From Stegostoma tigrinum (lineage: Eukaryota), in assembly GCF_030684315.1 (NCBI RefSeq), contig NC_081356.1:22655197-22719196 (forward strand): 64,000 bases of DNA. Reading direction: 5' to 3'. How positions within the stretch are numbered: the first letter of the stretch is position 1; each line of letters opens with the position of its first letter. The notes below the pieces were generated by a model that was not told where the DNA came from, searched no databases, and saw nothing but the letters and a program-made list of their open reading frames with translations. The translations under genes were made by a program, and so were the position numbers. This document shows positions 1 to 64,000 of this stretch, one piece after another.

Positions 1-430
1 CGGGCTGTTTCTTATGTTCAAACTTTTAAAAAAACAAGACTTCATAGTTGTTTATCTTCTTGGGCTGTTCACCACCTCTGCCCTAACACATCTTTTCAAA
101 ACAAAAAAAAGGATGAAATAATTTTTTAATGCCACAGTATCATCACAGTGGGTGTGTAAATAGTTTATTTTCTTTATAATTTACACTTGGAGGGAAATAT
201 GGAGTCAGTAGTTAATGTGAATTAGTCAGTAGCTTAACCAATGATATAATTAATAGTCTGAGCTAGGGACTGAGAGTAAAGCAAGGATCTATACCTGGAA
301 GAACCTCATTCTAAACAAGACGGCAGTAATGCAATAGTTTTAAAATAAATAGTTAGAAATACTTACTACGTCCAAACTGCTGATAGAGTAGAGCAGACAA
401 AGTCCACAAATCCAACAACCTACAAATCAT

Positions 431-651
431 AGTTAACAAGGTGTAGAGCTGGATGAACACAGCAGGCCAAGCTGCATCAGAGGAGCAGGAAGGCTGATGT
501 TTCGGGCCGAGACCCTTCATCAGAAATGCGGGAGGAGAAGGGGGTTCTGAAATAAATAGGGAGGGGGGCACTGTTAGAAGATGGATAAAGTAGAAGATAG
601 GTGGAAAGAAGACAGACAAGTCGAAGAGGCAGGGACGGAGCCAGTAAAGGT
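431..651 (-). mobile_element. PLE terminal-repeat (pLTR) fragment carrying a hammerhead motif, flanked by a 12-bp TSD
   Basis: Similar to the pLTR of the PLE at 40467-42142. CCTACAAATCAT is duplicated at 419-430 and 652-663. Hammerhead core at 495-523 (-). Confidence 0.8.
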
Positions 652-719
652 CCTACAAATCATGTCAAATATAAATGGAATGGATCATAGTGGCAGAAGT
701 TCCTCTTTGGTCACCCAGA

Positions 720-1410
720 ACTCAATACTATTGATATGAGAGTCCAAGAAGAGACACATTGCCTTAAAATCACTGGAAAACCACTGCCAACATTGTGCAA
801 TCACTACTAATATTGTGGAGAGAGAAACAGTGCAGATTGGGTGGCCACTTAGGGAAATACATCAATTCAATCTGCAAACATGACCCCAGACTTCCTGTCT
901 CCTGTTATTTAGATTATTGTGCCCTAGTCTCTCTTCGACCTTTCAGTCCTGGGCCTTCTACATAATCTTCATCCAACCATTCGACACCTTGTGGCCATCT
1001 GAATGCAAGAGTAAGGTCACGATCTCACATGCTTTGTCTCCTTTTCTTGTTTTGGGGATCAACGGTTAGGCCAAATTTTACTAGAATCATTTATACCTCT
1101 TCTACACTCATCTTTTAAAGGAAATAAAGAAAATAAACAAAAAACTCTTGTCATATAGCTATCTCCTTTTGATTAGAATTGTCATCCCATTTGCTATTTT
1201 ATCCTATCTGCCTTTTACCACACAAAATTCCTTCATCTTTGCTCTTTTCCCTCTCCACCATTGCAATGCCAATGTATCTGCTTTAAACTTGTTATAGGTC
1301 TCACTTTTCTAGTCCTGATAAGAGGTCACTAAAGTAAAACACTAATTGTTTCTCCCTCCATAGATGCTATATAATCTGTTGAGCACTTTCAGCATCTCCT
1401 GCTTTTGATC
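720..1410 (+). mobile_element. Old, degenerate PLE 3' region
   Basis: Pyrimidine-rich tract, then a decayed CTGATAAGAGGTCAC...AAAAC and AGATGCT...CTGTTGAGCACTTTCAGCATC, resembling the pLTR tails elsewhere in the window. Confidence 0.45.
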
Positions 1411-2926
1411 AAGTGTTTTTACAGTCTTTATACCAGAGCAGCAATGCATACAAGTAACTTTGACATTCTGTAATGTGTAAGCCACAACCCACTGAATGTC
1501 CTAGAGTTTTGCAGTATTGACACATCCCTGAAAACTATAATTACCTTTTAAAAAGTAGAAAATCGTACATTCAAAATCACCTTTGATATTAAGTGTGACA
1601 AAGGGCAATCTGTAATAAGGAGCAGCAACCTCTTGGTAGTGTTAATAAGAGACATGCAAACAAATCCAGCAAGGAAGCAGGGGTATTTCAACAAATTCAA
1701 TTAATCTGGAATCAGAAGTTATGCTCAGAATGATAACCAAAAGGTACTGCTTTGTGATAACTCCAGCTGGTTCATTAATGTCCTTTAGGGGAAGAAATCT
1801 GCCACCCTTATCTGGTCTGATCTACATGTGACTCAGTCTGCCGGTCATGTGATTGAACGCTCCTCTGAAATGACATTGTGAGCCCCCATTTGTATGCACT
1901 ACACAGAAAATTAGATCAAGAATATAACCGATGGGATGATATGGGATCTGCCTAGACACTCACACAAACCAGTCTATTATGCAATGCCTTGCATATGCAT
2001 TTACATTTTAGAAAATTCTGTCACAGATTATCTGCGTCATAGCCTCACACTCATACCCAGAGAACTATATCTTACACCAATATGCTGAACTCTTCCATGA
2101 TTATCCCTTAGTATGTTTGATTTAAAGAGAAGTTGAATACTTATTAACTATTCAATAATAGATAGAGTGGAAATGTTAACATCAGTGGAATAGTCAAGAA
2201 CCAAAATTCAAGGTGATTAGCAAAAGGAACAAGGGTGGGATGACAACATTGTTTTTTAAATGGAGTGTGCAATTACAATTCAAAATTGACTACCGGAGAA
2301 TAGAATGGACACTGTGTACAATTGAGATTTTTAAAAGGGAATTCGAAAAACACCTAAAGAGTAAAAATTCCAGGGGTCTGGAGATAGGAAACGAGTGGCA
2401 CTAGCTGAGCTGCTGAAGCAGTGAGATACCATGGGTATAATAAGACAAATGACCATCCTCTGTTTGGTCGTTGTGATTCCACAAACAGTGTGGGCCATCA
2501 TCAGAATCAAAATTATCCTCTAAAACAAACTGTGACCTAATTCCTTGCTGTATCTTACCATTAAATCTTGTGATCAACACTGTTTCAATGAGAATTGGAT
2601 GAGGTCATGGCAGAGGCACCACCAAGCAAATAATTTAATGAGATACCAGCCTAGGGAAGCAAATGGTACAGTTCTGAATTCATGCTAAACACCAGAAGTA
2701 ATATGACATAGAAAGAGCTAAGCAATCTCACAATCAATGGGTCAGATTTTGACTCATGCCATGTTGAATCATGAATGCTGATGGGGAATAATAAAAGAAT
2801 GAATGAGAAGAGGAGTGTTCCTGAAGATTCCTATACTCAGTGATGCAAAAGCCCAGGCTACAGTGTTGTAAACATCATTAGCTGTCAGTGCTCCATTTTA
2901 ACACTGTTCTGAAGTCTCCAACATCT

Positions 2927-3770
2927 TAGAACATAGAACATAGGACATAGAAAAGTACAGCACAGTACAGGCCCTTCGGCCCACGATGTTGTGCCGTAGA
3001 TTAATCCTAATCCAAAAATAAAATAATCTAACCTACATTCCCCTCAATTCACTGCTGTCCATGTGCATGCCCAGCAGTCGCTTAAATGTCACTAGTGACT
3101 CCGCTTCCACGACGACTACTGGCAAAGTATTCCATGCGCTCACAACTCTCTGGGTGAAGAACCTCTCTCTGACGTCTCCTCTATACCTTCCTCCTCCCAC
3201 CTTAAAACTATGACCCCTTGTGGCAGTCAGTCCTGCCCTGGGGAAAAGTCTCTGGCTATCAACTCTATCCATGCCTCTCATTACCTTGTACACCTTGATC
3301 AGGTCACCTCTCTTCCTCCTTCTCCCCAGAGAGAAAAGTCCGAGCTCAGTCAACCTCTCCTCGTAAGACAAGCCCTCCAGTCCAGGCAGCATACTGGTAA
3401 ACCTCCGTTGCACCCTCTCCAAAGCCTCCACATCTTTCCTATAATAGGGCGGTCAGAACTGGACACAATATTCCAAGTGTGGTCTCACCTGCTTTTTGTA
3501 GAGCTGCAGCATAACCTCGCCGCTCTTAAAATTGATCCCCCTGTTAATGAAAGCCAAAACACCATATGCTTTCTTAATAACCTTATCCACCTGGGTGGCA
3601 ACTTTGAGGGAGCTATGCACTTCAACACCAAGTTCTCACCGGTCCTCCACACTGCTGAGAATCCTACCTTTAATCCTATATTCAGCATTTAAGTTCAAAC
3701 TTCCAAAATGCATCACTTTGCATTTATCCAGGTTGAACTCCATCTGCCATTTCTCAGCCCAGCTCTTGAA
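2927..3770 (-). mobile_element. CR1/HER1-type LINE 3' fragment (ORF2 C-terminus plus 3' tail)
   Basis: ORF 3033-3431 reads LERVQRRFT...YEERL..LGLFSL.RRR.RGDLI..YK, typical of CR1 ORF2. (CATAGAA)n tail at ~2927-2951. Confidence 0.9.
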
Positions 3771-4879
3771 CATCTACTTTCAACTATTTTTGACGCATTC
3801 AACTTGAATTCTAAAAAGTGCTGCCTTCCCAATTCCCCTTGATAAAATCACAGATGGGAAGATTTGTTGGTAGGCTTCCAGAGTATTTTCGGCCACTAAG
3901 TGGACACATTCAGGTCACTTAAAGGACCTCTGCCTGCCAACTGAGGAATTCGAGCAGTGCGAGGTGGCGTTCTCTCTACATGGGCATATTGTCAGCTAAA
4001 ACTGGGCATGCATACTTGTGACTTTCGGGGGAAATTTTCTTACATTAGCCATCAAATAAGCATTGGCCAGCCATATGGGAAGACAGGTAACCTGTGGTGT
4101 AACCTGTATGCCTCTAAGTCCTTTCGATCTGTACATCCTTTGCTTGTTGTGATCTGCCTGTGCCGCTTTAAACAAAGCTTTTCACTGTATTACGGTACAC
4201 ATGACAATAAGATTAAAAAATTCAAATTACACATTCCTGCTCTTTAAACTGACCTCTCCCTGCGAACCACACCACTTTCCCAGCTTCCCTGACTGACCAC
4301 CTACCTCTTCTCCAAAGCTCAAGGTGACTCTGCTCCTAGGCCCTACTGAAATACATGCCATGACCACTGCACTGCCAATACAAGTCAGCTGCTAGCCCCT
4401 GCTTGCTTAGTGGCTCCCAGCTGCGGTATCCCTGTCCTGAAGGCACTGAGCACCCATAATGTAGAGAATGTAACATGGTCTGCCAGATGGACCTCCTAGA
4501 ATGAGTTCTGTGCTTGGACAAGATTAACAGCTCCAGTCAGGGAACCCTGGCTGACAGATAAAAACAAGAGTGTCAGACATCCTCACACACTGGGAGTTAA
4601 CTCTAATGAGGCTGTACCAGAGTTAAGGACTTTTCAGGCATAAATGAAGGATGACTTGGTAACGGGATACCAGAGTTATTTCACATGCCAACCAAGTAAA
4701 TTCTTGAAGAGCATTAAATTTGCTTGGAGAGATAGGCCATGTCTGATGGGTTGCCACTTACTCTCCGGTAAGAGGATGGGCACATCAACCTGGCCAGTAA
4801 ATTCTGCCAATAACCGATTGGTGAATACAAGCAGCAAATCCTGGTAAACCTTCATGAGTGGGTAACAACTGGGAAGTAC

Positions 4880-5435
4880 CAAAACTGGAAAGCTACTCAA
4901 GTTCCTGACAATGACAATGTCCAGAAGAAGACAATCTTACTATCTATATTTGGCACTAATGACATTATTATTACTTAATCATTAATAGAAGGTTATATTA
5001 GCAGAAACTTTAATAAACCAGCCATACAAATACTACAGCTACAAAAGAAAAATGGAGACTTGGAATCCTCCAGTAAATCTCTCATCTTTTGAAAGAGCAC
5101 AAGATTTGCACAACCTACAGGCACAATTTCGGAGTGGGATAGAACACCTTTTATTTGTCTGGATGAACACAACTCCAGTGAAACTAAAGAAAAACAATTC
5201 AGGAGAAAGCAACCAGCTGCTCAAAACATAACCAACACCTTCAACATTCAGTCCTCCACAACTGATGCACAGTGGCAGCAGTGTACTGTATACAAATTGT
5301 GCTGCACCTCACCAAAACTCTTTCAACAGTATCTTTCAAACCTATGACCTACTACTTAGATGGCTAAGTGCAGCAGTTGCATACGATAGCACCACTTACT
5401 GCCTGTACTCCAAATTACCTACCTGACTTGGAAAT
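4880..5435 (+). mobile_element. Degenerate L2/CR1-clade LINE fragment, same family as 30280-31175
   Basis: Shares blocks such as CACTGATG..CAGTGGCAGCAGTGT and CCTGACTTGGAAA with 30280-31175. Confidence 0.55.
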
Positions 5436-6079
5436 GTGTCACCATTTGGGGCTCAGGGTAAAGTCAGGGCAGTAGGAACGAGTCAGTTGGCAAGGCTGTG
5501 TCAGGAAAGAGTTTGGGGTTCAGTGGGGGAGTCAAACAGTCATGGAGGAGTTGCATGGCAACGTCAGGCCAGTCAGCTAGAGGAGTCGAAGGTTTGGTTG
5601 GGGATTAAGACTGGAGTTGTGGGGGGAAAGGGGGTGGTCAGAGTGTATGATCACAAGGTCAGTTGGGTACTTGCAAATTAGACCAGGATTTTCCATCTAA
5701 CATTTCTTGGATAATTAGCAACGTGATTGTCTCAGAGTAATAACAGGAACTTTTTTTAGAGTAGCACAGGGAAAATGCCCTTTGGGTTTTCAACACCCCA
5801 TACAGTCAGTGTATCAAAACCTGCAAGGAGTCCAGTCTCTTATCTTGGATGGTATAACAGGCCTGCAACTATGCAAAGATCAGGAGACCCTTTGTATTTC
5901 AGCTGCTATGCACTATTTTGGGGCTCAATTGTATGCCTGTAGTGAGGTAAAACACTGCCAATAGTAAAAGTATCAGTGCAGATGATTGTAGCTGTATAAA
6001 TGCAGATGTTAAAGTGAGAGGATATCTGAGAGATACAGTAAAAAAGGATGGAGAGCTATTATGGAGTATGAGTAAAATA

Positions 6080-7790
6080 AAAACAAAGAACTGCAATTGC
6101 TGCAAACCTGAAACAAAAAAATAGTGGAAATTGCTGGAAAAACTCAGCAGGTCTGGCAGCATCTGTGGAAAGACATCAGAGTTAATGTTCTGGGCCCAAT
6201 TCTGGAATTCTGGCTCAGTTTGCAGACGATACAAAGGTAGGTGGAGGGACAGGTAGTATTAAGGAGGTGGCAAGACTGCAGAAGGACTTGGGACAGGCTA
6301 GGAGAGTGGGCAAAGAAGTGGCAGATGGAGTACAATGTGGGAAAGTGTGAGGTCATGCACTTTGATAAGAAGAATAAAAGCATGGACTATTTTCTAAATG
6401 GGGAGAAAATCCAGAAGTCTGAAGTGCAAAGAGACTGAGGAGTTTCAGTCCAGGATTGTCTCAAGGTAAACTTGCAGGTTGAGTTAGTAGTCAGGAAGGC
6501 AAATGCAATGCTGGCATTTACTTTGACAGGACTTGAATATAAAAGTAGGGATGTACTACGGAGGCTCTGGTCAGGCCACATTTGGAGTACGACATGCAGT
6601 TTTGGGCGCCATATCTCAGGAAGGATGTACTGGCCCTGGGGTGGGTTCAGAGGAAGTTCACGAGAATTGTCCCAGAATGGCAAACTTAACATATGAGGAA
6701 TGTTTGAGGACTCTGGGACTGTACTCATTGAGCGGGGGTGGGTTAGGGTTAGGGGATGACTGAAACTTTCAGAATGTTGAATGGCCTGGTCAAAGTGGAT
6801 GTTGGGAGGATGCTTCCATTAGGAGGAATGCCTAGGACCCGAGGGCACAGACTTAGAGTAAAGGGAAGCCCTTTTAGAATGGAGATAAGGAGAAACTATT
6901 TCAGCCAGCGAGTGGTGAATCTATAGAATTCACTGCCACAGAAGGCTGAGGAGGCCATGTCATTGAGTACATTTACGACTGAGATAGATAGGTTCTTGAT
7001 TATCAAGGGGATCAAGGGTTACAGGGAGAAAGTGGGAGAATGGGGTTGAGGAATTTATCAGCCATGATTGAATGGCAGAGCAGACTCGGTGGGCTGAATG
7101 GCCTAATTTCAGCTCCAATGTCCTTTGGTCTTATGGTCAGCCCATGTGATGATAAGGTCTGGTATGCGGAAATTCAGACAAGAACATGGAAGGTGCTCAG
7201 GCCATAAAATTATTGAGCTCAATATTGAGACCAGAAGGCTGCAGGATCCCCAAGCAGAAAATGAGAAGCTATTCTTCCAGCTCGCGCTGCGTTTTGCTGG
7301 AACTTGGCAGCAAGCCCAAGACAGAGATGTTGGCTACAGAACAACATGTGTTGAAAGGGCAGGCAACTCGAAGTTCAGAGACTTGTTTGCTGTTGGAATG
7401 TTATTGTTCTGCTAAATGATCGTATAGTCTATGCTCCGTTTCTCCAATATAGAGGAGACAACTTTGAGCGGTGAATACAGCAGATTAGATTGAGTGAAGT
7501 GCAGATAAATCACTGCTTCACCTGGGAAGTGTGTTTGTGGCCTTGGATATTGAGGAAGGAGGAAGTAATTGGTATTATACCTTCTGCGATTGTATGTGAA
7601 AGTGCCATGGGAATGTGGGGTGTGGGGGTGGCGTAGCGTTGGAAGTGGAGGAAGACTGGACCAAAGTATCCTAGAGGGAATGCTGACCAGGGAGTTGGGT
7701 GGGTGGGGGGTGCGGTGAATGTGCATTTGGTAGTCGCATCCTACTGAAGGTGATAATGACAGCTAATGATCCTCATGAATGCACAGGAGA
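6080..7790 (-). mobile_element. Degenerate PLE (pLTR 6080-6200, GIY-YIG region 7140-7790) interrupted by a CR1
   Basis: pLTR-like GCTGGAAAAACTCAGCAGGTCTGGCAGCATCTGTG at 6132-6166. 7200-7700 resembles the GIY-YIG region of the PLE at 40900-41400. Confidence 0.65.
6215..7137 (+). mobile_element. CR1 LINE 3' fragment nested in a PLE
   Basis: TTTGCAGACGATACAAAG (FADDTK), then WAKKWQMEYNVGKCEVMHF and a CR1 3' UTR ending (TGGTCTTA)n. Confidence 0.9.
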
Positions 7791-8218
7791 GAATGATCAA
7801 ATGAATTCACAGAAGACTAGTGTCAAGTTTCAAATGACAGTTAATAAAATAACTTGGGAAGGAACCTAGAGATTGACTGGGCCAGAACTGACTCATCGCC
7901 AGTGTAATTTCTGTCCATTCAAGTTTTATGAAAAGAGCTTGGTTTGCATCTTTGACAGTGTGAGAATGACCTCATTTCAATCATGTTGTAGTTTAAGTCC
8001 AAACATAGGTTTGTACCACTTTGGCAGTGTTTGGTGGAAAAAAAATCATTAGGTACTGGCATTGCTGGGAAGGCCAGCATTTGTTGATCTTCAGTAATTA
8101 GTATTGAAGTGAGTTATTGGTAAGTTATTATAGAAGGCAGTAAAGAGTCAACCACGTTGCTGAGGATCAGACAAGGTAAAGCTGGGAGATTTTCTTTTCT
8201 AAAGGGCATTTATAAACC

Positions 8219-8347
8219 TGAAGAAGGGTCCCAACCCGAAATGTCAATCTTTCCTGCTCCTCTGTTGCTGCTTGGCCTGCTGTGTTCATCTAGATTCACA
8301 CCGTGTTATCTCAGATTCTCCAGCATTGGCAGTTCCTACTATTTCTG
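8219..8347 (+). mobile_element. Short PLE pLTR insertion starting at the hammerhead core
   Basis: CTGAAGAAGGGTCCCAACCCGAAATGTC followed by a pLTR tail. TAAACC at 8213-8218 and 8348-8353. Confidence 0.7.
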
Positions 8348-8959
8348 TAAACCCAGCAGTCTTTTTTAAGTAACAATCACTTCATGGTGACAATTACTGA
8401 GACTAGCTTTCAATTCCATATTGAGTTACTTGAATTTAAATTCGACCAGCTGTTATGGTGGGATTATGAAGCCAAGTCACGAGGGGTCACTGGTTTACTA
8501 AACTAACAACATTGTCACTACACCATCATGTCCACCGACATCCCTGGGTTGTTGGTGAGGAGCAGGATTGAACATGTATTTATACAATGATTGGATATTA
8601 ACAACACCTTGCCTGGATCATGTGGGGTCAGTCTCCATCCCACCATTGACCTACCTTCATTTCAGTCTTACCAATGGAAAGTGATCTTTAATGTTAAAAG
8701 TAACATAAATGCACAGATTTCCTCTTAGTTTATTTATTTTAAATGGTAATGAAATCATTGTATGGAAAATATTTTTAAATTTCAAATAATATAACTCAAT
8801 GCAGACTGAACCCTGAATTCTCTGTAACTGGGGCTTATGTTCATGCTTTGTAAAAGATATCCTCAGAAGGAATATATGGGAGACAAGCAAGAAGTGCACA
8901 AATAACTGGTGGGCTAGAATTGCAAAACATTTCCAAGTAGGTCCAGGTCAAGTTCTTGA

Positions 8960-9460
8960 ATATGCTGGATATTATTAAGCTGGAGAAGGCTCAGAAGAGA
9001 TTTACCAGGATGTTGCTGGGTACGGAAAGTTTGAGTTATAAAGGAAGGCTGAATAGGCTGGGACTTTTCTCACTGGAGCAAAGGAGGTTGAGAGGTGAAC
9101 TTAAAGAAGTTTATTAAATAACAAATTAAATAATGGGAGTTGTCTTTTTCCTGGGGTGGGGATTTCAAGATTAGGGGTCACATTTTTAAAATGAGAGGGT
9201 GGAGATTTTAAAAAGACATGAGGGGCATTTATCTTTTTTACACAGAGAGTAGTTTGTGTGTGGAATGAACTTCCAGAGGAAGTAGTAGATGCAGACACAA
9301 TTACAACATCTAATAGACATTTGGGTAAGTGCAGGAATAGGAAAGATTTGGAGGGATACGGCCAGGAGCAGGCAGGTGGGACTAGTTTAGTTTGGGATTA
9401 TGGTTGGCATGGACTGGTTGGACTGACAGATCTGTTTCCATGCTGTATGACTCCATATGA
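8960..9460 (+). mobile_element. CR1 LINE 3' fragment
   Basis: LEKAQKRFTRML and WNELPEEVV motifs; CR1 3' tail. Confidence 0.85.
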
Positions 9461-9789
9461 TTCAATGCTGAAATAGTAATGTGGCTCTGGATTCTGTAAA
9501 GTCTAAACAGCGGAATACATGAAACTAGGATCAGCACCATTCATGCCAGTTGACTTGTTATTCATAGTTGGGGTGCTGGGTGTGAGAGGCCTGAGGCCCA
9601 TAGTGAGTGCCCAGTGACAAGAAAATGAGCAAGGATTTGCAGCGGGCATTGTACTTGGGCTTAGATGCATTGGCTGATAATCTCCACACAAGAAACGGTA
9701 CACTGGAAAAACTGAAGTTACAGTTCCAATATCAACTTAGGAAAATGAGATTGTGAATGCTATGCTGAGCAAGAAATTGAGAAGGAAAT

Positions 9790-10520
9790 GAAGTGACTGG
9801 AGCATTCCTCATCGGCAGGCATGACTTGGGTTTTCTTTCTTTCATGTTGTTTGTAACAAATAGCATCAGACATTGGTGCTTGACATAAATATATCTCACA
9901 ATATTGTTCAGTCAGGAACCATAGTGTTGAGAATCAAAAAGGTTTGGGACCATCATCCAGGTGTTTCAATTGAGGTTGCAAAAGAGATTGGGTAAGAAAT
10001 GGGAACTCACTGTAGCAAGAAGGAATGAGAACAGTGGAAAGGTGATGGAGCATCATTGCAATGCAGGAGTTAAGCTAAAGGTCATTCAGTGGCATGTGCC
10101 CCATAGTTTGAGATATCAGTTCAAATTTCTCCTTGATCTTCAATTGTAAAATCGGACAGACTAACTACGCATTCCCTGATGCCATTTTTGATAGGATGGT
10201 AAGTTAAAAGTCCAGCTGTTATTCGGAGGAACAGGCAATGTATTAGCATGTGAGGGAGTGATTCTCCTGGCTGGACTGCATGCTAATTGATCATGCAGGG
10301 ACAGGCTGTCTTGCAGGGGTTGACTTGATTTATTATAAATGGCCCTGTCTTGGAGGAAGCAGGTGGTAGACATTAATTGGTCTGTGAGGAAAGAGGTTGA
10401 TTGTTTTGGGAGAGTATTAGTGCAGATATCTTGAATGGAACCAACCATTACCTTATTGAACAGTGGAACAAGCTCAAAAGGACTCTCCAACAGGGGGAAA
10501 CAACGCATCTGCATTTTCCC
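9790..10520 (-). mobile_element. Possible highly decayed PIF/Harbinger transposase remnant
   Basis: Weak, correctly ordered resemblance to HARBI1-type motifs (GSIQDI~GSFQ; LWFLT~WLMT; APMSDAICYKQH~P.T.AE..YN..H). Many stops. Confidence 0.3.
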
Positions 10521-10524
10521 ATGT

Positions 10525-11062
10525 CAATAGACAATAGGTGCAGGAGTAGGCCATTCGTCCCTTCGAGCCAGCACCACCATTCAGTATGATCATGGCTGAT
10601 CATCCACAATCAGTATCCTGTTCCTGCCTTATCCCCGTAACCCTTGATTCCACTATCTTTAAGAGCTCTATCTATCTCTTTCTTGAAACTATCCAGAGAC
10701 TTGGCCTCCACTGCCTTCTGGGGCACAGCATTCCATATATCCACCACTCTCCGGGTGAAGAAGTTTCTCCTCAACTCTGTTCTAAATGGCCTACCTCTTA
10801 TTTTTAAACTGTGTCCTCTGGTTCTGTCAAGTTCCCTAAGCATCTTGTCTGCTTCAATAAGGCTTCCTCTCATTCTTCTATATTCCCATGAATACAGGTC
10901 CAAACTACTCAACTTTTCCTCATAAGACTGTCCCTCCATAGCTGGTATCAGCCCAGTGAACCTTCTCTGGATTTTCTCCCATGTCAGTACATACTTCCTT
11001 TGATAACGGGTCAGAAACTGTTCACAGTATTCCACCTGTGGTCTGACTGGTGCCTTGCGTAG
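10525..11062 (-). mobile_element. CR1 LINE 3' fragment
   Basis: ORF 10610-11206 includes VRPQVEYCEQF...IQRRFTGLIP...TRGHSLKIRG...FFTRRVV.WN. Confidence 0.9.
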
Positions 11063-11118
11063 GCTAAACAATGGTTTGGGAAGGAAGGGTTTGCTTGGAG
11101 AGGCAGACTTAATAATAG

Positions 11119-11254
11119 ATAACAAGGTGTAGAGTTGGTTGAACACAGCAGGCCAAGCAGCATCAGAGGAACAGGAAAGCTGACGTTTCGGGCCTAGATC
11201 CTTCATCAGAAAATAGCAGATTCTCCAGCATCTGCAGTTCCTACTATCTCAGAA
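11119..11254 (-). mobile_element. Short PLE-derived insertion with hammerhead and 10-bp TSD
   Basis: TTAATAATAG at 11109-11118 and 11255-11264. Hammerhead core at 11182-11209 (-). Confidence 0.8.
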
Positions 11255-11627
11255 TTAATAATAGTTGTTTTGGAAGAAAGCAGCTATCATGGGGGGTGGT
11301 GCAGCAGTGATTTGGTAAAGTAAATGAGTTCTTTTGGGACAGTGGGATTGTTTGCAGGGATGGTCTATTCAAGATGAAATGGAATACCTTTCAAGAACAG
11401 ACTAGGCAATATATCTCTTTCCTCTGAGCAATGTTACATTGGAGGAACTGGTTGAAAATTACTTTCACTGGAGGATGACAATTATTTTCGGTTTCTTAAA
11501 AAAGCATTAAGTATTTTTTTTCCTGACTTCGTGGTGTGATGAGATAGTTGCTGCAAGAAGGATAAAATGTAACCATAGAATATCTGGCAGGATTTTATTA
11601 TCAGATTTGATAACACACAAACTAGTT

Positions 11628-12527
11628 TTATTTAAACAATTTAAGAATTAGTTTGAGTGGATATTTCACCACATTCTTGAGCTGTTCCCTGAATTTAGCC
11701 TGAGTAATTGCATAAATGCCTGTGTTTGTGCAGCAACTCAAGAGTAGTAACATGGGCCCAGTCTGTTGCGCTATGTATAGAGGGTCATTCTGGCTTGCAC
11801 TGTAATGGCTTGTAATCCGAGTATACAAGAAGAGTAGAACATGCAACATCCACAACAAGATAAATGTTCCCGATATACTGAGCAGTAATATAATGGACTT
11901 CCGGCGGTGCTCCAACTCTGGATCACTCTCATCGGCTGCTTTGTTGTGGCCCATAAGTCCTCTGCGGACTCTATTGGTCATTAAAATATGTCTGACCGTG
12001 GCAGCATTAAGCAGAAGAATCAGAAAGAATGGGGCACAAGGGGTTAATATAACATCAAACCAAGCAAATACTATCCACATGGGAGAAGTATAATAAATGG
12101 ATTTTCTGGAACAAAGCCAAGGAACACTGTTAATTGTATATTGAGATTCAAATGTAAAATACCAAGGTACGTTGTTCAAACAGCTCAGGACACTTACTGT
12201 CCCCACAACAGTCGCTGCTGTTTTTACAGTGCAGTATTTACTTTTTATGTTCTGACAACAAATAGCGATAAAACGATCAAAGGTAAATGTGACTGTTAAC
12301 CAAACAGAAGCATCTGTTGTTGATTGAAGAATTGTGCGTCTGAAAGCACAAATGGGTGTGATGTGAAGGAAAGTCAGTGGAAAATTAGACGCCATAATCT
12401 TATTTAACATCACATCAATGATAATGACCAGTAGATCTGCCACCGCCATGCCCACCAGATAGCAAGAGACACATTTCGAAAAGGCCGCATTTTCCCCCCG
12501 ACAGGACCATAATTGTCAGAAAGTTAA
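11628..12527 (-). pseudogene. GPR139-like class A GPCR, exon 2 (end of TM1 to TM7); +1 frameshift at 12479-12482
   Basis: Acceptor cctttgctaacag|TT, then (V)NFLTIMVLSGGKCGL / SKCVSCYLVGMAVADLL... with DRF and SCCTNTGIY. The exon is 900 nt in phase 1, which is one base too long for a continuous frame. Confidence 0.8.
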
Positions 12528-12729
12528 CTGTTAGCAAAGGACAGGAAAAAATTACCAACTACACTCCCAACTGCAGGCTTATTTTAAGGCAATTCACAAA
12601 ACACAACGCTTACTTTATTGTGCTATGTTAGTTGGCCACAAATATTCACTTTATACATATTCATATTATTCATTAATAATCTGAATAAAGGTGTTGTTGC
12701 TAGACTTTTAGATAACAGAAATAGATAGT

Positions 12730-13618
12730 GTTGAAATGGAAGGGAGGCTGCAGAAGGACTTGAACAAGCTATGAGAGTGCACAAAGAAGTGGCAGATGGA
12801 ATACGATATGAGAAAGTGTAAGGTTGTGCACTTTGGTGGGAAAAATAGAGCCATAGATTATTTTCTAAATGGGGAAAGTCTTTGGAAATCTGAACCACAA
12901 AGTTGCTTAGCAGTCTGGTTTCAGGATTCTCTTAAGGTTAATATGCAGGTTCAGTTGGCATTTAGGAAGGCAAATGTAATGTTAGCATTCATTTTGAGAG
13001 GACTACACTACAAGAGCTCAGATATATTGATGAGGCTGTATAAAGCTCTAGTCAGACCAAATTTGCTATATGGTTAGCAGTTTAAGCCCCATATGCAGGG
13101 AAGGATATGCTGCCTTTGGAGGTGTCCAGAGGAGGTTTATGAGAGTAATGGACTTGTCATATGAGGAGCAGTTGAAGATTGTGGGTCTGTACCTAGGGTT
13201 TAGAAAGATTGCAGGGGGTGCGCAGGGGAAGAGGTATCTCATTGAAACTTATGGAATACTGAGAGATCTGGATACAGTGGACATGAAGAAGATGTTTCCA
13301 CTAGCAGAGAGACTAGGACCTGAGGGCACGGCTTCAAAGTGAAGAGGTGACCTTTTAAAACTGAAATAAGGAGGAATTTCTTCAGCCAAAGGGTGGTGAA
13401 TCTGTGAAAGTCATCACCACAGAAGGCTGTGGAACCAAGTCATTTGAGTGTATTTAAGACAGAGGTAGATAGGCTCTTGGTTGGGGAATGAAAGGTTACA
13501 GGGAGAAAATAGGATAATGGTGTTAAGAAACATATCAGCCATAATTCCATGACTGGATTCCTCAGTGGAATGAATGGGCCAAATGACTTAATTTTGCCCC
13601 TATATCTTATGGTCTAAT
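12730..13618 (+). mobile_element. CR1 LINE 3' fragment in the GPCR intron
   Basis: KCKVVHFG...KANVMLAFI.RG..YKS...LYKALVRP motifs; CR1 tail. Confidence 0.9.
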
Positions 13619-14539
13619 GGTCTCATGTGCAGCAACAATGTTACTGGATTCAGAGAGCCTTGTGAAGTATAGGATGTGGAATGGACAGAGGGTATGCTTT
13701 GGACCACATAAAGGAGATGTGAAATAGGTAATGTTATATGATGCACGTGAGAATTTGAAGGCGCTTATGAAAGTACTGCGGCTGAGAAGATGATGTCTCC
13801 AATGAAATTCGGAACATCGCAAAAGTGAGAAAGGAACGGGCGACATGTAACGGAGGATCTTTGGGGCTATTTTGATGAGGAGGCAGTGAATGCTGTCCAG
13901 AGTAGCTGAGGTGAAAGGACAAGTTGAAACACGAAATGGCTAGAGATCCTGGAATAGATGATCTGCAAGACGAACGATAGGTTGAGGCGGTGGAGCAGCG
14001 AGAGCGAGTGTCAGAGACCAGCGTTAATATGGACAGATCGCAAAGAATGATTTCCTTACTAACACATTGTTGTCAGAAATTCATTACTTAAAAGTATTCA
14101 TGAATGAATATTTTAATTATATTCTGTTAGTAATTCCCTTATTGTTGCATAGCCCGATATAATAGAGAAGTGTTAAATGTAGAGCATTCGAGATGGACGG
14201 GATATTCTGGTCCGATCTATGACAACCTCAAACGGGGAATAAGGAAGTATTTTATCATTTGGTTAATTGTTTTACAAATCTAGTCATAATACTTTACAGT
14301 ACAAAGTATCTGCTTCTTTTGAACATGATTTTAATTTGATTTCTTTTGGTTTTTTTGGACTACGACCTTTAAATGCATTTGCCACCTTTTTCTGTCATTT
14401 CGCAGCTGCACAGCGTTTACCAAGATCACTAGCAGATAGAATACCGCACCCTCTGTATTAACCAGTCCAAAAAGTAATAAATTACTTTACAAATAAATGC
14501 ACACCAACTATTCATAACACGTGGTTAACAAATTAATAG

Positions 14540-14779
14540 AAAACAAAAGAACTGTGGACGCTGTGAATCAGGAACAAAATTAAAGTTGCTGGAAAAGCTC
14601 AGCAGGTCTGGCAGCATCTGTGAAGGACAGAAAAAGGAAACGTTTCAGGTCCGGTTACACTTCCTCAGACCCTACTCGTCGGTTCTGAGGAAGGGTAACC
14701 GGACACGAAACGTTAACTTTTTTTTCCTTCACAGATGCTGCCAGACCTGCTGAGCTTTTCCAGCAACTTTAATTTTGTT
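14540..14779. mobile_element. Fold-back PLE-derived element with 55-bp perfect inverted arms and two opposed hammerhead motifs
   Basis: 14573-14627 is the exact reverse complement of 14725-14779. CTGAGGA...GAAACGTT at 14685-14714 (+) and ~14639-14668 (-). Confidence 0.85.
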
Positions 14780-15491
14780 AAAAAAAATGCCGCCGTGTCA
14801 ATGTTTAGAGATGTTACGAAAATGTAGCTTCCGTTCGCATGTGGTAATTTTATTTTCTTGGAAGAGATTCAGTACCAAACGTACAACACCATACCTAATA
14901 CTCCAAATGCGCTGGAATGATTACGGTGCAGATCACAGCAGCAGATGCTCCCATCACTACACAATCTATCAAATGGGAATTAAATGGTGATAAATTGAAT
15001 AGGAAGATAATGTTAATACAAAGGATCTGTTACAGTACCATCTCCCATATATACTTTGTACTTACAATGGTGGGGAAATTGTTATGGTAACGGATTTTAG
15101 GAGAAATGTGAGCTTACAATGTGAACGTTTTACTCGATGACCAGCAGTTGAAGAATTTTACCAAGCATTTTACACCGCTTTCGTATTTTGGGGTGAGGGG
15201 CAATTCTCCCACATGACACATTTCTCAAAAGACGTTCCATATCTTAATAATCTAAGAACTCTTTGAAACGCATTTCGGGTTCTACTGCGCACCTTGGCAA
15301 GGCTGTTCCCGCTGCCCCAATCAGCATCGATTGAGTATTAATAAGCCGCGACGAGTGGCTACTGTTCCTGAAGCTCTCTCCTCAGAAACGGGGAACTAAT
15401 GAAATCGGTGCTCTTTCAAACGTAGTAAGCAGCACTCAAAAAAGGCAGTAAAACTAGTCGAAATCAACAGTAAGCGCTTAGTATGATTTAC

Positions 15492-15564
15492 CTGGAATAC
15501 CAACGGCTGTGAGAAAAGGGTAGTAAACGTGTTTTATCTTCAATATGATTTCCGATTGCAGCAT
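15492..15564 (-). CDS. GPR139-like GPCR, exon 1 (MLQSEIILKIKHVYYPFLTAVGIP)
   Basis: ATG at 15564. The YYP.L..VG.P pattern is typical of exon 1 in this family. Phase-1 donor CCAG|gtaaat matches the acceptor at 12527. Confidence 0.85.
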
Positions 15565-16279
15565 CTTGTTTTACTAATAGAGAAGTTGCTTTAACGTTGT
15601 TCCTTGGAAATTCCTTGGAGTTTGACTGTTGGACCGGGGCTCTTCCGTATGCCAGTGATGAACGAGAAGTGATTCTGGTGTAGTCTCCAAAGCAAGAAAA
15701 TTCTATTTTATAACGAGAGAGTTCTCCTGCGACCCCAGTTGTGCAATTCCTCAAATTACCTTCACCCACTGAACAAACAACACCGAGAACAATGAATCCA
15801 AAACAAATAATTGGAATAAACAGCCGGTTCAGATAACCAAAAGTGATTGAATATAATTAATTTCTTGGACTCGGTTACATATGGTGTTGATCTTAATTAA
15901 TCGTATTATATTCACTCTTCGGAAGGCAAGTCCTGGATTCATAATCTTCTCCATGTCTCTCTAGCCTATTGCCAACCTTTTCATTTGCCTATCACTTTGG
16001 TCAATTTTCATTCCATGCAGCTTAAATATACTCTTCCTTACCTTTCTCATTTGCCTTGGCGTCTTCCCTTAGTAATGTATTTTTCAAGTTGACGGCCTCA
16101 AGACGAATCCTAGCCAGACTTTCTACCTTTCTCGGTTATGTTCAACTAATGCCTTTGTTCATTCACACTCCACAGCACTGTCATTTTTCCAATCCAGCTG
16201 ATAAATGCCATTGTCCTCCAAATCCGTACCTCCCAATTATTTATTGGGTTGTTCTCTTCCCAAAATGTCCATGACTCCA

Positions 16280-16560
16280 CATCCATGGAAAACACTTGAA
16301 ATCAAGCTTCTTGCAAATTGTTTCTTACTTATTCACTTTTCAATTAGTCATTGACTTGTCTTGTAAAATATGGCCTTTCCCATTGCTATCATTGTGTATT
16401 TAATGTTGGTGTGAGTGTTCTGTTCAAGGTCTTGGCATACTGCTTCATCTCTGCTGTTTCCTTGGTAATTCTTTCTTGTTACTGCTGGATTTTCATTGCC
16501 TTCCACTCTTGGGGCAGAATGTAGTTGCCTGTCCAATGTCCACCTCCTCTGGATAAGAGG
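16280..16560 (-). mobile_element. Degenerate RTE-clade LINE fragment
   Basis: IKYTMIAMGKAIFYK resembles the RTE motif EIKRRIAMGKAAF. Confidence 0.45.
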
Positions 16561-17449
16561 AGTTGATCCCACACTATTGGTGTTCTGAACTACACAGCAA
16601 CCATCCAGTCAACAGAGCTAACCTTCCACTTAGCTGAACCACACACAAAAATCAGATAGGGAGCCAGTAAACCATCAAAAATCAATATGATGAACAGACA
16701 AGCAACTGAAAAGAAGTACATAGGAGCACATCTTGACAGCAGTAACTGATTACTGCACGTGATACTCTGAGGTAACTTCCCAACCAATTACAAAGTAGGA
16801 AAAAGTCTGCTTAGTGTTCACAACTGATATTTATTGAATTTCAATTCTACTGTTGTCACGGTGGAATTTAAACCCATGTTCCCAGAACAGTAACTGGAGT
16901 TTCTGAATTATTAGACCCGCGAGATTAGCACTGCACTGCCATTTCTTAAAATGAAACAAATGATGCATACACCTTGCGACCAGCAAGGTGCATTGACCAG
17001 TCTTGGGATTGCACCAGTGACTTTGGATCTCATTGCTGCCAAGAGTTTAATCCAGTTAATGCAACTAGTCCAAAAATCAGATCATCAGCATGCCTTTGGC
17101 TTCTTTAGTGGCATGGTCATTATTATCTGGATGAAGTCCCCTGGCCATTCTACTGATAAATAAATATCTTTCTCAGGCACATTGTGTGGGATCTGCTGGT
17201 GATATCATAGCCCAGTACCAACTGCCACAATAGTAGAGTTTAAGTTGTTGGCAGGTAAATGGTCACCAGCCTGGTAGGTAATGGCAAACCCACCCTGAAA
17301 ACAGCTAAAGCAAAGTCTCAGGGTGGTATAAATAGGTACCATCAGATGTAGGTGGAAGTCCCTATCAATAGGGAGATGCTGTTGTGCTTTGCAAAGGAGA
17401 GAGTCAGACCTCACAGAGTGCCATCCAGTGAAATCCTCAAATATACAAA

Positions 17450-18300
17450 ACTGTCAGTAACAAAAAACAGAAAATGTGGACTATTTAGACAACAAACAAG
17501 AGAGGAAAGCTAGAGAAAACAAGAAAAATGAAAAGGAAAAATGAAACACCCTGGGTTTATGTGAAAGTTTTACTCACATGAGTAAAATGAAAGGAATTGT
17601 GGAGTAGCTGTATTCTTAGACAGAGGAAGTGGCAAATATGAGAATGAAGAAAAATGTGATTAGAATGGATTGATGGATAATCAGTGGACATTGCAAACAT
17701 TCAGGTATATACATGAACATGCTAATATCCAGAGGAAGATGACTAAATGTAAGATAAAATTGAAAACCTAATAAGACTGGACATTATTATGGAATATTGA
17801 AAATGTATTTTTGAGAAGAAAAAGACAAATAAGATCAATCATGTAAAACGTGAAGTGAATGAAGCCAAACTGACCAAATTTTTGTTTGCCAAATATCAGG
17901 ACTCACAATGACAAACATATGATTTAAGCAACATAAAAGAAAAAGGAATACATGGAAAACATTTGGCAATAAATTAAGATTTCAACTGGATGATACAATG
18001 ATGTGTCAAAGAACTGGCCTTAATGTTAAAAACTCAAAAGCTTGACCAGGAGCCAATGCAGATCATGATCTTGCGAAAAAGCAAAATTTTGCCTGAAGAA
18101 GAATTTGCAGAAAACCGAACCAAAAAGGCTGAAAGATATGAACAAAGAACTTCTAAATGAAGTAAACAAGGCACTAGCTGGAAAAGACACAGACCAACAA
18201 TAGAAACAAATTAAAGGATTTGTCAAAGAAGGAGGGGAAAACAGCATAGGGTTTTTAAAAGGAAAAGTGATCAATAAACAATGAGTTACCATTTCAAACT
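17450..18300 (+). mobile_element. Degenerate RTE-like endonuclease region
   Basis: GGAGTAGCTGTATTC (GVAVF) and ATTCAGGTATAT (IQVY) in the order expected for RTE APE domains; heavily decayed. Confidence 0.4.
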
Positions 18301-18339
18301 TATAAAAGGTAAAAGAAAGGAGAAAGTAGAAGAATATCT

Positions 18340-18760
18340 TGACTATCAGTCTTGATACAGAGTCCTGCCTATTCTGTATATTAGTTCCAAGCCATTTGGA
18401 AATTCAATGGATATGAGATGGAGTGTTTTGGCAAGGAAGATGGAGAACAACTTTGGAGTCATGACACAGCCTTGCTTGACCCCTGTTGAAACATACTGGG
18501 TCTTCAGTGGATCTTTTGGTGAGAATTATGTGCGTAAGTTTGTTAAAACATGCTGTATGTGTTTATATAGAAAGCAAAACTGATTTGAATGATTTGAAAA
18601 ATGTGCTTTTACAGCTAGATTGTAAAAACCATAAATAAGCAACTGCTGGCCTTCAAGTTGAAGACAATTCAGATATAATTTACTGTATACATGTCTGGAG
18701 AAAAGATATGAATTCCAAAGCTGCAACCCCATGAATAGCAGTTAGTATTAGAGGTTAAAA
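18340..18760 (-). mobile_element. RTE-clade reverse transcriptase fragment
   Basis: Minus strand ~18430-18492 reads VSTGVKQGCVMTPKLFSIFL. Confidence 0.7.
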
Positions 18761-19989
18761 GTTATGTCAAGGAACATATATCAAAGGAAAAGGATGGTCC
18801 AAGCAGCGATGAGGCTGTGAATGAAAGAATAATTAAACTTCCTTTGGGTGGCACCAGGATACACTGATTGTTACACTGAGTGAATATTTTGCATTGGTCT
18901 TCACAAGAGGATGAAGTTAATAGTGCAAAAGAGAATGAGTGATTAGTGAATTTAGGTAGGGAAAAAAAATAGAAATGAGGTGTTAACAATGTTTTAATCT
19001 CTCAAACTTAAATGAGACCCAGGATAACTGAGGAAAGCAATATTCCAAATAGCGGAAAATGCAACAGCAATCTTTCAATCCTCTTTGGATTTGATGCACA
19101 GCACTGGAGAATTATGAAGGTTACACACCTCTTTAAAAATAAGATGAAAGATAAACCAAGAGTTACAGTAATAATGCAAATCTATAAAGTACTGTTAAAA
19201 TGTACTGTGACATTTTGAAGAAGCATTAAAAAATAAAGTTTAACACTTACACATATATTTCAATAGTAAGGAACATGAGAAAAATATTGATGAAAAAATG
19301 ATTTTATGGATGTCTTACAATGAGGAAAAAGATGGAACGATTTAGGGCGGAAATTCAACAACTTTATAACTGAAAGCTCAGTCATGGCACAGCAATGAAA
19401 ATTGGGAATATGCAAAGGACCAGAATTGGAGGAGCACAGATCCCTCAGAAGGTTCTGTGACTGGAGGTGATCACAAAGGCAGTGACAGCCAAGTTTTGAT
19501 GGAAATTGACAGAAAAATTATGAATTCTAGAACTGAAGCATTGTTAAATGAGACCCAATTTAGGTGAGTGAACACAGAGTGATGATTGAACAAGACTTGG
19601 TGCAAGTTAAGGTACAAGTTTTGGAATTTTGGCAAATCTCAAATTTACAGAAAGTAGAATGTATTGGGAATAGTTAAGCCTCAAGACAAAAAAGACATAA
19701 ATGAAAATGTCAGCACCTAATGAGTTCAGGCAGAGTTGATAGCGTCAATCCATGGGTTGAACTTTAACACATGATCTGATATAATAACAACACTGCGATC
19801 AATCTGATTTAGTTGCAGACAGTTCATCACCACAAGTGATGGAATAAATTGCTAAGGAATACAATGATGTTGAATGTTGTAGAAAATGGTATGTTCTACA
19901 GAAACCTAATAATTACTTTGTGGCTGTTTTCATAAGGAAGAGACAAGAAATCTTCCACAAATAGAGACCCAAATAACAAGGGAGAATGA

Positions 19990-21178
19990 GGAATTGAAGG
20001 AAATTAGTATCAGCATGAAGGCTGGAAAAGTGAATCAGGCTGAAATTAATTATTCCTTGAGAGCTGATAGTCGACATGCCAGAGTGTTGGAGGAAAAGGT
20101 GGGTCTTGAAATTGTATTGGTAATCATCTTTCAAAATTCCATAGATTCTGAATGATTCTTACAGATTGAAAAATTGCAAATATTTACCTCAATATTTAAG
20201 AAAGGAACAAAAGAAAATCAGGGATCTTTAAACCCATCAACAGCATAGAAAAAGCAAGAATCTATCAAACTAAAGAATGTGATAAATGGCTACTTGAATA
20301 AGAATTATCCTATTGTGGATAGTCAATATAGATTTGTGGGTGGAAAATCATGTTTTAAAAACTTGTTGGAGTTTTTTGAGGATGTTATTAACAGAATTAA
20401 TAAAGGAAAGTTGATAGATATTGTATATTTAGGTTTTCAGAGGACTATTGATAGTGTCCCCCATTTGAGGTTGGGTCATCCATGCATTAGCAAACTGTGA
20501 CTAATGAAGTACTGCAAGGATCAATACTTGGGATCCAAATGTTCACAAAATATATAAATTATTTGAAAGTGGGGATCAAGTGAAATACTTCCAAATTTGC
20601 AGCTGATACAAAGTTAAGCAGGAATATGTGAGCTAGTTCAAAATCATTTTCAAGACTACACCTGGAATACTATGTACAGTTTTAATCTCCTTATCTCAAT
20701 AAAATTATTATTGCTATAGAGGGAGTGCAATGAATGTTCACAGACATGTTATTGTCATGGTAAGATTGTCCTAAGAAGAGAGAGTTTCAAACAATGAGAA
20801 GCGATTTAATTGATATTTTCAAAATATTTTAAAGGATGGGCAGGATAGATGCCAGTAAGATGTTGACCCTGGTTAGGCAGTGTAGATGAATGGGCATAAT
20901 TGAAAAATAAGTGTGTTGGCATTTAGATCCCAGATCAAAGCTTTTCTTCTACTCAGGAGGCTGGTGATTCTTCGGAAATATCTACCAGAGAGGGCAGTGG
21001 AAGCTCAGTCTTTGAGTATATTTAACTAGAGGTTAATGCATTTTTGATTAATAAGTGGCATAAAAGTTTATGGGGATAATGTGGAAAAAAGGCATTGAAG
21101 TGTTTGATCAGCCATTATCATATTAAATGGCAGAGCAGATACAATGGGCTGAGTAGCCTTCACCAGTTCCTATGTCCA
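19990..21178 (+). mobile_element. Degenerate CR1 LINE (RT domain to 3' end, with deletions)
   Basis: SQYRFVGGKSCFKNLLEFFEDV...DIVYLGFQ, then SKFAADTK and a CR1 3' UTR. Confidence 0.85.
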
Positions 21179-22006
21179 TAATTTAGAGAGAATTAATTTA
21201 ATTAGCAAGAATTATAAAAAGAAATATGAGTACTTCCTTCTTCAGTTCCATTTGCAGTGCTTTGTCTCAATCATTTCTGCCATTTTTAGCAACTGCTTCT
21301 AAATCTAACTTCACCATTTTTTCCTTAATGTTATTAACCTAACTTTAGATAACAATTGCCAATCATTCAGGGATAATTCTTCCCTCTGCGGAAAAGTTTT
21401 AGAAGTTGATAACACCGCGATTGTATTTCAATAAGTACAATAAAGATATTTGTTGAAGTTTTGTTAGCTTAAGCTTTAATAAAATTCCAAGTGCATCTCA
21501 TATTTAGTTGCATATTGGAAATCTGGCTGAAAGCCCCTGACCTTGTTGCAATCATTTTATATACATTTAAAAAGAAACCTGCACACCTTGTTTTAACAAA
21601 TACAACTAAGCCACAAGATTGAACTTCTATTTCAAAGAAAACAAGCATCATCGCACGAGAAACTTTAACAAAACAAGCACGACTTACAATATGGTTGATA
21701 ACTATGGACATTATTGTCTTACGTTTGCTTCTTACTTCCCCAAGATTTACCTTACATGATAAGTCAGCCTTAAAGTTTATACTTCTGTAGGGTCCATTCA
21801 TAAGTACAGCACAGTTATCTAGAGAACTCTCCTCAACTCCAGCTATTTTTATAGGTAAAATATTATTCTTGATAGAATCATTGAGTCGTACCACAAGGAA
21901 AGGGATCCTTTGATCTAACTAGTCTATGCCAACCAAGTTTCTCAAACTAAACTGGTCCCACTTGCCCACAATTTGCCCATATCCCTCTAAACCCTCTTTT
22001 TATGTA

Positions 22007-23126
22007 AGATAATAAAGTGTGAAGCTGGATGAACACAGCAGGCCAAGCAGCATCTCAGGAGCACAAAAGCTGACATTTCAGGCCTCGACCCTTCATCAGA
22101 GAGGGAGTTGGGGCGAGGGTTCTGGAATAAATAGGGAGAGAAGGGGAGGCGGACCGAATCATTCGGGGATAAATCTTACCTCTGCAGAAAAGTTTTAGAA
22201 ATTGATAACACCGCGATTGTATTTCAATAAGTACAATAAAGATATTTGTTGAAGTTTTGTTAGCTTAAACTTTAATAAAATTCCAAGTGCATCTCATATT
22301 TAGTTGCACATTGGAAATCTTGCTGCAACCTTCGGGTGGCATCATTGTGGCACTGCAGGAGGCCCATGATGGACATGTCATCTAAAGAATGGGAGGGGGA
22401 GTTAAAATGGTTTGCGACTTGGAGGTGCAGTTGTTTATTGCGAACCGAGCAGAGGTGTTCTGCAAAGCGGTTCCCAAGCCTCCGCTTGGTTTCCCGAATG
22501 TACTGTATCCATTGTATCCGGTGTGGCTTCCTCTACATTGGGGTTGCAGGAACAGCAACTCATATTCCGCTTGGGAACCCTGCAGCCCAATGGTATCAAT
22601 GTGGACTTCACTAGCTTCAAAATCTCCCCTTCCCCCACCGCATCCCAAAACCAGCCCAGTTCGTCCCCTCCCCCCACTGCATCACACAACCAGCCCAGCT
22701 CATCCCCTCCCCCCACTGCATCCCAAAACCAGCCCAGCCTGTCTCTGCCTCCCTAACCTGGTCTTCCTCTCACCCATCCCTTCTTCCCACATCAACCCGC
22801 ACCTCCATTTCCTACCTACTAACCTCATCCCACCTCCTTGACCTGTCCATCTTCCCTGGACTGACCTATCCCCTCCCTACCTCCCCACCTATACTCTCCT
22901 CTCCACCTATCTTCTTTTCTCTGCATCTTCGGTCCGCCTCCCCCTCTCTCCCTGTTTATTCCAGTCCCCTCTCCCCATCCCCCTCTCTGATGAAGGGTCT
23001 AGGCCCGAAACGTCAGCTTTTGTGCTCCTGAGATGCTGCTGGGCCTGCTGTGTTCATCCAGCTCCACACTTTATTATCTTGGATTCTCCAGCATCTGCAG
23101 TTCCCATTATCACTGATACAATTTTA
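22007..23126. mobile_element. Rearranged PLE insertion (inverted pLTR, captured host DNA, scrambled GIY-YIG pieces, pLTR)
   Basis: pLTRs at both ends in opposite orientation. YCIHCIRCGFLYIG and RLQEQQLIFRLGTLQPNGIN fragments. Near-TSD CCTCTTTTT(A/G)TGTA at 21993-22006 and 23128-23141. Confidence 0.85.
22987..23014 (+). ncRNA. Minimal type I hammerhead ribozyme motif (PLE-associated)
   Basis: CTGATGA-A-GGGTC-TA-GGCCC-GAAA-CGTC: intact catalytic core, stem II, palindromic ACGT stem III and a GUC triplet. Confidence 0.8.
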
Positions 23127-25987
23127 ACCTCTTTTTGTGTACCTGCTCAAATATCTTTTAAATATTGTAACCGTGCTTGCATCTAATACTTCCTCTGGCA
23201 GCTCATTCCACATACAAACCACTATTAGTGTGAAAATGTTGCCCCTCAGATCCCTTCTAAATCTTTCACCTCTGACCTTAAAAATATGCCCTCCAGTTTT
23301 AAATTCCCCCACCCTAGGGAAATGATCTTTGCTACTCAGCTTATCTATGCTTCTCACAGTTTTATAAACCTCCTTATGGTCACCTTTCAGACTCTTATGC
23401 TCCAATGAAAAAAACTCTCAACCTATCCATCCTCTCCTTATAACTTAAACCCTCCAGTTCCAGCAACATCCTCGTAAAGCTTTCTGAACCTTCTCCAATT
23501 TAATAATATCCTTCCTATCACAGGGCAACTGGAACTGTACACTTTACTCCAAACGTGGCCTAACCAATGTCCTGTACAACTTCAACATAATGTCTCAACT
23601 CCTGTACTAGATGGTCCGAGCAATGAAAGCAAGCATGCTAAACACCTTCTTTATCACCCTGTCTATCTGTGAAGCAAATGTCAAAGAACAATGAACTGAA
23701 ACCCTAGGTCTCTCTGTTTGACAGCTCGACCCAGGTCCAACCATTAACTCTATAAGTCATGACCTTGTTCATTTTACCAAAATGAACTACATTGCATTTA
23801 TTCAAATTAAACTCCACCTGCCACCCCTCAACCCAATTATTCAAGATCCCTTTGTAATTTTAGAAAACCTTCTTCACTGTTGACTATGCCAACAATTTTA
23901 ATGTCATCCACAAACTTACTGACCATGCCTCTTAAATTCTCATCCAAATTGTTTATATAAATGATAAACAAAAGTGGACCCAGTACCGATCCCTGCAGAA
24001 TGCCACTGGCCACAGGTCTCCAGTTGGAAAAACAATCCCGATTGTGACCTTCTATCTCCTACCAATTTTGTATCAAATTGACAAACTCTCCCTGAATACC
24101 ATGTGATTTAACTTTACTAATCTGCCTACCATGTGGAAATTTAACAAAGACTTTACTAAAATCCATCTACTGCTCTGTCCTCATCAATATTTTCGGTTAC
24201 ATCCTCAAAAATTCACTCAAGTTTGAGAGATATGATTTCCCACACATAAAGCCACGCTGACGATCTCTCATCAGTCCTTGCGTCTCCAAATGCATTTAAA
24301 TCCTATCTCTCAGAATCCTCTCCAACGTTATATCCACTACTGATGTCAGACTCACAGGTCTGTAGTACCCGGGCTTCTCCTTACATCTTTTCTTAAATAA
24401 AGTCATAACATTAGCCACCCTCCACTCCTCCAGCATCTTACTTGTGGTTGTAGGTAATAGAAATATCTCTGTTAGGAGCCCTGCTATTTCTTCCCTAACT
24501 TCCTACAACATTCTGGGATATACCTGATCAGATCCTGGAGGTTTATCCACCTTTATGTTTTCTTCAGACCTCCAACACTTCCCCCTCTGTAACGTAGACT
24601 TTTTTAAGACATTGCTGTCGATTCCCCTGAGGTATCCCTAGCCTCCACTTTTCTCCACAGTAAAAACACTTACGTGAAACATTCATTTACTATCTCTCCT
24701 ATCTCGTGTGGTTCCAAACATAGGCAATTTTGTTGATCTCCTTTTCTCTCCTTAGTTGCTTTTTGCCCTTACTGTACTTGTAGAATTCTTTGGATTATTC
24801 TTAACCTTATCTGCCAATGCTATCTCATAATTTCCTTTTTGTCCATTTGATTTACCTCTTAAGAATGCACCTACACCTCTTGTACTCTTCAAGAGATTCA
24901 CTTGATCCCCATTGTCTATACCTAATACACAACTCCTTCTTATTCTTGACCAGAGCTTCAGCATCTTTATTCATCCAGTGTTCCCTACTCTTACCAGCCT
25001 TACCTTTCACTCTAACCGGTACATAATGCTTCTGAACTCTTTTTATCTCACTTTTGAAAGCCTCCGACTTGCCAAACATCCCTTTACTCCTACTTTAATC
25101 AACTTTGAAAGTTCCTGTCTCAAAACATCAAAATTTGCCTTACTCCAATTAAGATATTTAACTTTTATACAAGGCTTATTCTTTTCCATAACTATTTTAA
25201 AACTAATGGAATTATGATCACTGGCACAAAAGTGATGCCCCACTAACATTTCAATCATTTGCCCTGTGTTACTTACCAAGAGAAGGCCAGGTTTTGCTCC
25301 TTCAATCCCCCTGTTTTTTTGTGTCCCTCACATAATTCAAACTGAAAGTAACCTCATCCACTGTCCAAACAGTTAATGACGAAGTTTGTGTTTTCCTCTG
25401 CTAACAGCAGAGTAAAATTTGATCTAATTATAATTTACTTTAGCTATTTTCTCTCAGTGACCTGCAAAACAGACAAGCTCTTAAGTACAGATAAAAGAAA
25501 TCCAGGTTTAAATAAAAATAGAAAGCCTTCCTAATGTCTATCCATCTCCATCTTGATGGAGCCTTCTGTAAAAATATCCTCAAATGATTAGATCAATTAT
25601 CCCTCATTTACAGTTTCTTCTTTGAACCGATGAAGTAAATGAGTTTTACAACCTTTCAAGGCATATTGAAAGTTTTTAAAACTAATTTGGCTCTAAATGC
25701 AAATACAAAAACATTTTCCTACACTGCTCTTGTTCTTGGCAAGCACTGAAGGCATTATATCTCCAGCTTTTATAACTACATAAGGTTTTATAGATTTTCT
25801 CTCACAAACTGTTAACCTTACAAAGGTTGACGATATGTCGCCTTAAGCTTGATGGATCCAAGTTTGTATTAGTTGTTTTTATTCCATTTTAAAACTTTAA
25901 TGCCCAAAATTAGCAAATATTTTTGAATCTTAATGTGTACTCTGAATGAGATATGCATGGAATAGAATCCCAGTAAGTAATTAAGTA

Positions 25988-26119
25988 TCAGAGATAATGG
26001 GAACTGCAGATGCAGGAGAATCCAAGACAACAAAATGTGAGGCTGGATGAACACAGCAGGCCAAGCAGCATCTCAGGAGCACAAAAGCTGACGTTTCGGG
26101 CCTAGACCCTTCATCAGAG
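25988..26119 (-). mobile_element. PLE pLTR fragment with intact hammerhead (26090-26117) inserted into a SINE; 12-bp TSD
   Basis: AGTAATTAAGTA at 25976-25987 and 26120-26131. Confidence 0.85.
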
Positions 26120-26131
26120 AGTAATTAAGTA

Positions 26132-26296
26132 CGACCAATTCACCTAACCTGCATGTCTGTGGACTGTAAAGGGACATCCACACAGACACAGGGAGAATGT
26201 ACAAACTCCACACACAGTCACCCAAGGCTGGAATCAAACCTGGGCCCCTAGCGCTGTGAGGCAGCAGCACTAACCACTGAGCCACCATGTTGCCCC
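26132..26296 (-). mobile_element. HE1-type tRNA-derived SINE
   Basis: Minus strand GGTGGCTCAGTGGTTAGTGCTGCTGCCTCACAGCGCTAGGGGCCCAGGTTTGATTCC (A and B boxes). Confidence 0.85.
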
Positions 26297-26717
26297 ATAG
26301 CACAGGAAAGAAGACAATAGTTACCATTGCAAGGGAGTAAGATATTATCTTACCGGTAAAGATATTATTTAGCAAACATGGCAATTAAACTGTTACATTT
26401 CATCTCTCATGATGAATTAGAATTAGCTTTATTGGAAAATCTTGGACAATAAACAGTGGTCAGTAAACAAAACACTTGATCCTCAAGATTCTGAATAACA
26501 AAATACAGTAGAACAAGTATTGGATCATGGTAACAGGAGTGATTAAAACACACAGGTGAGGTCTGGGTTCAGACAGGGAAAAGAAATATTGTTACCCAAA
26601 GTGTTCAGAGAATATTCTGAATTGGCAGTTAAGATAACTAGATTTGTTACACAAAATTAAGAAAGATTTGCATTCATATAATACAATTCATAATCACAGG
26701 GCAGCTTTACAGCCAAT

Positions 26718-26904
26718 TGTAACAAAGTATGAAGCTGAATGAACACAGCAGGCCAAGCAGCATCTCAGGAGCACAAAAGCTGACTTTTCGGGCCTAGACC
26801 CTTCAGCTTTTGTGCTCCTGAGATGCTGCTTGGCCTGCTGTGTTCATCCAGCTCCACACTTTGCTATCTTGGATTCTCCAGCATCTGCAGTTCCCATTAT
26901 CGCT
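26718..26904. mobile_element. Fold-back PLE-derived insertion with 13-bp TSD
   Basis: CTTTACAGCCAAT at 26705-26717 and 26905-26917. Inverted arms ~26721-26782 and ~26804-26866. Confidence 0.85.
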
Positions 26905-29029
26905 CTTTACAGCCAATGGTTTGTTTTTGAAATGCAATGCACATTGTTGTGCAGGAAATGCAGTCAATTTTATGTGTAATGAACACCTAAAAATAACAAA
27001 CCGTCAATGACTGGATACCCTCTTTTTAGGATGTTAATTAAGGAATAAATACTGATTGGAAACCTGAGGGTAAATCCCTTGCTGTTGCTTGAAATGGCAC
27101 CATGGGATCAATTACGTACACCCAGGCAGGCAGTGGGACCTCGGTTTAGTTTGTTCTGAAATGGAGCACAATAATGGTGCAGCTGACATCTTTATTCTGT
27201 AGCCAATAGTGTATTGTGAGATAGAGAGCTCTTGTGGCATGGTGGTAGTGTCCTTACCTAGAAGTCTGGATTCAAGTCCCACCTGCTCCATAGGTGTGTT
27301 GTAACATTAAATTAGGTTGATTAGAAAACCGTTGCTGTGTGATTTGATTTCACAACATTTTTGTAAAATTTCTTTGAAACAGTTGATAATGAGAAACATA
27401 GAAATTTTCATACTGCTGTACTCCTTTTCAGAGATTAATGCAGTTGACAATGGTATTGCAAAAGCGTAGAATCTAGAAAGTGCTGGAAATATGTAGCATA
27501 ATCTATTTATTTCAGATTTCCAGCAAACATAATATTTCGCTTTTGTATCGCAAAAGATACAACCAGTTGCTCCATGAGTGGGTGTGTCTGCCAGGTTCTA
27601 ATGGATTTCATCATTGTAAGTAATGAATTATGCTGGCACTTTAATTTTGGTCAATTTAATTATGGTTGTGAACTGAAACTACTCATGTTTTTGGTGAACT
27701 GGCACCCTCGCTCTATTTGTGATAATGACTATTAAATAAACTCGCCAACAGCTACCTGGTACACATTTCTATGGTTATGGTTATGGCATGCATGTAAAAT
27801 TCTCTTACATTATTGGCTTAACTGGCCACAAAGTCCATAAACATTTTTATACTTCTCCGACTGGTCCGCTACATAGACTTGTTGCTTCTGAGATGATGTT
27901 TATAATTGAGTTACTCTTATCATCCACACTACATTTCAATTTAATGTAATATTTGTGCAATATGGAAGTTTTCTCTATGCTTTTCATGCTATATATGATT
28001 TAGTTCTGTTATGTGGACCTTTCAGAGAATTCCAAATAAAAATCAAAGGAAAATATAGGTGAGAAATGAAAGTAGGCATGACAAAAGAAAAGAGGGGTTG
28101 TGTATTGTTTACGAATGGCATAAAGTAAAAGGGGAGAAAACTGGACAGGTATTTGTGATTTATTTGGATTTGGAGGGGAGTCAAACTCTGTAATGGGAAT
28201 GGACATGGGGTAAAATGGTATTCCCTGAGAGAATGTCTACTGAAATCCCCAACACGCTCTCAGTTCATGTGCAAAACATACTGGCATATCCCTGTCAGTG
28301 ATGTCATTCACTCATATTTATTATCTTATTGTTTATTGGCAGGGCGTTTCACAAAGTGTGCATGGGCAGAATTTTCCACGTATGCAACATTAACGTTTTG
28401 GGGGCATTAGGATACACAGCCAGATTCAAACAATTAGTGAAATGTCCCCATTGAGGGAACTTCGAGGCTCCATTACCAAGGACAAATATTAATTTTAACT
28501 TGGACAAGCGGGAATCAGTAATGGGCAACCAGCATGGATGTGTTGAAGTAAAATGATGTCTGAGCCATGATTACGTTAAGGAATAGAAAGGGTCAAGGGA
28601 CTTAGTTCAGTTGATACTATGCCTATTGACTTATAAGCCTTTCAAACCTTGTTACTTACAGCCTTCTTCAGAACGTAGAACCATAAGATATTAAATAGAT
28701 AGCAGTTATTACATAAGATGTTAAATAGATCATGGTTAATAGATATATCAATTGAAAAGGGAAAGGACGTAAACAATAAAGTCACTATGGGCCCATTCTC
28801 TCACCAGAGAGAGACAGTCAACTGGCGGTGAGTTTAACCTGAGGGTCCCACCCTTGAGACAAAAGATGACGTCAAGAAGACAGGACCGAGATGGTGACTG
28901 CAGTTGGTTAGGTTTTGAACCCACATTATCAGCGCACATACTAGTCATCCAGCCAATGGAGCTAACTAATCCCCTATGCTAAGCAATGATGATGCACACA
29001 TGTACTTCTGTTTGGAGAGAATGATGAGG

Positions 29030-29715
29030 TAGTGTTCTCCAGGGTTAATATTGTGATCATTGATTTAAGCACATGAATTTGTGTATGATGGGTCCATTTC
29101 CAAAGTTTGTAAATGATACAAAAGTTGGAAATATGTTAAATAATGAGGCAGATGGAAATGTCTTCAGGAAGATTGAGGTAATTGATCCTATATGCTCTGG
29201 GGTTTAGAAGAATAAGATAGGATCGTATTGAATCATACCAAGTTCTTGCATGTCCTGACAGGGTAGATGAAGGATGGATGTTTCCTCTGACTCAAGGCAA
29301 AGATCGACAAATTCTTGATCTCAGAAGGAATCAAGGGCTATAGGGAGAATACAGGGAAGTGGAGTTGAAATGCCCATCAGCCATGATTTAAATGGTGGAG
29401 TGGACTTGATGGGCCAAATGGCTTTACTTCCACTCCTATGTCTTATGGTCTTATAGAAGATTTAGAACCAGAGAACATGGTTTCAAAATGTGAAGAAGGT
29501 CATTAAGAAATTTCTGCCCTCAGAGGCTGATGAATCTTTGAAATTCTCAAGCTGAGAGGGCTTTGGGTGCTCAGTCATTGAACAAATTCAAAGATTGATA
29601 GATTTTCCAGTATTAAAGATTTAAAGAGACGGAAACAGTGCAGGAAAATGGCACTGAAATAGAAGATAAGCCATTATTTTGTTCTATGATTCAAAGGGCT
29701 AAAAGGCTGAGTCTT
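29030..29715 (+). mobile_element. Nested degenerate CR1 fragments
   Basis: SKVCK.DTK-like RT remnant and two CR1 3' UTRs. Confidence 0.7.
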
Positions 29716-29877
29716 GTTGTAATTTATTATGTTTTTAAGTTTCTATTCCTGTATTTGAAATAAGTATTGAAGATATTGCAGGAACCATAGACCAACTAAT
29801 GTAATGTCAGTAGTAGGCAAGATAAAGAAATATTAATGGATGTGAGTTTGCTCGCTGAGCTGGAAGGTTAGTTTTCA

Positions 29878-29911
29878 GACGTTTCGTCACCATTCTAGGT
29901 AACATCATCAG
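29878..29911 (-). ncRNA. Minimal hammerhead ribozyme of a second family, inside an 87-bp TSD-flanked insert (29838-29924)
   Basis: Minus strand TCA-CTGATGA-T-GTTACC-TAGAAT-GGTGAC-GAAA-CGTC-TGA. Stem I TCA/TGA and a 6-bp stem II. Confidence 0.8.
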
Positions 29912-30279
29912 TGAGCCTCCGACGAAGAAATATTAATCTCAGACCGGCAGAGCATATAAAAAAATACAAACTTAAAACTAAGTGACAGGAAACACACAGT
30001 AATGGTTACTGAATGTTTCTCAGACTATGTGAGGGTTTGCAATATAGTTCCCCATGCTTTACAGTACGCATTGGGAAAAGACAGTCTGTAGGAGTATTCT
30101 CGATCAGAGTTTTCCCTAAAGTTTTCCCTTTGTATAATGGGACAAGACCGGCTAGAAAGGCTAGAAGTAAAAATAATGAGCAATAATAGCTCGTGGAAAT
30201 GATTTTCTTTCCGATGAGATGATACTACAGGGTACAACTAGTCAAAAATGATGAGTCAAAGAAGTCTTTGTAAAAGTTT

Positions 30280-31175
30280 TCATAACTGCATCATCAATCA
30301 CCTTCCCTTCATCATAAGGTCAGAATTGGGAATTTGTCACTATTCGTGACTCCTCAGATACTGAAGCAATGCATGTTCAAACACAGCAAGACCTGAATAA
30401 TGTCCAACCATGAGCTGACAAGTGGCAAGTAATATTTGGGCCGTACAAGTGCCAGGCAATGAACGTCTCCAACAAGAGAGAATTCAAACATGATCTCATG
30501 ACATGACATGACCATCACAAAACCCCACTATCAACATCTTGGAGTTTACCATTGACTAGAAACTGAACTGGACTAGCCATACAAATACCACGACTACAAA
30601 ACCATGACAGAAGCTTCAAACCCTGAAGGGAGCAACTCACCTCCTGACTCAACCATACCTGTGAACCATCTGCAAAGAGCAAGTTAGGAGTGCAACGCAG
30701 TACACCTGTCTGAATGGGTGCAGCTCCAACAAATTTAAGAAAGTTGACACCATACAGGGCAAAACAGACCATTTCTTGGCACCACAACCACAAACATTCA
30801 CACCCTCCACCACTGATGTTCAGTAGCAGAAGTGCGTACCACGTACAAGTTATGGAGAAATCCATCATGGTTCCTTAGACAATACCTTTCAAACACACAA
30901 CTATTATATTTAGAAGGACGAGGGCAGCAGGTACTTAGAAACACCATGACCTGCAACTTCCCCTTCACGCCACTCACCATCCTGACTTGGAAATATATCA
31001 TTGTTTTGGTATCACTGGGTCAAAAACCTGGAACTTCTTCCCTCACAGTACTGTGTGTCTGACTACACCAAATGGACTGCAGCAGTTCAAGAATGCATCT
31101 CTCCACCACCTTCTCGAGGGCAACTATGAGTGAGTAATAAATGTTTGCCTAGCCAGCAATGTCTGCATTCCCTGA
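30280..31175 (+). mobile_element. L2/CR1-clade LINE 3' fragment
   Basis: QQDLNNVQ..ADKWQVIFGPYKCQAM RT C-terminal pattern. The 3' tail CACCACCTTCTC.AGGGCAACTA...AATAAATG is shared with other copies. Confidence 0.75.
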
Positions 31176-32597
31176 CTCTCTTTTTTTGTAAAGTACTACA
31201 GAGGACTAGGAAATGCCTCTCTCAATGAAACTGGTCAGATCAACAGCACAGAATACTGACTGATAAAGTGAACTAGCTCACGCCCTTAGAAGACCCTGAT
31301 GAAAATTAGAAACTCAGGAAATGAAATTGGGAATTAAAGAATTCTGGATTAAGTGCCACATTTTCGTCCTTCCACACAGCCTTCCTTAATCATGAAAATC
31401 CAAGTCTTTGTTTCAGATTTCTAGCACCTGTTATACTTTTGGTTTTGGACAGAGACTAGCAACTGCTTATCAGATAATGGCGTCTTGCCACGATTAACTT
31501 TGGACTCGAGTCCTAGTTCCAAATTTCCAACTCAGTTAAACAAGGTTGATAACAAAATCAGTGAAAACAATAATTCATCTGTCCTTGCATTCTGCCAGTT
31601 TGCAAAAGTCAGCAAGGGAAGTTACTGATGTAGGTGAAGCAAACTTAGAAGAGAAATTGCTGGCGGAATTTTCTGGTAGCGATGAGGTTGTCAGCAATGT
31701 CGCCAAAAGTACTTATCACTCCTGCTCATAGACAGCACTGCATTCCACATGTGATCAGCCAATTAGCTATTCATTGTCAAGGAGAAGCAGGCAAGAAATT
31801 GATGCCAAGTCCCCACCCTTACTTCACCGGATCAGAGGTTTGGTTGTCAAATTTAAAGAGCACCCAGACACACAAGTCATTCCCTTTAAGCCTGGACAAT
31901 CATTTTCATTTTTGAAGGAGGTTTTGGAAACTGCTAACGCCGCCACCCCACACTGAAGTGAGAAATGTCTGACTACAGATGAGGAATAGTCTCACGGTTC
32001 ATCAATGCCTCTGTACGGTTCTCCAGGCTGTCAGGAACAATTGAAGGTCCTGTTTCCGAGGGCCCGCAGCAAGGGATCCAACCATCTTAACAAAGACAGG
32101 CAGAGCCGAGGTTATAATGGTTGTGAGCAGTTGTGGAATCCATGCAGAACCTGCCTGCAGTACAAGGAAAAAGATAAGTTTCTTAAGACTCTCTGTACCA
32201 AGTGCTGCAGCACTCTACCTGCTCGGCCTAAACAGTGGAACTTCATTTACGGCAGCCCAGTAGTTTGTTCTATTGTTGCCCTTACTATGGCTTAAACAGC
32301 ATTGTACCTTTCCCCTGCTCACTTGCCGGGATTCTGCATTGGCATCATGTGTTACATTTTCTGCAGATACCCTCTGTAGTTGCTGACAGGGAACTAAGCG
32401 TTATATAGCCTGAAGAGTAAGTAAGGATCTAAGAGTTCACAAAAACACCTGAGATGTGAGAGTACAAGGCAGAAGTATTTGCTTCTGTAGTCCTAGACAG
32501 GTTGGATGTTGACAAGAGTGCAAGCCCTTTTGGCGTTTGACTGAACAAGATTTGGGAGATCAAGGGATGTAGAGAGAAGGTCAAATTGCCACAGGAA

Positions 32598-33335
32598 TTA
32601 GGGGCTGGAGTAAGCCATTCAGCCCATCAAATCTGTTCCATCATTCACAGAGACCATGGTTAACCTGATAATCCTCAACTCTACTCTCCTACCTTTTTCT
32701 AATAAAACTTTAATTCCCTAGCTGATTAAAAATCTGTTTATCTCAGCTTTGAATATACTTAATGATCTAGTCTCTACAACCTTCTGTGGTAAATAATTCC
32801 ACAGATTCATTACATGCTGAGAAAGGAAGTTCTTCCTCATTTCTGTCTTAAATGGATGAGCTCTTACTCTGAGATCATGGCATCTGGTCCTAATCTCTCC
32901 CAAAGGGGAAACAACCTTTCTGCATCTACCCTGTCAAATCCCCTAAGAATCTTACATGCTTCAACATGGTAATCTCTCATTCTTCTATAATCAAATAAAT
33001 ACAGGTTCAATTTTGTCACTGTCTCCTCAAAAGATGGTTCCTCTATACCTGGTACCAGTAGACTGAACCTTTTCTGAGCTGCCTCTAGTGCTGATACATC
33101 TTTCCTCAGATAAGGGGTCAAAAACTGTCCACAGCATTCCAACTGTGGTTTAATTTGTATAATTTCAGTAAGACATCTCTATTTTTAGACAAAATTTCAT
33201 TTGAAATAAAGTTCAACATTTCATTTGCCTTCTCTATTATCTTCTGAACATATATGCTAGCATTTTGCGATTTATGCATGAGCGTTCCCAATCCCTCTAT
33301 GCTGTGGCTTTCTGTGGTCTTTCCCCTCTATTCTT
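32598..33335 (-). mobile_element. CR1 LINE 3' fragment
   Basis: PYLRKDVSALEAAQKRFS and FKTEMRKNF.SQ.VMNLWN.LPQKVVE. Confidence 0.85.
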
Positions 33336-33613
33336 TCTGTCAGAGTAATTGCAAAAGTGAGGATTACTATTTATGATTTCTCCTTCACAGATGCTGTTAG
33401 ACCTGCTGAGCTTTTCCAGCAACTTTGTTTTTATTACTATTTATGAACCACATATACACTTTCAGCTCTTGTATTACAGTGTCATGTATAGCATAACTTT
33501 AATTTTAGCAGTTATTCCACCAGGGCTATCTACTTTCATGTTTGTAGGCTATAGCATAAGTTTCTTCAGCCTAGTGTCTGACATGATAGGACACTGCATT
33601 ATGATCCCAGCTG

Positions 33614-33707
33614 ATATTACTACTGAATAACTCAGATTCCAGACTGAAATCTAGTGTAGTATATTACTACTGAATAAATCAGATTCCAGACTGAAATCTA
33701 GTGTAGT
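33614..33707. repeat. 47-bp tandem duplication (2 copies)
   Basis: ATATTACTACTGAATAA(C/A)TCAGATTCCAGACTGAAATCTAGTGTAGT x2. Confidence 0.9.
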
Positions 33708-33959
33708 GAATAATAATTTTTTTAATTGGTGGTCTTTCACTGAAACATATACAACACAGTGATACAGATTAGGTTTTAACGGTAAAATAGAAGTTTAATA
33801 CTCAAAAGAATTGACCATAAAATAGAATAAACCAGACAACTAACAAACAACACAATTTGAAATTTTTTGAAATGCATAGCAAAACAAAATCCCATCTATG
33901 CCAATGCCTTTACTTTACCTTAACAAAATGTCATAATATGTTCTTCTCTATCCCAACTG

Positions 33960-34330
33960 TAGGTTTATTTATGAGATGTGGGCATCACTGGCTGGCCAGC
34001 ATTCATTGTCCATCCTTTGTTGCTCTTGAGAAGATGGTAGTGGGCTACCTTCTTGAATCGCTGCAGTCCACCTGCTTTGGGTCAACACATGACGCTGTTA
34101 GGGAGGGGATTCCAGGCTTTTGCTGTAGCAACAGTAGTGACAGGGATATATTTCCAAGTCAGTATGGTGAGTGGGTTGGAGAAAAACTTGAATATGGTGG
34201 TGTTCCCATGGATCTGCTGCCCTTGACCTTTGAGATGGAAGTGGTTGTGGGTTTGGAAGGCGCTGTCAGAGGATCTTTGGTGAATTCCTGCAGTGCATTT
34301 TGTAAATTGTATACACTGCTACTACTAAGT
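33960..34330 (-). mobile_element. 3' end of the L2/CR1-clade LINE family
   Basis: Reverse complement of the 30820-31175 tail. Confidence 0.75.
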
Positions 34331-34759
34331 GTCATTTTAGATTAACTGTTTCTTTCAATTCCATTCTTGAGAGCTTGATAGCCTCTTCCTTGATTATTTA
34401 TACAATTGAGTCAAAACTTTCTTTGTATAAATAACTCCTCAGTATTCTCACCAAACACTTCTGGTTTGGAATTTACAGAATACAACTGTTACATGTATTT
34501 TCTAACTGCCCTGAACTAACTCCTTTCTCCAAGAGAAAATATTCCTACATCTGACACCATTCAGGTCTTCTGTAAATCAAAGCCCAAAGATTTCCAATCT
34601 ATGTGTTTTGCATAACTAAAACATATCTCATTATTCTTCTAAACCAAAAACTGGTGAATGTCTTTCAATGTTTGCTCCCTGCAATTGTAAAACTTACACA
34701 ATGCAAACAAAATCAAGTCTCCAGAAAGACTGATATGTTAATTATTAATATAAGCCAAA

Positions 34760-35720
34760 ACAGACATGCCACCACTTCAAAATCCAAATTTAAAAATCAA
34801 TATTTAAGACAAAAGTAACACTCATTCTTTTATAAAATTTAAAAATGTCCATTGACATAGGTTCTGTGCAACCTGAGTCAGTTGAATCATTAAATTTATT
34901 TGCAGCGGTAATTTCCTCGAGGAATGCCTGCTTATTGTTTTGAATGAAGTTACATCATTGATTGTGGCTTTTATTTTTGTTCGAGTGGCCTGACTACACT
35001 AATTAAGGCCAAGCATTTAGCTTACGGCATCACCAAGATTTCTTCTACAGATCTTCGGGAAATGAGTTTCAGAATTACCAATATTGCATTCTTTTGCTAT
35101 GCCTGTAACTGTGATGCTTTGTTTAACCTCAACACTCACAGAGGCACTTGATATCTGCTGTTTGGCTTACAGTCTATGGTGGTGAGTCACTTGCCCCTTT
35201 AGCATATCCATACATTAAGAATTGAATAAGTCCAGTTGCTCTACTGTGATATGTCATTGTTCTCGTCTCAGAATCAATCCCTGAGTCTTCCCTGGATTCT
35301 AGTTAGCATAATTTTAATAGCTTTCTCTAAAGTAAAATCTTCCATGAACTGTAAGAAATCTGACAAAGGTTCATTAATAATCCAAAAAAAATTCAATATC
35401 TACTTATCTCTTATTTCAAAGTCACAGCTTTCATCTAATCTTTAGAGGTTGTTAATGAAATTATCTACCAATTCCTCTGTAAGTGCACTGTCCTGTTAAA
35501 TCTAGCCTGTTCAAGAGTTTTATGAACTGTCAGATTTAAGTAATTATCAGAGCTTTTAAAACTTTGTCACAAGTATCTGTCTCTGCCTCAATATTATTTC
35601 AATTTGTAATGCCAGCTGCATGAATTAACTTGTTTAGCTTCAGAATAACATTTTAATTTTGAAGCAATTCTGTATTTTAAAAGATGTTCTTTCCAAGATA
35701 TTCTTCTAAGTGTTCTGTTT
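34760..35720 (-). mobile_element. Decayed Ty3/Gypsy gag (possibly extending into protease) remnant
   Basis: Minus strand gives WKEHLLKYRIASKL..SEAKQVNS, LEQARFNR, VDNFINNL.RLDESCDF and LSDFLQFMEDFTLEKAIKI, matching the Gypsy gag pattern, plus a knuckle-like KECN...HFPKICR. Confidence 0.65.
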
Positions 35721-37515
35721 GGTCCATCTCTTACACTGAATCATTTTGTAAGCGTCTGTTGTCTTCAAACTTGTTTTCTTGCAATAAATCAATGTTGCTT
35801 ACATTATATTGTCTTAAAGTTGGCTTCACACTTTTAATCTGTGTTAAAGTTACATGAATTGTTTCCAATAAATCTGTAAATACTGTTAAGTAACAACACT
35901 GTATTGTGTTATCTCGTTATACTGCTTGCTGAGAATATTCCTGCCTATTTTAATGATCAAAATTGTCATTCCCATCTTCGAGAACATTTTCCTATGTTTA
36001 GTAGATAGGTCTTTTTTTCTTTTCTCTTCCTGGGTAAATTGGATGATTTCTTGCTTTTCATGGCCCAAACACAAAGCATGATGTTTTGAAGTAAACTTCT
36101 TTGACTGCAGTCTTAACAAGTCTTCACATCGAAATCATTGTTTACATTACAAATGTCCCAATTTCATTAAAGTATTAAAATTCTTCTAACTTTCATCTAT
36201 CAGACCCTTCAAATTTTTGAAATCTTCCATTGTACCACCATTGTCAAATTCTATGGCCTTTACAATATTACAGCCCAATGTAAATTATTTTTCCTGTTCT
36301 TTGTATCTGTGTGACATGGAGCCTGCTCAGGATTTAGCCATGCTCATAGTGAAAGATGAGAACTGTTTTACACTCCTGCCTAATTTCTGTGCAAAGTTTG
36401 TAACCATTTCCTTCCTTTCCCTTTGGTATCTCTAAATTTATTGATGGAATCTTCAATTACTCCCTGACCAACCTCCTTCTCTGAAGTTCCATTGTGGGCT
36501 AGCTTCTTTTTCTCAGCCCATGCCATTTTGCCTGTGGCCCTTACCAGATTATGAAGTGAGTGTTTTCTTCCAAGAAAACTACATTTGTCCTGCTGCACCT
36601 CACATGACTGTTTCTATTGGTCAATTATCACAGTCTGGCTGCTGAATGGCTCAGTGTTTTCCTAAAGCAGTGATGTTCTTGAAGTGGTAAAGTCACTTCT
36701 TTGCTCACCAGAAAAATGGAATCTACATTGCTGCTCACTATGTCATAACGGATTCTGGGTACACTACATTGGCAGCTGATGGTTGGTGTTATTCGCTGAC
36801 ACCAATCTTCCTTTCTATATGGACACCAAGGGTCTGTCCAATTATAAAGATTGCAAATGAACCACTAGAGAGTATTAATTAGAAGAGACACATGCCTTGC
36901 ATTTCAAAATATATTTAATTGCATGATAAAAATAAATACAATTAACATTAAGCACCCTGGCACAATCACAACCATCAGGAGCCAGGTCTGTCGTATCAGA
37001 CTTCCTCAGGGCCCCACACAAGACTACTGTTTCTCCATCCAAAGACTGTGTCACATTATCAAATTGGGTAGAGCTATGCAACATCAACATTAATGTTTTC
37101 AGAACTATTAACTTATACAATAAATGAGACATGATTCATATTCCAACAGCACTTTTACTCTGACAATTTTTCAGTTTGATTTGAAGTATTAATATGTTGT
37201 CCCCGTACTTGAGTTCCCACCAGTTACACCAGTGTTGAGTCCCCACTGAAATCTACCTCTGTTTCTGCCAAAGTTCAAGAGATCAGGAATGCGGTGAGGA
37301 TGGGCCTTTGACAGCTTGTTCAATCAGCAGCAGAAATTCACAGGATTACTAGGGATCCCCTTGAATGGCAACATGGTTTTGTTTTACAGGGGCACTGGAT
37401 CAGCTGGGTACAACAAATACTTAAATATTCTGGGACAGTTGGTTAGGTGCTCAAGAAAGCATATTTACAAAGAAAACTGACTGATTTTCCTCCATTTGAA
37501 ACAGAGACTCCCCTC

Positions 37516-37790
37516 CCCTATCAAGTATAAAACGGCAAGTTGTCAAATGTTTGACATTTGACATACTTACACAAGTTTATTGATGGACAACTTTGTTCAC
37601 ATCCTCAAATACATTGCACCATTTCCAACAAACATTGTGATCGTCAAGTACCTGCCCTATCAAGTATAAAACGGCAAGTTGTCAAATGTTTGACATTTGA
37701 CATACTTACACAAGTTTATTGATGGACAACTTTGTTCATATCCTCAAATATTTTGCACCATTTCCAACAAACATTGTGATAGTCAAGTAC
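37516..37790. repeat. 139-bp tandem duplication (2 copies), each with a 10-bp-arm palindrome
   Basis: Copies start at 37516 and 37655. TGTCAAATGT-TTG-ACATTTGACA at 37541-37563 and 37680-37702. Confidence 0.9.
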
Positions 37791-38154
37791 ACTAAAAGTT
37801 AATCTCTGTACAAAGATTAAAATTGTGCAGTTATTTATTAGCTCACAGTTTTACTTCTGATAGTCTTTTCTAGAACCTAAAAATGTGTAAAAACTGTTAT
37901 CTGATTTCATTTAATTACATGTACAGTAAATTATGTTTCTTGGTAGCTTTAAAAGCTGTATCCACAACACAATGAATCATTAAGTTTGTAAATGGAACCG
38001 TGATGGACCTTAAGATATCATAGCCTCGACTGCTAGGAAATTAGTTTATTCACCAAAATTAGTTTATTCGATAACTCCAACCATTAGCTGTCAATGTAGT
38101 GTACCCAGAATCCAACATGACATAGCGAGCAGCAATGTGGATTTCATTTTCATG

Positions 38155-38430
38155 ATGAGGACAAGGGCAGCAGATATATGGGAACACCACGACCTTCAAG
38201 TTTCCCTCAAGCCACTCACCACCCTGACTTGGAAATATATCGCTGTTCCTTCACTGTTGCTGGGTCAAAATCCTGGAATTTCCTCCCTAATGGCATTGTG
38301 AGTCAAGGCACAGCAGGTGGACTGCAGCTGTTCAAGAAGGCAGTTCACCAGCACCTTCTCAAGTGCAGGTAGGGATGGGCAATAAATGCTGGCTGGCCAG
38401 CCAGCGATGTCCACATCCCACAAATGCCTG
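38155..38430 (+). mobile_element. 3' end of the L2/CR1-clade LINE family
   Basis: CCTGACTTGGAAATATATCGCTGTTCC...GGGATGGGCAATAAATGCTGGC, as in 30980-31160. Confidence 0.8.
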
Positions 38431-38562
38431 GGAAAAAAATGTGTATGTCTTCATTTAATGAACACGCTGCTAATGCAGAACATTTCAAACAGCCTTTCCT
38501 ACATTGTATCAGTAACTACAATTCAATATGACATATTTGGCTCTAAAATATCTTCGGGCAGC

Positions 38563-38782
38563 AGGTGAGTGCATGGAATGAACTGGCAGAGGAAGTGGTT
38601 CAGGCTGGTATAATTACAACATTTAAAAGGCATCTAAGATGGGTATACAAATAGGAAGTGTTTAGAGGGATATGGGCCAAATATTGGCAAACAGAACTAG
38701 ATTAATTTTGGATATCTGGTTGGCATGGACGAGTTGGACCAAAAGGACTATTTTCCACACTGTATAGCTTTATGACTCAATG
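38563..38782 (+). mobile_element. CR1 3' tail fragment
   Basis: TGGAATGAACTGGCAGAGGAAGTGG...GGATATGGGCCAAA. Confidence 0.75.
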
Positions 38783-38825
38783 ATGGACATTGCTTACCTG
38801 TTATTGCGCAGGCAGAAATATAAGC

Positions 38826-39030
38826 ACCATCAGAAGTTCCTCATTGAATCCCTACGGTGTGGAAGCAGGCCATTCAGCCCATTAATACCACACCTCTGAA
38901 GAACATTCCACTCAGACCCACCCTCTAGACTATCCCTGCAGTCCCCATGCCTACTCTTACGAGTCCCTGGACACTGGCAATTTTGCACGGCTGTAGGAGG
39001 TAACTGGAGAACCCGGAGGGGAGCCATGCA
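38826..39030 (-). mobile_element. HE1-type SINE 3' portion
   Basis: Similar to 42778-42970. Confidence 0.65.
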
Positions 39031-39239
39031 GGCATAGCAAAGGCTACACGAGCTTTGTCTCGTTCTTTTAGGTTCATAGACATGAATTTGTCCCTCACCG
39101 CCTTACACATCTTTTGGGGGCTGCCAGAAGATAACTTCAACATGGGAAACATTCCGCACTTAAACATTGGCAAAAGTTGTCTGCTGAAAGAGGCAGTGGA
39201 AATATAGACGAAAATGAACTCAGCAGCTTTTTTTCCCCC

Positions 39240-39486
39240 CCAAATGCGCTCCGGATAGACGTGCTGCGGCTGGAATTTGCATGGTCTGACGTCATTGGGT
39301 AGGCTTTCCGGGAGGGAGCAAACCCTTTTGAACCGGCGCAAGTGGAGCAGGAGGTGGGTGTAATGGGAGCGGGTCGGGGGCTAATCGGTATAACTGGGTT
39401 GGGTGGGGGGAGTGCGTGTGTTGTTTCCGAATAAATACTGGCAGGAAGACGCTTGTTCACTTGCTGTTACGCCCCATGAAACATTG
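39240..39486 (+). promoter_or_regulatory. PLIN2: PLIN2 CpG-rich proximal promoter and non-coding exon 1 (~39459-39486)
   Basis: ACGTG (HRE-like) ~39259; ATTTGCAT 39275-39282; perfect CRE TGACGTCA 39287-39294 overlapping ATTGG; TATA-like ATAAATA 39431-39437; Inr-like TCACTT ~39457; donor TG|gtaatt after 39486. Confidence 0.65.
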
Positions 39487-39658
39487 GTAATTTCTGTCCT
39501 GATTAAGCCCTGACGTGGCTGCGATTCTCGGTTGTTAATAATTGTGTGAACGGTGAGCTCTGAATCGGGGCGAAGGGATGGGCAAAGCAGCTCGGATTCA
39601 CGCGAAGCTCTTTTGTTCTGAAACTCGATTTCATTTTTTTTAATGCAGAGCGGAAGCC

Positions 39659-39685
39659 ATGGCCTCAATAGTGGAAGTACCGCAG
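39659..39685 (+). CDS. PLIN2: Perilipin-2 coding exon 1 (MASIVEVPQ)
   Basis: Acceptor taatgcag| before 39649, Kozak GCCATGG, donor CAG|gtacac. Resembles human MASVAVDPQ. Confidence 0.9.
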
Positions 39686-40115
39686 GTACACTTTTTCTCT
39701 CCTGTTCCCGGTTGGAAGTGTGTTTAGACCTGGAAAGCAACTCTGTATTTGCTAATGCTGACTAACCGTAACTGAACCTGCTGATCTAATGTGTTGGTTT
39801 TCACTAACGTTCCCTAACTGCTCAGTAGATTCGAACTCGAGTAACGTCTCAATCCGGTTGATCCCTGTCTGCTGACTTCTCTCGGGAATGCCTGGAACTC
39901 CCTTCCCTGTGAGGACTTGGGATAGGCTGAAGGTGATCTGAAAGTGTGGGGAAAGAGTGTGATTTTGTTGCTTTTCTTTTCCACGCCACTAACAGAGCTC
40001 TCTTTCCCCTTAAGTGACAGGAACTGAACTGGCATGTAAATACAAAGTCTCAAATGCAGATTATTGGTGGGGGAAAAAAAAACTATATTCACTCTAGTTT
40101 TTGTTTTTTCGTTAG

Positions 40116-40311
40116 AACGTGGTTGTTCGGGTGACTAACTTGCCGTTTCTCAGCACTGCCTATGATATGATGACATCTGTGTATGGCAGCACGAAGGAAA
40201 ATCACCCCTATCTGAAGTCTTTGTGTGAAGTTGCAGAGAAAGGTGTAACTGTCGTTTCATCTGTAGCCATCACCAGTGCTACACCAATACTTCAGAAATT
40301 GGAACCACAAA
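40116..40311 (+). CDS. PLIN2: Perilipin-2 coding exon 2 (PAT domain)
   Basis: ttag|[19 protein letters not shown]...[14 protein letters not shown]...PILQKLEPQ|gtaag; 196 nt. Confidence 0.97.
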
Positions 40312-40566
40312 GTAAGAATGTTCTCCTTTGCCCGCTTAGTCTTGATCCTTTTGAAGTCTATTATAATCTCACTAAGATCGATTTCAAGCAGAAGGAATGA
40401 AACTATTACTGAATAAACAAGACATATGCAAGCTATAACTTATAATTGCGTATTGCTGTGGGTGTGAGTGATAATGGGAACAGCAGATGCTGGAGAATCC
40501 AAGATAATAAAATGTGCGGCTGGATGAACACAGCAGGCCAAGCAGCATCTCAGGAGCACAAAAGCT

Positions 40567-40594
40567 GACGTTTCGGGCCTAGACCCTTCATCAG
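40567..40594 (-). ncRNA. Minimal hammerhead ribozyme motif in the PLE pLTR
   Basis: Reverse complement reads CTGATGAAGGGTCTAGGCCCGAAACGTC. Confidence 0.8.
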
Positions 40595-42050
40595 AGAGGG
40601 GGATGGGGAGAGGGAACTGGAATAAATAGGGAGAGAGGGGGTGGTGGACCGAAGATGGAGAGACAAGAAGATAGGTGGGGAGGGGATAGGTCAGTCCAGG
40701 GAATACGGACAGGTCAAGGAGGCGGGATGAGGTGGTAGGTGGGAAATGGAGGTGCAGCTTGACGTGGGAGGAAGGGTTGGGTGAGAGGAAGAACAGGTTA
40801 GGGAAGCGGAGACAGGCTGGGCTGGTTTTGGGATGCAGTGGGCGAGGGGAAGAACTGGGCTGGTTTCAGGATGCGGTGGGGGTAGGGGAGATTTTGAAGC
40901 TTGTGAAGTCCACATTGATACCATTGGGCTGCAGGGTTCCCAAGCGGAATATGAGTTGCTGTTCTTGCAACCTTCGGGTGGCATCATTGTGGCACTGCCA
41001 GAGGCCCATGATGGACATGTCGTCTGAGGAATGGGAGGGGGAGTTAAAATGGTTCGCGACTAGGAGGGGCAGTTGTTTCTTGCGAACCGCGCGAAGGTGT
41101 TCTGCAAAGTGGTCCCCAAGCCTCCGCTTGGTTACCCCAATGTAGAGGAAGCCACACCGGGTACAATGGATACAATATACCACATTGGCAGATGTGCAGG
41201 TGAACATCTGCTTGATATGGAAGGTCATCTTGGGGCCTGGGATAGGGGTGAGGGAGGAGGTGCGGGGGCAAGTGTAGCACTTCCTGCGGTTGCAGGGGAA
41301 GGTGCCGGGTGTGGTGGGGTTGGAGGGGAGTGTGGAGCGGAAAAGGGAGTCAGAGAGAGAGTGGTCTCTCCGGAAGGCAAATAAGGGTCGGGATGGAAAA
41401 ATGGCTTGGATGGTGGGCTCGGATAGTAGATGGCGGAAGTGTCGGAGGATGATGCATTGTATCTGGAGGTTGGTGGGGTGGTATATGAGAATGAGGGGGA
41501 TCCTCTGGGGGCGGTTGTGGCGGGGGCGGGGTGTGAGGGATGTGTTGTGGGAGACGCGGTCAACGGCATTCTCGACCACTGCGGGGGGTAAGTTGCGGTC
41601 CTTGAAGAATGTGGACATCTGGGATGTGCGGGATTGAAATGCCTCATCCTGGGAGCAGATGCGGCGGAGGCAGAGGAGTTGGGAATAGGGGATGGAATTT
41701 TTGCAGGAGGGTGGGTGGGAGGAGGTGTATTCTATGTAGCTGTGGGAGTCGGTGGGCTTGAAATGGACATCATTTCTAGCTGGTTGACTGAGAGGTCCAG
41801 GAAGGTGAGGGATGTGTTTGAGATGGCCCAGGTGAACTTGAGGTTGGGGTGGAAGGTGTTGGTGAAGTGGGGTGAGCTGTTTGAGCTCCTCTGGGGAGCA
41901 AGAGGTGGCGCCGATACAGTCATCAATGTAACGGAGGAAGAGCTGCGGTTTGGGGCCTGTGTAGGTCTACCTATCTTGTATTCTCTCCATCTTCGGACCG
42001 CCTCCCCCTCTCTCCCTATTTATTCCAGTTCCCTCTCCCCATCCCCCTCC

Positions 42051-42078
42051 CTGATGAAGGGTCTAGGCCCGAAACGTC
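42051..42078 (+). ncRNA. Minimal hammerhead ribozyme motif, sense to the PLIN2 pre-mRNA
   Basis: CTGATGAAGGGTCTAGGCCCGAAACGTC. Confidence 0.8.
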
Positions 42079-42365
42079 AGCTTTTGTGCTCCTGAGATGC
42101 TGCTTGGCCTGCTGTGTTCATCCAGCTCCACACTTTGTTATCTTGCTGTGGGTGTGGTCAGGTTGTAGTGTTCACTAAATATTTGTATTTGGCATGAGTC
42201 AGAAAGTGTCAACAAATGCCATCAGTTTCAGTATCGAACCACTTCTCTACAGGAAGATGCTTTAAGCTCCTGCCCTTTTGCCTATTTGTGGAGTGGCGAC
42301 TTGATGAATTGCACTTCTATTTTACCTTTCACCTAGTTCAGATGTATAAATAAACCAGGCTAATA

Positions 42366-42568
42366 AATTGTTAGAGATAGTGGTAGTTGCCGATGCTGGA
42401 GAATTTGAGATAACATGGTGTGAAGCTGAATGAACACAGCAGGCCAGGCAGCATGAGAGGAGCAGGAAAATTTACTGAAGAAGGGTCCTGGCCTGAAACG
42501 TCTAGCTTTCCTGCTCCTCTGATGCTTCTTGGCTTGCTGTATTCATCCAGCTTCACACCATGTTATCT
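42366..42568. mobile_element. Fold-back PLE-derived insertion with a sense hammerhead (42475-42502) and 10-bp TSD
   Basis: CAGGCTAATA at 42356-42365 and 42569-42578. Inverted arms. CTGAAGAAGGGTCCTGGCCTGAAACGTC. Confidence 0.8.
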
Positions 42569-42777
42569 CAGGCTAATAGATTTCTTGGAATAGCTTGTTG
42601 AATGCAGTATGTTTATTCAACTCTGGCACAAAATAAGCCTTTTTTGAGTGTTACCATTTATTCTACAGATTTTAAAAATTGCAGATTTTCAGTTATCAAC
42701 AATGCTATAGATAGACACTTTTGAGAATCATATGCATGAAATTAAGCTTAATACTGCTGATAAATAGCTTCTATCGA

Positions 42778-43071
42778 AGATTAGATTCCCTACAGCGTGG
42801 GAACAGGCCCTTTTGGCCCAACAAGTCCGCACGGCCCTTCGAAGCATCCCACCCAGACCCATTCCCCTATAACCCACGCACCCCTGAACACTATGAGCAA
42901 TTTTGCATGGCTAATCCACCTAGCCTGCACATCTTTGGACTGTGGGAGGAGACCCACGCAGACATGGGGAGAATGTGCAAATTCCACGCACAGTCAACCG
43001 AGGCTGGAATCAAACCTGGGTCCCTGGAGCTGTGAGGCTGCAGTGCTAACCATTGAGCCACTGTGCCACCC
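42778..43071 (-). mobile_element. HE1-type tRNA-derived SINE
   Basis: Head GGGTGGCACAGTGGCTCAATGGTTAGCACTGC...GGTTTGATTCC; LINE-like tail GGGCCTGTTCCCACGCTGTAGGGAATCTAATC. Confidence 0.88.
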
Positions 43072-43089
43072 AGATGGTGGTTCAGAAGT

Positions 43090-43430
43090 GATTTAGAATT
43101 GCTAGTGTAGAAAGAGTCCACTTGGCCCATTTGAGTCTGCACTGACCCTCTGACAAGCATCCCACCCATTCCCGTAACCCCACATAGGTTTTTATGTAAG
43201 CCATGGCTAACCCACCTAACCTGCACACTGAGGGAATTTTTAGCATGGCCAATCCACCTTACCTGCCCATGTATTTGACTGTGGGAGAAAACCGCAACAC
43301 TCGGAAGAAATCCATATGAATACTGACCTAACAGTGCAAACTCCACACAGACAGTCACCCAAGGCTGGAATTGAACCCAGGCCCCTGGCACTCTGTGAGG
43401 TAGTAGTGCTTGCCATTGTGCTGCTGAGTC
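43090..43430 (-). mobile_element. HE1-type SINE (older copy, tandem to the previous one)
   Basis: GGGTTCAATTCCAGCCTTGGGTGACTGTCTGTGTGGAGTTTGCAC on the minus strand. Confidence 0.8.
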
Positions 43431-43598
43431 ATGAGGCATTGCACTGATTGTAATTCTTTTATGTTTTTTATATAGTACACCTTCAAGAATAGATATATTA
43501 TCTTGGCTGATACCAGTAAAGTGTTTGACATTCCTTCAGTTGTCAAGTTTATATGTTGTGCTTTAAATGTTAACTCATACACAACTCTTCTTTTTTAG

Positions 43599-43681
43599 TT
43601 GCATTTGCAAATGGTTATGCCTGCAAAGGACTAGACAGAATTGAAGAGAAGTTACCTTTTCTCCACCAACCAACTGACCAG
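43599..43681 (+). CDS. PLIN2: Perilipin-2 coding exon 3
   Basis: ttag|(I)[27 protein letters not shown]|gtact; 83 nt. Confidence 0.97.
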
Positions 43682-44053
43682 GTACTGATTTTTGTTCTGA
43701 ATTCACCAGAACTATGCAATGAAATGGGCTTGTATGATATCAGACTAGATCAGAATGCTGAAAAAACACCAATCTGAGCATCTGTGGATAGAGAAACAGA
43801 GTTCATGCTTTGAGTCTGGTATGACTCTTCTGAAGAAATCATACCGTACTCAAAACATAACTCTGTTTCTTGCTTCACAAATGTAAAATATGAACATGTG
43901 ATGCTGTCACACCTCATTGCATTTTTCTTTCAGATTTCTTGCATCCATAGTATTTTACTTATTATTGTACAAAATCAATGCTTGTTCACTTGATGTTAAT
44001 ACCTTAGCTGCTCCATTCTTGCCTGTTTTTCATCTGGTCACACATGGGAGTGG

Positions 44054-44142
44054 AGTGATATCAGAGACTTGTTACTCTGCTTTAATTGCTGAAAAGAAGT
44101 GATATCAGAGACTTGTTACTCTGCTTTAATTGCTGAAAAGAA
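44054..44142. repeat. 44-bp perfect tandem duplication
   Basis: AGTGATATCAGAGACTTGTTACTCTGCTTTAATTGCTGAAAAGA x2. Confidence 0.9.
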
Positions 44143-44937
44143 ACATGAGGTTAAAGCTTTTGAACTTGCACTCAGCAGGACAGGCGTACAAATGCTCCCT
44201 ATGAAATTCGGCAACAGTCCATACGGCAAGAGAAAAGTGTGCTGGTTAGTTGGCACTGATTTGAGTTGTTGCATTCTCCATATCAATCATTATCACCTCA
44301 CCGAACAGTCAGCACTTTTCACTATGCATGTAAATTGCTCCATTGAAATTTGGCATTCTTTTTGTCCATTCAGATGTGTGCAGAATAAAAGGCTTCGGCG
44401 TTGTCCTCTTTTTTTTTTGTTTCAGCAATACCTATTTTTGCTTTCTTGATTTATGAGCAAGTTCTACCTCTCTGCCTGTGGAGAAATGTGATAGAGTATT
44501 TGGTTCGTGGTATGGATGATTGCTCATCCTTCACAAAATTGCAAGGTCTGTGAAGGTGCAAAGCTAATCTCCTGCAGTTCAATTGTGCATTTATTCACCA
44601 GGACTTTCAAATGTCCAGGTGAGCAGGGCATGTTAATGGCCAATAAGCTGGTGTTTTTAAGACAATAAATGAAATTTTGCTGTGGATTCAGGTCAACCTG
44701 CAGCTGCCTAAAGGTGCCAAATGCATTGGTAGGTCTGTGCAGATAAGTTGCTAATTTGGTATTTTGTGATGAAATATGAAGCAGATATTAAGCTGCTTTG
44801 TAAGTGTTCTGCGTTGAACCAGTTTTTCAATTGTCTTGAGACGTCCTCCTATGATGACCCAAAAAGTCTTATTTCACTAAAATTGTTATGACAAGCACTC
44901 CACCCCGCCCACCCCAAATTAGTATGAGATTGGAAAA

Positions 44938-45198
44938 AATCAGAATCCCTACACCAAGCCCTTCGGCCCAATGAATCCAGTGACCCTTGATGCATCCTGC
45001 CCAGGCCATCCCCCTATAACCCACCTAATCTGCAGATCCCTGAATACTATATGGGCAATTTAGCATGGTCAGTCCGACTACCCTGCACAATTTTGGACTG
45101 TGGCACCCCGAGGAAACCCACACAGACAGTCGCCCGAGTGGAATCGAACCTGGGTCCTGGCACTGTGAGGCAGCAGTGCTAACCACTGTGCCGCCCCT
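44938..45198 (-). mobile_element. HE1-type SINE
   Basis: GGGGCGGCACAGTGGTTAGCACTGCTGCCTCACAGTGCCAGGACCCAGGTTCGATTCC on the minus strand. Confidence 0.85.
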
Positions 45199-45410
45199 AA
45201 TCTTAAGGCTGGACCACCAAAAACTGGGGTCCCAAGAAACTGAGAATTGCAGGGAGCAGGTGGAAAAGTGCAGTTAAGATCAGTGATCGGACAAGATTTT
45301 GTATTAATTGACCAAATGAGCTCAAGCAGCTTAATGATTTATTTATTGTATTACATTATCAAATTTTGAATAGTTCCAAGTTCTGAGTGCTGTGGCCTTT
45401 TTTTTGACAG

Positions 45411-45675
45411 GTTGTTTCTAAGGTAAAAGAAATTGTCACCCACACTGTTACTGGTACCAGGGAGACTGTGGCAAATAAAATTACTGGGGTAGTGGACAAG
45501 ACAAAGGACACTGTCCATGAGAGTATTGAAATAACCAAAGCTGTGGTGAATGGCAGCATGAACTATCTAGTCGAATCACGTATGGGTAAAGCATTGAGCA
45601 TTGGAGTAAATTCAGCATTGAATATTTCTGAATTACTTGTAGATCATTATCTTCCTCTGACTGAAGATGAGCAAG
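45411..45675 (+). CDS. PLIN2: Perilipin-2 coding exon 4 (11-mer amphipathic repeats)
   Basis: acag|VVSKVKEIVTHTVTGTRETVANKITGVVDKTK...SELLVDHYLPLTEDEQ G|gtgag; 265 nt. Confidence 0.97.
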
Positions 45676-46821
45676 GTGAGAAACAATATGAATGTTCCCA
45701 ATAAAATCATCTGCATGACTTCCAAATTTTCCTTTACTTCATTGTGTATAGATACTATGCTTGTCAGGAAATTACTTGTTGACAAGGTAAGTTGAGGAAC
45801 ACATTTTCTCTGTCAGCAAGTAATAACATTAACATTCCACGTCTGATCTGGATTCATACTTTTCATACCTAACAGTTGACTAGAAATAAAACAAATCTGG
45901 AGTATTGACATTTTTACATAAATGATGATAATCTTTTAAAGTCAAAATAGCTGTGAATAGTTGGATCCAGCATTGATTTGACTAATACTATGCAATTAAG
46001 ATCACTTCCATTTTTTACTATTTTGAAATGTTTTTGTTTGAGTCCTACTTAACTGTGGCATTGCACCTGGAAAGTATAAACTTCACACTTTTTCATCCAT
46101 TCTTAACATATTGAGTGTCTACGCACCATTGCATTGAAGGCATTTAACATTCCTTTGCAGCTGGTATGTGTGTAGGAATTTGATGCTGATGCATGGAGCT
46201 CCTGTAAATCGTGCACAATATTATCAAATTGGGGATGGGGCAGAGAAACTAAGTGGAGTGCCTCAGCATCTCCAACTTCTGAAACATATGGTGTGTCACT
46301 TCCATTCTGTATGAAGATACTGGAAATTCTGCTGGTCTCAGCAACGTGCAATCCTTCAGCAGTGCCATTAAACATAGGCTCAAACTAAGATGTTAAGAGA
46401 ATGGCTGTATTATGCTAATGACACAATGGTTTCAATAACCTTTTCAATGTATTCTGTTTTTCTTTTGTTTTAAAATGCGAGTTGCAAAGATTTGCTATTC
46501 CCCCCCCCCCCCCCCCTACTGAATACATGCTTGCCATTATAACAAGTGAGTTAGATAACCATACTATGATTTTGAACACAAGTACCATGGGTATTTAATG
46601 GAAATAAATGAATCGTGTATTCAATATGGATAGGTAAACTGTGTTCCTTCTGCTTGGCCAGTCTTTTCCCAGCAACAACAGCACAGTTTGAGTATGGATG
46701 AATCTGCTTATGTAATCACCAAAGCCATGTTACAAATTGCTCTAAGTTTTATTTTTGATCTGAGATTGCCAGTTTAATGTTGAATTGGGTTCCAGTTGTA
46801 GATTAAATTTGTGCTTTGCAG

Positions 46822-47009
46822 CTACAGAAGAGAACAAGGGAACTAATGGATTTGAAATCGATCCTCTTAAACTGAGTCATTTTGAGAGGCTGGGATCACT
46901 TTCGACCAAAGTACGAAAGCGAACATATCAACAGGCCGTGGTCAAAGTTCACACTGCTAAGCAACGTGGTCAAGAGGCCATTTCTCAACTGCACCATACG
47001 ATTAATCTA
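46822..47009 (+). CDS. PLIN2: Perilipin-2 coding exon 5
   Basis: gcag|(A)TEENKGTNGFE...RLGSLSTKVRKRTYQQA...ISQLHHTINL|gtgag; 188 nt. Confidence 0.95.
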
Positions 47010-47431
47010 GTGAGTACACAAGTTAGTGTGTTGGTTAATTAGTCAGGTCATTTACTTTTGGTTTTTTTTTCAAGCAAACCGAATTTCAGTATTTTCACTA
47101 CAAAATGATTGGTTTGCAAAACCTGAGCATTCCAGTAATCCTTTTTTAATATTTATCTGGCAATGCATTTTGTGGACAAAAATCCCTAAATTCAAGGGAA
47201 GTATTAACTTACTTGTGCTATACACTGGTTTGAATTTAGTGAATCTTAAAATGAAATGTTATGCAGAGTAAGGCTGATATTTCAGCAATGTGAAACAAAT
47301 CTTGATTGCTAATTCCCAGGTTTAATTTTTGCATATCACCCTACTATAAGGTTGAGGACCATGAGCATTTCTGTGCCTAACTCCAGATACAGTGTGCTTT
47401 TTTTAATGCTAAACTGTCCTTCATATTCCAG

Positions 47432-47566
47432 ATAGAGTATGCCAGGGAAAATATGGGTACAGCAAATAAAAAAATCCATGATGCCCAGGATAAGCTATAT
47501 CATACATGGATAGAATGGAGGAAGTCTAACTTAGAACATGAAGACCATGAATCTTGTGCAGCAGAG
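47432..47566 (+). CDS. PLIN2: Perilipin-2 coding exon 6
   Basis: ccag|IEYARENMGTANKKIHDAQDKLYHTWIEWRKS...ESCAAE|gtgag; 135 nt. Confidence 0.97.
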
Positions 47567-47609
47567 GTGAGTGTGCATCATGATAGGCTCTTGTAAGTTA
47601 TTGATCCAA

Positions 47610-47912
47610 AGTCAGTCATAGTCATAAAGGTCTACAGTAGAGAAAAAGGCCCTTTTGGCCCATCAAACCTGCACCAGTCAAAACAAAATTTAAGTATTCT
47701 AATGCCATTTTCCAGCACTTGGCCCATAGCCTTGTATGTTTTGGCATTGCAAGTGTACATCAATATCTTTCTTAAATGTTATGCAGGTTTCTGCCCCTAC
47801 CACCCCTTTTATAGACAGTAAGTTCCAGTTTCCCAATACCCTCTGGATGAAAAAAGACATCCTCGCATCCCTTCTTGACCTTCTGCTCCTTAACTTTAAA
47901 TCAAGTCCCCTT
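47610..47912 (-). mobile_element. CR1 3' tail fragment
   Basis: FFIQRVLGNWN...FKKDIDVHL; (AGTCAT)n tail. Confidence 0.8.
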
Positions 47913-48741
47913 GCTGTACAATAACAGCTTTGGCTTGTGGCATTTTTTAATCTATGTCTGTGTGTATCCAACAAAAAACTGTCTGGCATTTGTATGACAT
48001 AACCTTTTTCTTTGCACTAAAAGCACTGAAAGATACAAGATCAAGAAGGAAAAGGCAGCTAATTTATCAAGTCTTTCCACTCCTGATGGAAGAATGTATC
48101 TGGACATATCTTGCTACTTCTTTTGTAGTGATGTCATTTGAAAATAGCTCAAAACCTGAGCACCAAGAGGAGCAAAATACTTCAGGAAAATTCCTGTCTA
48201 ATGTTCTTGGGAGGTTGAAACTGGGCTAGGAGATTGCATGGATTAAATGTTCTGGGACACTCTTTTTTTTATTGTTTTGCTTTCAGTAATCACAATTACA
48301 TGAATGACGAATTGCACCAACTACACATCAGCTGGTGACCAAATTCCAGAGGTTTATTAGTCTGTCTGAAATATAATCGCTCCCATCCTGTCTGTCCCTA
48401 TTCTTGCATAGGTTAAACTTATCTCCTTCTCTATTCATTTAATGAACTGGACTAAACTATTGCTTGGGACAGTATCCACTTCTTAAATTTATATACCATC
48501 ATCTGGCCTTCTCCTAAGTCTATACTGTGTAGTGAGTAGACAAATGCCCTTTTGAACCTGATGTTCTTTAACTGGGAATTATTATCATGATTCTTCTCTG
48601 GACCTCTTGCAAGACCAATTCTCACCTAAGAGGTGAAGAAGCAGGGATGTGTCGTTAAGAGACAGAATGTGTGCAGAGTACAGAAATCCATGAGAAAAAT
48701 CTGTTCTGTTCAAATATGTCTTTTTTTTATTTTATATATAG

Positions 48742-49071
48742 CAGGCTGAATCACGTACACTGGCCATTGCTTGGAATCTGAGCCAACAATTGCAGACAAC
48801 CTGCTTTGTGCTCGTAAGCAGTGTTTGGGGTTTACCTCAGAATGTTCAAGAACAGGTCCAGTACATAAATCTTCTGGCAAGAGAGATGTATTCCACTTTT
48901 AAGTCTAAAACATCATTCAGAGAACTGTCTAGCCAAATCCTCTCCACAAGTAAGGATCAGCTCACAAAAATGAAGGACTCACTGGATGGCCTGATGGATT
49001 ATTTGGTGAATAACACACCTCTGAATTGGCTGGTGGGTCCTTTCTACCCACAACTAACTGGGTCCCAATAG
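48742..49071 (+). CDS. PLIN2: Perilipin-2 last coding exon (4-helix bundle)
   Basis: tag|[10 protein letters not shown]...[33 protein letters not shown]. Total CDS 1224 nt = 407 aa. AATAAA signals near 49214 and 49517. Confidence 0.96.
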
Positions 49072-49648
49072 GAAGGGGAGACTGAGACCATGGGAAAGAT
49101 GTCATCTGAGCAGGTGCGTACTTGTGATGCTTGACCATTATTTGTTATAGCATCTGTTTCTGTTTAACCACCTTCTTGCCACAGAAGTTCCCTTTTCTGA
49201 TGGAAGAAGATAAAATAAAAATCAAGATTTGACACTTCCTTTGAAATTGGTTTCATTTCATATGTATTTAATAAATCTCTGGGCAACCATGGCTTCAACT
49301 GCTAATCCTTTACATCAGTTGGCTCTTCCTGAAATGATTAGTTTTGAGGTTTTACTGCTGCAAGCTTTAACATTTGCAGGTTCATGGATGAAGATGGATT
49401 ATGGTGTTTCAAGTCCTTTAGTAATTGCTGTTGATTAGTCTGATCTCTTGTGCTGTCTCTCCATGAGATGCTCAGCCACTACATAGTTTTTTGCAACTAT
49501 ATGAAGGAATTTATACAATAAAAGAGTAACAGCCAATGTGTTGTCTGTTTGGAATTTCATTATCAGTACCCTATAGCCATTAAAAAGGCCCTATCACCGT
49601 TCCATGAAATTGTACAATAACACATTTTGACAGCCAGTTGCTAGAAAC

Positions 49649-49740
49649 AAGGGTCTAGACCTGAAATGTAAACTTTCCTGCTCTTCTGATGCTGCTTGAC
49701 CTGTGTTCATCCAGCTCTACACCTTAGCTCAGATTCTCAA
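49649..49740 (+). mobile_element. Short PLE pLTR remnant (truncated hammerhead) just downstream of PLIN2
   Basis: AAGGGTCTAGACCTGAAATGT...CTGATGCTGCTTGACCTGTGTTCATCCAGCT. Confidence 0.65.
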
Positions 49741-50217
49741 TTTTTTTAAAAAAAATTTTGCCTCATTACATTTTCAATTCTTACAGGATTGAAATGATCT
49801 AACTTGTAAGCCCTAGTCAAATCAAATATCATGTACCTCTTCAAGTATTACTGGAAACTGGCTAATGTTAGCAGGACTTGAATAACCATATTTGCTTTGA
49901 TTACAATGGTTGGGATATTGGTGCGCTAGATGGTGACATAAATAGGATCATAGAAGTTAGGAATGGTTATATTACTTTTACTGATAATGCATGATGTCCA
50001 AACTACAACTCTGATCTAGCCAAATGAAAAACTGGATTACAAAGGTCTTCTGCATAAGAATGCTTATTCATCAAGTTTGCCTTCCCTTTATTCAAAGTGA
50101 AAAGTAAATTCAGATCATAAAAGATAGTATCAAGACAAGCTGGATACTTGTTTTGGGATTTACTGTGTGGTGGGACTTTTTTAAAAAAAAATACATCTGA
50201 AGTGCTGTTGTGGAAAT

Positions 50218-50648
50218 GTAGAACATAGAACACTACAGTGCAGTACAGGCTCTTTGACCCTTGATGTTGTGTCGACCTGTGAAACCAATCTGAAGCCCAT
50301 CTAACCTACACTATTCCATTATCTCCCATATGTTTATCTAATGACCATTTAAATGCCCTTTAAAGTTGGTGAGTCTAATACTGGTGCAGGCAGGGCATTC
50401 CATGCCCTTGCTACTGAGTTTAAAAAACCACCTCTGACATCTGTCCTACATCTATCACCCCTCAATTTAAAGCTATGTCCCCTTGTGCTAACCATCACCA
50501 TCTGTGGAAAAAGGCTCTCACTGTCCACCCTATCTAATCTTGTGATCATCCTGTATGTCTAAGTCACCTCTTCAGCCTGTTTTCATTAGAGAGAAGAAGG
50601 TTAAAGTCCCTCGAGACCTCCCCTCCATACCAGGCAACATCCTGGTGG
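50218..50648 (-). mobile_element. CR1 3' fragment
   Basis: LDRVDSESLFP...TRGHSFKLRG; (TAGAACA)n tail. Confidence 0.85.
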
Positions 50649-50864
50649 AAAGTTGTAACATCAAACAGATGCAAAGTAGAAACTGGGAGAATGTGTAGTC
50701 CTCTGGAAATTGGGTGTGAGCAAGTGAAATCCTTAACAAGTGGGGCCAAAGTAGACCATTCAGCACATGGAGGACTGAGATTGGCAGAGCAGACTCAAAT
50801 TCCATTTTCAAGTTTTAATCCCCATAATCCTGAGGCTGAGATAAGGAATCAACAGCCCTGACTG

Positions 50865-51170
50865 GTTAGGAAGTCCATAGATTCATTGCCCTCAGAAGAA
50901 ATTCCTCTTCATCTGTGTTGTAACTGGGCAACCCCTTTGAGATTATGCCCTCTAGTCTGACATTGTTCCACAAGGGGTAGGGGGACCGACTCAACCTCTC
51001 CTCATAAGAAAATCGATACATACCCAGGATCAGTCTAGTCAACCTTACTGCCTCAAATGCCACTGTTTTTCTTTAGATGAGAAGACCAAAACTTCATGGA
51101 ATTCTTGGTACAGTTTGATTAGTGCTTTGTATAGTTTTAGCAAGACCTCACTGCTTTTATATTCCCTTTT
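50865..51170 (-). mobile_element. Degenerate CR1 fragment
   Basis: EYKSSEVLLKLYKALIK and SYEERLSR. Confidence 0.75.
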
Positions 51171-51339
51171 AAATAATGACCACCCAGTAACTGAAATAAG
51201 CCCACTGATTCTAGTGAATGTTACAAGATAGCCCCTCCCTAAAGAGAACATTGAAGGTAGGCAGATATGAGATGGACTGTAAGAAAGTGGGAAAAGAATG
51301 AAAATTGGAAGCAAAGTTTAAAACGTTTTCCAGTTCTGT

Positions 51340-51550
51340 CTTCAATACTGGAGTTCTGCAACACCTGGGACAGAGCAGCCCCACTTGATAGCCAACCTCT
51401 TCTTTCAATATTCACTCCATCCTGCCATAAGTGCAAAGTGGCATTGCACAATTCAACAAGGCTCCTTAGACAGTATCTTCCAAATCTACAATCTTTAATC
51501 ATTTGGAAGTAGAGGGGCAGCAGACAAATGAATACTACCAATAATGAATT
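51340..51550 (+). mobile_element. L2/CR1-clade LINE fragment
   Basis: Similar to 30740-30950 (CTCCTTAGACAGTATCTTCCAAA...AGGGGCAGCAGA). Confidence 0.6.
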
Positions 51551-54500
51551 TCTTTTCCCATGCAGTACATGACAAATATTATTTCTTCTTTCACTGGTTC
51601 AGCCATTCACCTGTCTGTAATACATTCTGATTATTAACCCCAAACACAAGCCCCAACCTGTAATGATGAGGGAAGAGGTAATAATTACCCCGAAACACAG
51701 AAGCTCACCTTTCCCCTCAATCAGTTAAAAGTATGGTTAAAAAAATCCCTGAGCTCCATTTTCTAAATAACTATCAACAGTTTATTCATTTAATCCCAAC
51801 ACTGAACAAGTGAACCGAATTACTAGCAAACTGAACAATTACCCCCTTAGACCACCAACTACTTCTTAGCTAGCCTAAATTCTACTAGAATGTGTTCAAC
51901 TAAACACAAGCCCCATTTGTAATAAACCCAATCAATAAGACAACAATAAATGGAAACCTAATCTCTCCAATTTCATACAGAATGTGTCTTCTAGAAAGTT
52001 CCAGCTTTTCTGTTGATCATCTGTCATAAACACCTTTCTTCTGATGATTCTGCTGTCTTGGCTATTTCTCTCTAATTTCTTCGATGAGGTCTTTGAGCAA
52101 AAATGCCACGGTACCTTCGAGGAGTCTTTTCAGAGAGCCCAATAATGTAATTTAAGAGCCAGATTTGTTTCTCAAATGGTGGGACTTGCTTTTGCTGCAG
52201 CTGAAGCTTGGCTCTCCTCTCAGATGGCAGTTGGCTCTCTGATTTTCCAAATGCCCTCATCTTTATACCCATAATGGCATAATAGTATATATTACATAAG
52301 ATTGTTTCTATGTTGTCAACATCAGTTTTTAAATTCAATTGGGTTTGAATGCCTGAGTGCTTGGTTTAAATTTATTGGCCAAATTCAAACTGGTCATCGT
52401 TTTTTTTAAAAAAAACAATGCTGCTTGACCTCTCAATATAAATGTTTCAATTTTTAGATATTTTCTGTACTGGCACCCTCCAGCTGCTGCTCAGTTTTTT
52501 TTTAAATCTGAGCACAGGAAAAGCACCTTTTTTTAAAAAGGCACAACACACTGCTTTTCCCTGCACTATCATTTTTAACCAATAAATTCCAGCTTCCTGC
52601 TTTCTAATTCATGACTATTCCACCCAACTTTCTAACAACTGTCACTGGGAGAAACAGGTGATCACCTTACCTAACCATATATTTACAATGCAAACTACAG
52701 TAGTTCATGAAGGTGAGTCACTACCAGCTTCTCAAGGGCATCTTGGATGACCAATAAATGTCACCTTGATGGGTGAATGCTGAATCCTGTCAATTAATAC
52801 AGAAAAACTGCCAAGATTCCAAATTCTGAAAATAAAAAGATGGTAAAAGTTCCATATTGAATGATGAGAGGTGTTTGTTCAGTAAATATACAGATTTACA
52901 CACTGTATAATCTGTATGGTGTCTCGTGCCCACTGAAGGTATTAGAAAAAGGGATCTGGTGTGCCAGTTCTACAATTCAATCAGATCATAAGCTATTCAT
53001 CTACTTCAACACAATAAAACATGGAGTGAATTCTAGGAGTTTCTCAGACTGCCTCTTATTGAAAGTGGATACCAATGAACTGCTAAAATGACTGCCAAAA
53101 ATTGCATGATCTTTGCTTGTACAACTGTGTATCCCAAGTTTCTGGAAATTTCTTAACCGAGTAATCCTGGGTGGGCATCTTCCTCCGGAACCAGCATGCT
53201 TAAAAGGTAACAACAAATTGCTAGAAAAGCTTAGCACATCTGGCAGCATCAGTAGTGAGAAATCAGAGTTAATGTCTCAGATTCCAGTGACCCTTCCCCA
53301 GAACATGTATTATGGTTTATTCCAAAATAAAGCAATGTTTGCAACCTCTGGAAATTGTACATGTGCACCAATCCAGGAATAAGCATGCACACAATTCCAG
53401 ACAGCACGTTACCACATTAAATGCATGTGCTGTCATTTGCAAAGACCACACCACATACCTTTAAAACTGGGTTCAGTAGCAGGCAAAGACAACATGAGAT
53501 GAAAGGGGATTAGGGATTGGTATGAGGGGCTTAGGGATTCAGGGGAGGGAAGAAACCCCTGGGGAGGATGGGGAGAGGGAGGAAATGGGGATAAATACCC
53601 TGACCCCATTTCTCCCCAACCCTCCCCCGAGCCCCACAAAAAAGGTCCTAGACTATGTGCCCCCAAAACCATTTAAATGCACGTGTATGAATGGAAATGG
53701 TGTATGGCATGCATGCACTGGTGTCCACAAACACAGCTGTCATTATTATGGGATGTTGGTCAGTTTCATCATCCTAGCTTAGTCACTTCCACTGCAGAAC
53801 CACTTAAAAAAAACTTCTGACCTTCCCTGCCAAACGTAATAATAATATTACAGTCCTGAGATTTAAGTGTTTCACTTTCCTTTCTCTATTTCAGCCTGTC
53901 AGACAGGCTGTAGCTATCTGGGTAACTGCACTACAGTATTAGAAATCTGAAACAAGTACCTAAAGTATTGCATGTAAAAGGCACTTTCCACAGGATTGGC
54001 ATTTTCAAATGTATGACTTATTACACCAACAAACCTCATCACTCTTTTAGCTTTTGCATTTGCTTGTTTTTTTTTAAAATATACAAGGGAATAAACCTCA
54101 ACTGGCAAAGGAGAATTTCAATGGAACATTTTGAACAATGATGCTAGTCTTACATGTTCTATTTTAAAGTCTTGTTGATCTGAATTTAGATATTTCCTTG
54201 TATTTTAGCTAAAACTTTAATTTTTCATAAAATCCAAATGTAAAATTTTGTTTCCTCATTGAGAATGTTAGTTATTAAACCAATCTTATATTTGTAATCT
54301 GTAAAACTATTAATAATTCAAATCACATCATGATGGAACTTTTGTTTATTGAACAAACACGTTATTTATTGTGACATTGATTCAGAGGCCACATTTGACC
54401 TTTGCCTGTAGCCAGTCAGCATTCTTGGCATGTTAATATGGCTATGCTCCCCTGACGTAACTATGGCAACTGGTAAGCAGGCAAGATAGATGCCAAAGCC

Positions 54501-54717
54501 GCAAGAGATAATCACCAACAACAATCAGCTCTAAACTGAAGCCAACTGACCTTCAAAGCTATATGCTCTAATGCTGCCAACTATCCAGAGTTGAGGAATA
54601 GCTGTGCAAGGATAACTCCTTAACATTTCAAAAATGATTCAGCCATTTAATCTGACTAATCAAGTACAGCAGCAACCTTGAAGCAATAACTTTCAAGGCG
54701 AATATTAAGTTTGTTCC

Positions 54718-55043
54718 AATATAGAACATAGAAACCCTAGTGTAGAAACAGGCCCTTCGGCCCAACAAGTCCACATCAACCTTCAGAGCATTCCACCCAG
54801 ATTCATCCCCCTCTAACCCACTTAATCTACACATCCCTGAACACTATGGGCAATTTAGAATGGCCAATCCACCTAGCCTGCACATCTTTGGACTGTGGGA
54901 GGAAACCTGAGCACCCAGAAGAAACCCACACAGACATGGAGAGAATATGCAAACTCCACTCAGACAGACAGTCACTCGAGGCTGGAATCGAACCCGGGGT
55001 CCCTGGTGCTGACAGACAGCAGCGGTAACCACTGAGCCACCCC
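54718..55043 (-). mobile_element. HE1-type SINE
   Basis: GGGGTGGCTCAGTGGTTACCGCTGCTG...GGGACCCCGGGTTCGATTCC head; (ATAGAAC)n tail. Confidence 0.88.
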
Positions 55044-55139
55044 TAAATTATTTAAAGTCAGCCAGCTGAGGAAGCACTATTGACAGTATGCATTCCTGAA
55101 AATTGCTAATCAGGATTAGATTTTATATTTTATACAACA

Positions 55140-56385
55140 CAATAGAATACAGCATAGAATGGGCCCTTCGGCCCACCAAGCCTGGACTATTCCTATTCCT
55201 TATTCAGACTGGCCACCTATTACCCATGTGTGAAACCTATCCCTCTGCTCTCTTCCTGTTTCCTGTATCGTTCAAGATACACCTTAAAATGTTGCTAACA
55301 TGCCTGCTTCCTTCACCTCCACTTGCAGTGCATCCCAGGCACCCACCACCCTGCGTGAAAAGTTTCCCTGCACTTCTACCCTAAATTTTCCCCACTCACC
55401 TTGAACCTGTGTTCTCTTGTAGTTGACCTTTCCACCCTGGCAAAAAGCCTCTAAACTATCCACCTTATCTGTGACTCCAATCTTGTTAACCTCAGGTTGC
55501 ACCTGACCCCCCCCCCCCCCCACCCCCTCCAAGCTTCCATCTTTCCAGTGGAACAATCAGTTCATCCAACTTCTCCTCATAACTAAAACTCTCCAGACAA
55601 CATACTGGTAAAGCTCTGCAACCTTTCCAAAGCATGCACATCCTTCTGGTCATGTGGCAACCAGAACTGAATGCAATATTCCAAACCATGGCCTGACTAA
55701 AGTTTTGTACAGCTGTAACATAACATACTAACATTTATATTCGATGCCCCAGCCAGTGAAGACAAGCATGCTGTATGCCTTCTTGACTTGCTTATCCACC
55801 TGTGTTGCCACTTTCAGGGATCTGTGGATCTGTACACCCAGATCCCTCTGTATGTACACTAAGGTTTCTGTCATTTATTGTATAATTTGCACCAGAATTG
55901 ATCTTCCAAAATGCATCACCTTGCATTTGTCTGGATTAAACACCATGCCATTTTTCTGCCCAAATCTGCAATCTGTATCCTGCTCGAACTTTTGGAAATC
56001 CTTCTCACTATCTACAACTCTGCCAAATTTTGGTGTCAACCACACACTTAATCAGACCAGTTACATTTTCATCCAAATCATTTACATATTAGAAACAAAG
56101 GTGTCAGCACTGATTCCTGCAGACCACTAGATCCTGACCCCATATTCCAAAAAGCACGCTTCCACTGCTACTGTGTGTCTTCTATGACCAAGCCAGTTTT
56201 GTATCTGTCTGGCCAGCTCACTGCAGATTCCATGAGATTCTACCTTCTGTATTAGGCTGCCGTGAAGTACCTATGAAATGCCTTACTAAAGTTTATGTAA
56301 ACAACATCTACTGCCCTTCCCTCAATCATTCTTGTAATATTCTTGAGAAACTCAATCAAGTTGGTGAGACATGATCACAATCAGG
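55140..56385 (-). mobile_element. Degenerate CR1 fragment (RT to 3' end)
   Basis: NFSRRVVGAWDAL and SYEEKL; nucleotide similarity to 23140-24250. Confidence 0.8.
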
Positions 56386-56439
56386 CAGTGTCTGAGGCAA
56401 AGCCGTACAGACAGATCACAGCTCGCAAAGGATGTATAG

Positions 56440-57190
56440 ATCAAAAAAGACTTAGACATATGGGTTACATTATTTGAGGCTAGAGTCCATTCAACAGTTT
56501 GATAGGCTGGGAAGACACTGTACCTGAACTTGCATTTGCATGTGTTCAGGCTTCTGTATCTTCTGCCTGTCAGAAGAGTTTGGAGGGAGGAGGTCATTAC
56601 CAGGGTGTGATGGGTCCTGGGTGATGTTGGCTGCCTTTCCACAGCAGTGAGCCATGTAAGTAGAGTCCATGGATGGAAGGCTGGCTTTGGTGATGGTCTG
56701 GGTTGTGCACACCACCTTCTGTAGTTTATGGTCCAGGCAGAACAATTGCCCTACCAGGCCATTATGCACCCAGGCAGCCTACTTTCAATGGTGCATCTGT
56801 AGAAGCTGGTGAAGGTCCTTATGAACGTACCAAATTTCCTGACTGCCTCAAGAAGACGCATTATTGTGCCTGTTTGACTCGCATTTATATGGGGAGTCCA
56901 TGGCACATCTGTTATTGTCACTCTGCGGAACGTAACCGTCTTCACTCTCTCAACCTCAATTCTGTTGATGTAGATGGGGATGTGTTCTCTTCCTTTCTTT
57001 CTGAAAAGAATGATCAGTTTAGTTTTGCTGACGTTGAGACAGATTGCACCACGTCACCAAGCCCTCCATTTCCCTTCTATGTTTGATGCGTCGTTGTTAG
57101 ATACCCGGCCACCATGGTGATGTCACCAGCAAACTTGTAGGTGGCATTTACACAGAATTTGGCAACAGAGTCGTAAGTGTATAGGGAGCC
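56440..57190 (-). mobile_element. Rex1/Babar-type LINE 3' fragment
   Basis: FYRCTIES.L.GCI.AW, KLQKVVCT.QTIT...LPSMD..Y...C..KAANI.QDPSHPG and TGRRYRSL. Confidence 0.8.
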
Positions 57191-57409
57191 CCCCTGCCAA
57201 TGAGACCACATTGTGAGCAGCAAGCAGCAAATGCAATAGACTAGATTCAGAGAGGTAAATTGCTGTTTTTTAAATTCATATACAGGACGTGGGCATTGCT
57301 GGATAGACTAGCATTTATTGCCCATTGCTAGTTACCTAGAGGGTAGTTAAGAGTCACATGTAATCCAGATCAAGTAAAGACGGCAGTTTCCTTTCCTGGT
57401 GGGCATGCT

Positions 57410-57880
57410 TCACCTAGAAAGCATGTCTGGAGCCTTGGACAGTGAAGAGAGACAAGTGTAAATGGGCAGGCATTACACCTTCTGAGATGGCATATGGGAG
57501 GTACTGTGGGGTGCTGGGAGGTGTTAGGATTGGATGAAGAGTGGATCGGGGCATCCTAGAGAGAATAGTCCCTGCAGAATGCTGACGAGGGAGGGGTGGA
57601 GACTATGTGCTGCTAGAGGTGGTGGAAATATTAGCTCATGATCCTTCAGATGCAGAGGCTGGTGGGATGGTAAGTGAGGACTAGCGCAACCTGATGTGGG
57701 AGGGAAGAAAAGAGGGAGGGTCAAAATGCAAGAGGAGATGAGCCAGCCACATCTGAAGGCCTTGTCAACGATGGTAGCGAAGAATCCTCAGCAGAGGGAG
57801 AATGTGGAGAATGAGGGCTCCCTGCAGAAGGTGGTATCGTCAGAATAGGTGCAATGGAGATGGAGAAACTGGAAGAACAT
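57410..57880 (-). mobile_element. Degenerate PLE internal fragment
   Basis: Colinear resemblance to 41220-41700 of the intronic PLE. Confidence 0.55.
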
Positions 57881-58446
57881 GCAACATCGCATCATAGAAA
57901 ATCACTTTATAGAAATAATGGGGCCTGTGGGAATTGTGGAGTTAAGGACAAATTACCAAAAATATCTCTCAAAAGCCTAAGACAAACGATAAGACAGTTT
58001 GAATAGATGTTTAATTCATATCTAATAATAAAAGTAAATTTAACATCTTACCTTGAAAAAAATGACACAATGACTTGATGGGAAGAGGTTTTTATGTAGC
58101 TATTGTTAATACAGGGGCTGAAGTTCATCATCACCTTCCTGTGCAGTTGTGGTTGCAGGTTTAGGGTGAAAATAGTTAATTCAGGAGGGGTTGGTTGTGG
58201 TTCACTGTCTTCTGACAGTTTCTTGAGATAGACTTAAAGATATCCAGTTTCTGCTACTTTGCCTTTTTCCTTTCATGAAGGAGCTGATCATCGGGTGCCA
58301 AATTAGATCTTATTCCAGAATTGCTACCCTGCTGCATTCTGCATTGTAATCATTGTCCTCTAGGAGCTGCAACTACTTCTCAATTTCCCCTCAGGATAGA
58401 AGACAAAACAGAAATGGAAAGCTCGGAGGTGCTGCATCCTGAATTT

Positions 58447-59495
58447 CATAAGACCATAAGACATAAGAGTGGAAGTAAGGAATTCGGCCCATCAAGTCCA
58501 CTCCGCCATTTAAATCATGGCTGATGGGCATTTCAACTCCACTTCCCTGCACTCTCCCCGTAGCCCTTGATTCCTTTCGAGATCAAGAATTTGTCGATCT
58601 CTGCCTTGAAGGCATCAAAAGTCCCAGCCTCCACTGTACTCTGCGGCAATGAATTCCACAAGCCCACCACTCTCTGGCTGAAGAAATGTCATCTCATTTC
58701 AGTTTTAAATTTACCCCCTCTAATTTTAAGACTGTGCCCACGGGTCCTAGTCTCCCCACCTAACGAAAACTTCCTAGCGTCCACCCCTTCTAAACCATAG
58801 ATTATCTTGCAAGTTTCTATTAGATCTCCCCTCAACCTTCTAAAATCTAATGAGTACAATGCCAGGATCCTTAGCCGTTCATCATACGTTAAACCTACCA
58901 TTCCAGGGATCATCCGTGTGAATCTCTGCTGGACACGCTCCAGGGCTAGTATGTCCTTCCTGAGGTGTGGGGCCCAAAATTGGACACAGTATTCTAAATG
59001 GGGTCTAACTAGAGCCTTATAAAGCCTCAGAAGCACATTGCTGCTTTTATATTCCAACCCTCTTGAGATAAACGACAACCTTACATTTGCTTTCTTAATT
59101 ATGGACTCTACCTGCAAGTTAACCTTTAGAGAACCCTGGACCAACACTCCCAGATCCCTTTGCACTTCTGATTTGCAAATTTTCTCACTGTTTAAAAAAC
59201 TAGTCCATGCCTGTATTCTTTTTTCACAAGTGCAAAACCTCACATTTAATTTCAGCCGCCATTTCCTGGACCACTCTCCTAAACTGTCTAAATCTTTCTG
59301 CAGCTTCCCCACCTCCTCAGTACCACCTGCCTGTCCACCTATCTTCGTATCATCGGCAAACTTCACCAGAATGCCCCCAGTCCCTTCATCCAGATCATTA
59401 ATATTTAATATGAACAGCTGTGGCCCCAACACTGAACCCTGCAGGACACCACTCGTCACTAATTGCCATTCCGAAAAAGAGCCTTTTATCCCAAT
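58447..59495 (-). mobile_element. Relatively young CR1 LINE 3' portion (RT C-terminal half)
   Basis: ORF 58689-59459: SGVLQGSVLGPQLF...INDLD...KFADDTK...[19 protein letters not shown]; (CATAAGA)n tail. Confidence 0.95.
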
Positions 59496-59529
59496 CTTTT
59501 ATCTTTCATCTCCAGCTTCCGCTTCCCCC

Positions 59530-60070
59530 CTCAGCGACAAGTTGCTGTGATCAGTTGTAAGAGGTCTTCACTTGAGGCCATTGCATACTCCTTGTCTGCA
59601 TTGGCAGCTTCACCATTTTATGTTATGTAAAGCATAGTGGTTGTTAAAACCAGCAAACCAGCCACCACTAATACTAAAGGTAGGCACATCTGCAGGATTT
59701 TCAGTGTTTTTTGCTAGATTTTCATAAATCGATAATGCTTTCTCTTTTATGGTGAGGAAAAAAAAGTGATCCCAGATTGCTTTTTCCTTTGATCTACTAT
59801 CCACACACTTAGAAGCTGCTTCATCTCCTCAGATTCCTTTGGCCATGATCTCAGATTTGCTCGCTATCAGACTTGTTCCAGCAATACAGCATCTCCCGAT
59901 TTCCTCCTCCCCTCTTTACTGCAATGCCTCTAATGGTACGTAAGTTAGATTCCTTTATTTCTATCATTCAAACTATCATTTTCTGTCATTACACTCAAAA
60001 AAAAACTCGATAACATCTAGCTTCTCTTCCAGTGTTACAGACTTTCTTTCACATTCACCACCTGCAATTT
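59530..60070 (-). mobile_element. Tigger/pogo DNA transposon remnant (CENP-B-type HTH region)
   Basis: RKSVTLEEKLDVIE, then IKEKALSIYENL...FSISGGWFAGFNNHY. Confidence 0.8.
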
Positions 60071-60454
60071 TAATCACCAGGATGCATCTTGCTAACATTT
60101 TTGTCACTTTGTCCTTGCATTTTTGTGGGAAACATGGCAGAATTTGTAAAACAAAACCATGCAATACTGTACCTCTCACAGAAAGCACTTCACAACAATA
60201 TCTGCAAAATGATCATATGATGCTGGTGCAGACACACTTTCAGTGCTAACACTGAACATATTCAGGACAAAACCTGCGAAATGATCATGTGATGTCAACA
60301 CATACTCCTGAGCATCGATGGAATTGCATTATATCCAACACAAGTTCGTATTTCAGAATTAGCAATCCTCTTCATCAGTTGCATTATGGCCAATTTGTAT
60401 TGCTGGAACACACGATAGCAGAACAGACTGGGTAGTCCTGACAGGAAGCAGGGT

Positions 60455-61075
60455 CATAGATAGAAACATAGAAGATAGACACAGAAAGAGGCCACATGGC
60501 CCTTTGAGCCTTCTCTGCCATTCTTTATGATTCCAGCTGATTGAGTTGGACAATCACCTCATCCTACTTTCTCCCCATAACCTTTGATCCCATTCGCCAC
60601 AAGTGCTGTATCTAATCACCTCTTGAATACATTCAGTGTTTTCACATCAACTGCTTCCTGTGGTAATGCATTCCACAGGTTTACCACTCTTTTGGCAAAG
60701 AAACATCTCATCTCCTTCCTAATTGGTCTACACCGAATCCTCTCAGTGACCCTTTGTTCTAGATACTCCCACCATCAGTAACATCCTCCCTGCATGTACC
60801 CTTCCCAGTCCTGTTAGAATCTTGTAAGTTTCTACAAAATCCCCTGATTTATCGGAATACAATCCCAACCTCATCAATCTCTCCTCATACATCACACCCA
60901 CCGTCCCCAGAATCAGCCTGGTAAACCTGCGTGTACTCCCTCAACAGCAAGAGCATCCATCTTCAGAAAAGGAGATTGCACACAATATTCTAGGTGTAGC
61001 CTCACTAAAGCCCTGTACAACACACCCCTGGCTCTTGTACTCGCACCCGCTCAACAATGAAGGCCAATAGTAACT
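60455..61075 (-). mobile_element. CR1 3' fragment
   Basis: Matches other CR1 tails (GCATTCCACAGGTTTACCACTCT; ATATTCTAGGTGTAGCCTCACTAAAGCCCTGTACAA). Confidence 0.8.
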
Positions 61076-61160
61076 ACTAGAGCAGGTGGGCTTGTAATGG
61101 ATATTGACAGCCGACCTCATCCCTAGAAATCGACACACAGATATGGAGAAAGTGAAGCGA

Positions 61161-61189
61161 GGAGTGGAGTGGAGTGGAGTGGAGTAGAG
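61161..61189. repeat. (GGAGT)n microsatellite
   Basis: GGAGT x5 plus AGAGT. Confidence 0.85.
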
Positions 61190-61299
61190 TCAAAGATGAA
61201 CCAGCTGAAGCAAGACAGGAGGACGGAAACCGAAGGTGAACTTCACTTCTTGGGGGGAGGAAAAAACATTCAATTCCAGACGAGAAGCAGAAGACCACA

Positions 61300-61905
61300 G
61301 TGCAACCAGAGCGCCTTATAATTGGCTGCTGATGGAATAAACCGGGTGGTGATTGGGTGCGGCGGGAACGACGTTGTGATTGGTGAAGCGGGGAGCAGGG
61401 TTGTAATTGGCGGAGGAGGAGCCCGGATTTAATTGGCGGATCGGGACCTGCTTGTGAATAGATGAGCGGTAGAGCGCGTAGGGTTATGGTTGGAGAAGCG
61501 ACTCAGACGTCGGGTTATGATTGGCTGAGCGGTACGAGGCGGCGACACGAAGGTGTGTGAAACAACAAACGCGTTTCTGATTCGTCGAGCAGGAGCAGGT
61601 TTGTGACCGGCGGAGCAGACACGGAGTTGCGATTGGCTAAACGGAGGGGCGCCTTTATTACGATTGGCGAAGTGGTCCGGAGGCTGATCATGGGCTGTGT
61701 AGTGATTGGTCAAAGCCGTGCAGGCGCTAGGTTGTGATTGGCTGAAGTTACGGTGCGGGTGGCAGCGCAGTTCGTTTTTGTCTGTTCGCGCGCTGTCAGC
61801 GGAAAACCGTTCAAGATGGAGGCGGGAGAGTAAGAATGTTAAAGTAGAGAGAGAGAGAAAATCTGTTAGAGCGTGTGAGTTACAGAGAGCTGGGTCTGAG
61901 GAACC
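61300..61905 (+). promoter_or_regulatory. HAUS6: HAUS6 CpG-island promoter/5' UTR with an array of CCAAT boxes
   Basis: High CpG content; ten ATTGG motifs; E2F-like GGCGGGA and TTCGCGCG; CHR-variant TTCAAG 61810-61815; YY1-like CAAGATGG. Confidence 0.75.
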
Positions 61906-62042
61906 ATGGCCAGCTCTGGGCCCGGCCCCTGGAGGAAGGAACGCCTTTGGAGTGGGCTGTTGGCGCTGGGCTTCAACCCGCCCCGGGATGAGGCCCGCCC
62001 GGGGCCGAGTAGCGCCGGGAGAAACCGCGTCGTCTTCGGCAG
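61906..62042 (+). CDS. HAUS6: HAUS augmin-like complex subunit 6, coding exon 1
   Basis: ACCATGG Kozak. MASSGPGPWRKERLWSGLLALGFNP resembles human EKEHLWMYLQALGFEP. Donor AG|gtatga. Conserved position downstream of PLIN2. Confidence 0.9.
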
Positions 62043-62258
62043 GTATGAGGTCCTGGGACTCGACCCGTGGCTGGGCCTGTTGGCGGAACCATTCCACGCC
62101 CCCCCCCACCACGACTCCCCTCTCTTTACCTGGTTCACATTCAGGGGATTGCTTCCCGTGCACTGTTGTTAATGGGTAGCTGGTGGACATCAGTTGGGAC
62201 TCGCCTGAAGTATCAGTGTGAACAATAACGATCGCGTTCTGTTCTTCCACCCGATCAG

Positions 62259-62354
62259 GGATATGTTTGACAAACCGAGCATGGAAGCATTTCAAGTCGT
62301 CGTGCATTTCTTGTTCCTGCAATTGGACCACAATCGGGCCAGTTCTCTTTTCAG
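62259..62354 (+). CDS. HAUS6: HAUS6 coding exon 2 (gene continues beyond the window)
   Basis: atcag|(R)DMFDKPSMEAFQVVVHFLFLQLDHNRASSLF AG|gtaagc resembles human NMFDKLNRDAFHIISYFLFQVLD; phases are compatible. Confidence 0.92.
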
Positions 62355-62464
62355 GTAAGCTGAAAGTTTTATTGTTATTGCGATGGCAACTGACTGCAAC
62401 TTTCTGTTCTTTTGGCTTTGGCTCACTGTTTACAACGAAGGTAAAAGTGATAAGGGAAGTTCGA

Positions 62465-63480
62465 TAATTATTCTTGAAATGGGCAGCTGGTTATTGATAG
62501 TTGTCAAAAGCAAAATGTAAGACATGCTTGTTGTAGTTAATGGCGATTTCCCAGCATGGCGCTGGTGCTTTACCTTCAATAATTTTGATTGATAGCTGCT
62601 TTCGTTAGGTATTCCAGGTCTTGTTCCTGGTATGCCCCTTGCAACCTTTATTAAACGAGGGCTGATTGCTTGATGATAGTGATTTAGTGAGGGATGTGCC
62701 AAATTTTGAGGTTACGGTTGAACAAAATTCTGCTTCTGATGGTTGGCAGTGCCTCGTGGATTGCCAGATGAGACGCTGCACCTGTTGAAAATCTGCCCAC
62801 ATTTTTGGATCATGTTCATGCCACTCAATGAGTGACTCCTGCATGCGAAAATGAGATGACTTTTCTTCGAAATATCCATTCACCGATCATTGCATGGACA
62901 GACACATCAGTGATAGGTAGATTGGTGAAAATATACCTAATGGTTTTTCTTTCTCTTCTTAGTGGCTCCCTCCATGTCAGCTCTAAGCCCTGTCTGGTAG
63001 TTATGTCCCTTAGTGCTTGGTCAGTAGTGGTGCTACTAGGGAGCTCTCCGTGATGGGTTTTGAATTTGTGTCCAGCATGCATCGTGACCTCACCACACTG
63101 TTCTTTTTCTAATTTACGTTCAACATGGAGGAGTATGGATTTGTCTGCTGAGGGAGTGCATTATTTGTTAAACAACAGGTCAGCATGCTCATGATTGATC
63201 TACTGCTGTAAAATTTTGGTTGAGTTACCTAGATCAACTCCCTCCTGACTATATGTGTTGCTATGTTACTCCCTCCTCTGAGTCTGTGCTGTCAGTTGGT
63301 CAGGATATATCCAAAGATGGTGTCTTCTGACATTCATTATAAGGTGTGATTTCAGTGAGATTGTCTATCGGGCTATTGCTTGACTAGTTTGTAAGGTGGC
63401 TTTCGCCAGTTATGGTACAAGCCACACCATTGTAAGGAAGGTTTTGCAGGATCAACAGGCTGGGTCTGCTATTTTCATTT
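62465..63480 (-). mobile_element. Degenerate L2/CR1-clade LINE endonuclease region in HAUS6 intron 2
   Basis: DQALRDITTRQGL...TIRYIFTNLP.TDVSVHAMIG and YYHQAIS, APE-like pieces on the minus strand. Confidence 0.6.
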
Positions 63481-64000
63481 GTGTTATTTAGGCCAAAGCT
63501 AGATGTTCAATCTGTTATAATCCATTTTGACTACTTTTTGTGGACAGAACTGAGTGATTTGAATCATTTGGAATCCTATTATTCATTTGAACAGTTGAGA
63601 TTGTGTATGTTAAGTAGTATCATATAGTATTGAGGCACTAGTGATGAAAAGCTCACATCATATTTGTGACAAGTCTGAAAAGGTAATTTGCATCTATGGT
63701 TTATATACCCTTGGAGCTTCACTACTGTGCCACAGTAACTTCAGTAAATTTTCGGTGTGTCCCATTCATGTTAACTTCTGCCACACTGCAGGGGAGAAAA
63801 GTTGAGGAAATTCATTCCTTTTGCCAGTCTGTTTAAATTCTAAACTACCTGTAAATGTAGATGGTTTGTTTTGAAGATGGGCAATATAATTGAAAACTTG
63901 TGTGTGACAATTGGCTCCTAAGGTTTAATTGTTTGTGTCTTGATTTGTGTGGTGAGCTTACTGTTTAACTCTTGAACTGGGTTAAATGTTTGTTTAGGTT

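Follow-up and report, generated by a model that had tools for sequence, protein, structure and literature searches.

Short hammerhead-bearing insertions in the Stegostoma tigrinum genome as probable end pieces of Neptune-type PLEs

A 64,000-nucleotide stretch of Stegostoma tigrinum DNA (NC_081356.1, positions 22,655,197 to 22,719,196; hereafter the window) carries many minimal hammerhead ribozyme motifs in short insertions. An initial annotation proposed that they form a retrozyme/SINE-like family mobilised by Neptune-like PLEs. We asked whether the short units are such a family or pieces of the PLEs themselves.

Hammerhead cores and the insertions that carry them

All 12 CUGANGA...GAAA cores of the initial annotation were found at their coordinates. 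They have the features of minimal type I hammerheads (CUGANGA, GAAA, UH, a bulged base and G10.1-C11.1), in keeping with their predicted identity as PLE minimal hammerheads. Under a strict descriptor, requiring a stem II of at least 3 bp, a pairable GAAA-NN and UH, eight of the 12 passed; those at 523, 11209, 14668 and 14685 are each mutated and failed. In 50 dinucleotide shuffles the same descriptor averaged 0.04 hits (maximum 1). An Rfam search of the window returned no hammerhead match up to E 10, its top hits being miRNA models on the palindromes, under gathering score.

At least three sequence families had been claimed; the window holds four that we could tell apart (A1, A2, B and C), and the genome sample added a fifth (D). 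The core is constant across all five, and stem II varies yet stays paired (by eye). Stem III is palindromic and loopless, ACGU in A1, A2, B and C and AGCU in D. Stem I has 4 bp in B, 3 in C, 3-4 in D and 2 in A1 and A2; the Penelope of D. virilis has been described with a 2-bp stem I (PMC4209133). For A1, B and C, the fold predicted to have the lowest energy was not the hammerhead.

The 12 motifs reduce to nine insertions, because 14668 and 14685, 22099 and 22987, and 40594 and 42051 are arm pairs of single inverted insertions. TSDs flank seven of the nine (6, 12, 13, 14, 14, 14 and 15 bp) and were sought and not found for the insertions at 523 and 14540-14779. The size range of 87-240 bp does not extend to two insertions, of 1.1 and 1.7 kb. 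Below, positions within a unit are numbered relative to the predicted cut, core C3 being -28. The insertions and remnants are as follows.

431..563, minus strand: family A2 arm with a tail-less 3' end, core 495-523, stem III mutated; no TSD found; homology may reach 604
6088..6189, minus strand: family B remnant without core; no TSD found
8219..8347, plus strand: family A2 single arm with tail, beginning at the core; 6-bp TSD
11119..11249, unstranded: inverted pair of family A2; the minus arm spans -29 to +65 and has the core, the plus arm consists of the tail alone; 15-bp TSD, 1 mismatch
14540..14779, unstranded: family B palindrome with two back-to-back cores, 14668 (minus) with tail and 14685 (plus) without; no TSD found
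22007..23127, unstranded: long inverted pair of family A1, with core 22099 in the arm lacking a tail and core 22987 in the tailed one; 14-bp TSD, 1 mismatch
25988..26119, minus strand: single family A1 arm, running from -32 (the inferred start of the RNA) to +100; 12-bp TSD
26721..26904, unstranded: family A1 inverted pair, tail arm from -2 (predicted cut), tail-less arm from -24; 16-bp TSD, 1 mismatch
29838..29924, minus strand: family C single arm, beginning ~16 nt before the core; 13-bp TSD
33377..33432, plus strand: family B arm without core; 14-bp TSD
40467..42142, unstranded: 5'-truncated PLE with tail (minus strand, core 40594) and inverted tail-less arm (core 42051); 14-bp TSD
40866..41966, minus strand: partial PLE frame with RT end, CX4CxxC linker and GIY-YIG with two internal cysteines
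42370..42568, unstranded: inverted pair of family A2, core 42475 in the arm lacking a tail, the tailed arm beginning just past the predicted cut; 14-bp TSD, 1 mismatch
49646..49738, plus strand: degenerate family A2 arm; no TSD found
53215..53304, minus strand: family B remnant; no TSD found

The A1 pair at 22007..23127 contains ~165 unrelated bases (22159-22323). The A1 pair at 26721..26904 was missing from the initial list.

Genome-wide, the 31-nt core of one family occurs 89,060 times exactly. Strict intact cores numbered 79 in a 1.02-Mb sample (1 per 13 kb; 3 in the shuffle), which extrapolates to ~240,000 in 3.2 Gb, and the population is thus very large, as had been suggested. A density of one per 5 kb applies to family-A arms whether they keep a core or not (240 in 1.22 Mb), but not to strict intact cores. 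CpGs within the core show decay at ~12%, and 30 of 99 cores were damaged. Non-CpG core positions differed at 1.11% (14/1,259) versus 1.98% (239/12,089; p 0.03) in an identity-filtered set that mixes subfamilies. The genomic copies look near neutral, and the sign of core selection is weak.

Parent element and ends of the arms

The element at 40467-42142 had been described as autonomous-type. It is not autonomous, since its frame begins only far into the RT domain and a full element has a 1,077-aa ORF. The window frame is ~80% identical to many genomic copies, and a Pfam search with it alone gave no hit. The full ORF, at sampled locus L119, contains RT, a DKG motif and, at its C terminus, a GIY-YIG with two cysteines (motifs read from the translation); its Pfam matches, RVT_1 at E 0.0015 and GIY-YIG at E 0.0039, are both below the Pfam cut-off. 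Both frames have a CX4CxxC linker ahead of the endonuclease, and a CX2-5CxxC linker is a feature of Neptune/Nematis (PMC8557442, PMC3846280). The layout is that of EN+ PLEs: a pLTR with hammerhead, an optional tail, an inverted 5' copy and a TSD. By motifs and layout the partner is therefore of predicted Neptune/Nematis type, in line with the Neptune-like PLEs of the initial annotation. At the four ORF-start loci examined (L119, L140, L141 and L142), the copies start at the tail or within deleted arrays rather than at -32. A 5' UTR intron in L119 was considered and rejected, the 350 bases upstream of the ORF being single-copy DNA without splice ends.

The 3' ends of the arms were bimodal, lying 64 or 100 nt beyond the predicted cut. 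When inverted pairs were called only with arms at most 40 bases apart, interrupted pairs being left out, 67 of 68 family A pairs had one 3' end of each kind (p 2e-19). This was so in 40/40 pairs of the young family A subset, in 16/21 of family B and in 23/27 of family A2, which overlaps the A set. Arm lengths were also coupled: among 67 pairs, both arms were short in 47, both long in 15 and mixed in 5. TSDs were mostly 13-16 bp. The one-tail rule also held in long inserts, up to 3.2 kb, and either arm could exceed the other, by as much as 1.3 kb. Single arms with a +64 end have TSDs of their own, which points to +64 as a priming site. Each short unit aligned with the PLE's own end, with junctions that vary from copy to copy, including among the 40 young pairs.

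At the 5' side, arms piled up 4 nt ahead of the core, at -32, with a preceding untemplated G. Exact genome-wide counts fell from 89,060 for the core to 68,235, 57,981 and 52,661 on extension to -32, -34 and -38, a loss per base of 6.4%, 7.8% and 2.4% over the successive steps. Among 124 young arms, starts per base were 2.8 at -36..-28 against 0.11 at -100..-37. The base before a -32 start was G in 77, A in 9 and T in 14 of the 100 listed of 2,493, and that before a control start at -16 was G in 14, A in 12 and C in 74 of the 100 listed of 204 (G versus A, p 1.8e-4); these G counts are of the first 100 matches, on one chromosome, tallied by eye. Starts at -30, intended as a negative control, were also G-rich (G 52, A 10, C 38 of 100 listed), and post hoc we read -30 as a putative second start site. 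The distance from 5' boundary to core is 4 nt in A1, A2 and B, ~16 in C and ~6 in D, and in each family the boundary lies at a motif resembling an initiator. A splice acceptor at -32 was rejected: the template there is CC, and the G excess persists where -34 is G or T. For L1 and SVA, an untemplated G has been interpreted as cap copying (PMC4859970). We infer that the arm at 25988..26119 is the type example of a complete run-off unit.

A further pile-up lies at the predicted cut, where 2,753 starts fell exactly; a 4-nt palindrome lying 5 nt upstream had 191. Perfect palindromes amounted to 20 pairs per 100 rows at the cut and 5 at the upstream palindrome. Starts at the cut lacked the G excess (G before 16 of 37 listed non-AA rows; p 4e-4 versus -32). 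Local starts at +2..+9 were as frequent as those at 0. For A1, the structure of lowest predicted energy is a hairpin other than the hammerhead, from -28 to +1 with its base within 2 nt of the cut, and an RT stall could therefore mimic this pile-up. In the anole PLE study, no RNA reads ended at the cut site (PMC11167929).

Origin of the short units

These patterns suggest that the short units are end pieces of Neptune-type PLEs, probably formed when cDNA is primed by the element's protein on both target strands and runs off at the RNA 5' end. Their stop sites are likely the capped RNA start and the predicted ribozyme cut. Transcription from an initiator just upstream of the hammerhead would place the ribozyme at the capped 5' end. 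RT would begin internally at two sites 3' of the ribozyme, each nicked strand using one of them. Where the RNA is linear and monomeric, the cDNAs would run off because only 96 and 132 nt separate the priming sites from the cap; the cap would be copied as an extra base and the arms would be joined head to head. RNAs already cut by the ribozyme would give arms starting at the cut without the extra G. Long copies and multimers would require read-through, tandem or circular RNA.

Multimers do occur. Head-to-tail arrays with a hammerhead per unit were not found in the window, where units are monomers or inverted pairs, and retrozyme-like tandem arrays were rare in the genome (2 of 122 readable random 10-kb loci). 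Arrays at L074, L094, L141 and L142 have units of 297-448 bp, each with a hammerhead and derived from a PLE end. Three of them look multimeric at insertion because they are inverted and TSD-flanked, with one junction common to both arms. A minority of copies are TSD-flanked multimers and resemble rolling-circle products. In having a hammerhead per unit and a PLE-end origin, the four arrays are like non-LTR retrozymes (PMC7229834; bioRxiv 10.64898/2026.07.22.740005), which differ from the window's monomers or inverted pairs with minimal hammerheads. Later local amplification has been suggested for such arrays (bioRxiv 10.64898/2026.07.22.740005).

We went on to weigh other readings. If the units formed a discrete, non-autonomous family of their own, be it SINE, MITE or retrozyme, that was transcribed and then copied again by the PLE, this would account for the very high copy number, the narrow size class near 230 bp, the recurrence of certain junction types and the existence of arrays with a hammerhead per unit; for one 200-bp window palindrome, moreover, 40/40 scored candidates were full-length look-alikes. 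Against it, junctions vary even among these look-alikes, as they do among the 40 young pairs, long inserts to 3.2 kb keep the one-tail rule, the units contain PLE sequence only and each of the four examined arrays has its own deletion junction. We regard such a family as highly improbable and do not class the units as SINEs or MITEs, given the variable junctions and the single rule that short and long inserts alike obey. An amplified ribozyme family in which the inverted arm gives a long stem I was rejected, again because junctions vary. As far as can be judged from the sequence, the short copies are by-products and not a self-propagating family. Nor are they random truncations, the alternative named in the initial annotation, as their ends are fixed at a few sites resembling RNA ends and priming sites.

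The 5' pile-ups could also be RT stalls at RNA structure or at a C-rich tract ahead of the core, the extra G then being a cap-independent terminal addition. The predicted hairpin from -28 to +1, with both pile-ups near its ends, and the presence of a G excess at two positions speak for stalling, but the excess is absent at -16 and at the cut, the offset from the core is family-specific (4, 6 and 16 nt), B, C and D have no long C tract and the density of starts is lowest immediately within stem II, with 0.15 per base at -16..-4; we hold it to be unlikely. Self-priming by fold-back, whether of one cDNA or of an antisense template, might produce inverted arms in place of two primings. It was suggested for rotifer PLEs (PMC3846280) and would fit the frequent cases in which both arms end at one position and at short palindromes. 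It fits less well with single arms ending at +64 with their own TSDs, with either arm being the longer by up to 1.3 kb, and with an anole protein that extends both strands from two sites (PMC11167929), and we consider it very unlikely.

Relation to known elements and significance

L1 priming takes place at the poly(A) end, and the two L1 segments are free of overlap. Here, in contrast, both primers would be internal and 36 nt apart, with overlapping arms. Cleavage of PLE hammerheads as dimers was reportedly described by Lunse et al. 2017. L1 twin priming is otherwise similar in its inversion via two primings, and its extra 5' G is read as cap copying (PMC4859970).

The metazoan PLE minimal hammerheads of Cervera and de la Pena 2014 (PMC4209133) share the core, the bulged base before G10.1 and the loopless palindromic stem III. 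That study reports mostly single dispersed motifs, with some close opposite-strand pairs, and attributes them to truncated PLEs. It differs in motif number, with ~2,000-9,000 per genome against the ~240,000 extrapolated here, and in stem I, which is usually 4-5 bp against 2 bp in A1; fixed 5' ends, a feature here, are not described in its results and discussion. Reported EN+ PLE insertions (PMC8557442, PMC3846280) resemble ours in the head-to-head inverted copy, the one-end tail and the TSD, and their proteins in the C-terminal GIY-YIG and the CX2-5CxxC linker of Neptune/Nematis. They have an inverted pLTR and a one-sided tail of 30-40 bp, which is 'often' one-ended, attributed to endonuclease resolution or self-priming (PMC8557442, PMC3846280). 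Here the rule is near absolute (67/68) and the commonest product is ORF-less.

A further parallel is the Poseidon PLE PAc from Anolis carolinensis (Frangieh et al. 2024, PMC11167929), in which two internal RT start sites 3' of the hammerhead bracket the tail and the ORF start follows the tail region. In vitro, both strands were cut and extended, a dimer was predicted and uncut RNA was the main template. PAc differs in that its two strands showed no difference in start site; coupling within an event was outside that study, and the element belongs to another PLE clade. A literature search outside Repbase, Dfam and the subscription journals turned up no paper on run-off stubs, a cap-derived G or strict start-site coupling in PLEs; shark families may be listed in the supplements to PMC4209133 and the 2026 preprint.

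The route of inverted and tailed PLE insertion and the in vivo cutting by weak hammerheads are questions that the literature calls open, and the copies yield exact, countable predictions of the start site, the two coupled priming sites, the cap-derived base and the cut-site class. The ~240,000 intact motifs in 3.2 Gb exceed, among the papers compared, the published 9,000 minimal motifs of Xenopus and the up to 120,000 canonical ones of axolotl. They are also an annotation hazard, the palindromes being liable to be mislabelled as MITEs or miRNA precursors, and Rfam gave such hits. In a wider and more tentative reading, which we find possible though somewhat doubtful, about a million PLE RT arms would record the whole cycle: the hammerhead would sit at the capped start and cut in vivo, each dimer would draw on both internal start sites of a single RNA, with a different one for each strand, and linear RNA would give only short stubs. 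Productive copies and retrozyme multimers would then need a circular or tandem template, and retrozymes may be born multimeric by rolling-circle copying at insertion.

Insertions in the window and across the genome

The ribozyme-bearing feature reported by the initial annotation is real. All 12 hammerhead cores that it claimed in the window (G000:C3:22655197-22719196, in a genome of 3.2 Gb) were found at their positions, and 8 of them passed the strict descriptor, the average in 50 shuffles being 0.04. They group into 9 insertions, of which 7 are flanked by TSDs of 6-15 bp; a TSD was sought at all 9, and none was found for two. In contrast, the interval 40467-42142, described as an autonomous-type relative, is actually a 5'-truncated Penelope-like element (PLE) plus an inverted arm and no autonomous copy. 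A full-length relative occurs elsewhere in the genome, at locus L119, in the order tail, 5' UTR, 1,077-aa ORF, 3' UTR, hammerhead, tail. Its ORF carries DKG, CX4CxxC and GIY-YIG motifs, and the linker motif marks it as a putative Neptune/Nematis-type PLE, linkers of this kind being a mark of that group (PMC8557442, PMC3846280). Among 112 copies scored out of 319,884 candidates in a protein search of the genome, most matched the window frame at ~80% identity, and open frames of 800-1,089 aa occurred in several. The PLE copies compared were 96-99% identical to each other, indicating that family A1 was recently active.

The genome was sampled at round coordinates in 123 loci of 10 kb each; two adjoin the window and one is all N. 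A descriptor scan gave 79 strict motifs in the first 103 loci versus 3 in one shuffle, which extrapolates to ~238,000 genome-wide. One exact 31-nt core of A1 occurs 89,060 times in the genome by exact-match count, and its reversed control 0 times. With core-bearing and coreless arms taken together, 1.22 Mb held 240 of family A, 99 of B, 21 of C and 16 of D, or about one million genome-wide by extrapolation.

Other features were noticed in the window:
11628-12515 (-), single-exon 295-aa frame matching the 7tm_1 rhodopsin-family GPCR model (E 1.9e-16), with a family A2 insert ~380 bases downstream
58689-59498 (-), decayed LINE fragment with an RVT_1 match (E 1.6e-6)
3033-3452 (-), decayed LINE fragment
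10610-11100 (-), decayed LINE fragment
26130-26290 (-), tRNA-like SINE copy
42895-42943, tRNA-like SINE copy
54852-54896, tRNA-like SINE copy

We take the LINE fragments to be of CR1/L2 type, and the SINE is presumably of V-SINE/HE1 type. Elsewhere in the genome, family C arms at L036:610, L053:8685 and L129:540 begin inside stem II and are preceded by a common sequence ending AATAAAG...TTTTTCAAATAAAAAAA; because they share it, fusion with a different repeat is possible.

Ends and pairing of the arms

Position 0 denotes the base that directly follows the predicted cut site (GUC or GUU); in family A, C3 of the core is -28, and +64 and +100 are bases retained past the cut. Starts per base in 124 young arms (random loci plus window) were 0.11 from -100 to -37, 2.8 from -36 to -28, 1.6 from -27 to -17, 0.15 from -16 to -4, 0.86 from -3 to +3 and 0.5 from +4 to +25. 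Nested counts confirmed this 5' cliff genome-wide, with losses per added base of 6.4% to -32, 7.8% to -34 and 2.4% to -38. By these counts, starts between -28 and -34 account for ~22,000 of the 89,060 exact cores. The 5' boundary is 4 nt upstream of the core in families A1, A2 and B, ~16 in C and ~6 in D, and coincides with C-rich TCT-like or A-start Inr-like motifs. In D. virilis, the terminal repeat (pLTR) of Penelope contains an internal promoter that includes an initiator (PMC2377424).

The cap test at -32 took arms with a non-templated preceding base and G or T one further upstream. Among the 100 rows listed of 2,493, that base was G 77 times, A 9 times and T 14 times. For -16 starts it was G in 14, A in 12 and C in 74 (100 listed of 204). 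At -30, the intended control, it was G in 52, A in 10 and C in 38 (100 listed of 2,008), and we read -30 as a second start site. An untemplated 5' G in L1 and SVA is interpreted as cap copying (PMC4859970).

The 3' ends of arms cluster near +64 or +100. Across 151 loci and the window, 302 family-A arms yielded 68 adjacent inverted pairs, and 67 of these had one end of each kind, as did 40/40 young pairs; the figures were 16/21 for B and 23/27 for A2. TSDs of inverted pairs were mostly 13-16 bp. Arm lengths were coupled within pairs: of 67, 47 had two short arms, 15 two long arms and 5 one of each. The tail is reported as 'often' one-sided in PMC8557442 and PMC3846280, whereas here one-sidedness is nearly a rule. 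The arm-end pattern fits the anole PLE, for which PMC11167929 shows two internal RT start sites and extension on two strands.

Minimal hammerheads, inverted pLTRs, the tail and internal priming are already known components of PLEs. The literature searched held no report of the commonest PLE products as run-off copies with a cap-like G, of strict start-site pairing or of a junction pile-up at the cut.

Pile-up at the predicted cut

Exactly at 0 we counted 2,753 arm starts, as compared with 191 at the -5 control, which likewise opens with a 4-nt palindrome. The control pattern exceeds the cut-site pattern by 4 bases and contains a CpG; we estimated this to account for about one third of the loss, not for a 14-fold one. 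Perfect palindromes numbered 20 pairs per 100 rows centred at the cut versus 5 at -5. The pile-up could also come from stalling at a predicted hairpin whose base lies at most 2 nt from the cut. Of the 37 non-AA rows at the cut, 16 had G as the preceding base, below the -32 share, and such scarcity is expected of an uncapped end. The cut-site class makes up at most 17 of the 124 young arms, and the template of core-retaining arms would be uncut or re-joined RNA. Stem I of the predicted A1 hammerhead is 2 bp long, and a competing fold is predicted as well.

Multimers and the ribozyme core

Internally deleted PLE multimers were found at four loci elsewhere in the genome:
L074:6750-8434
L094:4982-6183
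L141:1501-2427
L142:882-2150

Two came from 122 readable random loci, and L141 and L142 from a targeted search. All consist of head-to-tail units of 297-448 bp, each of which fuses the start of the ORF (+204 to +299) with the 3' UTR (-94 to -151). The L074, L094 and L142 arrays are inverted and TSD-flanked, with one end of each kind and a single junction common to both arms. Judged by their structure, the multimers look like rolling-circle or concatemer copies generated at insertion. All four arrays fall within the non-LTR retrozyme definition of bioRxiv 10.64898/2026.07.22.740005, whereas the window units fall outside it, and the earlier SINE/retrozyme reading of these units is not supported.

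The ORF-side break lies at +204 to +215 in three of the four multimers and may be the edge of protein-bound RNA. At G000:C2:58043049-58044747, nine head-to-tail matches have a 208-base period and a junction of the palindrome centred at -5; from its sequence, this is a PLE stub repeated in tandem. At L119:4849-4913 and L140:1501 (another locus) the tail opens long ORF-bearing copies, and is doubled in L119. Such tail-first copies fit one full turn on circular or tandem RNA, and their start resembles the 34-bp direct repeats that flank solo Penelope ORFs of virilis-group species (PMC2377424).

Inserted copies decay nearly equally to their flanks. The core is constant across the five families, and stem II, stem I and the palindrome of stem III vary yet stay paired, which points to selection in the source elements.
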